64,000 nucleotides of DNA from Minisyncoccota bacterium. GTDB lineage: Bacteria; Patescibacteriota; Minisyncoccia; Phycocordibacterales; UBA9973. Shown one piece after another: positions 1 to 64,000 of this stretch. The notes under the pieces were generated by a model. That model was not told the DNA's origin, made no database searches, and was given only the letters and a program-made list of their open reading frames with translations. Numbering within the stretch: position 1 is the stretch's first letter; each line of letters starts with the position of its first letter. Location: the NCBI GenBank assembly GCA_021734995.1, contig JAIPHX010000003.1, positions 11,969 to 75,968 of the forward strand, in the 5' to 3' direction. The position numbers and the translations under genes are program-made.

Positions 1-618
1 TCCAACTCCTACAGAAAGATTTTTTGCATGTAAATCTTTTTTTAGAAATGATATGATCTCTGCTCCAGCTTGAATATTTTCTTTGACAGTAGGGAAGTCA
101 GGTACAAGCATATATTCTTGTATATCTAAGCCACTATCCGCGTGCTTTCCTCCGTTGATAACATTTAGCATCAATGTCGGCATCTTTTTAAGATCAGAAT
201 TATTTTCAGCAAGCTCAGCAATATGTTCAAAAAGTTCTTTTCCTTTGGCTATCGCTTCTGCTTTAGCAAAGGCCATCGATACGCCGAGAATAGCATTTCC
301 TCCAAGGCGGGATTTATTGGTAGTACCATCTAGAGCAATGAGAGTGTCGTCTAGGCTTTTTTGATTAAATTTTTTTCCTATAATTGTATCCTTTATTTCT
401 TTTTGTGTATTTTGGATTGCTTTTAAAACCCCTTTTCCTCCATAGCGTAGAGGGTCATTGTCTCTGAGCTCTACTACTTCATTGATACCTGTACTAGCTC
501 CTGAAGGAACCGAAAAAACACCCAGTGCTCCATTTTGAAGCTCACAGGTCACTTCTAAAGTAGGATTACCTCGTGAGTCCAAAATTTCTAAAGCATTGAT
601 GTTTTTGATTATTTGCAT
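1..618 (-). CDS. eno: Enolase (phosphopyruvate hydratase), 5' portion; gene continues beyond window start
   Basis: Minus-strand translation from the ATG at 616-618 gives MQIIKNINALEILDSRGNPTLEVTCELQNGALGVFSVPSGASTGINE. This matches the conserved enolase N-terminus (ILDSRGNPTVEV...VPSGASTG). The listed + ORF 83..364 is antisense to it. Confidence 0.85.
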   Translation of the reverse strand, partial: MQIIKNINALEILDSRGNPTLEVTCELQNGALGVFSVPSGASTGINEVVELRDNDPLRYGGKGVLKAIQNTQKEIKDTIIGKKFNQKSLDDTLIALDGTTNKSRLGGNAILGVSMAFAKAEAIAKGKELFEHIAELAENNSDLKKMPTLMLNVINGGKHADSGLDIQEYMLVPDFPTVKENIQAGAEIISFLKKDLHAKNLSVGVG

Positions 619-628
619 TTTGTTTTTT

Positions 629-1432
629 TTATAAATTATTAAAAATTATTTTACCGCGTAGATTTTTTTCTGCTTCTACTGCGATTTTTTCCATAAACAT
701 AATTGCTTGAATAGGGTATTTACCGACGGTAGTCTCGTTGGAAAGCATCACTGCATCTGCGCCTGTCAATACAGCATTTGCAATATCAGTCACCTCTGCT
801 CTAGTAGGTCTTGGATTACTAATCATAGAGGTAAGCATTTCAGTAGCTACGATCACAGGCTTGCCCGCCTTTTTACATTCTTTAATAATCTTGTATTGGG
901 CAAAAGGAACTTTTTCCATTGGAATTTCATCTCCAAGATCACCTCTGGCTACCATCACTGCATCTGCTTTAGAAATTATTCTTTTCAAATTATCTATCGC
1001 TTCTTGTCTTTCTATCTTTGCAATAATTTTTTGGTTACCACCTGCATCTTTGATGACTTGTCTGCATTTGTCTATGTCTTTTGCGCTACCAACATAAGAA
1101 ACTGCAATGTATTCTATATTGTGTTTTACTCCGAATTTTATAAATTCTTCATCTTTTTTGGTAATAGCAGAGATTGCTTCCATATCTCTACCATGTCCTT
1201 CTTTCTTTGTAATCCTTGGTCCTGGAAGGTCTATCATAATCGGAATTCTTTTATTCATTTCTTTTGCGACCTTCTGTATCATCTTGATTGTCTTTTCTTT
1301 TTCTTCTAGGGTTCCCCAAGAGAAATTTAATCTAGCGACATCCATTTGATGCTCTATCATACTTTTTAAAACTTTTGGCTTATCAGAAACAGGTCCGATG
1401 GTAGCCACAATCTGTGCTTTTGAATACTTCAT
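629..1432 (-). CDS. pyk: Pyruvate kinase, minimal form (267 aa; lacks B-domain insertion and C-terminal regulatory domain)
   Basis: N-terminus IVATIGPVS...MDVARLNFSWGT and C-terminal MLSNETTVGKYP match PK motifs (TIGP, ARLNFSHG, MLSGETAKGKYP). Only about 35 aa follow the last motif. The gene overlaps gpmA by 4 nt. Confidence 0.75.
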   Translation of the reverse strand: MKYSKAQIVATIGPVSDKPKVLKSMIEHQMDVARLNFSWGTLEEKEKTIKMIQKVAKEMNKRIPIMIDLPGPRITKKEGHGRDMEAISAITKKDEEFIKFGVKHNIEYIAVSYVGSAKDIDKCRQVIKDAGGNQKIIAKIERQEAIDNLKRIISKADAVMVARGDLGDEIPMEKVPFAQYKIIKECKKAGKPVIVATEMLTSMISNPRPTRAEVTDIANAVLTGADAVMLSNETTVGKYPIQAIMFMEKIAVEAEKNLRGKIIFNNL

Positions 1433-2061
1433 GCGTTTACTTTTGATTCTATTATTCTTAATTGTTTGTCGACTTTCTTCCCATTAACGTCTATATCATA
1501 TATCATTACTGCTCCAAAAGGAAATTCTACTTCTGCCATCTTGTCATCCGTTATATCTTCAAGATATTTTAAAAGAGCACGGAGAGAATTTCCATGAGCA
1601 ACTATTAAAATATTTTTACCTTCTAATATTTTAGGTAAAACACTTTCGGTGAAAAATGGAATAACTCTTTCATATACCATTTTTAGAGATTCTCCATTTG
1701 GGATTGGGTAATCCCAAGAACGACGAAGTTTGTTGAATTCTTCTTCTCCGAGCAATTCTTTCATATCCCATTTATTTTTCCCTGTATAGTCTCCATAATC
1801 TCTTTCATCGAGGGCAGGGGAATGAATAGTCGGGACAGAATGCCATTCACATGTATTAAACATACAAGTGAGAGTTTCAATAGTGCGAACTCTAGTAGAG
1901 GTAAATGCTTCATCTACAGGAATATCTTGTATTAGAGCTCCCATCTCTCCTGCTTTTTCAAAACCATATTCAGTAAGGTGTTTGTCTACTTTACCAGTCC
2001 AAAGACCAAGTTTGTTCCATTCGGACTCATGATGTCTTGCTAGTAATAATTTTCCAAGCAT
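1429..2061 (-). CDS. gpmA: 2,3-bisphosphoglycerate-dependent phosphoglycerate mutase
   Basis: The RHHESEWN motif (histidine phosphatase RHGESxWN) is present. Length is 210 aa and the gene sits in a glycolytic context. Confidence 0.8.
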   Translation of the reverse strand: MLGKLLLARHHESEWNKLGLWTGKVDKHLTEYGFEKAGEMGALIQDIPVDEAFTSTRVRTIETLTCMFNTCEWHSVPTIHSPALDERDYGDYTGKNKWDMKELLGEEEFNKLRRSWDYPIPNGESLKMVYERVIPFFTESVLPKILEGKNILIVAHGNSLRALLKYLEDITDDKMAEVEFPFGAVMIYDIDVNGKKVDKQLRIIESKVNA

Positions 2062-2070
2062 AAAATTTAT

Positions 2071-3048
2071 TTAATTTATAATATATTTTGGGGTGCGACC
2101 TTCGAGACAGTCTATAATATTTTGAGCAGAAATTTCAGCCATTTGATTTCGGACACTTACAGAAGCAGAAGCAATATGAGGAGTAAGGATAGTATTTGGT
2201 AATTTTTTTAATCGTGAGTTTACTTTTGGTTCAAATTCAAATACATCCAATCCTGCTCCAGCAATTGTTTTTGATTCAAGAGCTTTTACTAAAGCCACTT
2301 CATCTATCACGGCTCCTCTTGCTGTGTTGATAAGATAAGCGGTAGGTTTCATTAGAGCAAAAGTTTTTTCATTCATTAAATGAGTAGTAGATGGTAAAAG
2401 AGGAACATGTAGACTAACAAAATCAGAAAGAGAAAGAAGTTTCTCAATAGAATCTACATATTCTGCTTTGTAGTTATTTTCTAAATTTTCATTTCTTTTG
2501 ATATCTGTGTAAATAATTTTTAAACCAAGAGCAGATGCCATTTGGGCAGTTTTTTCACCAATACGTCCACCACCTACTAGACCAAGAGTTTTGTTTTGTA
2601 GATCAGATCCCAAAAAAAGCATTGGTACCCAGCCTTTATATTTTCCATCTCGGATAAATCTATCTCCATCTACAATTTTTTTACCAAGAGCAAACATGAA
2701 TGCGATTACTTGTTCGGCTACCGCATCAGGGGTCAGTGGAGCAGGGGAGTTGGCTACCATAATCCCCATTTTTTTTGCTTCCTCTATGTTTATATTATCA
2801 AAACCCGTTGCATAGTTGGAAAAGATTTTCACACCTTTGCTTGCTTCACATACATCTTGATCAATTTGGTCTGTTAGCAAACTAAGCACTGCTGTGTATT
2901 CTCCTTTTTTTAATATTTTAATTAATTTTCTTTTTGAAAGATTTTCATCTTTTGGATTTACTTCTACGATATATCCTTTAGCTTTTAGCATTTGTTCGGC
3001 TATTTCAGGAATTTTTCTGGTAATATAGATTTTATGCTGATTGTTCAT
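2071..3048 (-). CDS. D-isomer-specific 2-hydroxyacid dehydrogenase (glycerate/phosphoglycerate dehydrogenase-like)
   Basis: Rossmann motif GLVGGGRIGEKTA is present. The catalytic region HVPLLPSTTHLMNEK...INTARGAVIDEVALVKAL matches the D-2-hydroxyacid dehydrogenase family. Confidence 0.7.
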   Translation of the reverse strand: MNNQHKIYITRKIPEIAEQMLKAKGYIVEVNPKDENLSKRKLIKILKKGEYTAVLSLLTDQIDQDVCEASKGVKIFSNYATGFDNINIEEAKKMGIMVANSPAPLTPDAVAEQVIAFMFALGKKIVDGDRFIRDGKYKGWVPMLFLGSDLQNKTLGLVGGGRIGEKTAQMASALGLKIIYTDIKRNENLENNYKAEYVDSIEKLLSLSDFVSLHVPLLPSTTHLMNEKTFALMKPTAYLINTARGAVIDEVALVKALESKTIAGAGLDVFEFEPKVNSRLKKLPNTILTPHIASASVSVRNQMAEISAQNIIDCLEGRTPKYIIN

Positions 3049-3088
3049 TTATTATTTCATTAATTTTTAAATATTTTATATCTCGACT

Positions 3089-4231
3089 TTATATATGTTC
3101 TACTCCAACTGCTTCTTCTATGTTTTTAAATCCATCTCTTTTTAAAAGTTTTACTAATCCTTGATTGATCTCACTGATCACTTGAGGTCCTTCAAAAATC
3201 ATTCCTGTAATCATTTGTAGAAGAGAAGAGCCAAGTCGAATTTTTCTATATGCATCTTCCGCGTTAAATATTCCACCTGAGCCGATGATAACAAAATCTT
3301 TCCCTTCTTTTTTCATTGGTAAGACTAAATTTTTGTACATATAGCTGATCATTTTGTCTGAGGAAGCGTCCACTGCTTTGCCGGACAATCCACCTTTTAT
3401 TGGGGTGTTTTTCCCTAGTTCCATTATTTTTTCCTTTCGCTTGGTTAAGTTTGTGCAGATGACGCCATCTACTTTGTGCTTTTTGATTATGGTTATGATG
3501 TTTTGCATATCTTCAAAAGACATATCAGGAGAAAGTTTTAGAAATACTGGCTTGGTAGGATTAGTGGTATCTATAACATCCAAAAGATAATCTAGATTGT
3601 GGGGGATTATGAATGGCTGACCACCAGAGGTGTTGGGACAAGAAATATTGATAGTCATATACTGACTATATGGATACATTGTTTTGAAAGCATGCAAATA
3701 ATCCAGCACTGCATTTTTTATATTTATATTTTCTTGGCAATTTGTCATTGCTACACTCATACCTATTGGAATTTCAAATTTTTGTCCTTCCAGTCTTTTG
3801 GCAATTTTGTCACATCCTTCATTTTTGAGACCATAATATACTGCTAGACTCTTTGCCTCTTTTAGTCTCCAAAGTCTTGGTTTTGGATTACCTTGGCAAG
3901 CTTTTCCTGTAATGGATCCTACTTCTGCAAAACCAAAGCCAACGAAAGGCAAAATACCAGTAAGCTTTGCGTCTTTATCAAAACCCGCAGAGAGTCCGAC
4001 TGGGTTTTCAAAATGTATATTAAATATTTTTTGTGAAAGGATTGGATTTTGATAATCAAAAAGTGCCTCGGTCATTTTTTTACCAAAAGAATATCTAGAA
4101 AGAAAAATGCCCATATCGGTCATTTTATCGTGCACTTTTTCTGGGTCTTCTAAAAAAAACATAGGCTTCAAAATATGCTTATACAACCCATGCGTTATTA
4201 TGTTTCTATATTCTACACTTTTTTCACTCAT
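3089..4231 (-). CDS. pyrD: Dihydroorotate dehydrogenase (quinone), class 2
   Basis: GFDKDAKL...GFGFAEVGSITGKACQGNPKPRLWRL matches DHODH family 2 signature motifs. Confidence 0.8.
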   Translation of the reverse strand: MSEKSVEYRNIITHGLYKHILKPMFFLEDPEKVHDKMTDMGIFLSRYSFGKKMTEALFDYQNPILSQKIFNIHFENPVGLSAGFDKDAKLTGILPFVGFGFAEVGSITGKACQGNPKPRLWRLKEAKSLAVYYGLKNEGCDKIAKRLEGQKFEIPIGMSVAMTNCQENINIKNAVLDYLHAFKTMYPYSQYMTINISCPNTSGGQPFIIPHNLDYLLDVIDTTNPTKPVFLKLSPDMSFEDMQNIITIIKKHKVDGVICTNLTKRKEKIMELGKNTPIKGGLSGKAVDASSDKMISYMYKNLVLPMKKEGKDFVIIGSGGIFNAEDAYRKIRLGSSLLQMITGMIFEGPQVISEINQGLVKLLKRDGFKNIEEAVGVEHI

Positions 4232-4243
4232 ATATTTTTAAAA

Positions 4244-4624
4244 TTAATGATGTTCGTGCTCATCTGCTTCTGCCTCGGCCTTTGTCTTGTGAATAGTTCC
4301 CTCAGGGTGATTTGATGGAGCATAGATAGTATATAGCTTCATTTTTTCGGTAGCGGATGTGTTTATAATATTGTGAGTTGTGCCAGAAGGGACAATCACT
4401 GCACTACCATCTGCTAAAGCAAACTCTTCTCCATTTAGTATTGCTTTACCATTACCTTTTTCTACTCTGATAAATTGGTCTAGATGATGTACTTCTTCAC
4501 CAATATCTTCTAGGGGAAGCAAACTCATCACTACGAGTTGCATGTTGCCTGAAGTATGTAGTACTTCACGGAAGTTATCATTTTTAATAGATTGCTCTTC
4601 TAAGTTGTTTGTATAGTATTTCAT
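4244..4624 (-). CDS. Cupin domain protein with His/Glu-rich C-terminal tail
   Basis: Size of 126 aa with a two-His beta-barrel-like core. The C-terminus EAEADEHEHH is a metal-binding-like tail. Confidence 0.5.
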   Translation of the reverse strand: MKYYTNNLEEQSIKNDNFREVLHTSGNMQLVVMSLLPLEDIGEEVHHLDQFIRVEKGNGKAILNGEEFALADGSAVIVPSGTTHNIINTSATEKMKLYTIYAPSNHPEGTIHKTKAEAEADEHEHH

Positions 4625-4649
4625 ACTTATATTATATCACTTTTTTAAT

Positions 4650-4690
4650 AAATACAAAAAAACACCCTTTTGGGGTGCTTTTTGTGTACT
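4650..4690 (-). terminator. Rho-independent terminator (hairpin caccc-N5-gggtg flanked by T/A runs; potentially bidirectional)
   Basis: The sequence aaaaaaacacccttttggggtgctttttg reads as GC stem plus U-run on the minus strand, just downstream of the small ORF. Confidence 0.5.
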
Positions 4691-4704
4691 TTAATTCGGT
4701 AGGT

Positions 4705-4824
4705 TTATTGAGCAGTAGCTTCTCCTTCAACAGGAGCTGCTGCTGTGCCCATATCTGCGCCTTCATTAGCTGGAACATCAGATGCTGGAACATCAGATGC
4801 TGGAACATTTGTGTTTTCGTCCAT
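4705..4824 (-). CDS. Candidate small acidic peptide (39 aa) with VPASD tandem repeats
   Basis: An internal Met of the 60-aa ORF gives MDENTNVPASDVPASDVPANEGADMGTAAAPVEGEATAQ. A 15-bp DNA tandem repeat (about 4768-4810) encodes the VPASD units. A hairpin terminator follows on the minus strand (4650-4690). Confidence 0.3.
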   Translation of the reverse strand: MDENTNVPASDVPASDVPANEGADMGTAAAPVEGEATAQ

Positions 4825-4966
4825 AAAAATATTTTTTAAATTAAACTGACAATAGACGACCTTTAGACACCATAACAAAATTAGCAAGATATGGCAAGCT
4901 TTTTTTGCAAATTTGCTTAAAAAATAAAGGGATTATGGAATTTTTGGTCTTTAAGTGGGGTCTAGG

Positions 4967-5878
4967 CTAGATCCAATTTCTGAGCTTAAAGAAGGTAAAT
5001 AGCCCCAAAGCTACTGCTAGCATGAAGCTAATAATTTCAAAAAAACCATTACTACTTTCGGCAAAAGGAAGATGGATTAAATTCATACCATAAATACCTG
5101 CGATAAGGTTGAGGGGGAGGAAAATAACAGAGAAAACAGTCAGGACGGAGATGATGCTGTTCATTCTGTGATTGATAAACATTTCATGAGCTTTGGATAG
5201 GGTTTTTAAAAGGTTGTGATAATCTTCCAAAGTATCTCTTTGGCTGAAGATTTTGTCGGCGATATCTCCCCAATATTCTTTCATGGAAATTCCATTAAAT
5301 GTGATATCTTTTTTTTCTAGCTCATTGAAGTGTGGAGCCGAGGTGACTAGGGAAGTGATGAAATAAATAATATTTCTTTGAAGGACGGCTGTCTCTCGGA
5401 TGATGTTTGGGGATTTGATACTTAAAATAGTGTCATCTATTCTTTGGATAGATCGAGCGATACGCATAATAGTATGATCTGACATTTCAAATATTTTTTC
5501 CAAGAAACGATACATCAGTAGCCCAGGAGTTTCTGGTAAAGAAATATCTGCGATTTCTCCTTCTTGGGATTGCTCAATAGTAAAGATGTTGGTCTTTTGG
5601 TGTGTGATAGTGATCACATCGTCTTTGGTCAAGAAAAAAGAAACTTCAAAATTGGTTGCTTTTTTTGCTGGCTCTATGCCCGTAGGAAGGGTCTCAGACA
5701 AGAAAAGGTATTTGTCTGTGATGTCCATTTTGGAGTGAGTAACTCTTTCCATGGAGTCTTCAAGGTTGGTGGGGTGAATGAAAGGGAATTCTTTTTTTAA
5801 AAATTCTATATCGTCTTGATTGGGCTCTTGGATATCAATCCATCTTCCTTCTTGTAGTTTGTGAATAGTATATGACAT
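4967..5878 (-). CDS. corA: Magnesium/cobalt transporter CorA
   Basis: The YGMNLIHLP (GMN) motif is followed by two C-terminal TM helices. Length 303 aa. Confidence 0.8.
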   Translation of the reverse strand: MSYTIHKLQEGRWIDIQEPNQDDIEFLKKEFPFIHPTNLEDSMERVTHSKMDITDKYLFLSETLPTGIEPAKKATNFEVSFFLTKDDVITITHQKTNIFTIEQSQEGEIADISLPETPGLLMYRFLEKIFEMSDHTIMRIARSIQRIDDTILSIKSPNIIRETAVLQRNIIYFITSLVTSAPHFNELEKKDITFNGISMKEYWGDIADKIFSQRDTLEDYHNLLKTLSKAHEMFINHRMNSIISVLTVFSVIFLPLNLIAGIYGMNLIHLPFAESSNGFFEIISFMLAVALGLFTFFKLRNWI

Positions 5879-5899
5879 AACGAGTTTGATTATACCATT

Positions 5900-6166
5900 T
5901 TAATTTGTTATTTCAATGGTTTTTTGTTTATTTTTTTCTCCACGTAATATTTTTATATTACTTTTTGGAACTTTAAAATACTTAGAAAGAATTTTAAAAA
6001 TTTCTTCGTTCGCTTTGTTTTTTACAGGAAGAGCTTTGACGCTGACTAAATATTCTTCAATGTCTTTGTCTTGAGGAGTACTTTTGTGGAGGTTGTTTTC
6101 TGTATCTTGCACTTTCTCTATTTTGTTTGTTTTAGCTCTAGTTTTTACTTTTATTTTTATAAGCAT
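5900..6166 (-). CDS. YggU/DUF167-like small protein
   Basis: An 88-aa lysine-rich protein with a C-terminal ILRGEKNKQK-like segment typical of DUF167. Confidence 0.4.
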   Translation of the reverse strand: MLIKIKVKTRAKTNKIEKVQDTENNLHKSTPQDKDIEEYLVSVKALPVKNKANEEIFKILSKYFKVPKSNIKILRGEKNKQKTIEITN

Positions 6167-6260
6167 AGGTCCATTGTAGCAAAAGATTGATTAAAGGGTT
6201 ATTTTGTATTAGAGTTAAAATACTTGTAGAGGCAATTATTAATATAACTGCCAAAGTCAT

Positions 6261-6332
6261 TGCGAGATCGTCTAATGGTAGGACAACGGTTTCTGGAACC
6301 GTCTATCTAGGTTCGAATCCTAGTCTCGCAGC
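6261..6332 (+). tRNA. tRNA-Gln (anticodon CUG)
   Basis: Manually folded cloverleaf. Acceptor tgcgaga/tctcgca, D-stem gtct/ggac, anticodon stem acggt/accgt with loop ttCTGga, T-arm ctagg-ttcgaat-cctag. No encoded CCA. Confidence 0.8.
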
Positions 6333-6401
6333 AGTCTAGTTTTTCGTACCTAGTGACCAAGATGGGTGTTCTGTGTTAATTTTTTAATATAATTCTAACT
6401 T

Positions 6402-9113
6402 ATGAATAAACTGGATAAAGAAATACTAACCATCGATAAGGCCATTTGTAAAAATATCGATAAATACCACGCATCAGAAAGAGGTCTTTTGGCGCAGAAT
6501 ATCCTTTCTCAGCTCAGAAATTTTATAGAACGCGTCGCTCTTAAAGAAGAAACCAACGGACAAGATATTGATTTTAATTTCGAGGATTTAAAAAGAGCTC
6601 CAAATAGACTACAGCCAAATGGGTCACTATGGTTTATTAGAAGGTTCCATAATTTTCTGCAAGGTGTTGCAGGTCACGATACTCAAACCGAAGAAAATTC
6701 TGAGCGCTTGATGTTAAAATATTATGAATATTTACTAAGAGTCAAAGCCTACCTAAAAAATACTCACGGTTTAGATGTTCTAGATAATATTGATAAATTT
6801 CCAATAAATACTGACCCTGCGTTGCAACAGTATTATGAAAAGATAGCTGAAAGAATTGAGCGTCCAACTAAAACAAGAATAATCAATTCTTATAATGGAC
6901 GCTATTACATTCAAAAGATTAAACCATTTTTTGTTAATCACGAAATATACTATGAAGTCACTTTTACAATTGCCAGTGCTCAAGTTAGTAAATTTGATAG
7001 AGTTATTGCTTTTACGAAATTGAATATCCCTGATAATTACGCTGTTAAATTTTCTTTAATTCATGACGACATAGAGGTCTTAAGCAAAAAAATGCCCATA
7101 CAAATTATCGATAAATTTGAAGTTTCTATAAGGCCTTGCGAACTCAACAATTTTGGTCGCATTTTAGGTGAGAATGTAAAGATCGAGACAAAAAATGCAG
7201 AGTATAAAAATCTAATGGGTTTTCTAACAGACACAAAGCTAAGCCTCGTTGAGCTTATTGACCTTCCAGATGATTATTATGATGCTATAAAAACACGAAT
7301 CGTTCAGGGTCTTCAGGTTGTATACTTTTTGCCAATCTTAGACAAAGTGAGGACTCTAGTTAAGAACAATGAAGTTGGCATCAACGTAGTTAGATACTTA
7401 CTCCATTGTTTAAATAATAGAATTATAAAGTTACAGAATAGTTATTATGGCGGGTATAAACTTCGCACAGACTTCAATCTAAATCTTGGATGTAAGCCGT
7501 TCGACACAATGCCCGTTAACTCATCTTTAATAGGACATAATCCCGAAATTTCAACCGTTTTTGAATGTATTGATGCAACAGATCGAGAACACGAACTATT
7601 TGGAAGACTTATAAAAAACAATACAGAGAATAAGGGAAAGCTGTACACACCTCTAACAGGTTTGATCAAGACAAAGAAAGAAATTGAATCTCTTGTTAAG
7701 ACTTATAATAGTAAGTTGTATCTCCCCAAACATAACCATCGCAAGCTGGAGAATTTTAATGATTTTATTTATATAAATGGATATGAAAAAGATACTTTAG
7801 ACATTATCAAAAAATTTAAAGAATTGACCTTAAATGGTATAAGCAACTACTCAAATTCGGTGGACTCATGGTTAAGATCATCTGCGTACAAAATTGATTG
7901 CAAGGATAAAGAAAAAATACTCAGACAGTTATTTGCTGATTCAGAGATAGCCTTGGTATATGGGGCAGCGGGAACAGGAAAATCGACATTAATAAATCAC
8001 ATATCAAACTTTTTCAACGATAATAAAAAGCTCTATTTAGCAAATACCTATCCAGCACTTGATAATTTAAAGAGAAAAGTAACCGCAGCAAATTGCAAGT
8101 TTCAGACAATCGCAAAGTTTCTATCACCTAAAAACACTGAAGTCGACTTTGATATTCTCATCATTGATGAGTGTAGTACTGTCAGCAACATACATATGGT
8201 TAATGTCTTGAGTAAGGTAAAATTCAAATCATTGATACTAGTTGGCGATGTGTTTCAAATTGAACCTATCATATTTGGAAACTGGTTTAATATCGCGCGA
8301 TATTTTATACCCAAGACTGCTGTCTCAGAATTAACCGTTCCTTATCGCACTACCAACAAAGAATTGATTGAATTCTGGAATAGGGTCAGAAACTTACAAG
8401 ACAACATTCTTGAAAGTATGACTAGAAACGATTATACCACTGTTTTGAATGAATCAATTTTTAAGAACCTTGAAGATGATGAAATTATTCTTTGTTTAAA
8501 CTATGATGGCCTGTATGGCATCAATAACTTAAACAGGTTTCTTCAGAATAGTAACGAAAACGCACCTGTTGATTGGGATATACAAACCTACAAGACTGGA
8601 GATCCAATACTTTTTAATGAAACCGAAAGATTCGCGCCACTAATATACAATAACCTTAAAGGTAGGATTGTTGACATAAATAAAGCCGAGAAGCAAATTC
8701 AATTTGATATTGAAATTGACAAGGCCATAAACGAACTACAAGCATCTGACTATGATTTTAAGTTAGTTGGAAGTGCTGAAAATGGAAACTCAATCATTAG
8801 ATTCATTGTTAATGAGCGAGGCAACACGGATGAAGATGATGATCCTTTAGATTCCGTAGTTCCATTTCAGGTTGCTTATGCTATTTCTATTCATAAAGCT
8901 CAAGGTCTAGAGTATAATTCAGTAAAGATTGTTATCTCAAGTGAGACTGAAGAAATGATAACTCATAACATTTTCTATACAGCCATAACTAGAGCCAAGG
9001 AGAAACTAAAAATATATTGGACACCTGAAGCAGAGAAAAAAGTTTTGGCTGGTTTTCAAAAACTTGATAGTACTGAAGATGTAGAGATTTTATTTTCAAG
9101 GTTAAGTCCATAG
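6402..9113 (+). CDS. SF1 RecD/Dda-like helicase (AAA_30 + UvrD_C-like) with about 500-aa unknown N-terminal region
   Basis: Walker A ALVYGAAGTGKST, Walker B LIIDECS, and C-terminal motifs VAYAISIHKAQGLEYNSVKIV and IFYTAITRAKEKL are typical of RecD/TraA-like helicases. Confidence 0.7.
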   Translation: MNKLDKEILTIDKAICKNIDKYHASERGLLAQNILSQLRNFIERVALKEETNGQDIDFNFEDLKRAPNRLQPNGSLWFIRRFHNFLQGVAGHDTQTEENSERLMLKYYEYLLRVKAYLKNTHGLDVLDNIDKFPINTDPALQQYYEKIAERIERPTKTRIINSYNGRYYIQKIKPFFVNHEIYYEVTFTIASAQVSKFDRVIAFTKLNIPDNYAVKFSLIHDDIEVLSKKMPIQIIDKFEVSIRPCELNNFGRILGENVKIETKNAEYKNLMGFLTDTKLSLVELIDLPDDYYDAIKTRIVQGLQVVYFLPILDKVRTLVKNNEVGINVVRYLLHCLNNRIIKLQNSYYGGYKLRTDFNLNLGCKPFDTMPVNSSLIGHNPEISTVFECIDATDREHELFGRLIKNNTENKGKLYTPLTGLIKTKKEIESLVKTYNSKLYLPKHNHRKLENFNDFIYINGYEKDTLDIIKKFKELTLNGISNYSNSVDSWLRSSAYKIDCKDKEKILRQLFADSEIALVYGAAGTGKSTLINHISNFFNDNKKLYLANTYPALDNLKRKVTAANCKFQTIAKFLSPKNTEVDFDILIIDECSTVSNIHMVNVLSKVKFKSLILVGDVFQIEPIIFGNWFNIARYFIPKTAVSELTVPYRTTNKELIEFWNRVRNLQDNILESMTRNDYTTVLNESIFKNLEDDEIILCLNYDGLYGINNLNRFLQNSNENAPVDWDIQTYKTGDPILFNETERFAPLIYNNLKGRIVDINKAEKQIQFDIEIDKAINELQASDYDFKLVGSAENGNSIIRFIVNERGNTDEDDDPLDSVVPFQVAYAISIHKAQGLEYNSVKIVISSETEEMITHNIFYTAITRAKEKLKIYWTPEAEKKVLAGFQKLDSTEDVEILFSRLSP

Positions 9114-9121
9114 TAACTAAT

Positions 9122-10387
9122 TTATTCAATTACTACACGCTTATTGATGAGTATCAATTTACTCGTAAACGATTGCATCAAATCTCTCTTTTCTTGAAGA
9201 GTTCCTTCTTTAAGAAGATATTTCATATAGTTTCTAACATCTAGTTTTGTCTTTGCTATTTTTTCGTCATTGGTTAGGTCTAATACTTTATTTCTAAACT
9301 CACTATATCTTTCAATTTCTTTTTCAAGTTTTTCTTTTATTCCAACATTATTTATATCTATCCGGTCAATGATTTCAAGTAGTTGGGAAATTAATTCTTC
9401 TTCGCGAATGTAAGTATTTTTACATTGTTTATCATTAAATTTAGTACAACCATAATAAATATATTTTGCTACACTTCCATTCGCTAGATTTTTATGTTTT
9501 TCATCAGCGGTAACTCCCGATTTACACATCCCACATTTTATTAGCCTAGTGAAAGCAAATTCTTTTTCAATTTTTTTGTCATTCTTTTTGGTGTCCAATC
9601 TTTCTTGAACCCTTTGAAATATTTCCTTACTAACTATTGGATCATGTCTTCCTAAGTACCATTTACCTGATTGTCTAGGATATTCAATCATTCCCATGTA
9701 AAAATTATTTCTTAGAATAACTTGGATATTACTAAGAGTTAAAGGTTTTCCGTTTCTAGTTGTAAATTTTACATCTTCTTTTGCCCATTTATATAATTTT
9801 CTTATACTTAAATTTTCATTTAAAGCTTTTTCAAATAATAAACGTACCACATGAGATCTTAATGGGTCTGGTATCACATGACATTTCATAGTCCTATCTG
9901 GATGATTAAGATATCCAGTAGGGGCGACGCTTGGCCAGAGCCCACTCTCTACTCTTGTTCTTAATCCTCGTTTTACATTTATACTTTTATTATCATTTTC
10001 TAATTTTGCTTGTGATCCAAGAATCATTAATAAAAATTTTTCATTTGGGTTGTTTGTGAATCGCTGACTATAAGTTCTGATTTCAATTAATTTCTTTTGA
10101 TCTAGTAAATCAACTATTGCTCCAAGGTCCCCAGCATTTCTGGCGAGACGATCTGGATGCCACACTAGAATTGCATTAAATTTCCCAATACGAATATCAT
10201 TTAGAAGTTGATTGTATACAGGTCTTTGTCCACAATCTTTTGCTGAGTGTGATTCTTTATATATTTCAACAATATTTAAGTTTTCTCTCTGAGATAAGGT
10301 GAGCATCTCCTTTATCTGAGAATCTATAGATAAAGCTTGTTTTTCCTCTGCCTCGCTCGATTTGCGGGCATATAAGCAGTATTTCAT
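9122..10387 (-). CDS. Large serine recombinase (resolvase/invertase catalytic domain + recombinase domain + zinc ribbon)
   Basis: YARKSSEAEEKQALSIDSQ (catalytic Ser) and LVWHPDRLARN motifs, with a Cys-rich C-terminal region (CGMCKS...YYGCTKF...C). The ORF could start 33 codons upstream at 10486. Confidence 0.75.
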   Translation of the reverse strand: MKYCLYARKSSEAEEKQALSIDSQIKEMLTLSQRENLNIVEIYKESHSAKDCGQRPVYNQLLNDIRIGKFNAILVWHPDRLARNAGDLGAIVDLLDQKKLIEIRTYSQRFTNNPNEKFLLMILGSQAKLENDNKSINVKRGLRTRVESGLWPSVAPTGYLNHPDRTMKCHVIPDPLRSHVVRLLFEKALNENLSIRKLYKWAKEDVKFTTRNGKPLTLSNIQVILRNNFYMGMIEYPRQSGKWYLGRHDPIVSKEIFQRVQERLDTKKNDKKIEKEFAFTRLIKCGMCKSGVTADEKHKNLANGSVAKYIYYGCTKFNDKQCKNTYIREEELISQLLEIIDRIDINNVGIKEKLEKEIERYSEFRNKVLDLTNDEKIAKTKLDVRNYMKYLLKEGTLQEKRDLMQSFTSKLILINKRVVIE

Positions 10388-10546
10388 AGTAATGGCTTCT
10401 GTTAGCTTGGGATTTATTAGGATGTTTGTCGCATATGTTTCCATACACACAACATACCGCGAACGTTTATTAAGTCTAGTAAACACATCGAAATGGAGCA
10501 GAAATTTTATAAAGTCAAATATAAAGATGTGATATAATCAACTTAT

Positions 10547-12160
10547 ATGAAAATCTCTAAAATTGAAGTTGAAAATTTTAAATCTATTGAAAAATATGAT
10601 TTTGACTTAAAAGACATTAATATTTTTATTGGTAAAAATAATCACGGTAAAACAAATCTTTTTGATGCATTAGATTGGTTTGATTCTGGAAAAACAGAAC
10701 CTTCTAATTATAGAAACAATGATAGGGCTTTGCTAATAAAAGTGAGATTACATTTCGTCGGAGCTCAGGTAGCAGTTAATGCACTTGAGGATGGTGCATA
10801 TAAAACAGCAATGATAAATGCCCTAGAAGGAACAGATGAGTTTATTGTTGAAAAAGACAGCGAAAACGATAAAAGAGTTTTGATTGTTAACGGCACTACA
10901 AGACCAAATCCAAGAGGTTTTGATTCTGCTCTAAATTATTTTTTACCAAAAATAATTTATGTAACAACAAAACAGCGTTTGTCTGATATTGCTGGTTATA
11001 AATCAAAATCTCCAATCGCAGAAATGTTAGGAGATGTCCTGAAAGATATGGTTGATAATGAACCAAAATATAAGCAATTTCTCGAACTTTTTGATGATCT
11101 TTTTAATGAGAGTGATTCTGTGTTTAGACAATCAGTGAACAACCTACAAGACAGAGTAGAATTTTATCTCGCAAAACAATTTGATGAAGCAGCTGAGGTT
11201 AAATTTCGAATTGAGAATCCTGCTATCGAAGATATGCTTAAGAAATTTGAAACAGAGGTTGATGACGGAATTAAAACAAAAGCTGAACATAAGGGGGATG
11301 GAATGCAACGAGCAGTAATGCTTGCAATTGTTCAAGCATATGCGGATTTTCGAAAAGAAAAAGGTATCGCTAGAACATTTACTTTTCTTATTGATGAAGC
11401 TGAATTACACTTACACCCAACAGCTCAGAGAGCTTTAAAAAATGCCCTCCGTGAGATTGTGGAAAATGAAGGACAAGTACTTATAAATTCACATTCCCCA
11501 ATCTTTGCAAACGAGCTTTTTACAAATCAAAAGATTTATAAAGTAGAAAAGGAAACAGGAGTTTCTCAAGTTAATGAAATTATCACTGAGCAAGAGCAAT
11601 TAGACTCTATTTACCAACTTCTTGGAGGTAGTCCGCAAGACATTTTATTACCAAGTAATTTTATAATTGTTGAAGGACAATCTGAATTCCATCTATTAAA
11701 AAAGCTCATTGAAAAACTATATTTTGATAACAAAAAATGTTCAGCCATTAAAATACTTTTCGCTCGGGGTGATCATGAAAAACATAAAGATATTTATCAT
11801 TGCATTCATCAATGTTATACTCCATTACTTACAAACGGTATTTATAAAAATAAGGTAGTATTTCTCATGGATAGTACAGATCCATCAAAACAAGCCTCTT
11901 TTGATACCTTCAAGGCAACACATAGTTGGCTTATTGAAGGAGAACAACTACATGTTCTAACTGTTCCAGCTATTGAAATGATTTACCCTGATTCATTTAA
12001 AAAAACAAAACTAGAAGTTGATAAAATGACCAATCCAAAAGAAAAAATAAATATTGCTTTAGGTGTAGCAAATTCAATCAACACCAAACAAGAGCTTCAA
12101 GATAAAATGCCAGCAATTTTTAACATGTTAGAGAAAGCAATAGAATTTGCTTATGAATAA
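10547..12160 (+). CDS. OLD-family nuclease (ABC-type ATPase + C-terminal Toprim), solitary class-1-like
   Basis: Walker A GKNNHGKTN. Walker B/D-loop LIDEAELHLHP. H-loop LINSHSPIF. A Toprim-like IIVEGQSEF glutamate is followed by an MDSTD acidic motif. Confidence 0.65.
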   Translation: MKISKIEVENFKSIEKYDFDLKDINIFIGKNNHGKTNLFDALDWFDSGKTEPSNYRNNDRALLIKVRLHFVGAQVAVNALEDGAYKTAMINALEGTDEFIVEKDSENDKRVLIVNGTTRPNPRGFDSALNYFLPKIIYVTTKQRLSDIAGYKSKSPIAEMLGDVLKDMVDNEPKYKQFLELFDDLFNESDSVFRQSVNNLQDRVEFYLAKQFDEAAEVKFRIENPAIEDMLKKFETEVDDGIKTKAEHKGDGMQRAVMLAIVQAYADFRKEKGIARTFTFLIDEAELHLHPTAQRALKNALREIVENEGQVLINSHSPIFANELFTNQKIYKVEKETGVSQVNEIITEQEQLDSIYQLLGGSPQDILLPSNFIIVEGQSEFHLLKKLIEKLYFDNKKCSAIKILFARGDHEKHKDIYHCIHQCYTPLLTNGIYKNKVVFLMDSTDPSKQASFDTFKATHSWLIEGEQLHVLTVPAIEMIYPDSFKKTKLEVDKMTNPKEKINIALGVANSINTKQELQDKMPAIFNMLEKAIEFAYE

Positions 12161-12202
12161 TTAATACTAGCTTATTTCCTACTTTTTATATATATTTATG
12201 TT

Positions 12203-13006
12203 ATGAATGTACTTACATTTTTACCCAAAAAAGATATAGAGAAATTTATAGATAAAGATGCTTACCTTGTTATTGAATATTTATTAAGGAAAGTAGCCTT
12301 TTCTCAACCAGAGGTAAGGAATAAATCTGAACTTTCTGGTATCCAAATAACAAAAGAGTTTTTGGAGGATTGGATAGCTCAAGCATGTAATTTAACAAAA
12401 GTAGGAGCTGGTAATTATCCTATTGATGTATATAGTCAAAATAAGTATGGAATAGATGTTAAATTTTTGACAGCAAAAATAAATAAGAGTGGTGATTATA
12501 CAAATAGCTATTCAAATGAAACTTCACTTAGCCAAAACTTTAAAATTGCCGGATTAGATTTAGATCAAATGTTTGCCAGTAAGAGATACGAAAATATATT
12601 ATCAGCTTGGATAAAAATTCTTGAAACTAAAATAAACATACCTATCAAAGATTTTAAACTGAAAAAAATTTATTATTTTATTTTTATTAGAGCTGGAAAT
12701 AAAGTTTCCTTAGCAATAGCTGATGTTAACAATAAAGAAATAAAAAAACTTACTACAAATAGATCAACAGATTCTTCTGTTTTTGTTCAGAATTTCATTG
12801 AAGATAAATATGGTAATGTAAAAATATATAAAAGTAAAAAAAGAATGGAACTTAGAGTTTTTCCTAAAAAATTAGAAGAGGATAAAAAAATGATCTCTTG
12901 GAATTTTAAAGATTTATATCCAGATATAATTTCACTTAGAGACGTAATTAAACATGAAGAGATAAAAGAGCACACTAAAAAACAGTTCAAAAAATTCTTT
13001 TCTTAG
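12203..13006 (+). CDS. Putative Type II restriction endonuclease (PD-(D/E)xK candidate)
   Basis: Convergent with, and 1 bp from the stop of, the C5-MTase gene. Candidate motif NYPID...GIDVKFLTAK (PD-x12-DVK). No other recognisable domain. Confidence 0.4.
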   Translation: MNVLTFLPKKDIEKFIDKDAYLVIEYLLRKVAFSQPEVRNKSELSGIQITKEFLEDWIAQACNLTKVGAGNYPIDVYSQNKYGIDVKFLTAKINKSGDYTNSYSNETSLSQNFKIAGLDLDQMFASKRYENILSAWIKILETKINIPIKDFKLKKIYYFIFIRAGNKVSLAIADVNNKEIKKLTTNRSTDSSVFVQNFIEDKYGNVKIYKSKKRMELRVFPKKLEEDKKMISWNFKDLYPDIISLRDVIKHEEIKEHTKKQFKKFFS

Positions 13007-13007
13007 A

Positions 13008-14585
13008 TTACTCCATCGCTTTCATCATCTGTTTAGCAACAGCTTCAACAACCGGAACACTAACTGAGTTCCCAAATTGTTTATAAAGTGCTGAATCTGC
13101 TAGATTTGGTAATTTAAAGTTATCAGGAAATCCTTGAATTCTAGCACATTCTCTTGGTGTTAATTTTCTTATCCCTTTTTTATCTTTTATTATCGGCACA
13201 TTGTGTCCACCCATACCCATATTAGCTGTTAGTGTGGGGCAAACACCGCTTTTATTTTCCCTGACATATTGTCTTCTCCATTGATATACCTTTCCTACTT
13301 CTTTTACGTCTTTTTTAAGTTTTTCAAAAAGAGGTTTACCATTATAGTAATATTTCTCAGGAACATTTTTCTCCAATAAATCCGTAATCTTTTTTGTTAA
13401 TTTAACTGGTTGTGGAAATTCAAATTTATCATAATAATCTTTGTTTTTAAACCCGACTATATAGATACGTTCACGATTCTGGGGGACATTACCATACTCC
13501 ATGGTATTTAATACTTTTGCTTTAACATGATAACCCAAGTCGTGTAAGGTTTCTTCGATTACTTTGAAAGTATTGCCTCCATCATGACTTTTTAAATTTT
13601 TTACATTCTCAAGCATAAAACCTTCTGGATTTTTTGCCCTAATAATTTTTGCTATATCAAAGAATAGATTTCCTCTATTTTTTGGATCATCAAATCCTTT
13701 GCGATATCCTGCAATTGAAAATGCCTGACAAGGGAAACCTCCCAAAATGAAATCAAATTCAGGTAAGTCATCAATTCCTAGTTTTCTTATATCTTCAACT
13801 ACAAGTTTTGAGTCTTTGAAGTTAATATCATATGTTTGTTTACATGGAGCATCAAAATCATTTGCAAAGACTGTTTTAAATCCTGCATTTTCAAACCCCA
13901 TTCTTATTCCTCCTATACCAGCAAATAAATCTATTGTTTTAAATCCATGCTTAGTTTTCTTTTGAGACTTCTTCTCTTCTTCCTGTTTTGGGCTACTGAT
14001 TATTTGAACAACCACACCTCTAACCTCAACTTCTTTTCTGTAAAAAGGAAGCATCGATTGATTTCTAGGTTCTAGTCTAAATTTGTTTTTTTCTCTGTAT
14101 AATTTTTTTAATGTTGCTTCATTATCATCAATAATAGCAACAACCGTTTGTCCATTTTCAGCTACTGACTGTTTTTTAATCACCACGATGTCTCCATCAA
14201 ATATTCCTTCTTCAGTCATACTGTCTCCTTGAACCCTGAGAGCATAGTATTCTTTTGGGTTCTTAATACTAGAATTTATTATTGAAATAGTCTCTGTTCT
14301 ATCCTCAATAGCTTCTATTGGCTGTCCAGCGGCGATACTTCCCATTACTGGTATTTCTAAAACTTTAAATGTTTCGATTTTGGGTTCTATACTTCTAGAT
14401 AAATTCTCTGATTTACTTATGTATCCTTTTTCTTTTAATGCGTTTACATGTTCGTGAACAGTAGAGATAGCCTTGAGTTTGAATTTCTTACGTATCTCAT
14501 CATTCGTGGGGGATATGCCATTTTCGGCTATGTATGAGTTAATAAAATCCAATATTAGTTTTTGTTTTTTTGTTAATGATTGCAT
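13008..14585 (-). CDS. LexA-like repressor (HTH + S24 autopeptidase) fused to DNA (cytosine-5)-methyltransferase
   Basis: The N-terminal 200 aa include a winged HTH, cleavage-site-like IAAGQP, the Ser nucleophile GDSM and NGQTVVAIIDDNEATLKKL (LexA Lys region). The C-terminal 325 aa carry MTase motif I DLFAGIGG, motif IV GGFPCQAFS, motif VI ENVKNL, QNRERIYIVGF and motif X GNSVSVPV. The ORF is continuous. Confidence 0.8.
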   Translation of the reverse strand: MQSLTKKQKLILDFINSYIAENGISPTNDEIRKKFKLKAISTVHEHVNALKEKGYISKSENLSRSIEPKIETFKVLEIPVMGSIAAGQPIEAIEDRTETISIINSSIKNPKEYYALRVQGDSMTEEGIFDGDIVVIKKQSVAENGQTVVAIIDDNEATLKKLYREKNKFRLEPRNQSMLPFYRKEVEVRGVVVQIISSPKQEEEKKSQKKTKHGFKTIDLFAGIGGIRMGFENAGFKTVFANDFDAPCKQTYDINFKDSKLVVEDIRKLGIDDLPEFDFILGGFPCQAFSIAGYRKGFDDPKNRGNLFFDIAKIIRAKNPEGFMLENVKNLKSHDGGNTFKVIEETLHDLGYHVKAKVLNTMEYGNVPQNRERIYIVGFKNKDYYDKFEFPQPVKLTKKITDLLEKNVPEKYYYNGKPLFEKLKKDVKEVGKVYQWRRQYVRENKSGVCPTLTANMGMGGHNVPIIKDKKGIRKLTPRECARIQGFPDNFKLPNLADSALYKQFGNSVSVPVVEAVAKQMMKAME

Positions 14586-14671
14586 ATTGATTAAATTATT
14601 TGATTGCGCTACAATTCTATTATAACCGAATATATACCGAAAGTCTAGGCAATATAGGTATAAATAATTAA

Positions 14672-16180
14672 ATGGCTAAACCTAAAATAACAAGAACATA
14701 TGGACCAATACACTTCGAAGATTTAGACCCGAAGCGCTTTGAGGATTTAGCTAGAGAATTAATATATGACTTTAAAGATTGGCAGACAATAGAAGCAACT
14801 GGTAGAGGTGGTAATGATGGGGGTTTTGATGTTAGGGCGTATGAAAAAACTTCTGACATTTCTAATGAAGAAGATAGCGAAGAAAATGAAGAAAAAGTTG
14901 CCCATCCCATGGATGGTAATTTATGGATGATTCAGGGAAAAAGAGAGAAGGAAATTGGTCCTAAAAGAATAAAAGAGATACTAAAAGATGTAGATTCAAA
15001 AAATCCCCCATATGGATATATGTTAGTCGCCTCGGCAAATTTTTCTAAAGATTCTTACGATTCTTTTAGAAAAGAATTAAAAAAGAAAGGAGTAATGGAA
15101 TTTTATCTCTGGGGTAAAGCGGAGTTAGAAGATATGTTACATCTTCCAAAAAATGATCGCATACTATTTACCTTCTTTGGTATTTCGTTGGTAAGCAGAA
15201 GACGGTCTAAATCTGCTGAAGTTAGATCTAAGTTAGTTATTAAGAATAAAATTTATAAAACTCTTGGTGGTAGTTGGGAGTCTTTAAATGACACCTCTGT
15301 TTTAGTCAGAGATATAGATGATATCCATTATCCGTATAAAAATAAATATAAAGATTTTGATAAAAAGCCAAAATGGAAAGAGTATTTTGCTTATGACTAT
15401 CATCCCTTAGGTGTATGGTTCCATACACGCAAATACTACGCTTACGTTGATTTGGCAAAAAAAGAATGGGACTACACTTCTGAAGTAGATTTATTATATC
15501 GACAGGTAAAAAGTGAGAAAGAAAAGGAATTAGAACTTAATAAACGCAATGAAATAAAAACTATATGGGAATTTTTCCCTAATTCTCACAAAGGATATTT
15601 TAACCTAGATGGATTAATAGATTTTGAAAACATACTTTTAGTTGATGATAAGGGAGATAGTTTACACACATTCCCTCACTTCTACGCTGAATATAAAGAT
15701 AAATCTGGACCTTTTGTTGGAGGTTGGGAAAGTTTTACTTTTGAAAACAAAGAGAGAAATATTACTTTAACAAAAGATTGGAAAAGAATAGAGATGTTTC
15801 CAAAAAAGATAAAGAAAATTCCCAATGGTAAAATCCATACAAAGAAAAAAATTATCTTCGATGAAGTTACATTAAAAAATCTAAAGGATTACGACCAAAA
15901 CCTTTTTGCCTTATATGACACAGATGATAAATATAAATTTTTGAATCAAAGAGATATAATCTCGGTGGAAGGTGCAGGAGATGAAGAATATAGTAAAACT
16001 TTTTTACAAATAACTCATAAGTTTAAAGTTAAGGTTAAAGATTATTTAGATCAAAGTAGATTTGGTTGGTTACATAATAGAATAAAAGAACAGCTTGGAA
16101 GGGACTTTGATGAAAACGAAGAAATAAATGTTTATGAATTCAAGAGGGTCTACAAGCGAGAATTTGATGTAAGTGGATAA
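14672..16180 (+). CDS. Mrr-cat-like restriction endonuclease domain protein (N-terminal nuclease + about 340-aa uncharacterised C-terminal region)
   Basis: TGRGGNDGGFDVRA, IQGKR, MLVASANFSKDS and YLWGKAELEDML align with the Mrr_cat consensus (tgrsgDgGiD...VQcK...vTtssFt...LidgeeL). Confidence 0.65.
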   Translation: MAKPKITRTYGPIHFEDLDPKRFEDLARELIYDFKDWQTIEATGRGGNDGGFDVRAYEKTSDISNEEDSEENEEKVAHPMDGNLWMIQGKREKEIGPKRIKEILKDVDSKNPPYGYMLVASANFSKDSYDSFRKELKKKGVMEFYLWGKAELEDMLHLPKNDRILFTFFGISLVSRRRSKSAEVRSKLVIKNKIYKTLGGSWESLNDTSVLVRDIDDIHYPYKNKYKDFDKKPKWKEYFAYDYHPLGVWFHTRKYYAYVDLAKKEWDYTSEVDLLYRQVKSEKEKELELNKRNEIKTIWEFFPNSHKGYFNLDGLIDFENILLVDDKGDSLHTFPHFYAEYKDKSGPFVGGWESFTFENKERNITLTKDWKRIEMFPKKIKKIPNGKIHTKKKIIFDEVTLKNLKDYDQNLFALYDTDDKYKFLNQRDIISVEGAGDEEYSKTFLQITHKFKVKVKDYLDQSRFGWLHNRIKEQLGRDFDENEEINVYEFKRVYKREFDVSG

Positions 16181-16448
16181 CTTAACTACACAATAATTTA
16201 AATTCAAGCTAAGCTTTTAATACCTCTAAAAATGAGGTATAATTTTAGTACAAGTGAATATGAGTAGCCTAAACCATTGAGAAATTGGTGGCATGGTGAA
16301 TAAGTCGCGTTCAACATAAAAACCCTATCATTAGGGCGTTGAACGCGCTGTATGAGGAAACTCATATATGAGACTTCGGTCTCTACCTAGTGGTAGGATT
16401 TTTGCGTCTTATCATAGGATTTATTACTAAAACGCAAAAATAATTTTT

Positions 16449-16919
16449 ATGGAAGAAAAATCAAAGAAAAAGTTTTATAAGAAGTGGTGGTTCTGGGTTA
16501 TTGTTGTAATTGTAGTATTAGCAATTGCTGGTTCATCATCTGATAATAATCAGCCAGTTTCAGTTAAGACTCCAGCGCAAAGTCAATCTGAACAAAAAGT
16601 TGAAGCAATTAAATTGAGTCCGGAAACTTTAAGACAAGCATACAAAGCAAATGAAGTTAATGGTGATAATTTGTACAAAGGAAAACTTGTAGAAATTTCT
16701 GGGACTGTAGACACTATTGGAAAGGATGTAATGAAAGAAGCATATATTACTTTTGAAACACCTGAATCTGTTTCTTTTGATAAGGTTCAATGCATGTTTA
16801 ACCAAACAGAAGAAGCTGGACTAGCTCAGTTAAAGAAAGGGCAAGCTATAAAAGTACAAGGAACAGTATCTGGAGCAACTATAGGAAGTGTAATAGTAAG
16901 AAACTGTAAAATTCAGTAA
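16449..16919 (+). CDS. Membrane-anchored OB-fold (tRNA_anti-like/BOF-type) protein
   Basis: N-terminal TM WWFWVIVVIVVLAIAG. C-terminal KGKLVEISGTV...KVQGTV is an OB-fold-like pattern typical of PF12869. Confidence 0.45.
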   Translation: MEEKSKKKFYKKWWFWVIVVIVVLAIAGSSSDNNQPVSVKTPAQSQSEQKVEAIKLSPETLRQAYKANEVNGDNLYKGKLVEISGTVDTIGKDVMKEAYITFETPESVSFDKVQCMFNQTEEAGLAQLKKGQAIKVQGTVSGATIGSVIVRNCKIQ

Positions 16920-16954
16920 AAATAGTTATTACATAAACATAGCCGATAAATATT

Positions 16955-16992
16955 AAAAGCAATAAGTGGATAACTTATTGCTTTTAATATTT
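16955..16992 (+). terminator. Rho-independent terminator
   Basis: Perfect 12-bp hairpin aaaagcaataag-tggataa-cttattgctttt, followed by an AT-rich run. Confidence 0.6.
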
Positions 16993-17161
16993 TAGATTAT
17001 GAGTTACAATATAAATATATAAGTATGCTTTTTGTTTAAGCGGAGAGCAAACCCTTAAAAGAACTGATTCTAATTTTTAAAGAAGAAGTTTAACCCTAAC
17101 ACTAATCTGGTTCGGGTTTTTTATTTTTAGTCGATTATTATAACTTAATAAATAAAATTTT

Positions 17162-17590
17162 ATGGAAGAAGAAAACAATAAAATAAATAATCAGACAAAG
17201 GATTCATCAGCAATTAGAAAAATATTAATGAGTCGAATGGATAAAAAATACGAAGTATTAGAATATCAAAAAAATCAACAGTCTCGAACTTTTAAAAAGA
17301 AATTGGAGTTTGTTGCTAATCTCCAAAGAACTCATGGAAATATATCTGCTGCTTGTGAACTAAGTGGAATTAAAAGCAGAAAGACAGCTTATAATTGGTT
17401 AGAAAAGGATCCAGAATTGAGATCTATAGTAGATGAATTGATTACAATACAAAATGACGAAATGAATGATGTGGTTTTACACTTAGCGCTTGTAAAACAC
17501 GATGGTCCAACTATAAGACACTATTTAGATCATAATCATCCAGATTATATGAAGCCTAAAAGAATCACAAGGCCCCCATATAATCATTAG
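17162..17590 (+). CDS. Phage terminase small subunit-like / HTH DNA-binding protein
   Basis: HTH NISAACELSGIKSRKTAYNWLEKDPEL resembles terS/transposase-type HTH domains. Length 142 aa. Confidence 0.4.
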   Translation: MEEENNKINNQTKDSSAIRKILMSRMDKKYEVLEYQKNQQSRTFKKKLEFVANLQRTHGNISAACELSGIKSRKTAYNWLEKDPELRSIVDELITIQNDEMNDVVLHLALVKHDGPTIRHYLDHNHPDYMKPKRITRPPYNH

Positions 17591-17617
17591 GGCCAGTGTG
17601 TAATTTTGTTCGCTAAT

Positions 17618-17752
17618 AGCCTGCAAAGTGTGTAAAAATGTATAATTTGTACAGAAAATAACCCGACCTAGACGGGTTATTTTCTGTACCCTATAAATGC
17701 TACAATACCCTTACACACCCGTCTTGGTCTGGTACTAGACCAGACCTTGCAG
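17618..17752. other. Nested inverted-repeat element (17-bp perfect hairpin, 8-bp hairpin, closed by two long-range helices)
   Basis: gtacagaaaataacccg/cgggttattttctgtac (17651-17697). ggtctggt/accagacc (17727-17747). gtgtgtaa/ttacacac and ctgcaa/ttgcag close the structure. Confidence 0.5.
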
Positions 17753-17819
17753 CCATGTTGTGTGTAGCCCGAGATACGTCACATTCTGATATTTTTATCA
17801 TATTATATATAATATAATC

Positions 17820-18350
17820 ATGGAAGAAAAAACAATTAATGCATTAAGATGGATAATTTCAATTTTAAATAAACATAATATTCCATATGGAATAGGAGGA
17901 GGTTTTGCTGCTCACATGTACGGTTCAAATCGTAAAGTAAATGATATAGATTTTTCTTTATCTGGAAAATATTTCCCTATTATTGTTTCAGAAACTAAAG
18001 ATTATATCACCTCTGGTCCTAAACATTATTCAAATGCTAAATGGGATTGTGATACACTCTCACTTAAATATAATGATCAGGAAATAGATATTACTGATAT
18101 CGACACCTTAAGGATGAGCAATAAAGAACAAGATAAATGGTTTAAAACAAAAGATTATTTTCGTAAATATGAAACGGTGCCTATTGAGTTTCAAGGAATG
18201 ATAATTCAATTTATTGACCCTCGTGATTTGGTTGCTTATAAAAAAGAACTGGCTGATCAAAACCATTTATATCAAGCTTCTGATGTTGAAGCAGTAGAAA
18301 AATATATTAAAGCAAAAATCATTCCAGAAAATTTACTTATGTTACAGTAG
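17820..18350 (+). CDS. Aminoglycoside 2''-nucleotidyltransferase ANT(2'')-like protein (PF10706 family)
   Basis: IPYGIGGGFAAHMYGSNRKVNDIDF parallels AadB LPLWIGGGWAIDARLGRVTRKHDDIDL (NTase fold G..D.D). Length 176 aa versus 177 aa for ANT(2'')-Ia. Confidence 0.6.
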   Translation: MEEKTINALRWIISILNKHNIPYGIGGGFAAHMYGSNRKVNDIDFSLSGKYFPIIVSETKDYITSGPKHYSNAKWDCDTLSLKYNDQEIDITDIDTLRMSNKEQDKWFKTKDYFRKYETVPIEFQGMIIQFIDPRDLVAYKKELADQNHLYQASDVEAVEKYIKAKIIPENLLMLQ

Positions 18351-18387
18351 TTGGAGGGCATGTTCTTGTTATAATTTAAAAGATTAT

Positions 18388-18987
18388 ATGAAAAATACAT
18401 TTAATAATATAGAAAATAATAATATAAAAATTGGTTTTCCAAAGGTTTCAGAGATTGATCAGGTTTTAAATATACAAAAATTAGTTTTATTGAAAAATAA
18501 AAATTTAGGATTCAAAGAATCTTTAGAGATGGAAGGTTTTCTTGTAAATGAAATAACTAAAAATGATCTTGATTATGCAATAGAACATAATCAAAAAGAA
18601 TCTTTTTTCATAGTTTCAAGAAATAAAGATACTAAAATTAATGGTTATTTTCTTGCTTATGATATGGAATATTTTCTTGCAAATCATCCTGGTTGGTTTA
18701 TTGAATCTGGGGTTAGTCCTGAAACAATTAAAAACAAAAAAGTGCTATACGGCAAACATCTAGCTTCTGATGGAACTATCAGTGGAGTAGGAAAATCTTT
18801 AAATATGAAGATGTTTAATTTAGTAAAAAAACAAGAATATTCTCTCTATTTAGGAGAAATATGTGAGGGTCCAGTAAAAAACGATAAATCTTTAAATTTA
18901 CATTTAAACAAATTTGGAATGAAGAAGATAAGTGAGTATAAAGATTCAAATAATTTTGTTTGGGGTGTGTATGTTAAAGAAATTTAA
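18388..18987 (+). CDS. Putative GNAT-family N-acetyltransferase
   Basis: ISGVGKSLNMKMF resembles GNAT motif A (R/Q-x-x-G-x-G/A). Size 199 aa. Adjacent to the ANT-like gene. Confidence 0.35.
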   Translation: MKNTFNNIENNNIKIGFPKVSEIDQVLNIQKLVLLKNKNLGFKESLEMEGFLVNEITKNDLDYAIEHNQKESFFIVSRNKDTKINGYFLAYDMEYFLANHPGWFIESGVSPETIKNKKVLYGKHLASDGTISGVGKSLNMKMFNLVKKQEYSLYLGEICEGPVKNDKSLNLHLNKFGMKKISEYKDSNNFVWGVYVKEI

Positions 18988-19128
18988 AGAGTTATTAGTT
19001 TGGTATGAAGTATGCTATATTTCAAAAATATCATATGTAATTATCTACAAAATATTCCATGCAGGAAAAACTAAAAAATGATACAATTTATGTATTGAAA
19101 ATAATGTATATTAAAGAGAATTAAAATT

Positions 19129-19500
19129 ATGAAAAAGAAAGAAATGGCACCAAAAATAAACATTAAAACTTTAACTGAGCGTATAATAGATTTTCGTGAT
19201 GCTAGGGATTGGAAGCAATTTCACAACCCAAAAGATATTGCGTTATCTCTTGTTTTAGAGGCAACTGAAGTGATGGAACATTTTCAATGGAAAAGTAAAG
19301 AAGAAATGGAAAAATATATTGTCACTAATAAAGCTGATATAGCTGAAGAACTTGCAGATGTTCTGTATTGGGTTTTGCTCATGAGCAGTGATTTAAAGAT
19401 TGATGTACTCAAGGCTCTCGATAAGAAAATTTTAAAAAATGAAGGGAAATATCCGGTGCACAAAGCTAAAGGGAAACATACTAAGTATACTAAATTATAA
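19129..19500 (+). CDS. MazG-like nucleotide pyrophosphohydrolase
   Basis: EATEVMEHF...AEELADVLYWVL is the MazG EExxE/D metal-binding pattern. Length 123 aa. Confidence 0.6.
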   Translation: MKKKEMAPKINIKTLTERIIDFRDARDWKQFHNPKDIALSLVLEATEVMEHFQWKSKEEMEKYIVTNKADIAEELADVLYWVLLMSSDLKIDVLKALDKKILKNEGKYPVHKAKGKHTKYTKL

Positions 19501-19501
19501 A

Positions 19502-21535
19502 ATGTCTAATATTGTAACTTTTAAATATAAAAAGGAAAATTTTTATGAAATAAAACAATTTAATTTTGGGAGAAATTGGCCAGTAGTCTATTTAATTGAA
19601 GACAAAAAAGAGATTTATATTGGGCAAACAATTAATGCATATTACAGAAGTAAGCAACATTATGAAAATCCAGACAGAAGAAAACTGAGTGAAGTGCATA
19701 TTATAACAGATGAAGAATTTAATGTTTCTGCCACGTTAGATATTGAGTCTTGGCTCATTCAATATATTTCTGCTGATGGTAAATATATATTACAGAATGG
19801 AAATAGCGGGCTTAAAAATCATAATTATTATGATCGTATAAAATACAAAACCAAATTTGAAATAGCATGGAACGAGTTGAGAAAGATGGGATTAGTTAAA
19901 AATTCTTTAGAAGATTTAAAAAATAGTGATTTGTTTAAATATTCGCCATATAAATCTCTTACAGAAGATCAATTTTTTATTGCAAGAAAGATTTTTAGAG
20001 ATATTAAAAGAAACAAAAACAATACTTTTGTTATAAATGGTAAACCTGGTACAGGTAAAACAATTTTAGCTACATACCTTTTTAAATATTTAAAAGAACA
20101 AGATGAAACAAAAAATATGAAAATTGGTCTTGTTATTCCGATGACTTCATTGCGTACAACTTTAAAAAGAGTTTTTAGTAAAATAAAAGGATTGAAATCA
20201 AATATGGTTATTGGGCCGAACGGTGTTGTTCAAGAACAATATGATCTATTGATAGTCGACGAAGCACATAGATTACAACGAAGGAAAGGTATTATGGGTT
20301 TTGGTGCCTTTGATAATATAAATCGTCGGCTTGATTTAGGAAACAATGGTACACAGCTTGATTGGGTTATGAAATCTTCTAAACATCAAGTTTTCTTTTA
20401 TGATGAAAATCAAAGCATAAAACCTGCTGATATTAGATCTGATGATTTTAAAAATCTTAAAACAAAGAGATATGAATTAAAATCTCAGATGCGAGTGGAA
20501 GCAGGAGAAGAATATATCAAATCTATTGAAGATTTTTTTGATTTAAAAATTCCTCAAAATACAAGTTTTCTAAATTATGATTTAAAAATTTTTGATGAGG
20601 TAAAAGAAATGATTACTTTGATTAAAGAGAAAGACAAAAATTATAAATTATCTCGTGTAGTTGCTGGTTACGCATGGCCATGGCATACAAAGCCAAAAAG
20701 TAAATCAACTAAAAAACATGATATTGAGATAAGTGATTTAAAACTTGTTTGGAATTCTACAGCTCAAGATTGGGTTAATTCCCATAATGCTATAAATGAA
20801 GTTGGTTGTATCCATACTGTGCAAGGTTATGATTTAAATTATGTTGGAGTTATCATTGGACCAGAGTTTTATTATGACCCAATCAAGAAAAAATTTGGAG
20901 TAAATCGTGAACAATATTTTGATGTCAATGGAAGAAATGGTATTACAGATCCGAATGAATTAGAAAGATATATTATTAATATTTACAAAACACTTCTTAC
21001 TAGGGGGATTAAAGGAACTTATATTTATGTTGTAGATGAAAATTTAAGGGATTATTTTAAAAAACAATTTAAACAAAAAGTTTCCGAAACAGGTCTAAAG
21101 GAATTTTATAATACAGAAATGATAACCTCTCCTTTCACAATGGAAATGATTAGAATTCCATTAGTTGGTTCTGCTCCATGCGGAAATCCTTTTCTTGGTG
21201 AAGAAAACATAGAGCAGTATATTGAAGTTGAAAAAAATAAAATTAAACCTGGAACAAAATATTTCATAGTTAAAGCAAATGGAGATTCAATGAATAAAGC
21301 AGGTATTAATGATCAAGATTTAGTACTTTGTCGTTACTCTGAAAAAGGTGAAACGGGTGATAAGGTTATTGCATTACTTGATGGTGAAAATGTTACCATA
21401 AAATATTACGATAAAAAAAATGGGCGTAGAATTTTGTTGCCAAAAAGTACAAATATAACACATCAACCAATTTTCCCTAAAGAAGGTGATATAGTTCAGG
21501 GGATTGTTCAAGAAGTTTTGAATAAAAAATCTTAA
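19502..21535 (+). CDS. Tri-domain protein: GIY-YIG nuclease + DUF2075/Schlafen-like DEAH ATPase + UmuD/LexA-like S24 autopeptidase
   Basis: GIY-YIG: VVYLIEDKKEIYIGQT..R.KQH..E..N. ATPase: Walker A INGKPGTGKT and LLIVDEAHRL. C-terminus: cleavage-site-like APCGNP (UmuD Cys-Gly), GDSM Ser and VTIKYY Lys. The start sits 1 nt after the MazG stop (MSNIVTF); the listed ORF start at 19439 overlaps MazG. Confidence 0.7.
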   Translation: MSNIVTFKYKKENFYEIKQFNFGRNWPVVYLIEDKKEIYIGQTINAYYRSKQHYENPDRRKLSEVHIITDEEFNVSATLDIESWLIQYISADGKYILQNGNSGLKNHNYYDRIKYKTKFEIAWNELRKMGLVKNSLEDLKNSDLFKYSPYKSLTEDQFFIARKIFRDIKRNKNNTFVINGKPGTGKTILATYLFKYLKEQDETKNMKIGLVIPMTSLRTTLKRVFSKIKGLKSNMVIGPNGVVQEQYDLLIVDEAHRLQRRKGIMGFGAFDNINRRLDLGNNGTQLDWVMKSSKHQVFFYDENQSIKPADIRSDDFKNLKTKRYELKSQMRVEAGEEYIKSIEDFFDLKIPQNTSFLNYDLKIFDEVKEMITLIKEKDKNYKLSRVVAGYAWPWHTKPKSKSTKKHDIEISDLKLVWNSTAQDWVNSHNAINEVGCIHTVQGYDLNYVGVIIGPEFYYDPIKKKFGVNREQYFDVNGRNGITDPNELERYIINIYKTLLTRGIKGTYIYVVDENLRDYFKKQFKQKVSETGLKEFYNTEMITSPFTMEMIRIPLVGSAPCGNPFLGEENIEQYIEVEKNKIKPGTKYFIVKANGDSMNKAGINDQDLVLCRYSEKGETGDKVIALLDGENVTIKYYDKKNGRRILLPKSTNITHQPIFPKEGDIVQGIVQEVLNKKS

Positions 21536-21550
21536 ATTATTTATTAATAA

Positions 21551-22054
21551 TTGTTCAAAACAATATTATATAGAATGAATAAAACCACAAACTCTCAAGA
21601 ATCTAAAGGACGTGTACGTTTAAAAAAACTTGAAAAAGAAGGGAAGTGGGTTTTTCATGGTTCTGGATTAAAAATAAATATATTAGAGCCCCATCAAGCT
21701 TACAATTATCCAAAGAGTTCAGGGACAAAAGGGGTACCAGATGACAAGCCTGCAGTGTTTGCTTCTGTTTTTGCTGATGTTGCGATTTTTATGGCTGTGG
21801 TTAATAAATTAAATGCTCCATATAATTTTCGAAGTGGTTTTAGTGTGCATGGTGATAATACTTTTGAGTTTAGAGCGACAAAAGAAACAATGGAGCAAAT
21901 TCAGAACGTGAAAGGATATGTGTATGTGTTTGATAAATCAAAATTTAAAAATCGTTCTACGAGTGAATTACTGTCTTATAAAGCTGTCATACCAGATGAA
22001 ATGATTGTGGTTAATGAAAAAGATTTACCAAAAAATATTACTAGCATAAATTAA
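21551..22054 (+). CDS. Hypothetical protein
   Basis: A 167-aa ORF 15 nt downstream of the tri-domain gene. No recognisable motif. Confidence 0.4.
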   Translation: MFKTILYRMNKTTNSQESKGRVRLKKLEKEGKWVFHGSGLKINILEPHQAYNYPKSSGTKGVPDDKPAVFASVFADVAIFMAVVNKLNAPYNFRSGFSVHGDNTFEFRATKETMEQIQNVKGYVYVFDKSKFKNRSTSELLSYKAVIPDEMIVVNEKDLPKNITSIN

Positions 22055-22083
22055 TAGATTTTAGAAATATAATATTAAATTTT

Positions 22084-22587
22084 ATGAAAATAACAGAAGA
22101 CTATTTAGAACAACATACTGGGCATAAATATATTTTTGAATATGAAGAAGTGGATTCTTTTGATGATTTACCGTATGAAAAATGCAGACAATGTTATGGT
22201 GTTTGTTTTTATGATGACAAGATAATAATAGTTTATAACAAGGAAAAAAATGTTTGGGGGATTATAGGGGGTACAATTGAGAAAGGGGAAACATTTGAGG
22301 AAACTCTTAAAAGAGAAGTAAAAGAAGAATCAAATATGGAAATCATAAAAGCTATCCCTATAGGATATCAAAAAGTTACTGATCCAAAAGATAAAGATTT
22401 TGTTCTTTACCAACTTCGTTATGCATGTGCTGTCCGACCATATGGTCCTTTTGTTGCTGATCCAACGGGTTCTGTAACAGAAATCAAGATAATTAACCCG
22501 AAAGACTACAAAAAGTATTTTTATTGGGGGAAAATAGGAGAAAGTATATTTAAGAGAGCTTTAGAGCTAAAAGCTGTTCTTTATTAA
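22084..22587 (+). CDS. NUDIX hydrolase
   Basis: Nudix box GGTIEKGETFEETLKREVKEESNMEI (Gx5Ex7REVxEExN). Confidence 0.7.
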   Translation: MKITEDYLEQHTGHKYIFEYEEVDSFDDLPYEKCRQCYGVCFYDDKIIIVYNKEKNVWGIIGGTIEKGETFEETLKREVKEESNMEIIKAIPIGYQKVTDPKDKDFVLYQLRYACAVRPYGPFVADPTGSVTEIKIINPKDYKKYFYWGKIGESIFKRALELKAVLY

Positions 22588-22701
22588 ATCGATTAAATCC
22601 ATAATACCTCATCTATTGTTTTAGTAAAAAGTTCGGTTTTTGTTTAAGAGACACAGTTTGAATTTTATTTTGTATAAATAAATTATTAGCGATATAATAA
22701 A

Positions 22702-23475
22702 GTGATGAGTGAATATAAAAAAGAATTAGAGATTGCAAAAAATATTGCAAGGGATGCAGGGTTAATTATGCTGAAGTATTTTGATGGAGATCAACATGTA
22801 GAAATCAAAGAAGACAATTCTCAAGTAACCATTGCAGACAAACTTATTAATTCTCTAGTAATAGAAAGATTGAAGGTTGTATTTCCAGAGGATGGGGTAG
22901 TAGGGGAAGAAGAAAGTAATACCGAGTATGGTACTGGAAGAAAATGGTTTTGTGATCCAATAGATGGAACAATGGCTTTTATTTGGGGCACACCTACTTC
23001 AATGTTTTCTTTGGCTCTAGTGGTTGACGGTATTCCTGTCCTTGGAGTTGTTTATGATCCGTTTCTTGATAAATTATATGAAGCAGTAGTAAACCAAGGA
23101 AGTTTTTGTAATGGGCATCCTTTAAAAGTTTCTAACAAAGAATTAAACGATGGACTTGTGGTTACTACAAGTAGTATAAATAAAATAATGAAAAGACCAA
23201 ATCATTTAGTTCGTCTGTCAGAGATGGGAGTGCGTTTTGCTACTTTTAGTGGAGCTGTGTATAAAGCTTGTCTTGTGGCTAAAGGAAAAGCAGAGGCTTA
23301 TTTTGAAGATGGTGTGAACGCTTATGATATTGCTGCAGTGCAAGTGATTGTTGAGGAAAGTGGCGGGAAAGTTACAAATATTAAAGGAGAAAAACTTGAC
23401 TATACGAAACCATTTAAGGGAGCTGTTATTTCAAACAAGACTTCCCATGATGAAATGGTTAAGTGTTGCTCTTAA
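22702..23475 (+). CDS. Inositol monophosphatase family protein (SuhB/CysQ-like)
   Basis: Motifs GEEES and WFCDPIDGT (DPIDGT) are characteristic of the IMPase family. Confidence 0.7.
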   Translation: MMSEYKKELEIAKNIARDAGLIMLKYFDGDQHVEIKEDNSQVTIADKLINSLVIERLKVVFPEDGVVGEEESNTEYGTGRKWFCDPIDGTMAFIWGTPTSMFSLALVVDGIPVLGVVYDPFLDKLYEAVVNQGSFCNGHPLKVSNKELNDGLVVTTSSINKIMKRPNHLVRLSEMGVRFATFSGAVYKACLVAKGKAEAYFEDGVNAYDIAAVQVIVEESGGKVTNIKGEKLDYTKPFKGAVISNKTSHDEMVKCCS

Positions 23476-23605
23476 ATGAAAAAGTGTTAAATAGCATAAA
23501 ATAAAAATTTACAAAAACGTAAAAACGGACAGATGTGTTATAATTTATAGATTACAAGAAAGGGTGAAGTTATAAGAAAATTATAATACCAAATAAGAGA
23601 CAAAA

Positions 23606-24148
23606 ATGGCTTACGAAATAGAAACAAAGGTTTTAGACATAGACTCACTTGATATAAAACAAAAACTCATTGATTTGGGAGCAAAAAAAATTCAAGAAAC
23701 ACGGCTTGTTGTTGATTGGTATAGAATATTGGGGATAAAAGAAGGAGAAGATCCGTGGTTTTTAAGAATAAGATCAAATTCAAGTGGGGGACACGAGGTC
23801 ACATGGAAGGCAAAGTCAGATATTTTAGGGGTGGCAAGAAAACATAAAGAAATTAATTTTGAAATTAATGAGCCAGAAAAATTAGCTGATTTGTTTGAAG
23901 AATTAGGGCTTGAAAAATATGGACATCAAGAGAAAGACAGAACCTCTTTTGTTTATAAAGACTGGCAGTTTGATATAGACCAATATCCTAAAATGCCTGC
24001 ATTCCTTGAGATAGAAGGTAAAAGCGAAGAGTCGGTAAGAGAGGCGATGAAAATTCTTGGGATAGAGAAGAATCCTACTTGGGCAAAAGGAGAAAGGATT
24101 TTAATTCAGGATACTTACGGTTTAGATTGGTATGATATGAGATTTTAA
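23606..24148 (+). CDS. CYTH-domain triphosphate tunnel metalloenzyme
   Basis: N-terminal YEIETKVL (the ExExK CYTH signature). About 180 aa. Confidence 0.55.
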   Translation: MAYEIETKVLDIDSLDIKQKLIDLGAKKIQETRLVVDWYRILGIKEGEDPWFLRIRSNSSGGHEVTWKAKSDILGVARKHKEINFEINEPEKLADLFEELGLEKYGHQEKDRTSFVYKDWQFDIDQYPKMPAFLEIEGKSEESVREAMKILGIEKNPTWAKGERILIQDTYGLDWYDMRF

Positions 24149-24202
24149 TAAATATTTTAAAAAGATAATAAAAAAACACTCAAAGTAAAATAATATCCCC
24201 AA

Positions 24203-25462
24203 ATGAAAAAACTCAAAAACTTCTTAAAAAAGCTTGGTCCAGGATTTATCACAGGAGCAGCGGATGATGATCCTTCGGGAATGATTACTTATGCTCAGAC
24301 AGGAGCTAAGTTTGGTTACAATCAGCTCTGGACATCTCTTTTTAGTTTTCCTTTTATGACTGTCATTCAAGAGATATGTGGAAGGATCGGTATGGTTACA
24401 GGAAAAGGTCTAGCTAGTATTATTAGACATCACTATTCTAAAAAAGTTCTTTTCTTTTCTGTCATCCTTTTGTTTATTGCCAATACAATAAATGTGGGGG
24501 CGGATCTTGGAGCAATGGCTGCTTCTGGTAGGTTGCTTTTTGATATTCCTTTTGGGGTATGGCTTTTGATTATTACTATTTTTTCTGTTGTGTTGCAGAT
24601 ATATGTACCGTATCCTACTTATGCAAAATTTTTAAAATATCTCACCATCTCTTTGTTTGCTTATGTGATAGTAGCTTTTATGGTAAAGCAACCGTGGGAT
24701 CAGATTTTTTTGAAAACATTTATCCCGAGTTTTTCTTGGTCAAAAGAATATCTTTTCAATATTGTTGCAATTTTAGGAACTACCATTTCCCCATATCTTT
24801 TTTTCTGGGAGACAGATCAAGAAGCAGAGGAGGATTTTACCCAACATCGTGTGCGGTCTTATGGTAAGGGAATTCCAAAAGTCACAAAGAAAGATATAAA
24901 AGATATGAGAATGGATACATTTATTGGAATGTTTTTCTCACAGCTTATTATGTTTTTTATTATTATTACCACTGCTTCTACCTTGCATCTAAATGGAATT
25001 ACAAATATAGAGACAGCCGATCAAGCAATTCTCGCCTTGCGTCCTTTGGCAGGGGAGTTTGCTTATATTCTTTTTGCTTTTGCTATTATTGGGACAGGCC
25101 TACTTGCAGTGCCAATTCTTGCAGGATCAGCAGGATATGCTTTATCTGAAGCGCTTGGATGGAAAGCAGGATTGAATTACAAGTTTAAGCAGGCTCATTC
25201 TTTTTATTTAGTGATTGCTATTTCTACCTTGATAGGTGCCTTGATTAATTTTATTGGTATTCCTCCTTTCAAAATGCTTTATTACACTGCTATTTTTAAT
25301 GGAGTGATTTCACCACCTCTAATGGTAATGCTTATGCTTATTTCTAGTAACAAAAAGATATTAGGGGAATATACCAATGGTAGATTTTCTAATATCGCTG
25401 GGTGGATTATTACTATTGTAATGTCTATCACCGCTCTAGCCCTTTTGGTTAGTTTGTTTTAA
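24203..25462 (+). CDS. NRAMP-family divalent metal cation transporter (MntH-like)
   Basis: LGPGFITGAADDDPSGMITYAQTGAKFGYNQLW aligns with the NRAMP N-terminal motif (GPGF...DPGN...AGAQFGYxLLW). Multi-TM, 419 aa. Confidence 0.7.
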   Translation: MKKLKNFLKKLGPGFITGAADDDPSGMITYAQTGAKFGYNQLWTSLFSFPFMTVIQEICGRIGMVTGKGLASIIRHHYSKKVLFFSVILLFIANTINVGADLGAMAASGRLLFDIPFGVWLLIITIFSVVLQIYVPYPTYAKFLKYLTISLFAYVIVAFMVKQPWDQIFLKTFIPSFSWSKEYLFNIVAILGTTISPYLFFWETDQEAEEDFTQHRVRSYGKGIPKVTKKDIKDMRMDTFIGMFFSQLIMFFIIITTASTLHLNGITNIETADQAILALRPLAGEFAYILFAFAIIGTGLLAVPILAGSAGYALSEALGWKAGLNYKFKQAHSFYLVIAISTLIGALINFIGIPPFKMLYYTAIFNGVISPPLMVMLMLISSNKKILGEYTNGRFSNIAGWIITIVMSITALALLVSLF

Positions 25463-25510
25463 TGTGTATAATATAGTAGTGAGAGATTAATAGTTAATCA
25501 TTTAAATAAC

Positions 25511-26056
25511 ATGAATAAAAATATTGTAATTGGGGTAGTGTTGGTGTTGGTGCTTGTGGGGGGTGTATATTATTTTTCTTCTGAAAAAAATGAAGAATCA
25601 ATGATGCAAAATGAATCAGCCGAATTGGTAGAAGAAAATACAGGAGAGGTAATGGAAGAAAAAGAAGCCGTAATGCAAGAAGAAAATGTAACAGAAGGAA
25701 GTGAAGATGAATCTGTGTCTAGCGAAGTGGTAGAAGTAATGAAGAAAGCGGGCTCTTATGAATTATATAGTGCAGAAAAAATAGCTTTAGCTTCTGACAA
25801 TAATGTAGTGCTATTTTTTAGAGCAAGCTGGTGTCCTACCTGTAAAGCGGTAGACAAAGATATTCGAGCAAATCTTGATGAAATACCAAGCGATTTAGTT
25901 TTACTTGATGTAGATTATGATAAATCTTCCGAGTTAAAAAAGAAATATGGTGTCACATATCAGCATACCTTTGTGCAAGTAGATAAAGAAGGGAATATGC
26001 TTAAAAAATGGAGTGGTAGTTCGACACTAGCTTCTATTTTGAAAGAAATAAAATAA
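25511..26056 (+). CDS. Membrane-anchored thioredoxin-family protein
   Basis: N-terminal TM, acidic linker and WCPTCK CxxC active site. Confidence 0.65.
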   Translation: MNKNIVIGVVLVLVLVGGVYYFSSEKNEESMMQNESAELVEENTGEVMEEKEAVMQEENVTEGSEDESVSSEVVEVMKKAGSYELYSAEKIALASDNNVVLFFRASWCPTCKAVDKDIRANLDEIPSDLVLLDVDYDKSSELKKKYGVTYQHTFVQVDKEGNMLKKWSGSSTLASILKEIK

Positions 26057-27804
26057 TGTTTTTGCTTCTGATTTCTTTTTTGGGTGGCGTATTGACTGTC
26101 TTGGCCCCCTGTATTTTACCACTTTTACCTGTGATTGTTGGAGGTTCTTTTGATGATACAAATGTAAACAAAAAGAAAGCATTGACTATTGTATTGTCTT
26201 TGGGTGTATCTGTAATTTTGTTTACTTTTATTTTAAAAGTTAGTACAGCTTTTATTGATATACCAGAATATACTTGGAAATTAATTTCAGGAAGTATTGT
26301 TTTGTTTTTAGGTATTACTACACTGTTTCCATCTTTATGGGAAAATAAATTCTTGGCTAAGTTGAGTGCTAGATCAAACATTCTTCTGGGAAAAGGTAAT
26401 CAAAAAAATAATTTTTGGGGAGATGTCATTGTAGGAGCTTCTCTTGGTCCGATATTTTCTACTTGTAGTCCTACATATTTTATCGTCTTAGCAACAGTGC
26501 TTCCGGTCAGTTTCTTTTTAGGTACTATTTACCTACTTGCTTACGTATTAGGTCTTTGCCTTTCTTTGTTTTTGATTGCTATTTTGGGGCAAAAGCTTGT
26601 ACAAAAGCTTGGCTTTAGTGCTGATCCAAATGGAATCTTCAAAAAAGTATTGGCTGTACTATTTATCTTAGTAGGTATTAGTATTTTGACTGGATTGGAT
26701 AAAAAGATTGAAACAAGTATTTTGAATGGTAATTATTTTGATGTCACCAAAATAGAGCAAGCTCTTTTGGAAAAGAAAAATGAAATGGAGGTAAATCAGT
26801 CTAATGAAGAGATAAACTCAGAAATAGAAAATAAAGCTGGGCTAGAAGCATTAGAAAAAATAGATGAGCCAACAATTATAAAAAAGAAAGGAGAGCGACC
26901 TCTGAAAGCTCCAGAGTTTAGCTCTATTGACGGGTATATCAATACAGAAGGTAAAATTGTTACATTAGAAAGTCTAAAAGGCAAGATTGTGCTTTTAGAT
27001 ATATGGACGTATAGCTGTATAAATTGTCAAAGAACTTTGCCGTATTTGAATTCTTGGTATGAAAAATATAGAGAAAATGGATTAGAGATAGTAGGGTTGC
27101 ATACTCCAGAATTTAGTTTTGAAAAAAATAAAAGCAATGTAGAAAATGCAGTGAAAAAATTTGGTATAAAATATCCTGTCTTTATGGATAATGATTATTC
27201 CACTTGGCGAGCATTAGGTAATCAATACTGGCCTAGAAAATATTTGATTGATGCTCAAGGATACATTATATATGACCATATAGGAGAAGGAGCTTATGAG
27301 GAAACAGAAAAAGCTATTCAAGAAGCATTGTCAGAGATAAATACAGAAAAAATAGTTGCTAAAAAAGTTCAGGCACCAAATATTGTAGATGTGAATTCTC
27401 GTAAAATAAAAAGTCATGAGACATATTTTGGTTATTCTCGTAATGAATATCTTTCCAATGGTGTAGCTTCTAAGTCTGGCGAACAAAATCTTTATTTACC
27501 AGAAAACATCTTACCAAATAAATTATATTTAGATGGGACTTGGTTTTTTAGTTCTGAATATGCTGAAAATCTTAGTAATGCCCTTATTGTATTCAACTTT
27601 GAAGCAAAGAATGTATATATGACAGCAGAATCCGAAAAGGGAGTAGATATAGAGATATACAAAGATAATGTTTTTGTGAAAAAAATAAACATTAAAAATG
27701 CTGGTCTTTATGATCTTATCTCAGGAGAAGATTATAATCAGCATACTTTGAAAATAAAGGCATTAGGTAATGGGTTAAAGGCCTTTACTTTTACTTTTGG
27801 ATAA
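26056..27804 (+). CDS. CcdA/DsbD-type transmembrane thiol-disulfide transfer domain fused to TlpA/ResA-like thioredoxin and an extra C-terminal domain
   Basis: LAPCILPLLPV (CcdA CxxP motif region). WTYSCINCQRTLPYL redoxin CxxC. About 170 aa of beta-rich C-terminal extension. Confidence 0.65.
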   Translation: MFLLLISFLGGVLTVLAPCILPLLPVIVGGSFDDTNVNKKKALTIVLSLGVSVILFTFILKVSTAFIDIPEYTWKLISGSIVLFLGITTLFPSLWENKFLAKLSARSNILLGKGNQKNNFWGDVIVGASLGPIFSTCSPTYFIVLATVLPVSFFLGTIYLLAYVLGLCLSLFLIAILGQKLVQKLGFSADPNGIFKKVLAVLFILVGISILTGLDKKIETSILNGNYFDVTKIEQALLEKKNEMEVNQSNEEINSEIENKAGLEALEKIDEPTIIKKKGERPLKAPEFSSIDGYINTEGKIVTLESLKGKIVLLDIWTYSCINCQRTLPYLNSWYEKYRENGLEIVGLHTPEFSFEKNKSNVENAVKKFGIKYPVFMDNDYSTWRALGNQYWPRKYLIDAQGYIIYDHIGEGAYEETEKAIQEALSEINTEKIVAKKVQAPNIVDVNSRKIKSHETYFGYSRNEYLSNGVASKSGEQNLYLPENILPNKLYLDGTWFFSSEYAENLSNALIVFNFEAKNVYMTAESEKGVDIEIYKDNVFVKKINIKNAGLYDLISGEDYNQHTLKIKALGNGLKAFTFTFG

Positions 27805-27832
27805 ATATTAGATTAAGCTATAATATTTAGAT

Positions 27833-28741
27833 ATGGAAGGAAATATCAAACCAAATGTAGAAAATTTATATAAGCCAAACAAAGAGAAGATTGATAAATT
27901 TATTGACCAATTTTTGTTAGAAGAAAAAAGGATAAACGAAGTTTTATTTGGTTTTTTTGGTTTAGATGCAGACGTATTATCTGAAGAAGAAAAAGAAAAT
28001 TTTATTTCCTATGCTGGATACGCTTTGAAAAGAGTTGTAAATAATGCTTTGCATGAAGAAGGTTTTGATGTTCGTGAATCAGGAAATTATCTTGATAACA
28101 ACCGTTTAAAACGTAAATATAAAGATATTTTTATGCATGATCTTGCTCATACTGTTGTCACACAATATTTGACCAATACTAAAGAATTTAACTCATCTTT
28201 TTTTAAGGGTGAAAATAATAATGTTATTCTAATAAAAGAAGAATTAATGTCTTTGCTTTTTTTTAATCCATTATCCAATAGACCGATACCATTAATGTTG
28301 TTAAAAGAAAAAACTAAAACTATATTAAAAAATATTTTAGCAAAGAATTATTTCCATGCAGATATGCTTTTAAACAAAGAATCACTTTTTCTTAGAATGA
28401 AAGAATTTGATCCTGCTAAAGATTCTCTGGAAACATTTAAAGATATTTACAAAGATATTGTCTATATTTTGGTTGCAAATATTGATGTGGAATATATTCC
28501 TGCAATTAAGGAATTAAAAAAGGTATCAAAAGAAAACAATGATGATGTTTTTATAAAATTTACGGATGATCTTTTAGAAAAAATATTTAATGAATATAAA
28601 GAAAATGAATTATTGTATTCTGAAAAAGAAACATATTCAACAAGATTATTGTATAATACTTTTATACAGATTTGTGGACCATCAATAAAAAAGGCTAGAA
28701 TAATCAAATCAAGAGTAAAAAAAGAAGAAAACAATGATTAA
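27833..28741 (+). CDS. Hypothetical protein
   Basis: A 302-aa ORF with no recognised motif. Confidence 0.4.
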   Translation: MEGNIKPNVENLYKPNKEKIDKFIDQFLLEEKRINEVLFGFFGLDADVLSEEEKENFISYAGYALKRVVNNALHEEGFDVRESGNYLDNNRLKRKYKDIFMHDLAHTVVTQYLTNTKEFNSSFFKGENNNVILIKEELMSLLFFNPLSNRPIPLMLLKEKTKTILKNILAKNYFHADMLLNKESLFLRMKEFDPAKDSLETFKDIYKDIVYILVANIDVEYIPAIKELKKVSKENNDDVFIKFTDDLLEKIFNEYKENELLYSEKETYSTRLLYNTFIQICGPSIKKARIIKSRVKKEENND

Positions 28742-29201
28742 TTTATCAAACATTCTTATACTAGATATTGTCGGGTTGTTCATTTTGTTGGCTGGTTTTA
28801 TCATTGGCCTCGGTGCTGTGACAGTGATAGACATTCATGGTTTTTTGGGTCGCAAATCTTCGTACTGGACTGTCGCTACTACTCGCACACATAAAGTCAC
28901 TAAGCCACTTATTTGGTGTGGTATATTTTTAGTTATAATAGGTGGTTTGATTTTCTATAGAAATGATACTGTTTCTGTAATACCATTCATTCATTTAGGA
29001 TGTTCCATTTTGCTGATTTTAAATGGATTATTTTTGTCATTCAGAGTAAGCCCTTTTTTACTGCAGAGAGAAAAAGATAGTAGAGATGGAGAATTATTAC
29101 CAACTTCATGGCAAACAAAAATCATATTTAGTTTGATTTTATCTGATATTCTTTGGTGGGGAAGTTTGTTGCTTTTGGTTATTTATGTATTACAAAAATA
29201 A
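28734..29201 (+). CDS. Hypothetical membrane protein (4 TM)
   Basis: Hydrophobic segments throughout. Overlaps the upstream gene by 8 nt. Confidence 0.4.
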   Translation: MINLSNILILDIVGLFILLAGFIIGLGAVTVIDIHGFLGRKSSYWTVATTRTHKVTKPLIWCGIFLVIIGGLIFYRNDTVSVIPFIHLGCSILLILNGLFLSFRVSPFLLQREKDSRDGELLPTSWQTKIIFSLILSDILWWGSLLLLVIYVLQK

Positions 29202-29241
29202 TATCTGGCCCATGTATTTGTACTTTTTTAGTTTATAAAAA

Positions 29242-29754
29242 ATGAAAAATAAAACAGTAAAGGTGAACGACAAAATGCAAAAAAGTTATTCTTATGTTTT
29301 GTCTGAACCAATAGGTAAAAACTTTCATCCAGATTTCAAGCCAGATCTTTCTCCAAAGCAAATGCTTGCATTGGGAGTATTCGGTGGAAAATATATGAAT
29401 GATTGCAAAAAAGAGTTTCCAAGTAGTTGGTTTCAAAAAGCAAAATTGTCTCTTTTAAAATCTGACCCAAAATTAAACTTTTTTAAAATTTCTGCTAGTC
29501 AATCTTTAACTGAATGGAAAAAAAATGGGTGGATAAATAGAGAGCATGATCCAAGGGGATGGTTTCAATGGTATTGTAGATATTATATGGGGAGACGTAT
29601 CCCAAAAGAAGATGAAAGGCAAATTAAAAGATGGAGAATGATCGCAAGACACATTGCTCAAATTAAAAAAAATTGCAGAGTGGGTGATATATTTTGTCGC
29701 AGAAGGCAAAGACAGGCAGTTCTTCATTGGGCTTATGATTCTAGAAAGATTTAA
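29242..29754 (+). CDS. Hypothetical basic Trp/Arg-rich protein
   Basis: A 170-aa ORF. GWFQWYCRYYMGRRIP...RWRMIARH. No confident family. Confidence 0.35.
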   Translation: MKNKTVKVNDKMQKSYSYVLSEPIGKNFHPDFKPDLSPKQMLALGVFGGKYMNDCKKEFPSSWFQKAKLSLLKSDPKLNFFKISASQSLTEWKKNGWINREHDPRGWFQWYCRYYMGRRIPKEDERQIKRWRMIARHIAQIKKNCRVGDIFCRRRQRQAVLHWAYDSRKI

Positions 29755-29857
29755 ATATAGACGAAGGTGTTCATTAAATATATTCTATGTTTAGATTTTT
29801 AGGGTTGTTTTTTTTGCGTGTGCTTTGCTATTTTTTTGAATGTGGTAAAATGTATAT

Positions 29858-30661
29858 ATGCATATAAAACATAAACTTCTCATTACTTTTGGGATATTAG
29901 CTTTCTTGGCTATAAATGTTCTTGTTTTTAACTATATTTATATTGACAAAGTGCAGGAGGTAGAAGCTCCATCTTTCGCTTTTGATTATTATTTAGAAGA
30001 AGTAGAAGATGAGTATTTTACCGGATCTTATCCTGTGGTTTCTGGGTATGCTTTGGTGTCAAAAGAAGCATTTACTTATGTAAAAAATACCATAGAAAAT
30101 TTCCGCAAGGAAGCATATGATTCATCTTCTATTATAAAAGAAGAAGCTGATGACACAGAAGTGAAAGAAGGAGAAGTGAAAGAATCTAAAACAGAAAATA
30201 CTGAAACAGAAAACACTACACCTATTTCAAATTATTCAATAAACATGGGAGCTAATTATTTTGCAGGAAATGTGATTGAGACTGTTGTGATTGGTACAGG
30301 GATATATACAGGTGGAGCAAACGGTACTAGTTTTTACAAAACTTTCTCTTCTTTCAAAAATGGTGAAGTGTTGCTTTCTATAGAAGATATTATAAAAAAA
30401 GACAAGCAAAATGATTTTGTAAATTTAGTAAAAAATAAATTAGCAGTATGGAATCCAGAAGATTTTCCTGTAGAAGATGGAGAATCTCCTCTTTTTGAAG
30501 ATGCTGTCGATTCTCTTTCTCTTGGCGATCTTACCTCTTGGGCAATAGATAAAGATGAGTTTGTTTTATATTTTGATGAATACCAGATAGGCCCAGGAGC
30601 TCTTGGGGCTATCTCATTTCCAATACCACTTTCGGAGGTATCAAATTTTTTGAGTTTTTAA
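29858..30661 (+). CDS. Hypothetical membrane-anchored extracytoplasmic protein
   Basis: N-terminal TM/signal anchor and an acidic T/E-rich linker. Confidence 0.4.
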   Translation: MHIKHKLLITFGILAFLAINVLVFNYIYIDKVQEVEAPSFAFDYYLEEVEDEYFTGSYPVVSGYALVSKEAFTYVKNTIENFRKEAYDSSSIIKEEADDTEVKEGEVKESKTENTETENTTPISNYSINMGANYFAGNVIETVVIGTGIYTGGANGTSFYKTFSSFKNGEVLLSIEDIIKKDKQNDFVNLVKNKLAVWNPEDFPVEDGESPLFEDAVDSLSLGDLTSWAIDKDEFVLYFDEYQIGPGALGAISFPIPLSEVSNFLSF

Positions 30662-30670
30662 TTCACAATA

Positions 30671-31873
30671 ATGCCTTCGCAAAAAAATAGCCATTCTAAA
30701 ATAAAAAGAGTGACCAGAAGTTTTCACTTTTGGATTTTTGTGATTGTATTATCTTTTGTTTTCATAATTATCTCTATTTTCCCTCAGCTTCTTGGTCTGA
30801 AGGCCTATTATAAAAATGAAAACTTTTTTGTGGCTTCAAATAAAAAAGAAGAGCCAATAGTGCCAAAAATACCACCGCTTGATAAAGCTCTGTATGATCA
30901 GAAGTTGGAAGCTCTCGCCAACAATCCTATACCTGAGCCAGTAGTAGAACCTACAACACAAACATCAAATACAGATACAAATCAAAATGTTCAAAAAAAA
31001 GTAGAATTAGATAAAAATACAGAAGTGCAAAATGTTCCGATAAAAAAACCAAACCTTTGGCCCGTGAAGACTGTCTATCCAAAAGATGGAGCAATCCTAC
31101 CTTTCAAAAGAATAATTGCATATTATGGAAATCTGTATTCTACGAGAATGGGGGTATTGGGAGAATATAAAGAAGAAGAAATGTTTGCTCTTTTACAAAA
31201 AGAGCTAGACAAGTGGAATATTGCTGATCCCTCTACTCCTGCTATACCAGCCCTGCATTATATAGTGACCACTGCTCAGCTTAGTGCTGGTAAAGATGGA
31301 AAGTATCGTTTACGCATGCCTGATAGTGAAATTCAAAAAGTTTTGACTATGGCACAAAAAATAGATGCGATTGTTTTTCTTGATGTTCAAGTGGGTTTTT
31401 CTACTTTACAAGAGGAGCTTCCTTTGCTTGAAAAATATTTAAAACTGCCTAATGTGCACCTAGGTATAGATCCTGAGTTTTCTATGAAGGGGGATATAAG
31501 ACCAGGAAAAATTGTAGGTACTTTTGATGCGATGGATATCAATTACGCAATAGATTTCTTGGCAAAGATTGTACAGGAAAATGATCTTACTCCAAAAGTT
31601 TTAGTTATTCATAGATATACCCAAAAAATGGTGACAAACTACAAAACAATAAAAACATTACCTGAAGTGCAGATTGTCATGCATATGGATGGTTGGGGGC
31701 CGAAAGCAAAAAAGTTGAATACTTATAAACAATTTGTTTATAAAGAACCAGTACAATTTGCTGGATTTAAAATATTTTATAAAAATGATCTTTTGGAACC
31801 AAGCAAATCTTTGATAACTCCAGAAGAATTAATGCAGATTACCCCAATTCCGATATATATTCAGTATCAGTAG
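30671..31873 (+). CDS. Hypothetical membrane-anchored extracytoplasmic protein
   Basis: N-terminal TM and a 400-aa extracytoplasmic-looking domain. Confidence 0.4.
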   Translation: MPSQKNSHSKIKRVTRSFHFWIFVIVLSFVFIIISIFPQLLGLKAYYKNENFFVASNKKEEPIVPKIPPLDKALYDQKLEALANNPIPEPVVEPTTQTSNTDTNQNVQKKVELDKNTEVQNVPIKKPNLWPVKTVYPKDGAILPFKRIIAYYGNLYSTRMGVLGEYKEEEMFALLQKELDKWNIADPSTPAIPALHYIVTTAQLSAGKDGKYRLRMPDSEIQKVLTMAQKIDAIVFLDVQVGFSTLQEELPLLEKYLKLPNVHLGIDPEFSMKGDIRPGKIVGTFDAMDINYAIDFLAKIVQENDLTPKVLVIHRYTQKMVTNYKTIKTLPEVQIVMHMDGWGPKAKKLNTYKQFVYKEPVQFAGFKIFYKNDLLEPSKSLITPEELMQITPIPIYIQYQ

Positions 31874-31963
31874 TTTTATTATGATATAATACTTGATAGT
31901 TTATTAGTATGTTTTAATAGATGCTTGGATATTTTGATATATTAAAATATTTAATTAAATTTT

Positions 31964-32365
31964 ATGTCGTCATTAGAATTTTCAAAAAGTGAAAAGAAAA
32001 GATTTTCTCTAATAGCTAGAATTAAAAGTGCCAATCACGCATGGAGAGGCGTTAAGATTATGTTTTCTGCTGGGCATAATGTACGTTTGTATATGTTATT
32101 CCTAATCGCAGTAATTTATCTGGGTTATGCTCTATGTATTTCTTCTTTAGAGTGGGTTGCGTTGGTTATTGTTATTGGTCTAGTATTTGTTACTGAAGCA
32201 ATCAATACTGCTATTGAGATACACATGGATCTTACTTCACCTGAATTTCATCCCCACGCTAGAGATACAAAAGATGTATCTGCAGGAGCTTCACTTTTGG
32301 CGGTCTTTACAGCTGTGATTGTTGGCCTTATTATTTTTTTACCAAAAGTTATTGTTTTATTATAA
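31964..32365 (+). CDS. dgkA: Diacylglycerol kinase / undecaprenol kinase family (DgkA)
   Basis: A 133-aa three-TM protein with EAINTAIE and SAGAS motifs of prokaryotic DAGK. Confidence 0.7.
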   Translation: MSSLEFSKSEKKRFSLIARIKSANHAWRGVKIMFSAGHNVRLYMLFLIAVIYLGYALCISSLEWVALVIVIGLVFVTEAINTAIEIHMDLTSPEFHPHARDTKDVSAGASLLAVFTAVIVGLIIFLPKVIVLL

Positions 32366-32383
32366 TTTTAAATTTATTAAAAA

Positions 32384-32731
32384 ATGTTCAAATTAAATAG
32401 AGGAAATGTTTTGGGTTTGTTTTTGGGTTTTGTAGTAATTTGGTTTGGGATCCAAGAAGTGTCTGATCCAAAAGGTTGGGTATCTTTCGTCCCTTCTTTT
32501 ATTGATGTGGGAGTAAGTGCGACCAATCTTGTGATGATCCATGGAGTAGTGTTGATAATAGCCGGAGCATCTTTGATACTAAATTGGTACAGAAAATGGT
32601 CATCCTTGGTAGTTTTTGTCTTGCTGGTAAATATTGTAGTTACTATTGTTCAATCTAAAGGCTTAAATGCAATAGCTGTGAGAGATATTGGGCTTATGGG
32701 TATGGCGCTTGCTTTGTTTTTGAGAGATTAA
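32384..32731 (+). CDS. Small membrane protein (DoxX-like?)
   Basis: A 115-aa protein with 3-4 TM helices. Confidence 0.35.
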   Translation: MFKLNRGNVLGLFLGFVVIWFGIQEVSDPKGWVSFVPSFIDVGVSATNLVMIHGVVLIIAGASLILNWYRKWSSLVVFVLLVNIVVTIVQSKGLNAIAVRDIGLMGMALALFLRD

Positions 32732-32753
32732 AAAATATGTTATAATCCTTACT

Positions 32754-33155
32754 ATGAATACACAAGTTAAAATTTTTTTGGGAGTTATTGCAGTCCTTGT
32801 GCTTGGCACAGTTGTGACTGTCTTTGTGCGTGGTGGGGCGGAAAATGTTGCCAGTTCTAAACCTTCTGGTTATTACGATCAATTTGCTCAATGTCTGACT
32901 GATCAAGGAGCTGTCTTTTATGGAACTTTTTGGTGTCCTCATTGTCAAAATCAAAAAAGAATGTTTGGAAGTTCTGTAAAATTTGTAAATTATGTAGAAT
33001 GTTCTACACCTGATGCTCAGAAGACTACACCTATTTGTATTGAAAAAGAAATAAAAGGATATCCTACTTGGGAATTTGCAGATGGTTCTAGATTGAGTGG
33101 AGAGATTCCATTAGCAACTTTAGCAGAAAAGACATCTTGTGAATTACCGCTATGA
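32754..33155 (+). CDS. Secreted thioredoxin-like disulfide oxidoreductase (DsbA/BdbD-like partner of DsbB)
   Basis: N-terminal TM and FWCPHCQNQ CxxC. Immediately upstream of, and overlapping, the DsbB-like gene. Confidence 0.6.
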   Translation: MNTQVKIFLGVIAVLVLGTVVTVFVRGGAENVASSKPSGYYDQFAQCLTDQGAVFYGTFWCPHCQNQKRMFGSSVKFVNYVECSTPDAQKTTPICIEKEIKGYPTWEFADGSRLSGEIPLATLAEKTSCELPL

Positions 33156-33709
33156 TGAGTTTTGAAGCAGTACACAATCTAAATGTTTTTCTTGGTATTG
33201 GAATTATTATTATCCAGTTTTTTTCTGTTCTAGCTTTATTTATTTTATTTTTTGGTCCAAAGAAAAATTCTTTTCTTGATTTTATAGACAAACATTTTTT
33301 GATTTTAGGTTTTCTGATATCTTTGTTTTCAGCATTGTTCTCTATGGTATATTCTGAGATTGTCGGTTTTTTGCCTTGTATGTTGTGTTGGTATCAAAGA
33401 ATCTTTATTTTTCCACAAGTATTTTTGTTTGGAATGGCTTTGTGGAACAAAGATCGTAAAGTAATCCACTATTCAATTCCATTACTTTTGGTAGGATTCG
33501 TGATTAGTGCATATCAAGTGCTGGTGTATTATTTTACAGAAAGTTCTACATTACCTTGCGATGCTTCAGGAGTATCCTGTTATCAGCATTTAGTATCTGA
33601 ATTTGGTGGATATATATCAATACCAATGATGGGGCTTACTGTATTCATATCAATGCTTGCACTCGTGTCTGTGGTGCACTTTTACGGTAAAAGAAAGTTA
33701 CTAGATTAA
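33152..33709 (+). CDS. Disulfide bond formation protein B (DsbB/BdbC family)
   Basis: LPCMLCWYQR CxxC in the first periplasmic loop. A second Cys pair (PCDASGVSCY). 4 TM helices. Confidence 0.6.
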   Translation: MMSFEAVHNLNVFLGIGIIIIQFFSVLALFILFFGPKKNSFLDFIDKHFLILGFLISLFSALFSMVYSEIVGFLPCMLCWYQRIFIFPQVFLFGMALWNKDRKVIHYSIPLLLVGFVISAYQVLVYYFTESSTLPCDASGVSCYQHLVSEFGGYISIPMMGLTVFISMLALVSVVHFYGKRKLLD

Positions 33710-33719
33710 TCTCAACAAT

Positions 33720-33986
33720 ATGAAAGATTTAATTCCAGCAAAAAAAGAAGATATTTCTCGTTTCAAGAGTGTTTTGTCTGAGCAAGCCAAAGGTTATGTG
33801 CTTGGAGGGCTTGGGGTAGTAGCAGGTCTAGCGTGGAACGAAGCAATTAAATCTTTGATTGATATGCTTTTTAATTTCTCTCGAGATAGTGTGTGGGCAA
33901 AATTTATTTATGCAGTGATGATTACTGTGGTAGTTATTATTGTTGGGAAATATATTTTTAGGGCTTCTAAAGACGATAAAAAATAA
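33720..33986 (+). CDS. Small hypothetical membrane protein
   Basis: An 88-aa ORF with 2 TM segments. Confidence 0.3.
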   Translation: MKDLIPAKKEDISRFKSVLSEQAKGYVLGGLGVVAGLAWNEAIKSLIDMLFNFSRDSVWAKFIYAVMITVVVIIVGKYIFRASKDDKK

Positions 33987-35531
33987 ATGGACAAAAAAGA
34001 GTGGCAGATTTTGATAATAGATTTGGGTTCTCAATATACTGAGATAATTAGAAGGAGCTTGCGGTATCTTGGAGTTCACTCTGTAGTTATTTCCGCAGAA
34101 AATACTTTAGAATATATAAATGATTTTAAACCTAAAGGAATAATTCTTTCAGGTGGAAGCGCAAGCGTTTACGAACCAGAAGCCCCTCAAATACCTAGTG
34201 AGATTTTGAATAGTGGTATTCCTATTTTAGGAATATGTTTTGGTATGCAGTGGATTGCTTATATGAGTGACAAAGATTCTGTGCATAGAGTACAGTCTGG
34301 TAAGTCTTATGGTCCTGTGGAGATAAATTTTTCTAATAAAATAACAAGTCCTTTAATTAACGAGCTTGAAAATACCATTAAAGCTTGGGCAAGTCATGGA
34401 GATTCTGTCAAAAAAGCACCAAATGATTTTGAGGTTTTTGCTACTTCTGAAAATGGACAAGTGATAGAAGGAATGCAAAATCTAGATAAAAATATATTTG
34501 GCGTCCAATTTCATCCAGAGGTAGAGCAGACTGAAGATAACAACAAGATCTTAGCTAATTTTATATTTAATGTATGCGAAGTTGTTAAAGATTATTCCAA
34601 AAAAGAAATTGTAGATGAGATAAGAACAAAAACCTTAAAAGAACTTGGTGACGGGGTAGCAATTATTGGGGTATCAGGAGGAGTAGATTCTACTACCTTA
34701 GCAGCTATTCTTGCCCCCACTTTAGGAGATAGGATAAAAGCTTTTATGATAGATACTGGAGGAATGAGAGAAGGTGAAATTCAAAAAGTACAAAATATGT
34801 GTCAAAAAGCAGGTATTGATATACTTATTATTGATAAGTATGTAGATAAATTTATAAATGAGGTTGGGCAGACTATTGATGCAGAAGAAAAAAGAGCAAA
34901 GTTCAGAAAAGTATATGGTGAGGTTTTTAAAGAAGTGGCAAAAGAATATAATGCAACACACATGATACAGGGGACTCTTGCTACTGATCTTATAGAGTCT
35001 GGTAGTAAAGGAAACTCTGCGATGATTAAAACACATCATAATGTAAATTTAGACCTTGGGCTAAAAGAGATTATGCCATTGGAAGACTTTTTTAAATTTG
35101 AAGTTAGAGATCTTGCTTTTGAATTTGGTCTTGAAGAATTGGTTGTAAAAAGACAGCCTTTCCCTGGCCCTGGTTTATTTTTGAGAATAGTAGGGGTACC
35201 TGTGAATAAGGAACTTTTGGAAATAGTGCGTGAAGCAGATGTAGAAGTTTCTAAAATTTTAGAAAAATATTCTGTTTATGAAAAAATATCTCAAGTAGTA
35301 GTAGCCCTTTTAGGAGTTAAAACAGTAGGGGTAAAAGGAGATGGTAGAGTATATGAATACAGTATAGTGGTGCGTCCAGTGGAAACTACAGATTTTATGA
35401 CAGTAAAAGGATTTTATTTAAGAGAAGAGATTTGCCAGGAGATTATCGCCGTACTTACAAGACATCCAAAAATCGCGAGAGTGTTTTTTGATTTTACTCC
35501 CAAACCTCCTGCTACAACAGAATTTGAATAG
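33987..35531 (+). CDS. guaA: GMP synthase (glutamine-hydrolysing)
   Basis: GATase GICFGMQ...HPE. ATP-PPase P-loop SGGVDS. C-terminal dimerisation domain. Confidence 0.85.
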   Translation: MDKKEWQILIIDLGSQYTEIIRRSLRYLGVHSVVISAENTLEYINDFKPKGIILSGGSASVYEPEAPQIPSEILNSGIPILGICFGMQWIAYMSDKDSVHRVQSGKSYGPVEINFSNKITSPLINELENTIKAWASHGDSVKKAPNDFEVFATSENGQVIEGMQNLDKNIFGVQFHPEVEQTEDNNKILANFIFNVCEVVKDYSKKEIVDEIRTKTLKELGDGVAIIGVSGGVDSTTLAAILAPTLGDRIKAFMIDTGGMREGEIQKVQNMCQKAGIDILIIDKYVDKFINEVGQTIDAEEKRAKFRKVYGEVFKEVAKEYNATHMIQGTLATDLIESGSKGNSAMIKTHHNVNLDLGLKEIMPLEDFFKFEVRDLAFEFGLEELVVKRQPFPGPGLFLRIVGVPVNKELLEIVREADVEVSKILEKYSVYEKISQVVVALLGVKTVGVKGDGRVYEYSIVVRPVETTDFMTVKGFYLREEICQEIIAVLTRHPKIARVFFDFTPKPPATTEFE

Positions 35532-35543
35532 ATATATAATCAT

Positions 35544-36269
35544 ATGCAAGAATTTTCTCTAAAAAGTATTGAAAAAGATATCTTAGCTAAAGGTGATAAA
35601 AATAAAGCTCAAGTTTTTCAGAGATTTTTTAAAACTGGGAAAGGGGAATATGGCTATGGAGATGTTTTTATTGGTATTACCGTTCCTGAATCTAGAAAAA
35701 TTGCGTCAAAATACATGGGGGTCTCTTTGAAAACAGTAGAAGGACTTTTGAAAAACAAAATTCATGAAGTACGACTGATTGCATTAATAATATTGGTCAA
35801 TCAATATAAAAAAGGAGATGCTTTTCAAAAAGAAAAAATAAAAGATTTTTATTTAAAAAACACAAAACATGTCAATAATTGGGATTTGGTAGATACTTCA
35901 GCATACAATATCTTGGGTAAATATTTAACTGAAACAAAAAATAAAACAAAAGATGGATTTGATGTTTTACTACATCTATCAGACTCCAAAAATTTATGGG
36001 AACAAAGAATTGCAGTCGTGGCTACTTTTGCTTTTATTAAGAATAATGATTTGAAACACATTTTTGTACTAGCTGAGAAATTTTTGAATCATAAGCATGA
36101 TTTGATACATAAGGCGGTGGGTTGGATGTTGCGAGAAGCAGGGAAAAGAGACTTGGATAAACTTTTGAAGTTTTTGAATAAAAATGTAAAAAAGATGCCT
36201 CGCACTATGCTTCGATATTCAATAGAAAAGTTACCAGAAAAACAAAGATTGGATTATTTAAAAAAATAA
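35544..36269 (+). CDS. DNA alkylation repair protein (AlkD/AlkC-like HEAT-repeat glycosylase family)
   Basis: QRFFKTGKGEYGYGDVFIGITVP...WDLVD...IAVVATF matches the DNA_alkylation (PF08713) pattern. Confidence 0.6.
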   Translation: MQEFSLKSIEKDILAKGDKNKAQVFQRFFKTGKGEYGYGDVFIGITVPESRKIASKYMGVSLKTVEGLLKNKIHEVRLIALIILVNQYKKGDAFQKEKIKDFYLKNTKHVNNWDLVDTSAYNILGKYLTETKNKTKDGFDVLLHLSDSKNLWEQRIAVVATFAFIKNNDLKHIFVLAEKFLNHKHDLIHKAVGWMLREAGKRDLDKLLKFLNKNVKKMPRTMLRYSIEKLPEKQRLDYLKK

Positions 36270-36293
36270 AATTTTATAAAAAATATTAAAAAA

Positions 36294-36953
36294 ATGTCTA
36301 AAGTTTTAAAAAATAATATACAAAATACTTGGAAAAAAAAAGAATTTTCTTTTTTAAAAAGATTGAATACTCCAGCCAAGATTCAAGATTTTTTAGAAAA
36401 GATACCTTTTAATTTTGAAAAAAATGGAATAGATACTATAAAATCACCCATTAGGACTTTCAGAGAAAATAATGCGCATTGTTTTGAAGGAGCCTTGCTT
36501 GGTGCTTATATTTTATCCTTGCATGGTTTTCCATCTCTTTTGTTGCATTTAAAAGTCACAGGCGGAGATATGGATCATGTTATCGCCCCTTTTAAAATAA
36601 ATGGATATTGGGGAGCTTTATCTAAGACCAATCATGCTGTGTTACGTTACCGTGAGCCAGTGTATAAAAACATAAGGGAGCTTGTGATGTCTTATTTCCA
36701 CGAATATTTTTTGGATAATGGACAAAAAACTTTAAGACAATATTCTAAAGTACTTAATCTAAATATTTTTGAAAAAGATTGGGTGACTGACTCAGAAGAT
36801 TTGTGGGGGATTGATGAAGAACTTGATAATATAGCGCATTATGATGTTTTACCAAAAAATCTTGTTTCAAAAAAAGTTTCAAAAAAAATATCTTTGCGTA
36901 AAGCGGATAGGGTAGAGATCTTAGCTAGTAGAATTGAACAATATAAAAAATAG
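36294..36953 (+). CDS. Hypothetical protein (possible Cys-His-Asp transglutaminase/protease-like fold)
   Basis: A 219-aa ORF. The conserved-looking residues CFEGALLGAY...DMDHVIAP are weak evidence. Confidence 0.35.
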   Translation: MSKVLKNNIQNTWKKKEFSFLKRLNTPAKIQDFLEKIPFNFEKNGIDTIKSPIRTFRENNAHCFEGALLGAYILSLHGFPSLLLHLKVTGGDMDHVIAPFKINGYWGALSKTNHAVLRYREPVYKNIRELVMSYFHEYFLDNGQKTLRQYSKVLNLNIFEKDWVTDSEDLWGIDEELDNIAHYDVLPKNLVSKKVSKKISLRKADRVEILASRIEQYKK

Positions 36954-37014
36954 CTTTGGTTTTAGAATAGCTTTTTTTGTGTTAAGGTATGTTATTTAAA
37001 AAGTTTTAAGATTT

Positions 37015-38298
37015 TTAAATAAATTGATTTTTTATTTTTTCTTCTATGAGAATTTTTGGACTGCTATATAAAAGATGATTGATATCTTTTATTATTCCCA
37101 TATTTGCAGAGGTATTTGCCTGCTCTGCCTCTGGTTGGATACCTTTTCCAGAGAAAGCAGAACTTGTTTTTCCATCTATCATAAGCTTAATATAGAAATG
37201 AAATCTAGGGAGATTGATGAAATCTTCTGGAGTAATGGGATCAAATTCTTTCGCTAAGATTTCTGCATCTTCTGCTCCGACTTCAAAAGCAATTATTGTA
37301 CCTACGTTACCAAGTACCGCGTCTTTGATTTCATCAGGTAACTGCGCTAGGTATTGATTGGTAAGATGTACACCTAGGCCATATTTTCTGGATTCACTCA
37401 AAAGACTGACGAATGTATCAGTGGTAAAATTTTGAAACTCATCTACATAGAGATAAAAAGGAACTCTTTGATTGGTAACCTGATATGCTCTACGCATAAT
37501 AGATGCTTGCAGTTTAGACAAAATAATGAGTCCAAGCATGTGTGCATTAATCTCACCAATTTTACCTTTTGAAAGATTTACAAGTAGTATTTTGTTTTCA
37601 TCCATTACTTGATCAAAATTAAAACTACTCTTGTATTGTCCGATTATATTACGCATTAGACTATTACTCATAAAAGATCCAAATTTTGACATGAAGTAAT
37701 TGAGCATTTCACTTTTGTGAAAGTCTGCTGTTTTTGCCATTTGCTTTGACCAAAACTCTAAGACTAGAGGATCTGTCACATGAGAAATTTTTTCTTTTTG
37801 AAATTCTGTATCTACAAAGAGTTTGGGAATTTCTATAAGACTTCCACCTTTTGGATCTGCCATAATGGTCAATCCTGCATTTCTAAGCCAGTGTTCAAAT
37901 TGTGGACCGATAATACCAGTCTTGTTGGGGTCAAATAATTTATAAAATATTTGAATACATTCGTTTATCAAAAAACTCCTTTCTTTGTCGTCTTTTGCTT
38001 CTAGTAAGTTCATCCCAAAAGGAAATTCTGTATCGCTTGGATCAAAGAGTATTACATCCTCTCTACGATGAGCAGGGATATGTTCTAGAAGCCAATCAAT
38101 AGATTCTCCATGAGGGTCAATAAAGCAGGTTCCTTGCCCATTTTTAATGTCTTCTAGACACATATTCTGGAAGATGGTAGATTTTCCTACTCCAGTCTTA
38201 CCAATCATATAAGTATGTCGTAGACGGTCATTTCCTCCACATTTTATGGGGGTTTGCTTTCCTCTGTATTCATTTATTCCAATAGTGACGTATTCCAT
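37015..38298 (-). CDS. VirD4/TraD/HerA-like AAA ATPase (type IV secretion/DNA-translocation coupling-protein-like)
   Basis: Walker A GKTGVGKST. Walker B region LYVDEFQNF. 427 aa. Confidence 0.55.
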   Translation of the reverse strand: MEYVTIGINEYRGKQTPIKCGGNDRLRHTYMIGKTGVGKSTIFQNMCLEDIKNGQGTCFIDPHGESIDWLLEHIPAHRREDVILFDPSDTEFPFGMNLLEAKDDKERSFLINECIQIFYKLFDPNKTGIIGPQFEHWLRNAGLTIMADPKGGSLIEIPKLFVDTEFQKEKISHVTDPLVLEFWSKQMAKTADFHKSEMLNYFMSKFGSFMSNSLMRNIIGQYKSSFNFDQVMDENKILLVNLSKGKIGEINAHMLGLIILSKLQASIMRRAYQVTNQRVPFYLYVDEFQNFTTDTFVSLLSESRKYGLGVHLTNQYLAQLPDEIKDAVLGNVGTIIAFEVGAEDAEILAKEFDPITPEDFINLPRFHFYIKLMIDGKTSSAFSGKGIQPEAEQANTSANMGIIKDINHLLYSSPKILIEEKIKNQFI

Positions 38299-38302
38299 AT
38301 AT

Positions 38303-38572
38303 TTATATATTTAAACTTTTCTTAGTAAAATAATTCTCATCTAAATCTTCTTTTTTGTTTTTGGTTTCTTCTTTCTTAATAGTCAAATTATTACTTTGTA
38401 TTCTTTGTTCAGTATTATCAAAAGTCTCTATCAAACTATCTTTTTCTTGTTCTAGTTTATTTTTTATTTTTTCACTAAGCCATGGCGAAACAATATCTTT
38501 AATCTTATTAAACAAAGATATTCTTTCTTGGTATATTTTTTCTGCTAATTCTTTTGATAATATTGTGTTCAT
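38303..38572 (-). CDS. Small coiled-coil hypothetical protein
   Basis: An 89-aa charged helical ORF, 5 nt from the neighbouring gene. Confidence 0.3.
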   Translation of the reverse strand: MNTILSKELAEKIYQERISLFNKIKDIVSPWLSEKIKNKLEQEKDSLIETFDNTEQRIQSNNLTIKKEETKNKKEDLDENYFTKKSLNI

Positions 38573-38632
38573 TTTATTAAGACTTCAGTTTAATTTTTAT
38601 TGGTAATTTTGTTTTTAATGTAATAATTTCCG

Positions 38633-40306
38633 TTATTTCTTTTCATTTAATAATGATTGGACCATCAGAGATTCACAAGTCTCTTCAATAAATCTTTTTA
38701 CTGGCCTTGCTCCAAATCTTGGGTCCGCAAGCCCTTTTATTTTTTCTTCTAGTGTGTTGGTATCAATATCAAATTTTACTTTATGTTTTATCAGTCTTTT
38801 TTCAATCTTTTCTATTTCAAGCTTGGCTATTTGTAATAGACTTTCTTGGGTTAGGGGATTGAATACCAATAGATTATCAAAACGATTTATAAACTCAAGA
38901 CGGAATGATTTTTCTAAAGCAGGTATTATTCTTTCTTTAACAAAGTCTTCAGGGATTTTTCCTTCATTTTCAAAAAACTCTTTGAGGATTTCTTTTACTC
39001 CAGCATTAGAAGTAGCCATCACAATGCAGTTTTTGGCATCTACTGTTTCATTTTGTCCAGAGGTAATTCTACCATCATCAAGTAATTGTAAAAATATATC
39101 AAAGACTTTTGGGTGAGCTTTTTCTATTTCATCTAGTAGTATAAGACAATGAGGTTCTTTTTTTAGAGCATTAGTCAGAGCGCCACCACTTTCATAGCCA
39201 CTATATCCTGCAGGAGCGCCGATCAGTCTCTGTACTGTATGTTCTTGTCCAAATTCAGACATATCAAATCTTATAAAACTTTCACTCTTACCAAACATAT
39301 ATTCAGCTATTAGTTTGGCTGTTTCAGTTTTCCCAACTCCAGATGGACCCATCATCAAGAATGAACCCAATGGTTTGTTGGGGTTACGAAGCCCTAGCTT
39401 GGCTCTTTGGAGTGTTTTTGAAATTAATTGAATAGAGCTTTCTTGATTTATAATTTTTTTATTTAATACTTCTTCTAGATTTTTTAAAATTTCTATTTCA
39501 TCAGCATTTAGTTGATTTATCGGAATACCAGTTTTGCTTGATATCACTTCGGAAATAGTTTCTTCAAAAAGTGCTTTCTTTCCATTTGCAGAAGCTAGAG
39601 CGATACTTTCATCTAGTAGCGAAATAGCAGATTGAGGAAGTTGCCCAAGATTTGGGAATCTTTCTGTGTAGGATACTATATCTTCTAAAGAAATGGTTGG
39701 TATAATCACTCTGTGTTTCTGATTAATCTTTGGTAAAGTATTTCTAAGTATTTTTACATAGTCATCTTTCGTTTGATTTTTTAATTGAATAGTTTCAAAA
39801 AGCTCTACAAAAGCAGGGTATTCTTTTTCTAGCCATGAGTATTCTCTACTCTCTAAACATAATACAATAGAAGGGTTTTGATTTTTTAGTAGGTTGTTGT
39901 AGACTCGCTCAATATTTTGGATTAAATAATTATTTTTATATACAGCTTTACCAAAATTATCTATGAAAATTACAGAATGGGGGATACGTTCTAGTATTTT
40001 TGTGATAGTTATTCTTTGATCTTCGTTATTTTCTAAATCATATAAATGTTCAGTATCAAACTGGATGTATTGAGTATTTTCATTTTTTTTATTTTGTATT
40101 GCATTTTTAACCCAACCATAAAAAAGAGTAGTCTTTCCAATTCCTCTTGGACCTATAATCATGATGTTGTTTCTTAAGCTTCTGTTGGTCACTCTAGATA
40201 TACGGTGGACTTCTTCTTGCCGACCAATGAGCTCAAGTATTTTACCTCGTTCTACTTCTTCTCTAAGATCATAATATTCTATTTTTTTAATGGTTTTGGT
40301 GGTCAT
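38633..40306 (-). CDS. Compact ClpA/ClpB-family two-AAA+ ATPase (no N-domain, no M-domain)
   Basis: D1: LIGRQEEVHRISRV, GPRGIGKTTL, VIFIDNF. D2: MMGPSGVGKTETAKLIAEY, IRFDMSEF, LLDEIEKAHPKVF, ATSNAGV. Only 557 aa. Confidence 0.7.
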   Translation of the reverse strand: MTTKTIKKIEYYDLREEVERGKILELIGRQEEVHRISRVTNRSLRNNIMIIGPRGIGKTTLFYGWVKNAIQNKKNENTQYIQFDTEHLYDLENNEDQRITITKILERIPHSVIFIDNFGKAVYKNNYLIQNIERVYNNLLKNQNPSIVLCLESREYSWLEKEYPAFVELFETIQLKNQTKDDYVKILRNTLPKINQKHRVIIPTISLEDIVSYTERFPNLGQLPQSAISLLDESIALASANGKKALFEETISEVISSKTGIPINQLNADEIEILKNLEEVLNKKIINQESSIQLISKTLQRAKLGLRNPNKPLGSFLMMGPSGVGKTETAKLIAEYMFGKSESFIRFDMSEFGQEHTVQRLIGAPAGYSGYESGGALTNALKKEPHCLILLDEIEKAHPKVFDIFLQLLDDGRITSGQNETVDAKNCIVMATSNAGVKEILKEFFENEGKIPEDFVKERIIPALEKSFRLEFINRFDNLLVFNPLTQESLLQIAKLEIEKIEKRLIKHKVKFDIDTNTLEEKIKGLADPRFGARPVKRFIEETCESLMVQSLLNEKK

Positions 40307-40328
40307 TTTTTTGAACTTCTATATGTTT

Positions 40329-42473
40329 TTAAGATGCTCTTCTTAGAGTAATACCGTTGGAAGATTGTGTTTTTGGTGTTTCTACTTGGATTGGTTGGAT
40401 ATTAACAGGATTGTTTATAATATTTGGGTCGTCGCTTGCTCTATTGAATTGATTTGGGTTATTTCCTTCTTCAGATAAAAAATTTAATGGATCAGCTACT
40501 TGGTCTTTTTTTGTTGGGGCGGTAGAATATATTTTTTGCATATCTTCTATGAATTTTTCAGGAAGACCTAGAGCTCTATATGGTGTCTCATTAAAAATAG
40601 TAGGATTAGCAGGGGTGAGAATTTTTTTTTCATTTGCTGTTGTTGGGTTAGTAATTGTCGTGGTTTCGACTGTTTTAGGTTGTCCGATTGTATCTAAAGT
40701 AGGATTCTCTGTTTTTTGGATTTCTATTTTTGGAGTTTCTGCTCTTTCTGTTTGTTTTATCGCAGGGGCTACTTCCTTTGTTGTATTTGTTGTGGGTTCT
40801 TCTTTTGTTGGTTTTTCTGGTGCTTTTGTTGTTGTTTTTTCCTGTATTTTTACCTGCACTTCTGTTGTGTCTTTTTCTGTAGGTACTTTTACATCTATTG
40901 TTTTTGTTGTGTTTTGTTCTTTTGTTGTGTCTGGGTTTACAATTTTTCCCCGCATTTGATCAATCAAAAAGTCTAGAGATGTTTTTTCTGTTTGATTTAT
41001 GGCTACATCTTGTTCTGTTGTTTTTGTCTTATTATTTTCGGTACTTTTAGTATTTTTCGCTGTGTTGTGTTCTGTATTATTAGTTGTTACTTCTTCAGTG
41101 TTGATTATTTCTTTTCCATCTTCAATCTTAAAAATTTTGGTATGAATTTGTTCATTCTCTGTATTGTTTGTTTCTTGTGGGTTTTCTATTGGTTGTTCTT
41201 TCCCAACTTCCTGTGTTTCTGTTTGTATTATTTCTGTGGGAGTTTCATTTTCTACTTTGTCCGTAATTGTATCATCTTGTATGTTTTCAAAACCACCACT
41301 CAAATCTCCAGCTAGTTTTTCAATAGGGGATTCTTGTGGTTGTACATTGTCTGGTGCATTATTTTCTACCACTTCTATATCACTGACTACTTTTTCGGTA
41401 TCTATTATCTCTGCACCATCTTTGATATCAAAAATTTTAGTATCAATTTGTTTATCTTCTTTGTTCTGTATTTCTTTTAGATCTATATTTTGTTCTATTA
41501 TAGTTTCTGCTTCGCTTGTAATTTCTTCGCTTGGTTTTATCGTCTCATCTTGTGTATCTTCAAAATCACCACTCAAATCTCCAGCTAGTTTTTCAATAGG
41601 GGATTCTTGTGGGCTTTCCATTGCTATATTGTCTGGTGCATTGTTTTCTGCTAGTTCTGTATCAATGACTACTTTTTTGGCATCTATTATCTCTGCACCA
41701 TCTTTGATATCAAAAATTTTAGTATCAATTTGTCCTTCCTCTGTATTGTTTGTTTCTTGTGGGTTTTCTATTAGTTGTTCTTTCCCAACTTCCTGTATCT
41801 CTATTTGTGGTGCTTCTACTGGAGTTTCATTTTCTATTGTTTGAGTGAGTTCTGGATTTTTTAAATCATTAATATCTTCTGGGTTGTTTCTGTCCACTAC
41901 CTTTTCTTCGGTTTCTTTTTTTTCTTCCTTATATTTTTTATTTTCGTAAAGAACATCTTTGTTTTCATCTAGTATACAGAAGATTAAAAGTATCTCTTTT
42001 GTTCCATCAGGGTTTGTCTTCACATTTTCTGTTATTTGGTATGGTTCATTGGGGGTTTTTTGTACATGGTCTAAAAGTTTTAAATGTTCTTCCCATACTT
42101 TTGGTTGATTATTTTTTTCTGCCCATTCTTTAATAAGGGCGGTGATTGATTCTCCGTTTTTGTCAAACATTTCTCCGTTCTCTATTTTCCCTGTACCTTT
42201 TATACTTTCTGTTGTCCAATCACCTTTTTCTCCGTAATATTTTCCATCTATAATCTTATCAGCATATGTTTTTAAGATTTGTGCTGGGGCTTGTTTTTCT
42301 GTTTCATCTTTTTGTATATTTTTTTCTGCCTCCTCTTCTTTATCTGTATCTTTATCTCCTTCTTTTTCTTCTTCTTTTGGTTTTATTTCTGTTTTAACAC
42401 TAACATCAAAAGGATCTTTAAGATCTTCTACATGATCATCTATTTCATATACTTGTGGTGATTCTTGTTCCAT
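40329..42473 (-). CDS. Large acidic low-complexity protein with roughly 90-100-aa tandem repeats
   Basis: A 714-aa E/T/K/N/P-rich ORF. The unit ...QEVGKEQxIENPQETNNTE.GQIDTKIFDIKDGAEIID...ENNAPDN...ESPIEKLAGDLSG.FE... is repeated about 3 times. No signal peptide. Confidence 0.55.
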   Translation of the reverse strand: MEQESPQVYEIDDHVEDLKDPFDVSVKTEIKPKEEEKEGDKDTDKEEEAEKNIQKDETEKQAPAQILKTYADKIIDGKYYGEKGDWTTESIKGTGKIENGEMFDKNGESITALIKEWAEKNNQPKVWEEHLKLLDHVQKTPNEPYQITENVKTNPDGTKEILLIFCILDENKDVLYENKKYKEEKKETEEKVVDRNNPEDINDLKNPELTQTIENETPVEAPQIEIQEVGKEQLIENPQETNNTEEGQIDTKIFDIKDGAEIIDAKKVVIDTELAENNAPDNIAMESPQESPIEKLAGDLSGDFEDTQDETIKPSEEITSEAETIIEQNIDLKEIQNKEDKQIDTKIFDIKDGAEIIDTEKVVSDIEVVENNAPDNVQPQESPIEKLAGDLSGGFENIQDDTITDKVENETPTEIIQTETQEVGKEQPIENPQETNNTENEQIHTKIFKIEDGKEIINTEEVTTNNTEHNTAKNTKSTENNKTKTTEQDVAINQTEKTSLDFLIDQMRGKIVNPDTTKEQNTTKTIDVKVPTEKDTTEVQVKIQEKTTTKAPEKPTKEEPTTNTTKEVAPAIKQTERAETPKIEIQKTENPTLDTIGQPKTVETTTITNPTTANEKKILTPANPTIFNETPYRALGLPEKFIEDMQKIYSTAPTKKDQVADPLNFLSEEGNNPNQFNRASDDPNIINNPVNIQPIQVETPKTQSSNGITLRRAS
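41150..41850. repeat. Approx. 277-bp DNA tandem repeat (about 2.5 copies) inside the acidic-protein gene
   Basis: Near-identical 40-45-bp blocks at 41300-41340/41575-41615 and 41413-41455/41690-41735. Confidence 0.6.
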
Positions 42474-42480
42474 AAAAATG

Positions 42481-42510
42481 ATATAAAAAAATTCTGCTTT
42501 TGGGCAGAAT
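42481..42510 (-). terminator. Rho-independent terminator on minus strand (ttctgc-N6-gcagaa followed by U7)
   Basis: Minus-strand reading: attctgcccaaaagcagaatttttttatat. Confidence 0.5.
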
Positions 42511-42820
42511 GTGTGTTTTTGGAGTTATATAAAAATACCCCAAAAATTATCCTGCTCGGGAAAACATAAAAATAATTGGCAGTCGGACTTGTTCTCTTTA
42601 GTTTTCAAGAAACTAGAGACTTACCGTAGCGGCACTGTACCGGATTCTCACCGGTTTCCCCCATTATTTTTCTTAATTTTTAAACGACTTACATATACAT
42701 TGTACCTTTATTGGATTGCGTATGTCAACCTTGTGTTTTGTACCCCAAATTTGTAGGTGTGACGCTTGCAGTTATCTTATATCTAAAGCATTTTTACTTT
42801 AAATATGTATAATATGAAAG

Positions 42821-43270
42821 ATGAAAAAAACAAGAATTATGGCCTTTGGAACTTTTGATGGTTTACACAAAGGACATCTTGATCTTTTTAAACAAAGCAG
42901 AGCTCTTGCTCTAAACCCATATTTGATTGTTTCAATTGCTAGAGATTCAAACGTAGAAAGAATAAAAGGGGAGAAGCCTTTGTTTAACGAAGATACTAGA
43001 ATGAAAATAGTAAAAAAATCTAGTTTGGTAGACAAGGTGGTGTTAGGAGCAAAAAAAGATTATCTTTCTCATATTGTAAAAGAAAAACCAGCCATTATTG
43101 CTCTTGGTTATGATCAAAAATATTATGTAGCAAATCTAAAAAATAACCTTTTGGTTTTGGGGTTAAAGGTAAAAATTTACAGATTGAAATCTTTTAAAGC
43201 TTATATTTATAAAAACAGGTTGATTAAGCTTAAGAAACTAAAACCTAGACGTTCAAAATCACAGGGATAA
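42821..43270 (+). CDS. Cytidylyltransferase-like nucleotidyltransferase (archaeal RibL-type FAD synthetase / FMN adenylyltransferase-like)
   Basis: GTFDGLHKGH (HxGH). 149 aa with overall similarity to 149-aa RibL. Its 3' end overlaps the convergent rnj by 26 nt. Confidence 0.55.
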   Translation: MKKTRIMAFGTFDGLHKGHLDLFKQSRALALNPYLIVSIARDSNVERIKGEKPLFNEDTRMKIVKKSSLVDKVVLGAKKDYLSHIVKEKPAIIALGYDQKYYVANLKNNLLVLGLKVKIYRLKSFKAYIYKNRLIKLKKLKPRRSKSQG

Positions 43271-45161
43271 CCAAAGGTCTTTTTGCTGTTTTTTGATACA
43301 AGAATTTTGAAATATTTTCTCCCAAGTTTGCTTTTAAATATTCAAAGTCTACAGGACGAGTTTTGGTAGTAATATCTTCTACACTCTTGCGAATGATTAT
43401 TCTGACTTGTCTTAGTAACTCTTGATTTTCTTTTAAGTAAACAAAACCACGAGAGATTAGATCTGGAGATTTTTTTAGTTTGCCAGTGTTTTGGTCTACG
43501 ACAGCAATAATTACAAACATTCCGTCTTGAGCAAGCATTACTCTATCTCTTATTACCACATCTTGATCATCTCCTACAGAAATACCATCTACCATCATGA
43601 GTCCAGCTGGAGCTTTTTCTTTTCGAACATTTATTTTTTCTCCATCAGGAGATATTTCTATAATGCTTCCATTATCTGGGACGACGACATTTTCTTCAGG
43701 CATTCCGAGTTCCATTGCGAGTTGTTTGTGCAGTTGGAGTCTGTAGTGATTTCCATGGATAGGGATGAAGAATTTTGGATGAGTTTTTCGGTGTAACCAC
43801 TTTACGTCTTCTTGATTACCATGTCCTGTAGCGTGCACAAAATCTTCTCCAGGGGTTCGATAACTGATGATTTTTACCCCTTGGCGAGCTATACCGTCTT
43901 TCATTTTTTCTACAGCTCTTTCATTTCCAGGAATAACAGAAGCAGAAAGAATAATAGTATCACCTTTATGAAGAGCAAATTTAGCATGTGACTTATTCGC
44001 CGCTCTATTCAAGGCAGCAAACTCTTCTCCCTGTGCTCCTGTCATCAATATTACTATTTTATTTGGTGGATATTTATCTACTTCTTCTAGGGGAATTATT
44101 GTATCTTTTTTAGGGACAAAATAGTTTGCTTCAATAGCTACATCAATATTTGTTTTCATCGATCTTCCGTCAAGAGCTATTTTTTTACCAAGTTCTTCTG
44201 CTGTTTTTACTACATTAGCAAGTCTTGTGATGTGAGAAGCAAAAGCTGCGATAATAATTCTACCATTTATTTTTTTGAGCAAGTTTGCTAGTCCAGCATG
44301 CACTTTTTCTTCAGGGAGAGAATACCCTTCGTTCTCAACATTAGTGGAATCAGTAAGTAGAAGTAATACTTTTTCTTTATCAAAAATAGAATATTCTTTT
44401 TCTTCTTCTTTACTTGCTACACCATCTTTGTGATCTAGTTTGTAATCTCCAGGAGTTACAATCCAACCGTGCTTGGTATCTATCATAATACCTATAGCAT
44501 CTGGGATAGTATGAGTTACTCCAAAGAATTTTATTTTAATTTTTCCAAGAGTAATAGTCTCATTTTTTTCAACTATATTTTCTTTCATTTTTGGTAGGTG
44601 AGGGAACTCAGCAGCTCTTTTACGCATAAGCAAAATAGAAAGGTTACGAGAATATACAGGAGGGTTTCCAATACGTGAAAGGACCAACGGTACACCCCCG
44701 ATATGGTCTAAGTGGCCATGAGTAATCACAAGTCCACGAATCTTATCTTTCCTTTCTTCTAAGTAAGTAGTGTTTGGAATAACATAATCTACTCCAGGAG
44801 TTTCTTCGGTGGAAAAGTGCATACCAGCATCAACTACGATAATATCGTCGCCAATCTCAATAGCAGTCATGTTTTTACCGATTTCTTCCACTCCTCCCAA
44901 TGGGATAATTCTAATCACCCCTTCTTCGATTGGTGGAATTTTTTGGTCTATGTTATTTCTCCCTCTACTTTTGTTTTGAGAAGAAGAGTTTCTTCGGTCT
45001 TTAAAACCTTTTTTTGCATATTGAAAAGTGGAAGTTTTTCTAATTTTCTTATGAGAAGAACTATCAGTATTACTTTTATTATCTGTGTTTTCTTTTTGTT
45101 CTAACTTTTTTGCCTCTTCAAAGCTGACTGCGCTGAATGACAATATATTTTTTTTCTTCAT
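43245..45161 (-). CDS. rnj: Ribonuclease J (MBL/beta-CASP) with about 85-aa basic Ser-rich N-terminal extension
   Basis: RIIPLGGVEEIGKNM and HGHLDHIGG (HxHxDH) are present. beta-CASP and C-terminal domains give 638 aa. Confidence 0.8.
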   Translation of the reverse strand: MKKKNILSFSAVSFEEAKKLEQKENTDNKSNTDSSSHKKIRKTSTFQYAKKGFKDRRNSSSQNKSRGRNNIDQKIPPIEEGVIRIIPLGGVEEIGKNMTAIEIGDDIIVVDAGMHFSTEETPGVDYVIPNTTYLEERKDKIRGLVITHGHLDHIGGVPLVLSRIGNPPVYSRNLSILLMRKRAAEFPHLPKMKENIVEKNETITLGKIKIKFFGVTHTIPDAIGIMIDTKHGWIVTPGDYKLDHKDGVASKEEEKEYSIFDKEKVLLLLTDSTNVENEGYSLPEEKVHAGLANLLKKINGRIIIAAFASHITRLANVVKTAEELGKKIALDGRSMKTNIDVAIEANYFVPKKDTIIPLEEVDKYPPNKIVILMTGAQGEEFAALNRAANKSHAKFALHKGDTIILSASVIPGNERAVEKMKDGIARQGVKIISYRTPGEDFVHATGHGNQEDVKWLHRKTHPKFFIPIHGNHYRLQLHKQLAMELGMPEENVVVPDNGSIIEISPDGEKINVRKEKAPAGLMMVDGISVGDDQDVVIRDRVMLAQDGMFVIIAVVDQNTGKLKKSPDLISRGFVYLKENQELLRQVRIIIRKSVEDITTKTRPVDFEYLKANLGENISKFLYQKTAKRPLVIPVILNV

Positions 45162-45180
45162 TTGGTTGTTATATTAATTT

Positions 45181-46902
45181 TTAATTATTTGGAGTAAATA
45201 TTTTCCATACACTATCGGTCTCTGTATACCAATTGTATACTTCATTAAACCTATCTTTAGAAGAGGGAATATCCATATTTGAGATTCCTTCTAATTTATC
45301 TTTTACGACATAGATAAATTCTGGGCTATAGATAAAGACAGCAGGATTTTCTTTTTTGATTTCATTTTCAAATTCTAAATATTTTGCTTCTCTTTTCTCT
45401 TTGTCATGGATGGATAATGCTTCTTCTAAAATTTTATCTACTTTTACGTTTGTATACATTGCTACGTTTAGGCCAGGTTCTTTTCTTTGGGAGGAATGCC
45501 AGAAAGCAAACAAGTCAGATTGACGATTGATGATTTCTCCAAAAAGCAATGCGTCATATTTTCTTGGTTTGATGACGGATTGATTTAGATCTCCAAGTTC
45601 AAAAGTCTTCACTTCTACTTTCATACCTATTTCCATAAGATTTTTTTGAATTAACTCAGCTGTTTTTTTTAAATCTTCAGAGTTACTTGTAGATATTGAG
45701 AAGGACAGGATAGCTTCTTTTTTTGCAAAAAAACCATCTTCATTTTTTTTCCATCCTGCTTTTGTTAAAATATTTTCTGCAAGATCTTTTTTCTCTTCTC
45801 GTGTTAGTAATTTTTCATCTTCTTGTGCATTTTTATTTGGCATAGGACTGTCTATTATTTGCCCATAGCCATACAATACTTCCTCCAGTATTCTTTTTTT
45901 GTCTAGATAAGTATTGATTGCAGAAACGATACTTTTGTCTATAAATAATTGGTTTTCATTGTGATTGAAAAACATTCCAAAAATTCTTGGTAAGACATAT
46001 GACTCTATTTTGTATCCTTTTTCTTTTAATTTTTCAGCATTTTCGGGTGATATTTGACTTATCTGATCTACTTCACCTTTTTCTAAAGCAGAAATTAGGT
46101 CACTTTCGTTATTGTAGAATTTTAAGTTAATACTTTTTACATAGGGTTTTCCAAGGGTGAATTTTTTGAATGGTACCAATCCATAGGATTTCACTATCCC
46201 TTGTGCTTCTTTTGTGGAATTTTTTATCATAAAAGGACCAGACCCGACAGGAGAAGTGTTTCTATCATTTAGTTCCATTGGGAATCCTTTCCATAAGTGT
46301 GCAGGCATAATTCCTAAAGTAGTATTTTCCAAGAATCCTGCATCTTGTGTTCTTAGATTAAAACGTACAGTTTTCTCATCTATTTTTTCTACAGAAACTC
46401 TTTCCCAGTTGCCAGCATTGGATACTCTGAGTACAGGATTTTTTGCTTCTTGAATAGTAAATATTATATCGTCTATGGTTACAGGTTCTCCATCTTGGAA
46501 ATAGATTTTATCTTTTAGTGTGAATGTATAAGAAAGATGGTTTGGGGCAACTTCATAACTTTCAGCAAGATCTAGTATTAGATTTCCATCTTTGTCTTTT
46601 CGCATTAGTCCTGAATAGATAAGATTTACCAAATCTTTATCTACATCAGAAAAAGCAAGAAGAGGGTTAACAAATCTAGGTGTACCAATAATACCTTCAG
46701 TTATATTTCCACCTTTCATTGGAACTTTTATCATAAAAGATTGATTGACATAATGAAGCACAATCAAAGTGCTCAATATAAATACAAAAACAAGAGAACC
46801 AAAAATTGCCCATTCTTTTTTAGAGAAGGCCTTAAAAGTTAGAAGTATTTCATTCTTCTTTGGCAATTTAAAATTGCTTATAGATATATATTTATTTTTC
46901 AT
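45181..46902 (-). CDS. ABC transporter substrate-binding protein, family 5 (oligopeptide/nickel type), membrane-anchored
   Basis: N-terminal TM and a 570-aa SBP_bac_5-like architecture. Confidence 0.6.
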   Translation of the reverse strand: MKNKYISISNFKLPKKNEILLTFKAFSKKEWAIFGSLVFVFILSTLIVLHYVNQSFMIKVPMKGGNITEGIIGTPRFVNPLLAFSDVDKDLVNLIYSGLMRKDKDGNLILDLAESYEVAPNHLSYTFTLKDKIYFQDGEPVTIDDIIFTIQEAKNPVLRVSNAGNWERVSVEKIDEKTVRFNLRTQDAGFLENTTLGIMPAHLWKGFPMELNDRNTSPVGSGPFMIKNSTKEAQGIVKSYGLVPFKKFTLGKPYVKSINLKFYNNESDLISALEKGEVDQISQISPENAEKLKEKGYKIESYVLPRIFGMFFNHNENQLFIDKSIVSAINTYLDKKRILEEVLYGYGQIIDSPMPNKNAQEDEKLLTREEKKDLAENILTKAGWKKNEDGFFAKKEAILSFSISTSNSEDLKKTAELIQKNLMEIGMKVEVKTFELGDLNQSVIKPRKYDALLFGEIINRQSDLFAFWHSSQRKEPGLNVAMYTNVKVDKILEEALSIHDKEKREAKYLEFENEIKKENPAVFIYSPEFIYVVKDKLEGISNMDIPSSKDRFNEVYNWYTETDSVWKIFTPNN

Positions 46903-46982
46903 AAAAAGAATATTTCTTTAAAAGTTTTTTAAAAGAGTAAAAGAAAAAACTTTTGTTTTGTATATTTGTAAAAAACAAAAAT

Positions 46983-47222
46983 TTAAACCCCTGCTCTTAT
47001 GATTATTGTAAGAATTGCAGATAAGGCAAAAAGAATACCACAGATGATAGATAATATAAAAAGAAATTTTTCAAAACCACGTCGAGTACTGTGAAAAGAA
47101 TTATCACTACCACCTAAAGCACCACCCACACTAGCACCGGATTGCTGGAGCAATATGGAGGTTATTAATATTACTGAAAAGATTATCTGCGCATAGGGCA
47201 GAATGTTAGCCAATAACTGCAT
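46983..47222 (-). CDS. secG: Preprotein translocase subunit SecG
   Basis: A 79-aa protein with two TM helices and LLQQSGASVGGALGG, the SecG Gly-rich loop. Confidence 0.7.
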   Translation of the reverse strand: MQLLANILPYAQIIFSVILITSILLQQSGASVGGALGGSDNSFHSTRRGFEKFLFILSIICGILFALSAILTIIIRAGV

Positions 47223-47293
47223 TCCGGTAGTATCTCATAAAAGCAAAGAAAATGCAATATTGCGTATTTGGAGCTTTAATATACAATATATAG

Positions 47294-47908
47294 ATGAACA
47301 CTTTAAGTAAAACAATTAAAAAGAATCGCGGTTTTTTTGATTTGAAATTAATCATAATAATAATCCTAGTTTTAGGTATTGGTACTTATTTTGTTTGGTC
47401 AAATAATCAAAATACACAAAATATTGATCAGATGAACACTCAAGAAAATGCCTCTATAGATACTTCTAGTCCAGAGCTAGCTTTTGGAGAAGATATAAAA
47501 GAAAATATTACAGAAGCAGAGTATTATCCTCCAGTAAATTCAAAACCTTCCAACGAAGATAGAGATAGATTGTGGAAAAAATCTTCATTATTTAACATTT
47601 GGTATTTGGATGGTATGAACATAAAAGAATATTACCAAGAATCAAGCAATCCTTATGGAGCAAAAGTAAAAGCAGAAACTTTTGAAGCGGTAGATTCTTC
47701 TGCTCGGTTTGTCATTAGATGGGGAGGACATTATTGGGCAATGGTAGATGGTACCGGCTCAGCTTGTGATCAAAATACTTTTAAAGGTGAGCAATATGAT
47801 GATACTAGAGTAGCTTGTATAAAAGGAATAGTTGCGCAAATCACAGGAGAAAATCTTAAAATAAATGATTTAGAATTATTTAGAGAGTTTGTATCTAGAA
47901 ACAAATAA
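47294..47908 (+). CDS. Hypothetical membrane-anchored secreted protein
   Basis: N-terminal TM. 204 aa. Confidence 0.4.
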   Translation: MNTLSKTIKKNRGFFDLKLIIIIILVLGIGTYFVWSNNQNTQNIDQMNTQENASIDTSSPELAFGEDIKENITEAEYYPPVNSKPSNEDRDRLWKKSSLFNIWYLDGMNIKEYYQESSNPYGAKVKAETFEAVDSSARFVIRWGGHYWAMVDGTGSACDQNTFKGEQYDDTRVACIKGIVAQITGENLKINDLELFREFVSRNK

Positions 47909-48481
47909 ATGTTCAAATATTTACTAGCTACTGTTTTACTTTCTTTGGTATCAGTGCCAGGATTTGTAGAATGGAATGGTAAAGATCCCTATCCCGCAGT
48001 GGATTGGAGTGGAGCAGTACCAGAACTCTATGATCTCGTGATTGATTTTGAAAAAAAATGGGGAGAACCTCTTGTTGTTTTGCAAGTCTATAGACCATCT
48101 GAATATGGAGCACATTTGCGTTCTGTGTGGGAACTATGGAGGCATATGAATGGACAATCTTTTACAGAAGGATATAAATGTGAAGAATACAATCATATAG
48201 ACATTTCCAAAATAAAATCTTTTTCATATTTAGAAAAAAAGATAATTGAAAGTGAAGCAAAGAAGCATGCCTTTTGGAATGGGGGTACTCCACCTGCGTG
48301 TCAGTCTGATCACGCTTTGGGTATTGCTGTAGATATAGTGCCACCAATCAATACAAAGATTTACAAAAGATGGATAGAAGCAGGTGCTTCTGTGGGACTT
48401 TGTCATTATATTGCAGGAGATAAGCCACACTGGGCTATTGCTTCATATTTACCAAAAGGGACAAATTGCAAAGCTCTTTGA
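47909..48481 (+). CDS. Peptidase M15 (VanY/D-Ala-D-Ala carboxypeptidase-like, LAS metallopeptidase)
   Basis: SDHALGIAVDI matches the M15 SxHxxGxAxD zinc-ligand motif. Signal anchor present. Confidence 0.6.
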   Translation: MFKYLLATVLLSLVSVPGFVEWNGKDPYPAVDWSGAVPELYDLVIDFEKKWGEPLVVLQVYRPSEYGAHLRSVWELWRHMNGQSFTEGYKCEEYNHIDISKIKSFSYLEKKIIESEAKKHAFWNGGTPPACQSDHALGIAVDIVPPINTKIYKRWIEAGASVGLCHYIAGDKPHWAIASYLPKGTNCKAL

Positions 48482-48580
48482 TTTTTATGTGGATATCTAG
48501 TTGTTATTTATATTTACTATAATATTCATTTATTCAAATAATTATTTTTTAATAAATTATAAATAAAACATTTTACCTAA

Positions 48581-48612
48581 AACACCCTTCTAAACAAAGG
48601 GTGTTTTAATAT
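48581..48612 (+). terminator. Rho-independent terminator after the M15 peptidase gene
   Basis: aacaccctt-ctaaaca-aagggtgtt followed by ttaatatt. Confidence 0.5.
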
Positions 48613-48622
48613 TGGGTTTTGC

Positions 48623-48651
48623 TTGACTTTGCTAGAATGATGATATATACT
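48623..48651 (+). promoter_or_regulatory. Putative sigma70-type rRNA promoter TTGACT-N17-TATACT
   Basis: Near-consensus -35 and -10 elements with a 17-nt spacer, about 250 nt upstream of the 16S. Confidence 0.55.
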
Positions 48652-48893
48652 CCTAGGGCAAGACGTCAATGTAATTGGCGTTTTTGTTTAAGTGATTCTT
48701 TGACAATTCAAGTTGAATAAAAAAATTGAGAACCCCGATTTTTCAATCGGGAGCAAGTCTCATATATTTCGTAAATAATTTTTAGAGAGCAAAGTTCAAA
48801 TTTCTTAAAACACAAACGCAAACCAAACATGCTATTTTTTGTTTTGTTTCGTTCTAGTTTTATTCGTGATTTTTCGCAAATAAAACAAATAAC

Positions 48894-50470
<1,577 letters not shown>

Positions 50471-50631
50471 TTTGAAACTCTCTAGATTTATCTAGATTAT
50501 AGAGTCGATATTATGTCGCTCAATTGACGACATAATGCCTTTTGTAAGGGCTAATTACAAGGACTATTATTCTAGTCTTTAAAAGAATATGACACATTGG
50601 AAAGACTTGAAGTTATACGTCGCAAGACGGA

Positions 50632-50657
50632 GAACGAAACAAAACAAAGGATAGCAT
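50632..50657 (+). promoter_or_regulatory. 16S trailer half of leader/trailer processing helix (pairs with leader 48829-48854)
   Basis: Trailer gaacgaaacaaaacaaaggatagcat is complementary (24/26) to leader atgctattttttgttttgtttcgttc. This is a classic RNase III-type processing stem bracketing the 16S. Confidence 0.6.
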
Positions 50658-50673
50658 TTCTTTGTTTTAAGAA

Positions 50674-50706
50674 AAACACCTCGCACAAGCGGGGTGTTTT
50701 TTGTTA
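50674..50706 (+). terminator. Rho-independent terminator after the 16S transcription unit
   Basis: aaacacctcgc-acaa-gcggggtgttt followed by tttttg. Confidence 0.55.
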
Positions 50707-50718
50707 TAATATACACAA

Positions 50719-51665
50719 TGGAAAAAATTAGAGTTGGAGTGATTAGAGGAGGGGAACATGACTATGAAGATTCTTTACAAAAAGGAGGAAAGCTTCTTTC
50801 TGTTTTGTCTGATAATCTTTATGACAAATGGAAACCTCTAGATATATTTATAGATAAAAAAGGTGTATGGCATTTGTATGGTATTCCTGTATTACCATCT
50901 GAATTAAAAGATAAGATAGATATATTTTGGAATACTTCTCACCCTGCTTTTTCTTCTGTACTTGAAAGTTCTGGAGTTTCTTCTCCTATCATTGGTCATA
51001 GTTCTTTTTCTCATGCTGTTTCAGAAAATAGAAGAATGTTTGAGCAACACCTAAAAACAAATAGTATTAATGTACAAAAATCCTTTATTATACCTGCTTA
51101 CAAAAAAGAATTAGATGGTCCTATTGAAGAGTGTTCATTAAACAGAGCTAAAGAAACACATCTAAAGTTTGCTCCACCTTGGATTGTAAAAGTTTTTCCT
51201 TCTGGGGTGATGAGTGGTCACCGTGTGGCAAAGAATTTTAACGAATTAATAAATTTAATTTATGAAGGACTTCAGACAGGAGAGAGTCTATTGGTTCAAG
51301 AATTTATGACTGGCAAAAATATACAAGTACATTCTGTCAAAGGTTTTAGAGGGCAAGATATATATATGTTTCCAAATGCCTCATTGCATAAAGATGAAAA
51401 AGAAAAGATTGTTTCTTTGGTAAAAGATTTACACAAACATTTGGATACAGATCATTATTTACATTCAGAGTTTGTTGTTACTCCTCGCAAAAGAGTATAT
51501 ATATCTGGGTTCTCTGTTTTCCCAATTTTAGAAGAAGAATCCAGCTTTCATAAAGCTTGTGTATCTGTTGGGGCAAAAATGCATGATGTTTTAAAACATA
51601 TAATGGAACATAAACTCGAAAAGCATCATGATTTGGAAAGACGTTTTCAACAGGAAGTTTTTTGA
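50719..51665 (+). CDS. ddl: D-alanine--D-alanine ligase-family ATP-grasp enzyme
   Basis: N-terminal KIRVGVIRGGEHDYEDSLQKG (compare KIAVLFGGRSAEHEVSL). ATP-grasp segment VKVFPSGVMSGHRV. The start was chosen at MEKIRVG; the listed ORF begins 25 nt earlier. Confidence 0.55.
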
Positions 51666-51789
51666 TATAATAAAAGTGTAGTATAATATTACAAGGTCGT
51701 CTTATTAAGGAATAAAAGAAAAATATCATGTCCTTAGGAGGTCACTAAAAATAAAAAGACAGCGTTAGCTGTCTTTTTATTTTAAATAT

Positions 51790-52965
51790 ATGTCTGAAAA
51801 AAATAAATTAAAATGTGAGTATTGTGGAGATGCATATGTAAACCATGGTTTTGTTTTGTTTGGAGGATATTTATCTGCTCTCATTGATCCAATGTTTCAA
51901 AAAATGAATAAGCTTTTACCGGATTGTATGATTCGTTTTGTGGATATATTCTTGAAGTTTCTTTTTAATATACATTTATTTTTAAGAGTGATTAAACTCT
52001 CAGAGAATGTAGAAAAAGCCAATACCCTTCGTTCTAAGGTTATTTGGGAGGAAGCAATCAAAAGAGGTATAAAAATGTCTCAAGTTGTATTTATGGGCAT
52101 CTATACAGATAATTATAGAGCAAAAATAAATGGGGAATATGTTTATTTTGATAGTTTGCCAATACCAGATAGTATGAATACTTTGAGAAAAAATTGGGAT
52201 AATAAATATTATTTTAAAAAACATTTCATGACTCAAGATTTGCCAGTCCCAAAATATTTTAAAGTTTCTCTTTTTAAAAATAAAAGAAAGCAACTTTTTG
52301 ATAAAATAGACAAACCTTTTATTGTAAAACCCCAAGAAGGATCAAGAGGAAGACATACTACTACTCATATATATAATATTGAAGATTTTGAAAAAGCATA
52401 CAAGATTGCTAGACAACTTTCTCCTGCAATAGTAATGGAAGAGCAACTTATGGGATACGTGTGTAGAGCTACCTGTGTGAATGGTAAACTTGCTGGTTTC
52501 TACCGAGCTGAACCTGCTTCTGTGATAGGTGATGGTATTCATACAATAGAAGAACTAGTGGTTTTAAAAAATGAGAACAAACCAGAAAGAGTATCTGCTG
52601 TAGAAATAAACACAGAGATAAAAGAACACATAGGAAGACTCGGTCTTAAGATTGATGATGTTTTGCCTAAAGATAAAAAAATATTTTTGTCTTACCGTAT
52701 TGGTAGATTGTTTGGTGGTGTCACTAGAGAAATGCTAGATGAGTTACATCCTTCCTTTGTCCCTGTGTTGGAAAAAGCATCACAGTTTACCAAACTTCCT
52801 GTAGTAGGACTTGATTGTATCATTATAGATCCTGAATCTGATGAAAAAACTCAAAAATGGGGGATCATAGAATGCAACACTTTACCTTTTATTGACTTAC
52901 ATTATTTTGCTTTATTTGGGAAGCCAAAAAATATCGCAGGGATGGTATGGGATCTGTGGAAATAG
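51790..52965 (+). CDS. ATP-grasp domain protein (second ligase; N-terminal about 120-aa extension with CxxC)
   Basis: IVKPQEGSRGRHTT (ATP-grasp KPxxGSxGxGV-like), followed by a B-loop and C-terminal lobe. The start is uncertain. Confidence 0.5.
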   Translation: MSEKNKLKCEYCGDAYVNHGFVLFGGYLSALIDPMFQKMNKLLPDCMIRFVDIFLKFLFNIHLFLRVIKLSENVEKANTLRSKVIWEEAIKRGIKMSQVVFMGIYTDNYRAKINGEYVYFDSLPIPDSMNTLRKNWDNKYYFKKHFMTQDLPVPKYFKVSLFKNKRKQLFDKIDKPFIVKPQEGSRGRHTTTHIYNIEDFEKAYKIARQLSPAIVMEEQLMGYVCRATCVNGKLAGFYRAEPASVIGDGIHTIEELVVLKNENKPERVSAVEINTEIKEHIGRLGLKIDDVLPKDKKIFLSYRIGRLFGGVTREMLDELHPSFVPVLEKASQFTKLPVVGLDCIIIDPESDEKTQKWGIIECNTLPFIDLHYFALFGKPKNIAGMVWDLWK

Positions 52966-53093
52966 CATTTTAAAAGCCTTATGTTATAATATATATAAAT
53001 GAATTGTTTTTTCCTGTAGCGAGTGGTCGCACTCACATAGGCACATATGTTGGAGTTTCGCCATCACTCGCTTCAAGTGAAAATAATTTTGTA

Positions 53094-53121
53094 AAAAAAC
53101 CGCTCTGTGCGGTTTTTTTTA
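53094..53121 (+). terminator. Rho-independent terminator (aaaaaccgc-tctgt-gcggttttttttt)
   Basis: GC stem plus a U9 run. Closes a candidate sRNA or the upstream operon. Confidence 0.6.
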
Positions 53122-53426
53122 TTGATTTTGTGCGCAAAAAATTTATATTTGTAATTTTTTTTAAATCTAAAAATATTTTTAACAAATTTTATTCTTTTTT
53201 ATATAATTTTCATTTGTAAATTAAAAAAATATTTTTTTTGAAATTAATTTTTTTAAAAGTTATCCACAGATTTTTCAAAAAAGTATTGTATTTGTTTTCA
53301 ATATGCGAGATAATTAAATTGTCCTTAGCAATAATTTTTCAAAAATATTTTCTTGAATTAAAAAAATATTTTCGGGTCGAAATTATTGCAGACTAAATTA
53401 AAAATTTAATTTTTAAAAAAAATATT

Positions 53427-53507
53427 ATGGCAGCAAAAAAGAAAGCTTCAAAAGCAAAAAAGACAACAAAGAAAGTTGCAAAGAAGACAGCTAAGAAAAG
53501 AGCATAG
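53427..53507 (+). CDS. Candidate 26-aa lysine/alanine-rich basic peptide
   Basis: MAAKKKASKAKKTTKKVAKKTAKKRA. Sits just upstream of secA. Very small, so uncertain. Confidence 0.25.
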   Translation: MAAKKKASKAKKTTKKVAKKTAKKRA

Positions 53508-53596
53508 TCTTTGTTCAATCTTTGACAAAACTAAAAACTTTCGGTACACCTTTGGTGAATCGGAAGTTTTTTGTTTTTATGGTAGAATCATATGGT

Positions 53597-56101
53597 ATGG
53601 GAATTTTCAATAACATGTTTGGTAATGCGAGCTCTAGATTTTTGAGCCAAGCAAAGCCTATATTAGAAAAGGTTAATCTTTTAGAAAAAGACTTTTTAGA
53701 ATTGCCTGATGAAGATTTTACTAAAAAGACCTTAGAATTTAAAGATAGATTACAAAAAGGAGAGACTTTGGAAGATATATTGCCAGAAGCTTTTGCTTTG
53801 GTTCGTGAGGCTTCAAAGAGACAACTCGGCGAGAGGCATTATGATGTACAGATTTTGGGAGGTATTGCTTTGCATCAAGGGAATATTTCAGAAATGAAAA
53901 CAGGTGAAGGAAAGACTCTAGTAGCTACTTTGCCTGCCTATCTTAATGCACTTTCTGGTAAAGGAGTACACATCATCACTGTAAACGATTACTTGGCTCG
54001 TAGAGATGCTGTACTTATGGGACAGATTTATAATTTCCTTGGTCTTTCTGTGGGAGTAATAAATTCTCAAAATGTTTCTTATATGTATGATCCAAAACAC
54101 ACAGACGCAGATGAAAAAAGAGACGAAGTTGGAGAATTTAAAATTATCTATGAATTTTTAAAGCAAGCATCTAGAAGAGAAGCATATTCCGCTGATATTA
54201 CTTATGGAACCAATCATGAGTATGGTTTTGATTATCTAAGAGACAACCTAGCTACTTCTTTAGATGGGATTACTCAAAGAGAACACAATTTTGCGATTGT
54301 GGATGAGGTAGACTCTATTCTTATAGATGAAGCTCGTACTCCTTTGATTATTTCTTCTCAAGGAAATGAATCTGAAGATTTTTACATAAAGTTTTACCAA
54401 ATTGCACGACAGCTAAAAAAAGAGACTGATTATAAAGTAGATGAAAAGCTAAAAGCTATTTCTCTTACTGATGAGGGTATTAATAAAGCTGAAGGTTTGT
54501 TGGGAATTGAAAATATTTATACAGAAAAAGGGATAAAATACGTACACCACCTAGAAACTGCTGTAAAAGCACAAGCTCTTTTTGAACGAGACAAAGACTA
54601 TGTAGTAAAAGAAGGGGAAGTCATAATAGTAGACCCATTTACTGGTAGATTACAACCTGGACGAAGATGGTCAGAGGGCATTCACCAAGCCATTGAAGCA
54701 AAAGAAGGAGTAAAAATTGAAAAAGAAAGTAGAACATCTGGTTCTATTACTTTTCAAAATTATTTTAAATTTTATAAAAAATTATCAGGTATGACAGGTA
54801 CAGCCGAGACTTCTGCTGAAGAATTTTTGAAAGTTTACGGATTGGAAGTAATAGTTATTCCTACCAATCGCCCAATGGTTCGTTTGGACAGATCTGATCT
54901 TATTTATCAGACTGAAAAAGGAAAATTCCAAGCTATTGCCAAAAAAGTAAAAGATATAAATCAAAAAGGGCAACCTGTCCTTATCGGTACTATTTCTATT
55001 GAAAAAAACGAGCTTCTGTCTACATATTTAAAACAAGAAGGAGTGCCACATACTATTTTGAATGCAAAGAATCATGAAAAAGAAGGAGAGATTATCGCAC
55101 AAGCTGGTAAAAAAGGAGCCGTGACGATAGCTACAAATATGGCGGGTCGTGGTATCGATATTAAGCTTGGCGGAAACCCACACACTGAAAAAGATTATGA
55201 AGAAGTGAAAAATCTAGGTGGACTTTTTGTGCTTGGAACAGAGCGCCATGAAGCTAGGCGTATAGACAATCAGCTTCGTGGAAGATCTGGAAGACAAGGA
55301 GATCCAGGAGAAACTCAATTTTTTGTTTCTTTAGAAGATGATTTGATGCGTATTTTTGGATCTGAAAAAATACAGGCGATGATGGGAAGATTTGGTATTC
55401 CTGAAGATGTACCTATTGAGAATTCTTTTATTGGCAGACAGCTTGAGGGGGCTCAAGCAAAAATAGAGGGCTTCCATTTTGATTCACGTAAGCATACTTT
55501 AGAATATGATAACGTGATGACTCATCAGAGAAATATTATATATAACAGAAGAAAGAAAATGCTTATGGCCGATAGAGATGGGATAGAAGAATTACTGGAA
55601 AGTATAAAAAATACTAGAGAAGATTCAGAAAAGATTATTCAAGAAAAAAGAGAAAAAGCAGGGGAAGAAGCATTTTTTGAGACAGTTCGTAGAATTGCTC
55701 TTTATACTACCGATACTCTATGGATGGAGCATTTAGAAGCAATGGATTATTTACGAAGTTCTGTAAATTTGCGTGCTTATGGACAAAGAGAGCCAATTGT
55801 AGAATACAAGAAAGAAGGACTAAGCATGTTTAAAGAAATGGAAGAAGTATTCAAAGATCAAGTGCTTTCTTTGATTGAGAGCATGGATACAGAGAGTTTA
55901 AATGTATCAAAAGAAGAAAATCCTAGTAATACAATAGTCCTTACAAGTCATAGTGAGCCGGTTGAGTTTTCTGACTTAGACAAAACCACCCAGATATCAG
56001 GTAGTTCAAATCCTACAGCAAATAATTCAAAAGATTTAGGAAGAAATGACCCTTGCTGGTGTGGTTCTGAAAAAAAGTTTAAAAAGTGTCATGGAAAGTA
56101 A
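53597..56101 (+). CDS. secA: Preprotein translocase ATPase SecA
   Basis: SecA motifs (TGEGKT...). C-terminal zinc finger CWCGSEKKFKKCHG. The start was chosen at MGIFNNMFGN; the ORF could begin at 53522 or 53582. Confidence 0.85.
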   Translation: MGIFNNMFGNASSRFLSQAKPILEKVNLLEKDFLELPDEDFTKKTLEFKDRLQKGETLEDILPEAFALVREASKRQLGERHYDVQILGGIALHQGNISEMKTGEGKTLVATLPAYLNALSGKGVHIITVNDYLARRDAVLMGQIYNFLGLSVGVINSQNVSYMYDPKHTDADEKRDEVGEFKIIYEFLKQASRREAYSADITYGTNHEYGFDYLRDNLATSLDGITQREHNFAIVDEVDSILIDEARTPLIISSQGNESEDFYIKFYQIARQLKKETDYKVDEKLKAISLTDEGINKAEGLLGIENIYTEKGIKYVHHLETAVKAQALFERDKDYVVKEGEVIIVDPFTGRLQPGRRWSEGIHQAIEAKEGVKIEKESRTSGSITFQNYFKFYKKLSGMTGTAETSAEEFLKVYGLEVIVIPTNRPMVRLDRSDLIYQTEKGKFQAIAKKVKDINQKGQPVLIGTISIEKNELLSTYLKQEGVPHTILNAKNHEKEGEIIAQAGKKGAVTIATNMAGRGIDIKLGGNPHTEKDYEEVKNLGGLFVLGTERHEARRIDNQLRGRSGRQGDPGETQFFVSLEDDLMRIFGSEKIQAMMGRFGIPEDVPIENSFIGRQLEGAQAKIEGFHFDSRKHTLEYDNVMTHQRNIIYNRRKKMLMADRDGIEELLESIKNTREDSEKIIQEKREKAGEEAFFETVRRIALYTTDTLWMEHLEAMDYLRSSVNLRAYGQREPIVEYKKEGLSMFKEMEEVFKDQVLSLIESMDTESLNVSKEENPSNTIVLTSHSEPVEFSDLDKTTQISGSSNPTANNSKDLGRNDPCWCGSEKKFKKCHGK

Positions 56102-56157
56102 AAATATAATAGATTTTTATATTTGTTTCTGTGATTGTTTGTTGGTATAATTTGCTT

Positions 56158-56895
56158 ATGAGTTATTCATATTATGTTGTAAAAAACCACGATATATTAT
56201 TGGACAGTAAGGATAAACCTTACTATTTAAAAGTGCGTGATTTGCCCGAAGAAGAAAAACCAAGAGAAAAATTGTTGAAACATGGTCCTACAGCTTTATC
56301 TATCTCTGAGTTGCTTGCGGTCATTTTAAATACAGGTACAAAAAAAGAAGGTCTTTTGGAAATGTCCCATAGAATAATTAAAAATTACGGAGAAGGTGGG
56401 ATTATGAGTGAAAAAAGTCCAAAAAATATGGCAGAAAATTTAGACATACCACTAGGTAAAGCTACTCAAATAGTAGCCTGTGCAGAGCTGGGCAGAAGAT
56501 TTTTTCAAAAGAATGAATCTACTTTACCAGTAGTTAGGACGGCTCGAGAAGTATATGAGTATGTACAAGACATGCACCATCTTTCCAAAGAGCATTTAAG
56601 AGGTATTTATCTTAATGCACATTACAAAGTGATACACGATGAAGTCATATCTATCGGGACAGTAGATGGAAGTATTATTCATCCAAGAGAAGTGTTTAAG
56701 CCAGCTATTGAGCGTTCTGCTGTAGCTTTGATTTTGGTGCACAACCATCCCTCAGGAGAGACTACTCCATCAGAAGCTGACATTGCAGTGACCAAGCAAC
56801 TCGTAGAAGCAGGGAAGCTTCTTGGTGTAGATTTGATAGATCACATAATAGTGACCAAAAATGCTTTTGCTAGTATTTCAGCAAATTATCAATAA
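56158..56895 (+). CDS. radC: RadC-like JAB/MPN domain protein
   Basis: HNHPSG JAMM motif. HhH-like N-terminal ELLAVIL. The start is uncertain; the ORF opens at 56131. Confidence 0.7.
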   Translation: MSYSYYVVKNHDILLDSKDKPYYLKVRDLPEEEKPREKLLKHGPTALSISELLAVILNTGTKKEGLLEMSHRIIKNYGEGGIMSEKSPKNMAENLDIPLGKATQIVACAELGRRFFQKNESTLPVVRTAREVYEYVQDMHHLSKEHLRGIYLNAHYKVIHDEVISIGTVDGSIIHPREVFKPAIERSAVALILVHNHPSGETTPSEADIAVTKQLVEAGKLLGVDLIDHIIVTKNAFASISANYQ

Positions 56896-56905
56896 AAAAG
56901 CTAAA

Positions 56906-57196
56906 ATGGTTACTAAAGAATTAAAACAATACAAAATTATTTTTCCAAAATATTGGTGGGTAGAAGATAGATCAAAAGAAAAATATAAATCTACAAGGGA
57001 AGAAAACCTTCTTTTTCATGTATCTCAAAATGATTATTTTGGTACTTTGGCAACTGTTTTGCAATTGGTCCAAGAGGATCTTCCAGAAGTGACTCAAAAA
57101 TCAAAATATCATAAAATGATTTTAAAAAATTCCACAAAAGATTTAATGTTTTTGCAAAAAAATTACAAGATTTCACCTAAAAACTTTAAAGAATAA
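56906..57196 (+). CDS. Hypothetical small protein
   Basis: The 111-aa ORF overlaps the radC end, so an internal Met start was chosen. No motif. Confidence 0.25.
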   Translation: MVTKELKQYKIIFPKYWWVEDRSKEKYKSTREENLLFHVSQNDYFGTLATVLQLVQEDLPEVTQKSKYHKMILKNSTKDLMFLQKNYKISPKNFKE

Positions 57197-57244
57197 ACAT
57201 GGAGGTTTAGATATATTGGAAATAATTATTTAAATACATATACG

Positions 57245-58492
57245 ATGAAAAATATTTTTAAAAATTTAAAATTAAAAAGAAGAGGAATTACTTGGCTTGC
57301 TAGGATGGGTTTTCTGGGAAATGCTTCTTCAAAAATGAAAATCATTGGAGTTACTGGCACTAATGGAAAGACTACTGTGACTACTTTGTTGTATAAAGTT
57401 GCTACAGAGCTTGGATGCAAAGCAGGGCTTGTTGGTACAGTAGAAAATATTATCGCAGGAGAAAGATTTTCAGCTACTCATACTACTCCTGATCCTGTAT
57501 CATTGCATAAGCTTTTAAGTGAAATGGAACAGAAAGGTTGCCAATACGTCTTTATGGAGGTTTCTTCTCATGCCTTAGATCAAAGTCGCACTGCGGGAGT
57601 GCGTTTTTCTGGAGCTGTATTTACCAATCTTACGCATGACCATTTGGATTATCATGGTAATTTTGAAGATTATTTTAAAGCAAAACGAAAGCTCTTTGAT
57701 GGCTTATCTCAAGAAGCTTTTGCTCTTTCTAATACTGATAATGAATGGGGAGAAAAGATTTTGGAAAAAACTAAAGCACGCAAATTTTTATATGGTTTTA
57801 AAAAGAGAGCAGATTTTTTTGCTAACTTAGAAAAAAGTAATTTTGAAGGGACTGAATTGGAAATAAATGGAGATACTCTTAAATCAAAATTACTTGGTGA
57901 ATTTAATGCGTACAATATGCTAGCGGTGTGGAGTGTGTGTGAATTGCTTGGATTTTGTGAAGGTGAATCAAAACAAAAAGTCCTAGAAGCTTTTGAAAAG
58001 ATTACTCCACCAACAGGTAGATTTGACCATTTTTCTGCTCCAAATGGCGCTTTGGTGATAGTAGACTATGCACATACTCCAGATGCTCTAGAGAAGGTCA
58101 TAACGACTGCTAGAGGGATAAAATTAGAGGAAGGGAGAATTATCTCTGTATTTGGTTGTGGAGGAGACAGGGATCCAATGAAAAGGCCTGTGATGGGGGA
58201 AGTGGGATCTACTCTTTCTGATATTGCTATTTTTACTTCAGATAATCCTAGAAGTGAGAACCCAGAAAAAATAATTGAAGATATGAAAAATGGTTTGTCT
58301 GAAGATTTACTAAAAAAAGTTGTCACTATGCCTGACCGTAGAAAAGCTATACAAGAAAGTGTCCGTCTTTCCACCGCAGGAGATATTATTTTGTGTGCCG
58401 GAAAAGGACACGAGACATATCAAGAGATCAATGGTGTCAAAAATCACTTTGATGATTTTGAAGAATTTAGAAAGATTTTTGAAGGAAAATAA
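57245..58492 (+). CDS. murE: Mur ligase (UDP-N-acetylmuramoyl-tripeptide ligase MurE-like, short N-terminus)
   Basis: GVTGTNGKTT P-loop. DNPR motif near the C-terminus. Mur ligase middle and C-terminal domains. Confidence 0.7.
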   Translation: MKNIFKNLKLKRRGITWLARMGFLGNASSKMKIIGVTGTNGKTTVTTLLYKVATELGCKAGLVGTVENIIAGERFSATHTTPDPVSLHKLLSEMEQKGCQYVFMEVSSHALDQSRTAGVRFSGAVFTNLTHDHLDYHGNFEDYFKAKRKLFDGLSQEAFALSNTDNEWGEKILEKTKARKFLYGFKKRADFFANLEKSNFEGTELEINGDTLKSKLLGEFNAYNMLAVWSVCELLGFCEGESKQKVLEAFEKITPPTGRFDHFSAPNGALVIVDYAHTPDALEKVITTARGIKLEEGRIISVFGCGGDRDPMKRPVMGEVGSTLSDIAIFTSDNPRSENPEKIIEDMKNGLSEDLLKKVVTMPDRRKAIQESVRLSTAGDIILCAGKGHETYQEINGVKNHFDDFEEFRKIFEGK

Positions 58493-58544
58493 TTTTCTTA
58501 GAGATGATTTTTCTGAAAGCTTCTTTGGGGTAATATATCTAAAC

Positions 58545-59972
58545 TTATTTCTTTGGAAACTTAGTCTCCATTAGATTGGGCACAGACTTTGTGAGTCCTA
58601 GAAGTGGACCAGATGAGATGAGAGCTATAATATCATCTTTCTTTACTATTTTATTTAACACAGAAAGTACTTCTTTTTCATTTTTTCCAGCATATACTTC
58701 TTTTTTATATTTTTTTATCTCAGTAACTATTTCTTGAAAACTCATTTGTTGGTGCGTGGTAGCTCCGTGAGTAGGAGGTGGAAGCACTATTACTACTTCA
58801 CTTGTTTCAAAAATATCTTTGTACCAAGCAGATGCTTGCTTGTTGCGCCAAGAAAAAGTATGAGGTTCAAAAATGGTAATAAGTTTTTTGTTTGGAAAGT
58901 GTAATTTTAAAGCAGAAAATACTGACTGAGCTTTTGAATATGAAGAACCAAATCCTTCATATATTTGGACAGAAGTTTTATCACTTTTTAAGTCTAGTCT
59001 TCCAGAAATTCCTTTAAAGCTAGCAATACTTTTTTGGAGTTCAGTAGGAGATAATAATTTTTTTTCTAAAAGAAAAGCGCTGACACCAATAATATTTTCT
59101 ATATTATGCATGCCTAACATTTTTGTAGATAGATTGATTATCTTTTTATTATTTTTATATAAATCAAAAGTTGTTTTCTCTCCATATTTTATATTTTCTG
59201 GATGCCATGTGGAATCTTTTGAAATTCCATAATCCACCTTTTTACTTTTTGTTTTACTTGTAATAGAAGCGACATTTTTGCCGTTTTTAGAATATATCAA
59301 AAGACCTTTTGCAGGCAGTAAAGATATAAATTTTTGATATGGTTTTATATAATCTTTTTCAGTAGGGAATACATTTATATGGTCATGCTCTGCTGAGGTA
59401 AAGATTGCATTTGTTGGATTTAAATGAAGAAATTTAGCACGAGGATCCCAGCCGGCAGAAGGGTATTCATCTCCTTCAAAGATAAAATGCCTGCTTTTAC
59501 TTAGATGTGCATTTTTTTTCATTCCAAGAGGCATTGCTCCGATAAAATATGATGGATTTTTTTTACTTTTTTCTAGGCACCATGCAAGTAGAGCAGAAGT
59601 AGTAGATTTACCAAAGCTCCCCACAACAATGGTATTTTCTGTCTTATTGGCAAGTAAGGCAAGACCTTCTGGTAGAGATTGGATAGGGATTCCAGAAGAA
59701 AATGCCTTTGCTACTTCTTCATTGGTATTTTTGTTTAGTCCAGCGTGATTACCTATGATGATAGTATCGGCATCTTCTGGAATATTTTCTGCACTATATT
59801 TAGTGTTAAATTTTATATTATTTTTTTTCAATAAACCCAATATTGGTTCATAAAAACCTTCGTCTGTGCCTGTTACTCTGAACCCTTTTTCTTTTAGAAG
59901 AATAGCTAAAGCAGACATTCCTTTTCCACAAATGCCAATGAGATGAATTTTTTTTGTTTTGTTCTTAATCAT
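58545..59972 (-). CDS. Mur ligase family protein (MurC/Mpl-like)
   Basis: N-terminal HLIGICGKGMSALA resembles the MurC/Mpl motif (GIGGxGMSxxA). 475 aa. Confidence 0.6.
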   Translation of the reverse strand: MIKNKTKKIHLIGICGKGMSALAILLKEKGFRVTGTDEGFYEPILGLLKKNNIKFNTKYSAENIPEDADTIIIGNHAGLNKNTNEEVAKAFSSGIPIQSLPEGLALLANKTENTIVVGSFGKSTTSALLAWCLEKSKKNPSYFIGAMPLGMKKNAHLSKSRHFIFEGDEYPSAGWDPRAKFLHLNPTNAIFTSAEHDHINVFPTEKDYIKPYQKFISLLPAKGLLIYSKNGKNVASITSKTKSKKVDYGISKDSTWHPENIKYGEKTTFDLYKNNKKIINLSTKMLGMHNIENIIGVSAFLLEKKLLSPTELQKSIASFKGISGRLDLKSDKTSVQIYEGFGSSYSKAQSVFSALKLHFPNKKLITIFEPHTFSWRNKQASAWYKDIFETSEVVIVLPPPTHGATTHQQMSFQEIVTEIKKYKKEVYAGKNEKEVLSVLNKIVKKDDIIALISSGPLLGLTKSVPNLMETKFPKK

Positions 59973-61179
59973 TTTTTATTAAAATATCTTTTATTCCCAT
60001 GATTACCTCACCAAAAAGAATTTCTGAATTTGGACTAAAATCTTTTTCAAAAGAAATTAGATCTGCTGGGTATTCGTTCATTTCAGGAATAATCCCTGTG
60101 GTAAGATTGGCGGTCGGTATATTAAGAATATCGTATTTTTTAAAAATTTCCAATTGAGCCAGCTTTTCTTTGTATTCTGATAAATATTCTACTTGAATAA
60201 ATGAGCCAAAGCATTTAAAGCCATTTATGAAAGCAACTGTGATAAATACAAGTATAAGGGCAGGGCAGAGTTTGCCATCTGTGATTGCTTGGATTAAATC
60301 TTCTTTTTTTTCTGAATCTAAAGATAAAGAGAAGTTTTTTGAAACCAAAGAATCTTCTTTTAGATAGGCATTTTCCATTACTTCATATTTGCCTTTTGTT
60401 GTTTTAACATAAAACATAATCTCTTCTGGAAAAATACTTGTAAATTGGTCACGAGTGTTTTTGTCAAAAAGTATTTTATGTATTGGGTGGTCTTCTTTAT
60501 TTAAAATATTTTTTAAATATTCAGCAGTGATTTCATTTATATCCAAAAGAACAATATTTTCTTTTTTAAATATTTTTCTTTCAATATTCTCACAGCTATT
60601 CATTGCCCATTTTGTATAAGAAGCTCCAAGTTCTGCTTTTTCTAAAACATTTTTTAAATTTTCTGGTAAGGTCTTGATCATGTCTAAAAGTTTTTCAGGG
60701 ATAGTACTTCTGTATACAATAGCATCTTGTAAATTTGAATGAAAAAGATTCACAGAGTTTTCTTTTCGATTGATTCTGCCAGGTCTAGAAGAATTGGAGA
60801 AAGGGACACCTGAAAATACTGCTGATATATAATATTCATTTTCTGGTACAGCTAAAGAGCCAAGCCATTCTACGCATGACATTCTAGGGCTATAAGTGAC
60901 ACCCAAATGTGGAGCAGTTTGCAATACTCTTCTTTGGACTAGAGATTTTAAGGTAGCATCTTTTAGCACACTTTTTCCTGTTCGAACTAATTCTTTCTCA
61001 AAAGCTTCTTTTAATTCTTTTTCAATAGGTATGTCTGTATGCCAATCATTCAAATCCTTAGAATAGTCAATTGCTTTTTTGTCCCAATTTTTTTGTATAC
61101 ATTCAGCTAGATGGTGTTTGCCTTGTTTTTTTATGTTTTGAACTAAGTCCAATATTTCGCTTTCTAAATCTTTCTGCAT
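59965..61179 (-). CDS. Hypothetical protein (404 aa)
   Basis: Overlaps the upstream gene by 8 nt. No recognised motif. Confidence 0.4.
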   Translation of the reverse strand: MQKDLESEILDLVQNIKKQGKHHLAECIQKNWDKKAIDYSKDLNDWHTDIPIEKELKEAFEKELVRTGKSVLKDATLKSLVQRRVLQTAPHLGVTYSPRMSCVEWLGSLAVPENEYYISAVFSGVPFSNSSRPGRINRKENSVNLFHSNLQDAIVYRSTIPEKLLDMIKTLPENLKNVLEKAELGASYTKWAMNSCENIERKIFKKENIVLLDINEITAEYLKNILNKEDHPIHKILFDKNTRDQFTSIFPEEIMFYVKTTKGKYEVMENAYLKEDSLVSKNFSLSLDSEKKEDLIQAITDGKLCPALILVFITVAFINGFKCFGSFIQVEYLSEYKEKLAQLEIFKKYDILNIPTANLTTGIIPEMNEYPADLISFEKDFSPNSEILFGEVIMGIKDILIKND

Positions 61180-61257
61180 CTACATAATACTACTTTGATT
61201 GACGTTTATTTGCAAATTACCATAAAAGATATAATCTCTATACTTTTTGCTTAAATA

Positions 61258-62343
61258 TTGTATAATATTGCGGTAATGCGTTATAAACTATACACAAAAA
61301 CAGAAAAAGCTTGGGATGCAATGTTTCATACTATCAAACGCGCGCGACATTCTATTTTTTTAGAAATGTATATCTTTTCTGACGATACTAATTATGATTT
61401 TATAAATCTTTTGAAGCAAAAGTCCCAAGAAGGAGTAAGAGTAAAAATGATTTTAAATTCTTTCAAAAGTATTAGTTTTCTTACCCCAGCTACTTTAGAA
61501 AAATTACAAAGTGCTGGAGTGGAGATTCTTTTTTTTAAAGATTTATTAAGATATACACATAGAAAGATATTGATTGTAGATAAAAAGATTGCTTTTGTGG
61601 GTGGAATAAATATTTATAACTTTTTTAAAAAATGGGATGACTTGCAGATTAAGTTAGATGGAAGAATTGTTACTAGGATACTAAGCTCTTTTGCCAAGGT
61701 GTATCGTCTTTCCAGTGGGAAAGATGTAGATGTTTTAAAATATGAAAAAGAACATTATAAAGATAATAAAGGGAAGTTTGGATTTATAGAACACATACCA
61801 CCCAAAGATTCTTTTACTCTAAGTAAGTATTACAAAGACAAGATTGAATTTGCAAAAAAAAGTATTCTGATTACTACTCCGTATTTTATGCCAAGGGGTT
61901 GGATTCGTCGATCTCTGATAAGGGCTTCTAAGCGGGGAGTAAAAATAGATTTTATCATTCCTCAAGATGCCACAAGTCCAAAACTGGCAAATTTACCAAA
62001 TTATTTATATATGCGGAAATTGCATAAATATGGAATTAACTTTTTTTTAGTGGGAGATATGGTGCATAGCAAGATGATGCTTGTGGATGGGGTAGAGGGA
62101 ATTTTGGGATCGCAGAACATAGATATTCTTTCTTTTGATTTTAATATGGAGTCGGGTATATTTTTTTCAGATAAAAAAATAATGAAGGAGCTTACAGATA
62201 TTGCAGAAGTATGGAAAAGTAATTCTGTGATGTATGAGACTTCTATGGGTAATCATATTCTTTTTGATTATTTTTTGGATATTTGTTTTAGCTTGTTTGA
62301 GTATATTATTAGAGCCTTCAATCGTTTTACTAGGGCTTTTTAA
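61258..62343 (+). CDS. Phospholipase D-family protein (cardiolipin synthase-like, two HKD motifs)
   Basis: HKD1 is HRKILIVDKKIAFVGGIN. HKD2 is HSKMMLVDG. Confidence 0.7.
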   Translation: MYNIAVMRYKLYTKTEKAWDAMFHTIKRARHSIFLEMYIFSDDTNYDFINLLKQKSQEGVRVKMILNSFKSISFLTPATLEKLQSAGVEILFFKDLLRYTHRKILIVDKKIAFVGGINIYNFFKKWDDLQIKLDGRIVTRILSSFAKVYRLSSGKDVDVLKYEKEHYKDNKGKFGFIEHIPPKDSFTLSKYYKDKIEFAKKSILITTPYFMPRGWIRRSLIRASKRGVKIDFIIPQDATSPKLANLPNYLYMRKLHKYGINFFLVGDMVHSKMMLVDGVEGILGSQNIDILSFDFNMESGIFFSDKKIMKELTDIAEVWKSNSVMYETSMGNHILFDYFLDICFSLFEYIIRAFNRFTRAF

Positions 62344-62398
62344 TTTTCTATTTTAGAGAGAACTTTGGTTCTTGCTGGCACCAAACAAAAAGCCTTTG

Positions 62399-63448
62399 TT
62401 ATTGCTTGGTATTGATTAGTCGCAAGATATAAGCTAGACGATGAGATAAAGCACTGATACCTGCCCCCAAAATTAGCATAAAAATGATTTCCATTATTCC
62501 ATATTTAAAAATTGGATAAGTAAAGACGATTGCCCCAATGACAAAATCTATTTGATCCCAAGGAACAAAAGATTCTCCTGAGGGGATATTATTTTTCCGT
62601 TTAAAAAATGATTTTATTAGATCTCCAAAGATAGCTCCAAAACCAAGCAAGAATCCAGTCATTAAAATGTATTCTGTAGAGATGGCAAGAGTAGTATTGG
62701 TGCTATCTTGTATCGATAAAATTATAGTATCTAGCCATCCGATTTTGTATAAAATAAAAGTGGCGAGTGTGCCTGCTAGTATTGCTCCAATAAATCCACG
62801 CCAAGTTTTATTTTTACCAAACAATTTTTCATTGATGGGGGATTGAAGCCATGAAAATTTTAGAAGTACAGGAGTCATATTGGCGATCATTGCAGGAAGT
62901 AATATTAGTAAGATATTTATAAAAAAATTAAAATCAAGTGCAATCTTTTTAGAAAAGATTAGAATCACGACCATTAAAGCATAAGTATATAGGCCGGCCA
63001 CTACATCATCTAGAATGACATTCATAGATGTTTGATTTTGGTATTTATTGATAGTACTTATAGGTGGTACTTTTTTTGAAATATCAAAGATGCGAAATAA
63101 AACAAGAGCGACAAATAGGTACAAAAGAACTTCATTAAAAAGCAGGTTGGCTTCAAACAAAAAAAGACCAGCAATCCACATTCCAATCCATTCATCTATT
63201 ACAATCCATCCCCAGTCTTTTTGACCTGCATTTTTTTGAGTATGTCTAATAGAGAATACCCCGATTAAAATAGATAAAATTAAAATTAAGATGTATGTTT
63301 CTTTATTTAAAAAAATAAAAGAAAGCAAAACAAAAAAGGCAGTCACAATACTAGCTAATGTCCCAGGGAAGGAGCTAATCTTTCCAACCCCAAATAGGTG
63401 AGCAAACATATTTATGATGGAGAAACTTTTTTTAATCTTGTCCGACAT
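62399..63448 (-). CDS. Fusion-like membrane protein: PgpA-like phosphatidylglycerophosphatase N-domain + CdsA/CTP-transferase-like C-domain
   Basis: N-terminus FGVGKISSFPGTLASI (PgpA APGTxGSL-like). C-terminus NKTWRGFIGAILAG (CdsA KTxEGxxGG-like) and GDLIKSFFKR. Confidence 0.5.
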   Translation of the reverse strand: MSDKIKKSFSIINMFAHLFGVGKISSFPGTLASIVTAFFVLLSFIFLNKETYILILILSILIGVFSIRHTQKNAGQKDWGWIVIDEWIGMWIAGLFLFEANLLFNEVLLYLFVALVLFRIFDISKKVPPISTINKYQNQTSMNVILDDVVAGLYTYALMVVILIFSKKIALDFNFFINILLILLPAMIANMTPVLLKFSWLQSPINEKLFGKNKTWRGFIGAILAGTLATFILYKIGWLDTIILSIQDSTNTTLAISTEYILMTGFLLGFGAIFGDLIKSFFKRKNNIPSGESFVPWDQIDFVIGAIVFTYPIFKYGIMEIIFMLILGAGISALSHRLAYILRLINTKQ

Positions 63449-63953
63449 TTTTATATTTGAAAAAATGGTGATATGCCGACATAAAAGTAAATATAACAGT
63501 CAGCGTTAGATAGCTATACAAAAACATAGCAGGAATAAATGAAGTGGTAGAGTAAATAAGCAGGAACGGAATCAAGGTGATTTGGAGCACCATTTTGATT
63601 TTCCCTATTTTCTTTGCTTGAGTTTCAGGACCAACAGCAACCAAGGAATGATAGGCAAGTAAAGATTCTCCAAGGATGATAAGTATTGTAAATAGGTTGG
63701 AGCCGAAAGGAATAAGCAAAAAGATGATAAATATTTTGTCTGCAATTCTGTCCAATCTGCCACCAAAGAAAACATTGTGTTCACCTGTCTTTTGTAAATA
63801 TCTAGCTAAAACTCCATCCATGTAGTCTGTCAGAACAGCTATGAAATATAAAATTAAAAAAAGAATTAACAAAAAAGTGCTTTCATTTTTTAAAATACTC
63901 ATTGCTCCTAAGGCAAGCCATGGAGCAGAAAAAATCCTTGAATAAGAAAGCAT
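63432..63953 (-). CDS. pgsA: CDP-diacylglycerol--glycerol-3-phosphate 3-phosphatidyltransferase (CDP-alcohol phosphatidyltransferase)
   Basis: DYMDGVLAR...GGRLDRIADK is the CDP-OH P-transferase signature (Dx2DGx2AR...Gx3Dx3D). Confidence 0.7.
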   Translation of the reverse strand: MLSYSRIFSAPWLALGAMSILKNESTFLLILFLILYFIAVLTDYMDGVLARYLQKTGEHNVFFGGRLDRIADKIFIIFLLIPFGSNLFTILIILGESLLAYHSLVAVGPETQAKKIGKIKMVLQITLIPFLLIYSTTSFIPAMFLYSYLTLTVIFTFMSAYHHFFKYKNVGQD

Positions 63954-64000
63954 GTTTGGACTAATACCATATTCATTGTGAAGGTAAAGGGCTATTTTTT

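Follow-up and report, generated by a model that had tools for sequence, protein, structure and literature searches.

The window analyzed here (the whole 64,000-nucleotide stretch of DNA) belongs to a metagenome-assembled genome of a tiny Candidatus Paceibacterota (CPR) bacterium. A host tRNA-Gln(CTG) gene on the plus strand (positions 6261 to 6332; ARAGORN; Rfam tRNA, 63 bits) serves as the integration anchor. On its left side, the minus strand carries genes for pyruvate kinase, a His-phosphatase, a 2-hydroxyacid dehydrogenase, DHODH, a cupin, CorA, and YggU. Over about 6 to 22.5 kb the tetranucleotide distance was 0.21 to 0.29 versus 0.13 to 0.19 in the flanks, a modest shift of the kind that the original prediction had proposed to look for. 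That prediction, an accessory island that has a serine integrase and is anchored at the 3' end of tRNA-Gln, was supported, and all of the genes that it named were present according to Pfam, PADLOC, PHROG, and NCBIfam searches, with a very weak match for the GNAT-like gene. The island had been drawn as far as 24.15 kb; the element bounded by repeats ends near 17.75 kb.

Serine integrase and its association with tRNA genes

The discrete element spans about positions 6333 to 17753 (11.4 kb). Its large serine recombinase (integrase; 440 amino acids [aa]; 9122 to 10444, minus strand) matched Pfam Resolvase (4e-24), Recombinase (1.2e-14), and Zn_ribbon_recom (3.3e-8), as well as the PHROG integrase family phrog_95 (1.8e-69). 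The likely start is the ATG at 10444, which gives a protein identical to database protein P0001; the open reading frame (ORF) stays open as far as 10486. The gene had been described as divergent after the helicase; it is in fact convergent (tail-to-tail) with the helicase gene and divergent from the OLD gene. Homologues of the recombinase number in the hundreds (62 to 83% identity among the matches listed), and the residues of the catalytic region are invariant (alignment A3). DNA conservation stops exactly at the integrase stop codon. On the 5' side, a conserved leader (10445 to 10514, minus strand; TTGACTT..TTCTGCTC..CTAGACTT..GGTATGT..TGTGTGTATG) was retained in the window and in loci L003, L004, and L006 despite their differing flanks (alignment A1).

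The tRNA gene was antiparallel (tail-to-tail) to the recombinase gene in all 54 related loci having a downstream tRNA, and in 14 of the 54 it lay less than 250 nt from the recombinase stop codon. The tRNA type was the same as that of the nearest-neighbor recombinase in 44 of 54 loci (expected, 12.5; maximum of 27 in 1,000 shuffles). Each recombinase clade is paired with a tRNA species of its own. The interval from integrase to tRNA held different cargo in every locus seen, and variable defense cargo occurred on both sides of the integrase.

Cargo of the 11.4-kb element

Judged by gene content, the cargo is predicted to consist almost entirely of anti-phage or self-protection genes. The slot between integrase and tRNA is filled by a 903-aa SF1B/RecD2-like helicase (6402 to 9113, plus strand; Pfam), in which the helicase core begins near residue 490 (Pfam) after an N-terminal region of about 490 aa with no known function. 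It corresponds to the PADLOC candidate defense gene PDC-S53 over residues 1 to 900 of 903 (1,262 bits), its match to NCBIfam RecD2 (4e-37) falls below the family cutoff, and a homologue with 61% identity occupies the same slot in a tRNA-Ser element (L100). On the other side of the integrase, an OLD-family ATPase-nuclease (10547 to 12160, plus strand; Pfam AAA_15, AAA_21, and DUF2813; PADLOC Old, 2.8e-55) is followed by a 267-aa candidate PD-(D/E)XK type II restriction endonuclease (12203 to 13006, plus strand) and a 525-aa fusion protein (13008 to 14585, minus strand) in which Pfam delineated three domains: a LexA DNA-binding domain, an S24 self-cleaving peptidase, and a C5 cytosine methyltransferase (PADLOC MTase_II, 3.4e-129). 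The nuclease and the methylase would together form a type II restriction-modification (R-M) system. The AAG cleavage site, GDSM serine, LKKL lysine, and PCQ/ENV motifs of the fusion are intact. Its full-length architecture is rare: in a set of 1.84 billion representatives, the best 150 yielded only P0241 and P0343, along with fragments. The methylase is 97% identical in L012 and 84% identical in L054.

The next gene (14672 to 16180, plus strand) has a 502-aa product that carries an Mrr-type nuclease domain at its N terminus (Pfam Mrr_cat, 9.1e-6, residues 17 to 134) and had no match in PADLOC or NCBIfam. It is followed by a LOOT RNA (RF03000; 16266 to 16384, plus strand; 74.5 bits versus a gathering score of 46.4), with compensatory changes in 19 of 34 pairs (6 copies) and 47 copies over roughly 155 recombinase loci. 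The LOOT RNA serves as the leader of the gene downstream, which encodes a small membrane-anchored tRNA_anti-like (OB-fold) protein resembling superinfection exclusion (Sie) proteins (16449 to 16919, plus strand; Pfam tRNA_anti-like, 5.4e-28; Sie-like family phrog_8545, 6.5e-28). In L125, a LOOT RNA likewise stands before a copy with 98% identity.

The last gene (17162 to 17590, plus strand) encodes a terS-like helix-turn-helix protein, with a weak match to phrog_4044 terS (7.5e-4). The gene and the integrase gene are on opposite strands, which is unusual for the family; the closest clade has a DUF5681-type gene at this place. The protein is 30% identical (9e-11) to the one encoded by the L159 element's terminal gene, which abuts the IMPase gene. 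No directionality factor, replication module, TerL, or ParB-methylase was found in the window, and searches for relaxase or conjugation genes gave no match.

Repeats at the ends of the element

Directly 3' of the tRNA gene lies an att-like block (6333 to 6369, plus strand) composed of AGTCTAGTTTTTCGTACCTAGT and the 13-mer GACCAAGATGGGT at 6355 to 6367. The 13-mer GACCTAGACGGGT starts 23 nt past the tRNA gene, and its second copy is at 17665, inside a conserved palindromic block. This right att-like block (17649 to 17753) comprises a perfect 41-nt palindrome (17649 to 17689) holding the direct 13-mer copy (17665 to 17677), an inverted 13-mer (17717 to 17729), a second palindrome (17726 to 17746), and GCAGC (17749 to 17753). 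The window contains three exact copies of the 13-mer versus 0.06 expected; once a single mismatch is tolerated, copies of it are not rare in the full set of loci, and weight was given only to exact copies and their positions. Direct 13-mers bracket the element in five relatives (L003, L006, and L015, with multiple copies in L156 and L157), and the shared repeat identity reaches 15 to 16 nt, in a locus-specific manner, in L003 and L006. The left block was retained where recombinases were at least 61% identical and changed with the recombinase clade; the post-tRNA sequence covaries with the recombinase clade and not with the host flank. The right block was retained in six loci whose outer flanks are unrelated. 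In the window, the two ends also form an inverted repeat (score of 15, reached by 0 of 500 shuffles); the same test was not significant in L003, L006, and L015. A direct repeat of the tRNA 3' end, or attL/attR sites of the serine recombinase, had been proposed as something to look for. Att-like repeats exist; they do not copy the tRNA end, of which no second copy was found at the far side of the element.

We infer that the integrase recombined a site on the element with one in the chromosome, either at the tRNA-Gln 3' end or just past it. This would have left a left arm of 35 nt and a right block of 105 nt with the 13-mer in common as a direct repeat, and in the window copy the two also form inverted arms. 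Two positions are conceivable for the crossover, GCAGC and the interior of the 13-mer.

The 17.8- to 22.1-kb stretch and the right limit of the island

Beyond the repeats is a separate stretch (17.8 to 22.1 kb) of foreign composition that encodes no recombinase. Its first gene, for a 176-aa ANT(2'')-like nucleotidyltransferase (17820 to 18350, plus strand; Pfam Aminoglyc_resit, 1.4e-4), lies outside the repeat pair and had no homologue among the 160 recombinase loci. A 199-aa ORF with a GC content of 24.7% (18388 to 18987, plus strand) shows a very weak acetyltransferase (GNAT)-like match (NCBIfam ArsN1, 1.3e-3, far below the cutoff). A two-gene operon follows, in which the stop codon of a MazG-like nucleotide pyrophosphohydrolase gene (19129 to 19500, plus strand; Pfam MazG-like, 3.1e-15) ends at 19500 and the ATG of the next gene is at 19502. 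The latter gene (19502 to 21535, plus strand) encodes a 677-aa protein with a weak GIY-YIG domain (Pfam, 3.7e-4), a DUF2075/Schlafen-type helicase (SLFN-g3_helicase, 9.7e-70), and a C-terminal S24 peptidase (Peptidase_S24, 2e-18). It matched Nhi (2.6e-14) and AbiO (6e-14) in PADLOC; its S24 part has a UmuD-type Cys-Gly site, the GDSM serine, and a lysine, and NCBIfam lexA/UmuD models match this C-terminal domain. The last clearly atypical gene is a 167-aa ORF of unassigned function (21551 to 22054, plus strand), which had no match in Pfam, PADLOC, PHROGs, or NCBIfam.

The original prediction had left open whether the Nudix, IMPase, and CYTH genes were cargo or core. The inositol monophosphatase (IMPase) gene (22702 to 23475, plus strand) has homologues with 76 to 85% identity in many Paceibacterota. 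In L158 and L159 the gene adjoins differing recombinase elements, in L160 and the P0126 contig only core genes. It is the first certain core gene and therefore the right limit, outside the island. The CYTH gene is probably core as well. The Nudix hydrolase at the boundary (22084 to 22587, plus strand; Pfam NUDIX, 2.7e-10) could be either; it is not similar to the Nudix protein encoded beside IMPase in L160.

Our preferred reading, in which we have reasonable confidence, is that tRNA-Gln(CTG) and the core IMPase gene flank a composite accessory island in the chromosome (6.3 to 22.1 kb), with the repeat-bounded integrative element inside it. The 17.8- to 22.1-kb stretch would then be an older, recombinase-less remnant that was displaced from the tRNA. 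A much less probable arrangement is a single element, as originally drawn, from the tRNA to about 22.1 to 22.7 kb, with its right end just upstream of Nudix or IMPase and the repeats at 17.65 to 17.75 kb acting, for example, as an internal terminator, pac site, or secondary recombination site. The tetranucleotide deviation and low GC content do run past the repeat pair, returning to background only at about 22.5 kb; the recombinase-associated region reaches IMPase in L158 and L159; and the 41-nt palindrome, 58 nt past the terS-like stop codon, could be a terminator. However, in L003, L006, L015, and L157 the right block is where conservation gives way to unrelated host genes, no further 13-mer copy was found near 22 kb, and, S24-domain similarity aside, no gene of the 17.8- to 22.1-kb stretch recurs among the 160 recombinase loci.

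Variability of the locus

Conserved core synteny does not describe this gene order: L001, L158, and L159 hold other elements in the slot. By its left flank, L001 represents the closest genome (CorA, 75% identity); there the slot holds a type III R-M system and a recombinase with only 55% identity. Its tRNA-Gln gene also adjoins the syntenic YggU-CorA flank, though the element differs. L158 and L159 share the right flank (IMPase, 79 to 80% identity) yet carry other recombinase elements, and two more relatives (IMPase, 76% and 82% identity) lack a recombinase within 10 kb of the IMPase gene. Recombinases with 73 to 83% identity occur at loci with other flanks. Two metagenome contigs carrying the locus were identical to the window. 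The search for an empty site in related genomes, suggested at the outset, yielded no clean one: all 27 tRNA-Gln genes of the loci fetched were occupied. No excision or circular junction was found.

This pattern could also be expected of a fixed chromosomal defense hotspot with a domesticated or relic recombinase, in which the island no longer moves and turnover occurs by homologous recombination between the conserved flanks or by the landing of other mobile elements; we regard this as improbable. The lack of excision evidence, the identical locus in two samples, the missing TerL and ParB-methylase, and the recurrence of the hotspot, in several relatives, at the matching tRNA-Gln/IMPase position would fit. 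So would near-identical cargo genes in elements with differing recombinases, which implies integrase-independent cargo exchange. Against a fixed hotspot stand an intact, strongly conserved recombinase whose catalytic-region residues are invariant, the end repeats that are still present, the tight coupling of tRNA type to recombinase clade, the incongruence of flank similarity and recombinase similarity, and the multicopy repeat arrays in L156 and L157, which resemble serial integrations.

A CPR-wide element family resembling phage satellites

The conserved large serine recombinase defines a large, CPR-wide element family, of which we found no published description. The terS-like family (about 144 aa) occurs in 79 loci, TerL (phrog_38, 2.3e-64) in 67, and the ParB-methylase in 88; the window terS-like protein clusters with 78 homologues, mostly encoded beside a TerL gene, and the terS-like gene is a backbone gene of the family. 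Fuller relatives encode a LexA-like repressor, a ParB-N6-methylase, TerS, TerL, and the integrase. For the 86 genes upstream of terS in the TerL-carrying relatives, the families matched were defense genes, and none of the 25 Pfam and 25 PHROG families shown was a capsid, portal, or tail family. The terS-like gene had been read as a hint of a phage-satellite or ICE-like origin. The satellite idea fits the family; nothing points to an ICE, given the negative searches for relaxase and conjugation genes.

A temperate CPR phage reduced to a remnant by loss of its structural genes is very improbable: the integrase, terS-like, and Sie-like genes match phage families, 67 homologous loci come from IMG/VR contigs, and relatives have TerL, but the window has no capsid, portal, or tail gene, structural families are absent from the most frequent families upstream of terS, and a compact module repeated in dozens of loci argues for a stable small element and not for independent decay.

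A LexA-like repressor, TerL, and the ParB-methylase are present in the fuller relatives, in which no capsid gene was seen; this gene content is like that of phage satellites. The window copy has no TerL, ParB-methylase, or replication module. On this basis, the fuller relatives may be SOS-inducible, terminase-equipped satellites of CPR phages. Fusion of a LexA-type module to the C5 methylase would provide autoregulation that is relieved by DNA damage. The window copy has lost TerL and the ParB-methylase and is therefore probably now largely a resident defense island, which may still be excisable. The family as a whole seems to carry anti-phage genes around the phylum.

A defense island beside tRNA-Gln

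The window has a GC content of ~32%, and its closest relative in the genome collection is a Candidatus Paceibacterota MAG (75% identity for CorA). Two proteins identical to those of the window are listed by NCBI under 'Candidatus Pacebacteria bacterium'. Core metabolic genes on the minus strand extend leftwards from tRNA-Gln(CTG) at 6261-6332. To the right of this tRNA, where profile searches recovered all of the genes named in the original prediction, lie genes for a 903-aa SF1 helicase (an end-to-end match to the PADLOC candidate defense gene PDC-S53), a large serine recombinase, OLD, a 267-aa ORF, a LexA/S24/C5-methylase fusion, an Mrr_cat protein, a tRNA_anti-like (superinfection-exclusion-like, or Sie-like) protein, a terS-like HTH protein, an ANT-like nucleotidyltransferase, a 199-aa ORF, a MazG-like protein, directly after it a GIY-YIG/DUF2075-helicase/S24 fusion, then a 167-aa ORF, and, at the right end, Nudix, IMPase, and CYTH proteins. 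The recombinase gene had been described as divergent from the helicase gene; the two are convergent. Defense features are clustered here (PADLOC PDC-S53, Old, MTase_II, weak Nhi and AbiO matches, a REase fold, Mrr_cat, and the Sie-like protein), and with several known or candidate anti-phage systems together, the locus is a defense island. Literature searches of an incomplete corpus returned nothing specific to PDC-S53.

Farther right in the window, three ORFs in a row without a Pfam match (302, 155, and 170 aa; 27833-29754, plus strand), the first with a GC content of only 24.6%, may form another small accessory patch outside the island. An AdoCbl-II riboswitch at 42569-42679 (minus strand), just above its gathering score (37.9 versus 36.5 bits), precedes a 714-aa ORF at 40329-42473 (minus strand); from 39 to 43.5 kb, the tetranucleotide composition is atypical and the AT skew is strongly negative. 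A GC spike at 49 to 51 kb is due to a complete 16S rRNA gene at 48895-50472 (plus strand; Rfam, 1334 bits).

A large serine integrase tied to tRNA genes

The recombinase has the defining domain features of a large serine integrase, namely, a catalytic domain (Pfam Resolvase, 4e-24, residues 38 to 182) and a C-terminal part matching Pfam Recombinase (1.2e-14) and Zn_ribbon_recom (3.3e-8), with a phrog_95 integrase match (1.8e-69). The segment Y22-C-L-Y-A-R-K-S-S-E, in the region of the serine nucleophile, is invariant over 14 homologs (recombinase alignment A3). A 454-aa reading of the ORF was dropped, the likely start being an internal ATG that gives 440 aa. No directionality factor was identified in the window. 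Homologs of the recombinase number in the thousands; the best 120 are 62 to 83% identical and come from CPR MAGs.

The layout was constant in the first six distinct loci: the integrase, variable convergent cargo beginning 1 to 8 bp past the integrase stop codon, and tRNA-Gln(CTG) on the cargo strand. DNA conservation ended exactly at the integrase stop codon. The slot beyond it held PDC-S53 in the window, a type III restriction-modification (R-M) system in L001 (the closest genome on the left flank), a Shedu-type SduA_C gene set in locus L003, and a Hypoth_Ymh pair in locus L004. A wider survey covered 80 metagenome loci and 67 IMG/VR loci. The tRNA was antiparallel to the integrase in 54 of the 54 loci having a downstream tRNA; in 14 loci it lay <250 nt from the integrase stop codon, i.e., in a bare state without cargo, compared with 2.8 kb in the window. 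Each integrase clade had its own tRNA species (Gln for the window's clade; Ser, Arg, Asp, His, Glu, and others elsewhere), and 44 of 54 integrases had the tRNA type of their nearest neighbor, compared with an expectation of 12.5.

The tRNA-Gln belongs to the host. In L001 it retains its syntenic YggU-CorA flank but lies next to a different integrase (55% identical), different cargo, and a different post-tRNA sequence; element-specific sequence begins immediately after the tRNA. The island abuts the tRNA 3' end and has its integrase near the junction, as tRNA-linked islands do.

A noncoding leader of ~70 nt precedes the integrase at 10445-10514 (minus strand; TTGACTT..TTCTGCTC..CTAGACTT..GGTATGT..TGTGTGTATG) and is conserved in L003, L004, and L006 despite different neighbors. 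A 12-nt piece of it is repeated in the window at 17754-17765, just outside the right att-like block; this identity was rejected as a shared feature, being confined to the window. Another conserved motif, GGCATACC.GCTGAG.GC.GTATTCAGA, adjoins the tRNA, has a terminator hairpin after it, and is absent from the window. In L013, L016, L018, L026, L066, and L099, from recombinase clades 57 to 61% identical to that of the window, it occupies the gap separating the tRNA trailer from the integrase or the cargo.

Ends of the element

A duplicated tRNA 3' end, one of the marks of insertion suggested in the original prediction, is missing: no copy of the last 20 to 24 nt of the tRNA occurs elsewhere in the window with up to 3 mismatches allowed, and the only recurring piece is GCAGC (5 nt, identical to the tRNA end), at 17749. 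A generic repeat scan of 6 to 32 kb gave only AT-rich chance matches. The end repeats that had also been anticipated do exist, as a 13-mer in the tRNA trailer (GACCAAGATGGGT, 6355-6367) with a direct copy at 17665-17677 (GACCTAGACGGGT) and an inverted copy at 17717-17729. These three copies compare with 0.06 expected in the window, and more than one copy arose in 0 of 100 shuffles. Three relatives also have the exact 13-mer in direct orientation on either side of the integrase element (L003, at 7595 and 15382; L006, at 5546 and 12124; L015, at 712 and 13211), with locus-specific identity reaching 15 to 16 nt in L003 and L006.

The far copy lies at the center of a perfect 41-nt palindrome (17649-17689). 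Around this palindrome, a block of ~105 nt that terminates in GCAGC (17649-17753) is conserved across six loci that have unrelated outer flanks. The two 35-nt stretches on the inner side of each GCAGC form inverted repeats in the window, with a score reached by 0 of 500 shuffles; the same inverted-arm test was not significant in three relatives. The 35-nt stretch after the tRNA is conserved inside the integrase clade. A hairpin in this trailer was rejected, since RNAalifold gave only 4 pairs and no covariation; the trailer is therefore conserved as sequence and not as structure. On the basis of the 13-mer pair, the conserved palindromic block, GCAGC, and the inverted repeats, we place the discrete element at about 6333-17753, with candidate crossover sites at GCAGC or inside the 13-mer. 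The tRNA-Gln-anchored island was correctly spotted in the original prediction and is real; its limits are revised, with the right end placed at ~17753.

An alternative minimal unit of cargo and integrase only, with CTAG motifs in the trailer and the integrase leader as its limits, was discarded because of the 13-mer pair and because other integrases have the terS family, as well as nearly identical methylase and Sie-like genes, upstream of them. A pseudo-tRNA in the right block was likewise dropped (ARAGORN found nothing at default settings and gave inconsistent calls at 50 to 70% thresholds). An exact 17-mer of the att palindrome had no match in IMG/VR.

The 13-mer occurs three times in each of two further relatives, L157 (3531, 11458, and 13988) and L156 (1056, 1596, and 6778), an arrangement resembling serial insertion, and also in L009 (5232). 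Two integrases lie in tandem beside one tRNA in L076, and several IMG/VR contigs likewise have two integrase copies. Such arrays and serial integrases suggest repeated insertions, including some cassettes without a recombinase. Just outside the far att in L003, a pair resembling a diversity-generating retroelement (bAvd plus reverse transcriptase fragments) was found at 5974-7407.

Sequence to the right of the element

Whether Nudix, IMPase, and CYTH were cargo or core had been left undecided in the original prediction; IMPase is core, with homologs 76 to 85% identical across Paceibacterota. Upstream of IMPase, only its promoter is conserved. Other integrase elements abut it in L158 and L159 (with a terS-like gene as the terminal gene in L159), L001, L158, and L159 have elements other than that of the window at this locus, and no integrase lies within 10 kb of IMPase in L160 and the contig encoding the database protein P0126. 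The hoped-for empty site was not recovered: no unoccupied tRNA-Gln site was present among the loci compared, and the IMPase relatives had alternative elements or rearranged neighborhoods, never tRNA-Gln joined directly to the right flank.

Tetranucleotide deviation is elevated over 6 to 22.5 kb, i.e., past the repeat pair, so that 17.8 to 22.1 kb is also foreign. This continuity would suit one single element running from the tRNA to about 22.1 to 22.7 kb. That segment lies outside the repeat pair, however, and contains nothing common to the 160 loci except S24-domain similarity; we consider a single element unlikely. We read 17.8 to 22.1 kb instead as a probable older remnant beside the repeat-bounded element.

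Backbone genes and cargo exchange

Clustering the ORFs of all fetched loci to find recurrent families revealed three that recur upstream of the integrase, mostly on the same strand: a terS-like protein of ~144 aa (79 loci, including the window at 17162-17590), a TerL of ~500 aa (67 loci; phrog_38, 2.3e-64), and a ParB-N6-methylase (88 loci; phrog_498). This backbone is often joined by a LexA-like S24 repressor in divergent orientation. In the window, TerL and the ParB-methylase are both missing, and the terS-like gene lies on the strand that is unusual for the family. An equation of DUF5681 with the terS-like family was rejected, no similarity between the two being detected. Among 86 genes further upstream in TerL-bearing loci, the families found were defense genes (type I R-M, CBASS [SMODS, SAVED, and SLATT], GmrSD, OLD, MmeI, type ISP, and DruA). 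No capsid, portal, or tail family was among the 25 Pfam and 25 PHROG families shown for these genes, and the family thus consists of compact terminase-carrying islands and not complete prophages. Pfam and PHROG searches likewise found no head, portal, tail, or lysis genes in the window.

Comparison of the loci indicates that cargo moves between elements. A PDC-S53 homolog (61%) occupies the equivalent slot of a tRNA-Ser element (L100), methylases 97% (L012) and 84% (L054) identical to that of the window lie beside integrases only 63% and 55% identical, and the Sie-like gene is 98% identical in L125.

LOOT RNA as a recurrent part of the elements

A LOOT RNA (Rfam RF03000) at 16266-16384 (plus strand) lies 65 nt upstream of the Sie-like gene. 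It scores 74.5 bits against a gathering threshold of 46.4 and keeps the consensus helices of the family, with compensatory changes in 19 of 34 pairs over six element copies. Rfam detected the RNA in 5 of 7 related loci, and a model built in this analysis found 47 copies over ~1.9 Mb of recombinase loci (L159, 8742-8863; L156, 2915-3033; L015, 1812-1941; L157, 4456-4581; L158, 1100-1215; and 41 further loci). LOOT RNA is a recurrent part of these serine-integrase elements. Many copies lie 127 to 263 nt upstream of the integrase in divergent orientation or 45 to 75 nt past its stop codon. An ORF follows almost every copy, often after a gap of 57 to 70 nt; the tRNA_anti-like/Sie-like family accounts for 10 of 45 such ORFs, and many of the rest encode small membrane proteins. 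Rfam types LOOT as an sRNA; here it looks like a cis-acting leader. The searchable literature, an incomplete corpus, held no description of a role for it.

An R-M pair with a LexA-methylase fusion

The C5 methyltransferase (DNA_methylase, 7.4e-96) has PCQ and ENV motifs, and the convergent 267-aa gene encodes a P-x-D...D-x-K motif in a type II REase fold, the pairing of C5 methylase and PD-(D/E)XK endonuclease expected of a type II R-M system, which the two are predicted to form. A caution as to a common recognition sequence comes from L012, where the 97% identical methylase has a different convergent neighbor (372 aa). The methylase is part of a fusion at 13008-14585 (minus strand) in which a complete LexA, i.e., a DNA-binding domain plus S24, is joined to it. 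Self-cleavage residues (the Ala-Gly site, the GDSM serine, and the lysine) and both methylase motifs are retained, and with all required motifs kept, the fusion would bind an operator and be cut on RecA activation; such cleavage would tie R-M expression to DNA damage. This architecture is rare, with one other full-length cluster, one longer protein, and fragments among the best 150 matches of 1.84 billion representatives, and our search of an incomplete literature corpus found no description of it. A 69% homolog, P0241, is encoded beside the core genes for thymidine kinase and IleRS and not in an integrase element. In autoregulated type II R-M systems, a DNA-binding domain on, or encoded beside, the methylase allows transcriptional control of the pair. 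Control through a methyltransferase-borne HTH or a C protein has been reviewed (PMC3874152), and a DNA-binding module is tied to the methylase here as well; unlike in those systems, an entire LexA whose S24 self-cleavage site is intact serves as this module, which would link R-M to RecA-activated cleavage.

A two-gene operon at 19129-21535 (plus strand) encodes a MazG-like pyrophosphohydrolase and then the GIY-YIG/DUF2075 helicase, with 1 base from stop to ATG. The helicase has a C-terminal UmuD-type S24 domain that keeps its Cys-Gly site and catalytic serine and lysine, which suggests a cleavage-activated nuclease-helicase; with MazG, it could possibly form a damage-activated defense pair. 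No close relatives of the DUF2075-S24 protein were found in IMG/VR.

Comparison with known systems

Phage-type large serine integrases and related elements include phiC31, Bxb1, TP901-1, A118, the Ccr recombinases of SCCmec, and TnpX; tRNA 3'-end targeting is typical of tyrosine integrases. Large serine integrases share with that of the window the three domains (resolvase catalytic, recombinase, and zinc ribbon) and, for the candidate ends of the window element, probably also site-specific insertion and ends with only a short common core and inverted arms. In contrast to the phage-type enzymes, the CPR family appears to target tRNA 3' ends consistently, with clade-specific tRNA species, and has a variable cargo slot from the integrase stop codon to the tRNA.

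Classical tRNA-linked genomic and defense islands, catalogued by Islander/TIGER (PMC12424338), resemble the locus in their tRNA 3' anchor, integrase near the junction, atypical composition, variability between strains, and cluster of R-M and abortive-infection-type genes. They differ in using tyrosine and not serine integrases and in duplicating a tRNA 3' segment, whereas here the repeat is the 13-mer in the trailer.

The closest described analogs are tycheposons and satellites (PLE, P4, and PICI) carrying defense hotspots. Tycheposons of Prochlorococcus are compact, tRNA-integrating elements of streamlined genomes with modular cargo; PCR has detected tandem repeat junctions, a PICI-like subset has terS or a capsid gene, most use tyrosine recombinases (a large serine recombinase in 27 of 937), many have primase, helicase, or polymerase replication genes, and their cargo is largely for nutrient acquisition (bioRxiv 10.1101/2020.12.28.424599). 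Their replication genes were not seen here, the cargo here is defense, and the host phylum differs; the TerL/ParB-methylase/LexA module and LOOT RNA are found in the CPR family and not in tycheposons.

Satellites with defense hotspots include PICI, P4-like elements, and PLE, the last of which uses a large serine recombinase (PMC9122126, PMC9638900). Like them, the CPR elements are small and integrated and encode an integrase and a repressor together with putative packaging gene(s) and anti-phage cargo that varies; unlike them, CPR family members encode TerL as well as TerS, and no capsid genes were seen. The phage-satellite origin hinted at in the original prediction fits the family; the window copy has a terS-like gene but no TerL and no replication module (no primase, replicase, or initiator family in any ORF from 6.4 to 22.6 kb). 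The window element has only part of what defines a phage satellite.

A possible CPR satellite class

The locus works like a tRNA-linked integrative defense island, an object of a known kind. Its serine integrase is intact, it has repeats at its ends and an association with a tRNA, its cargo varies, and its genes match defense families. Integration would occur at, or just past, the tRNA-Gln 3' end, and serial accretion would push older DNA away from the tRNA. Fuller relatives may undergo SOS-type induction via the LexA-like repressor, and their own TerS and TerL would package DNA into helper capsids.

Our joint reading, which we offer tentatively and would not call probable, is that the island is a decayed member of a phylum-wide CPR satellite class of which the searchable literature (an incomplete corpus) held no description. 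Members would be 6 to 12 kb long, occupy tRNA 3' ends through clade-specific serine integrases, carry a RecA-cleavable LexA-type repressor and TerS, TerL, and the ParB-methylase without a capsid, and serve as the main defense vehicles in Paceibacterota. R-M, OLD, CBASS, Shedu, and PDC-S53 would be moved among Paceibacterota by elements held silent by the repressor, which, having their own complete terminase and ParB-methylase and no capsid genes, would therefore steal helper-phage capsids. LOOT RNA would act as a regulatory leader of superinfection-exclusion-type membrane genes, and the LexA-methylase fusion would make R-M control respond to the SOS signal.

CPR/Patescibacteria account for a large share of bacterial diversity, and we found no description in this form of their mobile elements and defense traffic. 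The island itself is otherwise ordinary in kind; the family that it reveals is a new variant worth following. It is also a reservoir of serine integrases with predictable tRNA-linked targets, which are candidate genome-engineering tools. The rule that the integrase lies tail to tail with a tRNA, the type of which is set by the clade, marks accessory and defense DNA in small genomes and can be used to mine islands, delimit cargo, and seek new defense genes in two cargo slots. The family further provides testable hypotheses, i.e., that there are terminase-bearing CPR satellites, that a LexA-fused methylase controls R-M, and that the orphan LOOT RNA has a genomic role.

Follow-up and report, generated by a model that had tools for sequence, protein, structure and literature searches.

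Type II restriction-modification (R-M) systems face the long-standing question of how the host is spared when methylation lags, be it after repair synthesis, after recombination or in a newly entered cell. Known answers include C-proteins, helix-turn-helix (HTH) extensions of the methyltransferase (MTase) and antisense RNAs; Type I systems have restriction alleviation, in which ClpXP degrades HsdR after DNA damage. The C5 MTases SsoII, EcoRII, MspI and ScrFIA belong to Type II R-M systems and carry an N-terminal extension that binds at their own promoter and represses M; these extensions are short, simple HTH domains without a protease, and that of SsoII also activates the R gene. Self-cleavage by an S24 Ser/Lys dyad, stimulated by RecA*, is used as a switch by lambda CI-type repressors and UmuD, which are stand-alone regulators or polymerase subunits. 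A review of R-M regulation names LexA for toxin-antitoxin systems only (PMC3874152).

Here, we analyzed a gene that combines these known kinds, a self-regulating MTase and a LexA switch, in one protein. It lies in a stretch of 64 kb that was analyzed as a whole (the window). The literature searched, which did not cover a 2017 study of the SOS response in Patescibacteria (Environ Microbiol 19:3465), yielded no account of a LexA-MTase fusion, in line with the original prediction, in which an entire S24 domain on an MTase was not recognized as characterized. The fusion resembles LexA (TIGR00498; 1jhh, 3k2z) in its winged HTH, Ala-Gly site, Ser/Lys dyad and predicted operator in its own promoter, and the standalone lexA genes of Patescibacteria in having a box that is a tandem direct repeat. 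It differs from LexA in its 310-aa C-terminal enzyme, its mobility, its pairing with a restriction-endonuclease (REase)-like gene and its place in a separate MTase-fused clade (in a rough tree); where LexA governs a regulon of repair genes, the 64-kb window holds one box for the fusion, the gene's own. Like the SsoII, EcoRII, MspI and ScrFIA MTases, the fusion belongs to a Type II R-M system and is predicted to repress M through an extension acting at its own promoter. Unlike theirs, its extension consists of a LexA of 200 aa whose self-cleavage apparatus is intact, from which we predict that repression is signal-reversible. A full LexA with an S24 domain also sets it apart from the SsoII type as such, which is marked by a short HTH only and by activation of R, a link that the fusion loci do not show (a near-match to the box in 1 of 55 REase-upstream regions). 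S24 Ser/Lys self-cleavage as a switch, as in CI-type repressors and UmuD, is predicted for the fusion, and the proposed shift towards protecting unmodified host DNA after damage would be analogous to Type I restriction alleviation, except that there the restriction subunit is proteolysed, whereas here derepression of the MTase is proposed.

Architecture and recurrence of the fusion

The gene is a single open reading frame (ORF) in which, as originally predicted, a complete LexA-type module is joined in frame to a Dcm-type MTase (Table 1). The profiles found were those expected, LexA_DNA_bind and Peptidase_S24 in the N-terminal part and DNA_methylase in the C-terminal part, and the NCBIfam families agree: residues 1-196 match the TIGR00498 'lexA' equivalog with 173.8 bits (cut-off 111), and the protein matches TIGR00675 'dcm' with 350 bits. 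All motifs named in the prediction were found, with IAAGQP (residues 84-89), GDSM (120-123) and the Lys region TLKKL (158-162) on the LexA side and FAGIGG (221-226), FPCQ (284-287), LENV (325-328) and QNRER (369-373) on the MTase side. The protein has what distinguishes LexA, an N-terminal winged HTH and an S24 domain with the Ser, the Lys and the Ala-Gly scissile bond, together with what distinguishes C5 MTases, namely motifs I (FxGxG), IV (PCQ), VI (ENV) and VIII (QxRxR) in this order and a target-recognition domain before motifs IX/X. The nearest solved structures are the Thermotoga and E. coli LexA proteins (3k2z, 1jhh) for residues 1-195 and M.HhaI for residues 210-518 (E 7e-65), and no PDB chain among the structure matches contains both halves. 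A full-length AF2 model was poor (mean pLDDT 63, about 30 in the S24 region), because the input was limited to sequences of 77-95% identity, and was set aside.

Table 1. Features of the fusion locus, with positions in the window and the observations on which each assignment is based
Feature	Position	Strand	Basis or detail
Conserved 40-nt segment upstream of the REase-like gene (ACTAGCTTATTT...TATATATATTTA)	12163-12202	+	kept in the window, L054 and L026
PD-(D/E)XK restriction-endonuclease-like gene, 267 aa	12203-13006	+	new sequence family; P73, D75, D85, K87
LexA-C5 methyltransferase fusion gene, 525 aa	13008-14585	-	single uninterrupted ORF; Pfam and NCBIfam domains; 59 intact orthologues
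C5-cytosine DNA methyltransferase domain, residues 215-521	13023-13943	-	PF00145 DNA_methylase 1-323/324, E 7e-96
Lys/Glu-rich linker between S24 and MTase, residues 197-214	13944-13997	-	segment with the lowest conservation; orthologues 0-89% identical
Peptidase_S24 autopeptidase/dimerisation domain, residues 79-193	14007-14351	-	PF00717, E 4e-30, whole profile covered
Lys160, general base	14106-14108	-	
Ser122, nucleophile	14220-14222	-	
Predicted cleavage site, Ala86-Gly87	14325-14330	-	
LexA winged-HTH DNA-binding domain, residues 1-64	14394-14585	-	PF01726 LexA_DNA_bind, E 4e-16, whole profile covered
Recognition helix within the winged HTH, residues ~40-47 (ISTVHEHV)		-	covariation of helix residues with the operator half-site
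Promoter of the fusion gene	14619-14647	-	-35 TAGACT 14647-14642, 17-nt spacer, -10 TATAAT 14624-14619
Predicted operator, TTCGGT-atata-TTCGGT tandem direct repeat, period 11	14625-14641	-	occupies the entire promoter spacer

The best 120 database clusters (77-95% identity) have the identical three-domain make-up in about 525 aa. Those that are named come from Paceibacterota, Parcubacteria, Moranbacteria, Kaiserbacteria and Yanofskybacteria, and they are annotated as 'LexA repressor' or 'cytosine methyltransferase', and at NCBI also as 'transcriptional repressor LexA'. When relatives were sought in one genome per species, at least 527 were found, and among the best 80 loci, which we examined, the search for homologous fusions returned 59 distinct loci with an intact fusion, nearly all in Patescibacteria, among them the complete Saccharibacteria chromosome CP075337.1 (TM7i); CP179892.1 (Nealsonbacteria) is another complete genome with a fusion. 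A further 17 loci encode the MTase (63-73% identical) without LexA, two of them with an N-terminal RadC/JAB fusion and one (L070) with a MerR-like HTH. The possibility that a frameshift or a misassembly had fused adjacent lexA and M genes, for which one locus with lexA and M as separate but overlapping genes (L073) and another with a broken ORF (L075) might speak, is ruled out to near certainty by the recurrence of one ORF with a linker of conserved length in 59 independent assemblies of species-representative genomes from different projects, and the LexA of L073, merely 43% identical, belongs to a different arrangement.

When 60 fusions were aligned, Ala86, Gly87, Ser122 and Lys160 proved invariant (60/60), as did MTase motifs I, IV, VI and VIII, while identity drops to 30% in the HTH and to 0% in linker residues 197-214. 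A loss of the catalytic residues in homologues, which would have spoken against the predicted autopeptidase, was seen neither here nor in 52 of 52 other LexA-MTase fusions, in which the Ala-Gly, Ser and Lys are likewise invariant. As a pattern of residue conservation, the persistence of the dyad and the scissile bond while the HTH and linker diverge shows selection on the competence to cleave; it is silent on the trigger and on the consequence of cleavage.

These other fusions came from an exhaustive search with residues 1-200, in which 396 representatives reached E <= 1e-30. Proteins of 295-890 aa that have the module at the N-terminus give the closest matches (45-63% identity), and standalone LexAs (about 200 aa) lie mainly below about 48% identity. 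LexA_DNA_bind and Peptidase_S24 are present in all 52 long representatives, where the C-terminal partner is N6_N4_Mtase (30 members), Eco57I-type (7), D12/Dam-like (5), N6_Mtase (5) or C5 (3); the named members are Patescibacteria, plus one Omnitrophota. A LexA-Eco57I-type fusion (L083/L084) has TTGAC-TTTCGGTtttcTTTCGGT-ATAGA and a convergent 302-aa gene, and in L086, a LexA-N6_N4 fusion from a complete genome of Nealsonbacteria, an inverted copy of the box described below stands directly before the ATG, and there are convergent genes. In a rough neighbour-joining tree of LexA modules, which is indicative only, about 50 of the 54 fused modules group together irrespective of MTase class, and the standalone LexAs fall outside this clade, which suggests that the module is a portable cassette and not the product of repeated fusions of the host lexA. 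The patescibacterial fusion, first taken to be a singular oddity, is one member of a large, undescribed class that probably couples DNA self-protection to DNA-damage signalling.

Promoter and predicted operator

The promoter region proposed originally (14586-14671) was found to contain a predicted operator. The promoter itself is the best sigma-70-like match within 12000-14800 (10/12), and its position is kept in orthologues; on the minus strand its spacer reads TTCGGTatataTTCGGT (14641-14625), and this is the sole exact match to TTCGGT-N5-TTCGGT within the 64-kb window. A conserved promoter with a direct-repeat spacer likewise emerged from the alignment of upstream regions. A strict form of the box (TTCG[GTA]-N6-TTCG[GTA], sought within 130 nt upstream) precedes 39 of the 59 fusions (44 counting exact variant repeats) versus 0 of the 17 unfused MTases, against a background of 0.002 per 130 bp. 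Divergent fusions have other half-sites at the same position, and these vary with the recognition helix: STVHEH pairs with TTCGGT, STVHQH with TTCGGTAAA or TTCGT, and STAH[HY]Y with TTTCTA. A second conserved promoter element, TGTGGAWAA, was seen in relatives, and the copy in the window is without it.

The same type of box stands directly before the -10 element of four standalone lexA genes (L079, TTCGTtttttgTTCGGT; L106, TTTCGGTtttgTTTCGGT; L105; and L108) and also precedes the LexA-Eco57I-type and LexA-N6_N4 fusions. A passage in PMC7739468, citing Sanchez-Osuna et al. 2017, places the LexA of Patescibacteria among the cases that recognize a direct repeat. Judged by this shared motif and that statement, the box before the fusion gene is the LexA box of the lineage, and the fused LexA domain very probably binds it in its own promoter. 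Since the box matches that of the standalone lexA genes, the host LexA, where present, probably also binds and represses the fusion promoter, which would put the module in the SOS regulon. A palindromic LexA box of the Gram-positive type (GAAC-N4-GTTC) was also considered; none was found by eye in the intergenic region, where the conserved element is a direct repeat.

Convergent partner and genomic setting

The fusion and the 267-aa gene converge with ORF ends 2 bases apart, and no terminator-like site was found between them. The partner had been proposed as a candidate REase, which fits both its PD-(D/E)XK motif and its REase fold, and an abutting partner gene (-22 to +66 bp) is present in 57 of the 59 fusion loci, convergent in 55. 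At least eight unrelated gene families fill this slot among the 59 loci, including Bsp6I-like (GCNGC), NgoFVII_C-domain (GCSGC) and PDDEXK_5 families, and comparison of the loci shows an REase-like partner to be obligatory for the fusion. Separate, adjoining MTase and REase genes, which characterize Type II R-M systems, are found here (2 bases apart), and gene order supports the reading of the fusion as the M of a Type II pair with the convergent REase-like gene. In eight loci, a Vsr gene lies divergently upstream.

Orthologous MTases pair with Bsp6I-like (GCNGC) and NgoFVII-like (GCSGC) REases, implying the same or an overlapping site, although the REase of the window, unlike these, belongs to an unrelated, undescribed PD-(D/E)XK family. 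To our knowledge, the characterized M.Bsp6I has no LexA module. GCNGC occurs 25 times in the window versus 67.5 expected (O/E 0.37); none of the other palindromes tested in this one 64-kb window is as depleted. Because of these pairings and this depletion, the MTase probably methylates GCNGC (m5C).

The switch had also been predicted to extend to the REase, and this part did not hold. No LexA box is present in the segment upstream of the REase gene in the window (12163-12202), which is likely the REase's own promoter, and across REase-upstream regions we found only the 1 near-match in 55, on which basis direct LexA control of the REase was rejected. Moreover, at least 11 relatives have a separate C-protein-like HTH_3 gene after that of the REase; the window itself does not have the layout of a C-protein-controlled system, with no C-protein-like controller ORF between 12160 and 12203. 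LexA could affect R only by an indirect route, such as convergent transcription.

The defence island that holds the fusion begins after a tRNA-Gln (6261-6332) and comprises genes for a PDC-S53 helicase, a large serine recombinase, an OLD-family nuclease, the REase-like ORF, the fusion, an Mrr_cat-domain protein, a Sie-like protein and a helicase with a C-terminal S24 domain. Genes past about 22 kb are cellular (Nramp, DsbD/thioredoxin, GuaA and ClpB). The GuaA of the window is 100% identical to a protein of a Candidatus Pacebacteria MAG and 75% identical to its next relative, versus 77-95% identity of the LexA-MTase across CPR classes; that housekeeping GuaA diverges faster than the fusion indicates that the fusion module spread horizontally. 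Serine recombinases adjoin the module in about a dozen loci. A prophage, with the fusion as a CI-like lysogeny repressor by a serine integrase, was considered and rejected, given the cellular genes past 22 kb and the absence of the LexA part from all viral contigs bearing this MTase (0/18). Placed by its GuaA, the host sequence is a chromosome of Candidatus Pacebacteria (Patescibacteria), with a mobile Type II R-M system in a defence island.

Proposed switch and its alternatives

We propose that the protein would dimerize via its S24 domain and that its two HTH domains would bind the tandem half-sites head to tail, occluding RNA polymerase and holding M low and self-limited, as in SsoII-type MTases. 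RecA-ssDNA filaments, for which any kind of DNA damage could be the source (among others, cuts that the REase of the system itself makes at unmethylated sites), would then lead S24 to cut between Ala86 and Gly87 and split the DNA-binding domain (about 86 aa) from an S24-MTase fragment (about 439 aa). Repression would collapse, and MTase synthesis would rise until the damage stops. Stronger transcription of M might also interfere with that of the convergent R gene, because the stop codons are 2 bases apart with no terminator. The net function would be a damage-triggered boost of methylation, a Type II analogue of restriction alleviation. Unbalanced R-M activity induces SOS (PMC3874152), so the simplest purpose would be a feedback through which damage to the chromosome leads to more methylation. 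Taken as a whole, the comparative evidence is best explained by a mobile Type II R-M system with a LexA-autorepressed MTase that is relieved upon damage via self-cleavage, an account in which we have moderate confidence. If the S24-MTase fragment were degraded after cleavage, the predicted outcome would be reversed, and the adaptive logic is debatable, as an increase in M during phage attack would help phages to escape restriction.

The operator evidence is accounted for equally by a LexA module that is simply a borrowed dimeric autoregulator, a larger version of the SsoII/EcoRII HTH, which is never physiologically cleaved and sets the level of M at establishment and in steady state. Autoregulation by N-terminal HTH domains of MTases is established (PMC3874152), and the same MTase family carries a MerR-like HTH extension in L070. 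We nevertheless consider such a module unlikely, because mere DNA binding or dimerization requires neither the catalytic dyad nor the scissile bond, and both are invariant (60/60 and 52/52) despite an identity of 30% in the HTH and 0% in the linker.

Cleavage might instead serve a damage-triggered suicide, in which it destabilizes the MTase as an 'antitoxin', so that sustained RecA* (e.g. during phage replication) lowers methylation and the REase kills the cell in the manner of abortive infection. In E. coli, LexA fragments are degraded by ClpXP and Lon, and the predicted end of the N-terminal fragment, ...IAA, presumably resembles a ClpXP-type degron. The defence-island setting (OLD, PDC-S53 helicase, Mrr-like, Sie-like and a second S24-fused protein, the helicase) is in keeping with suicide, as is the action of R-M systems as toxin-antitoxin pairs (PMC3874152). 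However, cleavage would at once derepress the promoter and raise synthesis, the killing would be slow as methylation persists until replication, which SOS slows, and the MTase domain, being a whole M.HhaI-like unit, ought to function without the HTH. We therefore regard suicide as improbable.

We accord the same low probability to a role of the fusion as the cell's SOS master repressor, or as a paralogue through which the host SOS regulon is remodelled or methylation is brought to SOS promoters, with the R-M link being secondary. The match of the operator to the box before standalone lexA genes and the NCBI name 'transcriptional repressor LexA' would be in line with this role. They are set against a patchy distribution suggestive of horizontal transfer (77-95% identity across CPR classes, against 75% for GuaA), the abutting REase-like partner in 57 of 59 loci, the clade of fused modules apart from standalone LexAs (in the rough neighbour-joining tree), the single box within the 64-kb window, and divergent operator variants that suggest insulation instead of a shared regulon.

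If the LexA-autorepressed, damage-relieved MTase is real, a self-cleaving LexA within the MTase would be a direct link from DNA-damage sensing to the level of protective methylation. Patescibacteria account for much of bacterial diversity and are largely without CRISPR, and within them at least five MTase families carry the LexA module. In a broader and more speculative reading, which we put forward tentatively and think rather doubtful, a portable LexA cassette with its operator would sit on every MTase class across Patescibacteria; methylation would be an SOS output, breaks would raise it via RecA*, and R-M systems and the host SOS response would cross-regulate each other. If true, this would amount to a general, unrecognized circuit for the control of autoimmunity in Type II R-M systems and to a second large role for LexA. 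Names that annotate half of the protein lead to a miscount of the SOS regulators of CPR genomes, and reconstructions of regulons could be distorted by them. The conserved, portable operator-repressor pair may also serve as a damage-inducible switch.

Exchange around a conserved methyltransferase

We compared the genes directly after the LexA-methyltransferase fusion across loci L001-L063. We found that at least eight unrelated gene families interchange in this slot beside the conserved methyltransferase: Bsp6I-like (19), c3 (10), NgoFVII_C-type (9), c6 (6), PDDEXK_5 (6), the family of the window's 267-aa gene (4-5), c11 (3), and c15 (3). Four of the slot families have no Pfam family, and the slot gene is convergent with the fusion except in two loci.

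The same methyltransferase family also occurs with a RadC/JAB-like domain at its N-terminus, carrying an HNHPSG motif recognized by eye (loci L076 and L082; 571 aa), and with a fused MerR/excisionase-like HTH (L070; 388 aa). At another related locus, L073, lexA (197 aa, 43% identical) and the methyltransferase are separate, overlapping genes, and the upstream repeat differs, being a tandem ATATTAG-N4-ATATTAG with a period of 11. This gene pair could be an unfused counterpart of the LexA-methyltransferase arrangement.

The defence island of the window

Within window 6261-10486, the tRNA-Gln gene appears to be the island boundary; after it come a PDC-S53 helicase, which PADLOC scores at 1262 bits, and a large serine recombinase. 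Divergent from the fusion, and sharing an 86-bp intergenic region with it, lies a 502-aa Mrr_cat gene that was found in none of the related loci and is therefore an insertion specific to the window. An m5C methyltransferase is adjoined here by a putative modification-dependent nuclease. A LOOT RNA motif also lies within the island, flanked by Mrr-like and Sie-like genes. CCNGG is also depleted across the whole window (27 observed versus 59 expected, O/E 0.46), a hint of a second restriction-modification pressure.

The island holds a second S24 fusion, a 698-aa protein in which residues 196-533 form a helicase of the Schlafen-group-3/DUF2075 type (E 1e-69) and residues 574-680 a C-terminal Peptidase_S24 domain (E 2e-18). 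Its GIY-YIG match is weak, as are its Nhi/AbiO-like matches in PADLOC. This protein may be another damage-switched defence protein.

Coordinates of features in the window and in two related loci
Feature	Location	Strand	Details
tRNA-Gln	window 6261-6332		
Large serine recombinase	window 9122-10486	-	78% identity to recombinase of syntenic locus L003
Mrr_cat-domain protein, 502 aa	window 14672-16180	+	N-terminal Mrr_cat nuclease domain, E 9e-6
LOOT RNA motif	window 16266-16384	+	Rfam RF03000, 74.5 bits, E 4e-12
S24-helicase fusion protein, 698 aa	window 19439-21535	+	same island as LexA-methyltransferase fusion
AdoCbl-II riboswitch	window 42569-42679	-	
16S rRNA, complete	window 48895-50472		
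DpnI-family-like methyl-directed REase gene	L047 3347-4114	-	promoter at about 4160-4190
Separate lexA and methyltransferase genes	L073 5986-7553		

Cis-elements at fusion genes and other defence genes

About 71-86 nt 5' of the fusion ATG (loci L003-L063) lies a further conserved cis-element, TGTGGAWAA(C), which matches the reversed DnaA-box consensus exactly. We observed it on the coding strand upstream of the fusion in 31 out of 59 loci (background frequency 0.04 per kb), and in 28 of these 31 it sits about 10 bp 5' of the -35 element. It is absent upstream of the window's fusion copy. The LexA-Eco57I-type fusion locus (L084) has a second copy directly 5' of the ATG.

At L025 and at the LexA-N6_N4 fusion locus (L086), the LexA-box promoter is inverted and directed at the divergent upstream gene. 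The box still stands directly before the fusion ATG. This arrangement suggests roadblock-type repression together with control of the neighbour gene. At L047, the fusion has the variant operator TTTCTA. The gene beside it, which from its N-terminal sequence we take to resemble a methyl-directed REase of the DpnI family, has a canonical-type LexA box, TTGAT-TTTCGTtttttgTTCGT-GTATAAT, in front of it. The standalone LexA P0192 (208 aa; L108/L109) carries a TTTCGT/TTTCGC tandem repeat in its own promoter, and a CBASS operon (CD-NTase and Cap15) is divergent from it. Other defence systems of this lineage may be under LexA-type regulators.

Follow-up and report, generated by a model that had tools for sequence, protein, structure and literature searches.

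A nuclease-first Mrr-like protein family as a candidate class of modification-dependent restriction nucleases

What does an Mrr-type nuclease do when it stands at the front of its protein and is followed by a long region of its own? The question is raised by a gene at positions 14672..16180 (+ strand) of the window, the whole stretch of 64,000 nucleotides analysed here. The gene was a complete ORF with an ATG start, encoding 502 aa plus the stop codon, and the start was supported because homologues were conserved from residue 1. An identical protein was present at NCBI as MCF7834274.1, annotated as 'restriction endonuclease' from Candidatus Pacebacteria. An earlier note, made from the sequence alone, had described it as an N-terminal Mrr_cat core with one long C-terminal region, situated beside a restriction-modification (R-M) pair.

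The N-terminal nuclease domain

The proposed Mrr_cat domain was confirmed. The Pfam model (PF04471) matched residues 17–134 with E=9.1e-6 and 26.2 bits, only modestly over the gathering cutoff of 21; conservation and fold matches backed the assignment, and PF04471 was precomputed in about half of the listed homologues. Based on the Pfam match, the AF2 fold and Foldseek, the Mrr/MspJI-type PD-(D/E)xK nuclease domain comprised residues ~12–165 (14705..15166, + strand), with a core in the order alpha-beta-beta-beta-alpha-beta (pLDDT 83–92). The four motifs quoted in the earlier note were all found: TGRGGNDGGFDV at residue 43, IQGKR at 87, VASANFS at 119, and AELEDML at 150.

Both parts of the signature of the Mrr_cat family, the Glu of the upstream helix (E24) and the D...QxK motif, were present. 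The predicted catalytic Asp was D53 in 'GFD' (14828..14830, + strand), and the Mrr-type QxK motif was Q88-G89-K90 in 'IQGKR' (14933..14941, + strand). E24, D53, Q88, K90, and R91, which belong to this D…QxK site, were identical in 78/78 intact homologues, so that the loss of conservation that the earlier note had named as counting against its proposal was not observed. The best full-length Foldseek matches in PDB were MspJI (E=3e-3), the SPARDA nuclease subunit, Avs4, and EcoT38I. MspJI chains took the top four places, with E values of 3-7e-3 and a TM score of only ~0.2. These matches belonged to the N-terminal domain, since they were lost when the C-terminal region alone was searched. Taken together, sequence and model predict an intact Mrr/MspJI-type PD-QxK DNA nuclease.

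An acidic disordered insertion, KTSDISNEEDSEENEEKVAH (residues 59–78; 14846..14905, + strand; pLDDT <50 at 64–74), separated the D strand from the QxK strand. It varied in sequence among the homologues and stayed acidic: D+E made up 40% of it in this protein and 32% on average in the 78 homologues. A role for this insertion, for example in autoinhibition or DNA mimicry, is speculation.

Neither Mrr_N nor any other winged-helix domain was matched in the protein (Pfam, AF2 model), and the nuclease began at about residue 12. The order is therefore reversed relative to Mrr, as had been proposed: the nuclease comes first, and then a long C-terminal region that carries no database annotation. The type IV enzyme Mrr of E. 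coli shares with this protein the Mrr_cat domain with D...QxK and the solitary gene, but its nuclease is C-terminal, after a winged-helix Mrr_N domain; the protein described here carries the nuclease at its N-terminus and ends in other modules.

The C-terminal modules C1 and C2

The nuclease was joined to the remainder of the protein by an Arg-rich flexible linker at residues 166–179 (15167..15208, + strand), with pLDDT <50 at 165–178, 21% Arg, and a pI of 12. No model covering residues ~170–502 was found in the Pfam, NCBIfam, PADLOC, PHROGs or PDB-sequence searches. The HMM search of the protein against PADLOC-DB v2.0 gave 0 families at E<=0.1, and Pfam, PADLOC, and other profile searches gave no sign of an NTPase, an oligomerisation domain or a signalling domain. 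The C-terminal region had been called lysine-rich, which held only mildly: lysine made up 14.2%, compared with ~10% in the other ORFs of this AT-rich window. It had also been taken for one single region, and that did not hold. There were two modules, here called C1 and C2, and the truly unmatched part was the central ~205 aa.

The central domain C1 (residues ~180–385; 15209..15826, + strand) was delimited by conservation among homologues and was modelled with a pLDDT of ~90. Its predicted elements included two long helices together with some nine beta-strands; the domain was basic (pI 8.9) and occurred in both the long and the short forms of the family. K191, R213, Y220, P221, W235, G247, D267, D325, G328, D329, P335, H336, and F376 were conserved across the two forms. 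No Pfam relatives of C1 were found across the 22 members searched, and the PDB sequence search was also without a match. When the C-terminal region was searched by Foldseek in PDB or BFVD, no match covered over about one third of it. A resemblance of the motif 'KGD...PH.Y.D' in C1 to the RNase T1 family was rejected, as it was not significant (E=2.7) and Foldseek gave no RNase fold in PDB or BFVD.

The second module, C2 (residues ~386–502; 15827..16177, + strand), existed only in the long form and was missing in 19 short-form homologues. Its modelled elements followed the order beta-alpha-beta-beta-beta-alpha-alpha-beta; E489 was invariant and D428 nearly so. With the model of the C-terminal region only, the top 18 Foldseek matches in PDB were all ASCH/PUA-like (3s9x, 5gus, 3iuw, 1t62, 6kir, 2kku), with probability up to 0.99 and E >=0.016, and those in BFVD were ASCH, DUF3850, and ASC-1 proteins with probability up to 1.0; no fold match reached E<=0.001. 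As the Foldseek output came without alignment coordinates, the ASCH-like fold was assigned to C2 and not to C1 based on the topology and on hhalign. In the latter, C2 aligned with YqfB over 46 columns in register with a probability of 10–14% and E=0.002–0.003, the template profile being of very low diversity, and the C1 control gave a probability of 0.4%. The profile was built from YqfB orthologues at 83–99% identity only and was barely better than a single sequence. ASCH (PF04266) was not found as a significant match (one of 22 members, E=1.1), and the PDB sequence search gave no match. None of the top 50 Foldseek matches of the C-terminal region in PDB and BFVD was SRA, MspJI, AspBHI or UHRF1, and neither Foldseek nor Pfam gave HhH or EndoIII matches for this beta-rich region.

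In comparison with known ASCH proteins (YqfB, ZmASCH, and the ASCH domain of TRIP4), the last ~115 residues had a similar fold with the same order of secondary structures, and the 'GD-V-l-x-V' motif and that of the long central strand aligned in register. In contrast, there was no significant sequence-profile match, and the catalytic residues of YqfB, an N4-acetylcytidine amidohydrolase, were not evidently conserved. YqfB-type ASCH proteins are also small stand-alone enzymes, whereas C2 is part of a nuclease. The models thus give weak but consistent support for an ASCH/PUA-like fold of C2. The suggestion of the earlier note that the C-terminal region senses modified DNA gained some support from here, since the last ~115 residues model as a barrel of a superfamily that contains modified-base readers. 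That note had also considered that the region might prove to be a known reader in permuted order from a well-studied family; the terminal module is indeed PUA-like, but the family is not well-studied and the middle domain is unmatched.

Distribution and neighbourhood of the family

The protein was not an isolated oddity. More than 1,058 homologues were found in many bacterial phyla, with 52–60% identity over 98–100% of the length and the generic label 'restriction endonuclease'. Their spread was patchy, with 43–60% identity between unrelated phyla. Searching one genome per species with two peptide patterns, which set a lower bound, gave at least 89 confirmed matches in 185,579 species; by this census the gene is absent from most genomes. 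Column identity was lower on the sensor side (21–55%) than on the nuclease side (73–86%), as expected for a recognition module in an arms race. A phmmer search with the C-terminal region returned 379 representatives. The full-length matches listed all began at about residue 170 and the others were fragments; the region was not found on another N-terminal domain among the matches listed. Some plasmid matches spanned the N-terminal domain only. These were not separate proteins, they were genes cut by IS elements, and such elements have destroyed some copies of the family. As far as these sequences indicate, the nuclease is permanently fused to C1 and, in the long form, also to C2. The literature search found no paper on the nuclease-first Mrr/C1/C2 family, and no phage-defence phenotype for it was reported in the literature searched.

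Upstream, the gene shared a divergent intergenic region of 86 bp (14586..14671) with a gene for a LexA-fused C5 methyltransferase. This region contained the inverted repeat ATATATACC-N18-GGTATAAAT, and its promoter-like matches were not commoner than in shuffled sequence. Downstream, a terminator-like hairpin lay 40 nt past the stop codon (16220..16240, + strand; a consensus match only), and six terminator-like sites were counted in the region, where shuffled sequence gave 1.0 on average. The hairpin suggests that the gene may form a monocistronic unit. A search for a second copy of the tRNA-Gln 3′ end, which would mark the island border, found none.

The defence genes in the window included Old, PDC-S53, the R-M pair, and a Nhi-like helicase. 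Elsewhere, CBASS, HEPN, and PD-Lambda-2-like genes were found in locus L001, and GajB-like, type I, and type IIG genes at other loci. About half of the immediate neighbours were not recognisably defence genes, and no defence genes were seen in locus L003. The small downstream genes of L001, L003, and L005 were unrelated and gave sub-threshold HEPN hints only. When 720 neighbours from 82 loci were clustered, no conserved partner gene emerged; the biggest clusters were serine recombinases in seven loci and Dcm in five. In a Pfam/PADLOC census of 146 flanking proteins, no Pfam family occurred in more than four. With no conserved neighbour in the 82 loci, the protein is likely a solitary nuclease that has no cognate methyltransferase.

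The adjacency to the R-M pair, to which the earlier note had drawn attention, was thus not borne out as a functional link. That the gene encodes a type II enzyme cognate to the LexA-fused C5 methyltransferase beside it, or to nearby methyltransferases generally, is very improbable. The divergent arrangement over the 86-bp spacer would fit such a pairing, and a C5 methyltransferase with Vsr was located within 4 kb in 5/82 loci. However, the other 77 loci had no such methyltransferase, and where methyltransferases were found they had unrelated restriction enzymes of their own (BsaWI-like, ThaI or EcoRII). The methyltransferase of the window lay tail-to-tail with an ORF of 267 aa that had a PID...GIDVK motif. 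The methyltransferases were only 24–39% identical to one another, compared with 43–52% for the nuclease-first proteins. Rarely nearby, diverged, and provided with their own enzymes, they leave the pairing largely refuted.

Possible functions of the nuclease-first proteins

Among characterized enzymes, the MspJI family (MspJI, AspBHI, and LpnPI) is a close comparison. The nuclease is of PD-QxK type in both, MspJI is the best full-length fold match, and both combine a nuclease with a beta-rich PUA-like reader, here a predicted one, and stand alone, having no methyltransferase. The reader of MspJI is N-terminal and SRA-like, whereas here the order is reversed, the C-terminal region has no SRA-like match, and only the nuclease-first protein has an extra domain of 205 aa with no recognised fold. 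A layout with the nuclease first and the sensor last is already known in other modification-dependent enzymes. PvuRts1I and AbaSI have it in a single gene that comes with no methyltransferase; PvuRts1I consists of a Vsr-like nuclease and an SRA-like reader, whereas the nuclease here is Mrr-type and is followed by C1 and the ASCH-like module. The END nucleases likewise have an N-terminal nuclease and a C-terminal modification-recognising domain in one gene without a methyltransferase, in their case a PLD or NucS-like nuclease and an all-helical inactive EndoIII (PMC12191111). Their sensor is an inactive EndoIII/Ogg1-like helical domain, whereas the C-terminal region here is beta-rich and has no such match. 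PUA-superfamily domains are established modified-base sensors in fusions with nucleases, including Mrr-like PD-QxK domains (PMC6765204, PMC7641849), and a PUA barrel with a nuclease as predicted or proven sensor, as here, occurs in the EVE-HNH enzyme VcaM4I and the SRA-HNH enzyme TagI. Lutz et al. (2019) also mentioned PUA-superfamily fusions to Mrr-like PD-QxK domains; in the characterised fusions the readers are EVE, SRA or YTH and the nucleases mostly HNH, and an Mrr-type nuclease with a novel domain and an ASCH-like reader was not described there.

Our preferred explanation, to which we give roughly an even chance, is that the protein is a stand-alone, horizontally mobile, type IV-like modification-dependent restriction nuclease. 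C1, a basic domain in which residues of the types R, Y, W, D, and H are invariant, would be the main target-recognising or regulating module, and C2 would be an accessory reader of modified bases. Binding of C1/C2 to foreign DNA with a non-host modification would license the N-terminal nuclease to cut, which it would probably do as an oligomer like MspJI. Without the mark, host DNA would be spared, which would explain why a protective methyltransferase is not needed. This explanation is favoured by the conserved catalytic site, the Mrr_cat match, the MspJI/SPARDA/Avs4/EcoT38I folds, and the PUA-like C2, and also by the solitary gene, its frequent defence or mobile surroundings, the patchy spread, and the copies destroyed by IS elements. 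Against it, C2 is the only reader-like module and is dispensable, since the short form lacks it, and the ligands of characterised ASCH domains are mostly RNA or nucleosides, not modified DNA. General targeting of m5C would be awkward because m5C methyltransferases adjoin the gene in five to six loci. The weak ASCH support, the missing PADLOC model, and the non-defence neighbours also weigh on this explanation.

Three other explanations were considered. The C-terminal region might sense a cue of infection such as a phage protein, an RNA, or a nucleoside or nucleotide, and then free a non-specific nuclease on all DNA of the cell, as in abortive infection. We regard this as possible, though on the unlikely side. 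The structural neighbours of the N-terminal domain include the nuclease modules of Avs4 and SPARDA, which are Mrr-like effectors, the characterised ASCH proteins such as YqfB bind nucleosides or RNA, autoinhibition would fit the acidic disordered loop and the flexible linker, and the single-gene cassette sits in defence islands. On the other hand, the protein lacks detectable NTPase, oligomerisation, and signalling domains, its closest overall fold match is the modification-dependent MspJI, and no signal-generating partner was conserved across the 82 loci. ASCH/PUA domains classically bind RNA (PMC7641849), which would suit a nuclease whose ASCH-like module and C1 bind modified RNA such as tRNA or rRNA while the PD-(D/E)xK domain cleaves RNA or RNA-DNA hybrids. 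The faint likeness between the RNase T1 family and the motif in C1 points the same way, but that match was not significant and had no counterpart among the folds. To our knowledge, moreover, Mrr-type PD-QxK domains are DNA nucleases in every characterised case, and an RNA target is improbable. A housekeeping or repair nuclease, or one that serves the maintenance of a mobile element and not defence, seems quite improbable: many of the neighbours serve ordinary metabolism or transport and some loci such as L003 have no defence genes, but the spread is sporadic with high identity between phyla, recombinases and IS elements are associated with the gene, some copies are inactivated by IS elements, and most genomes appear to lack it.

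A separate question concerns C1 itself. These ~205 aa may represent a new or highly diverged fold, be it a sensor class for modification or damage that is so far unknown, or a second catalytic centre built on D267, D325-x-K-G-D329, and H336. The suggestion follows from the invariant polar residues, the confinement of C1 to this family, and its lack of a PDB or BFVD neighbour; we hold it only tentatively and consider it rather unlikely. If it were correct, single-protein immunity would gain a new mechanistic class in this family, which would then be more than a further PUA-nuclease fusion.

If the proteins are modification-dependent nucleases, as we prefer, they would offer a novel kind of reader, C1 alone or together with the ASCH-like barrel, for mapping or cutting modified DNA, and a function would be available for more than 1,000 genes now labelled 'restriction endonuclease' or 'hypothetical'. 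The natural long and short forms are a ready-made comparison for what the ASCH-like module contributes, and genes of the family also occur in culturable Acidovorax, Mucilaginibacter, Bradyrhizobium, Ruegeria, Azospira, and Bordetella. In the small genomes of CPR/Patescibacteria, this gene is among the few recognisable defence genes.

An N-terminal nuclease domain

The gene at 14672..16180 (+ strand, ATG start) encodes a protein of 502 aa, and the identical NCBI entry is named 'restriction endonuclease [Candidatus Pacebacteria bacterium]'. The earlier note, made from the sequence alone, placed an Mrr_cat core at its N-terminus. Pfam bore this out, as Mrr_cat (PF04471) matched residues 17–134 (E = 9.1e-6) with 26.2 bits, above the gathering cutoff of 21 bits. 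The four quoted motifs were found at residues 43, 87, 119, and 150. Conservation of the Mrr_cat residues, on which the claim had been made to depend, was complete: none of the 78 intact homologues differed at E24, D53, Q88, K90, or R91. The active site of this domain is intact and under strict conservation.

The AlphaFold2 model of the full protein, built with a 45-sequence alignment, had a pLDDT of 83.5. The N-domain (residues ~12–165) formed a nuclease core in the order alpha-beta-beta-beta-alpha-beta, with a D...QxK pattern, the Mrr/MspJI variant of PD-(D/E)xK. A Foldseek search of the PDB with the full-length model gave no match at E ≤ 0.001; the best were MspJI (3e-3), the SPARDA nuclease subunit, Avs4, and EcoT38I, and these belonged to the N-domain because they were gone when the C-region was searched alone. 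A disordered insertion (residues 59–78; 14846–14905) separated the D strand from the QxK strand; it varied across the family in sequence and length (7–26) and was always acidic (mean 32% D+E). This loop may serve in autoinhibition or as a DNA mimic. An Arg-rich, flexible linker (residues 166–179) followed the N-domain.

The C-terminal modules

None of the models in Pfam, NCBIfam, PADLOC, and PHROGs covered the C-region (residues ~170–502), which had been described as uncharacterised. It had also been called lysine-rich; it does contain 14.2% K, which is only a mild excess over the ~10% of other ORFs in this AT-rich window (~31% GC). Modelled alone by AlphaFold2, it reached a pLDDT of 88.3 and a pTM of 0.83, and comprised two modules, C1 (~180–385) and C2 (~386–502).

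C1 was common to the long (~495 aa, 59 loci) and short (~395 aa, 19 loci) forms of the protein. It was basic (pI 8.9), with two long helices and about nine strands, and its conserved residues were K191, R213, Y220, P221, W235, G247, D267, D325, G328, D329, P335, H336, and F376. No Pfam or PDB sequence match was obtained, and no Foldseek match in the PDB or BFVD covered it. Residues ~324–345 (nt ~15641–15706) carried the motif KGD-x5-PH-x-Y-x-D-F. This motif aligned with 'SGD...YPHEYHDYEGF', the active-site region of RNase Ms, a member of the RNase T1 family, at a non-significant E of 2.7; fold searches gave this likeness no support. C1 might instead represent a sensor fold not seen before, or a second centre of catalysis, but this is rather doubtful.

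C2 was found in the long form only, and the short form stopped near long-form residue 385. Its modelled order was beta-alpha-beta-beta-beta-alpha-alpha-beta. The top 18 PDB matches of the C-region model were all ASCH/PUA-like proteins, including 3s9x, 5gus/5y6b/5guq, 3iuw, 1t62, 6kir, 2kku, and the PUA-like domain of ATP sulfurylase (probability up to 0.99, target-normalised TM 0.36–0.62, E of 0.016 or higher), and each match spanned about 100–130 columns, ~1/3 of the query. BFVD, an independent library, agreed, returning ASCH-domain, DUF3850, and 'activating signal cointegrator' proteins. The sequence evidence for an ASCH identity was weak: Pfam ASCH matched one of 22 family members (E = 1.1), and hhalign of the C2 profile with YqfB (sequence 100% identical to PDB 1TE7) covered 46 columns in the expected register, pairing RDIISV with GDVLRV and FLQITHKFKV with CTIEVTATSTV, at a probability of only 10–14%, against 0.4% for C1 as a control.

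Distribution and genomic neighbourhood

More than 1,058 homologues were found at 52–60% identity and 98–100% length coverage. When each species was represented by a single genome, 89 relatives were confirmed. They occurred in Patescibacteria, Desulfobacterota-like lineages, Bacteroidota, Cyanobacteriota, Acidobacteriota, Actinomycetota, and Proteobacteria, with cultured genera including Acidovorax, Mucilaginibacter, Bradyrhizobium, Hydrogenophaga, Ruegeria, Azospira, and Bordetella. The gene was present on two viral contigs and on only 3 of 72,556 plasmids, and was not found in deposited phage genomes. The short-form subfamily (L065–L083, L085–L087), 34–39% identical to the protein studied here and without the ASCH-like terminal module, came mainly from Beta- and Gammaproteobacteria (Azospira, Bordetella, Massilia, Thiobacillus), plus the two viral contigs. 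An exhaustive phmmer search of residues 171–502 against 1.84 billion cluster representatives gave only 379 matches; among the full-length proteins listed, the match always began at ~residue 170, which indicated that the C-region never recombined with another effector.

Truncated copies recurred. Those on plasmids of Deinococcus sp. NW-56 (L088, 3995–4504) and D. gobiensis (P2; L089, 4001–4513) kept the N-domain only, and their breaks were abutted by IS5, IS3, and IS701 transposases. Others were L062, L064, L069, and L084, with a DDE transposase 262 bp upstream in L069. Such repeated loss would fit a gene that is costly or toxic.

When the 720 ORFs lying up to 4 kb from the gene in 82 loci were clustered, no conserved partner emerged. 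The largest clusters were serine recombinases (7 loci), C5 methyltransferases (5), and Vsr (5), and the commonest Pfam family among 146 immediate flanking proteins occurred at most four times. PADLOC matches among flanking proteins included GajB-like helicases, components of type IIG and type I R-M systems, PDC-S02, and PD-Lambda-2_B. In a Deltaproteobacteria MAG (L001/L002), the homologue (9989–11497) lay downstream of an HTH-Peptidase_M78 protein resembling PD-Lambda-2_B and immediately 5′ of a CBASS pair, CD-NTase and a Cap15-like effector. Horizontal transfer has left the family sporadically distributed, often among defence or mobile genes.

In the window, the cluster containing the gene started just past tRNA-Gln (6261–6332), with a full-length PDC-S53 helicase protein (6402–9113; PADLOC E = 0), a large serine recombinase (9122–10486, − strand), and an Old-family ATPase-TOPRIM nuclease (10547–12160). 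The stretch 6261–12160 resembles a defence island placed beside a tRNA gene; GC fell to 0.26–0.33 from about 9 to 23 kb, and no att-like repeat of the tRNA-Gln end was found. A 267-aa hypothetical protein without family match (12203–13006, + strand) was encoded tail-to-tail, 2 nt apart, with a 525-aa fusion (13008–14585, − strand) of a complete LexA (HTH and S24 autopeptidase; TIGR00498, 3e-51) and a C5 cytosine methyltransferase (PF00145, 7e-96). The exact fusion sequence was absent from a collection of 15 billion proteins. It could be a DNA-damage-/RecA-responsive methyltransferase or a self-regulating R-M controller, and the 267-aa protein, which carries 'PIDVYSQNKYGIDVK', a PD...DxK-like motif (PID...GIDVK), is likely its cognate type II restriction enzyme. 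The nuclease gene has its own 5′ intergenic region and a terminator-like hairpin past the stop codon. The next gene (16449–16919, + strand), a membrane-anchored putative lipoprotein with a tRNA_anti-like OB-fold (PF12869, 5e-28), was not conserved beside homologues elsewhere. Further on, a 698-aa protein (19439–21535, + strand) joined a Schlafen-group-3 helicase (1e-69; Nhi/AbiO-like in PADLOC) to an S24 LexA-like peptidase at the C-terminus (2e-18), and also matched GIY-YIG weakly. As the island's second S24-peptidase fusion, it hints that control of the defence genes is SOS/RecA*-linked.

Probable mode of action

The observation in the earlier note was confirmed and its interpretation partly supported: the feature is real and its C-region uncharacterised, and the LexA-methyltransferase and 267-aa ORF do adjoin it as an apparent R-M pair, but the protein is not their partner. 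This reading was rejected because 77 of 82 loci lacked such a methyltransferase, and those present brought their own restriction enzymes of different families, BsaWI-like (L039), ThaI (L060), and EcoRII (L054). The gene recurs beside differing m5C R-M-Vsr modules, whose methyltransferases shared only 24–39% identity, against 43–52% among the nucleases. A cognate type II enzyme is the least credible explanation. Neither a partner gene nor a methyltransferase is conserved with the nuclease, whose fusion to C1 is permanent and to C2 optional.

Here, a type IV-like modification-dependent restriction nuclease was considered an evenly balanced proposal: C1, with or without C2, would recognise a non-host feature of DNA, and this recognition would license the N-terminal nuclease. 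We favoured this because a solitary nuclease has to avoid host DNA, because the modified-base readers of such enzymes are, as standard, barrels of the PUA superfamily, and because the sensor half is far less conserved than the nuclease half. Such readers include fusions to Mrr-like PD-QxK domains (PMC6765204). An abortive nuclease triggered by a ligand or a protein is a distinctly less probable account; activity directed at RNA is improbable, and a role outside defence slightly more so.

The modification-dependent nuclease would probably work like MspJI, Mrr, PvuRts1I, or END-type enzymes, but it is not a member of these families. The Mrr_N winged helix of Mrr and an SRA-like domain were not found in it, and the iEndoIII domain of END nucleases (PMC12191111) was absent. 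PADLOC has no model for the family, and literature searches found no description of it. The nuclease-first order by itself has precedent. What is new is that an Mrr-type nuclease is joined to a domain of 205 aa specific to the family and to an ASCH-like barrel, and that a wholly uncharacterised family has such size and breadth.
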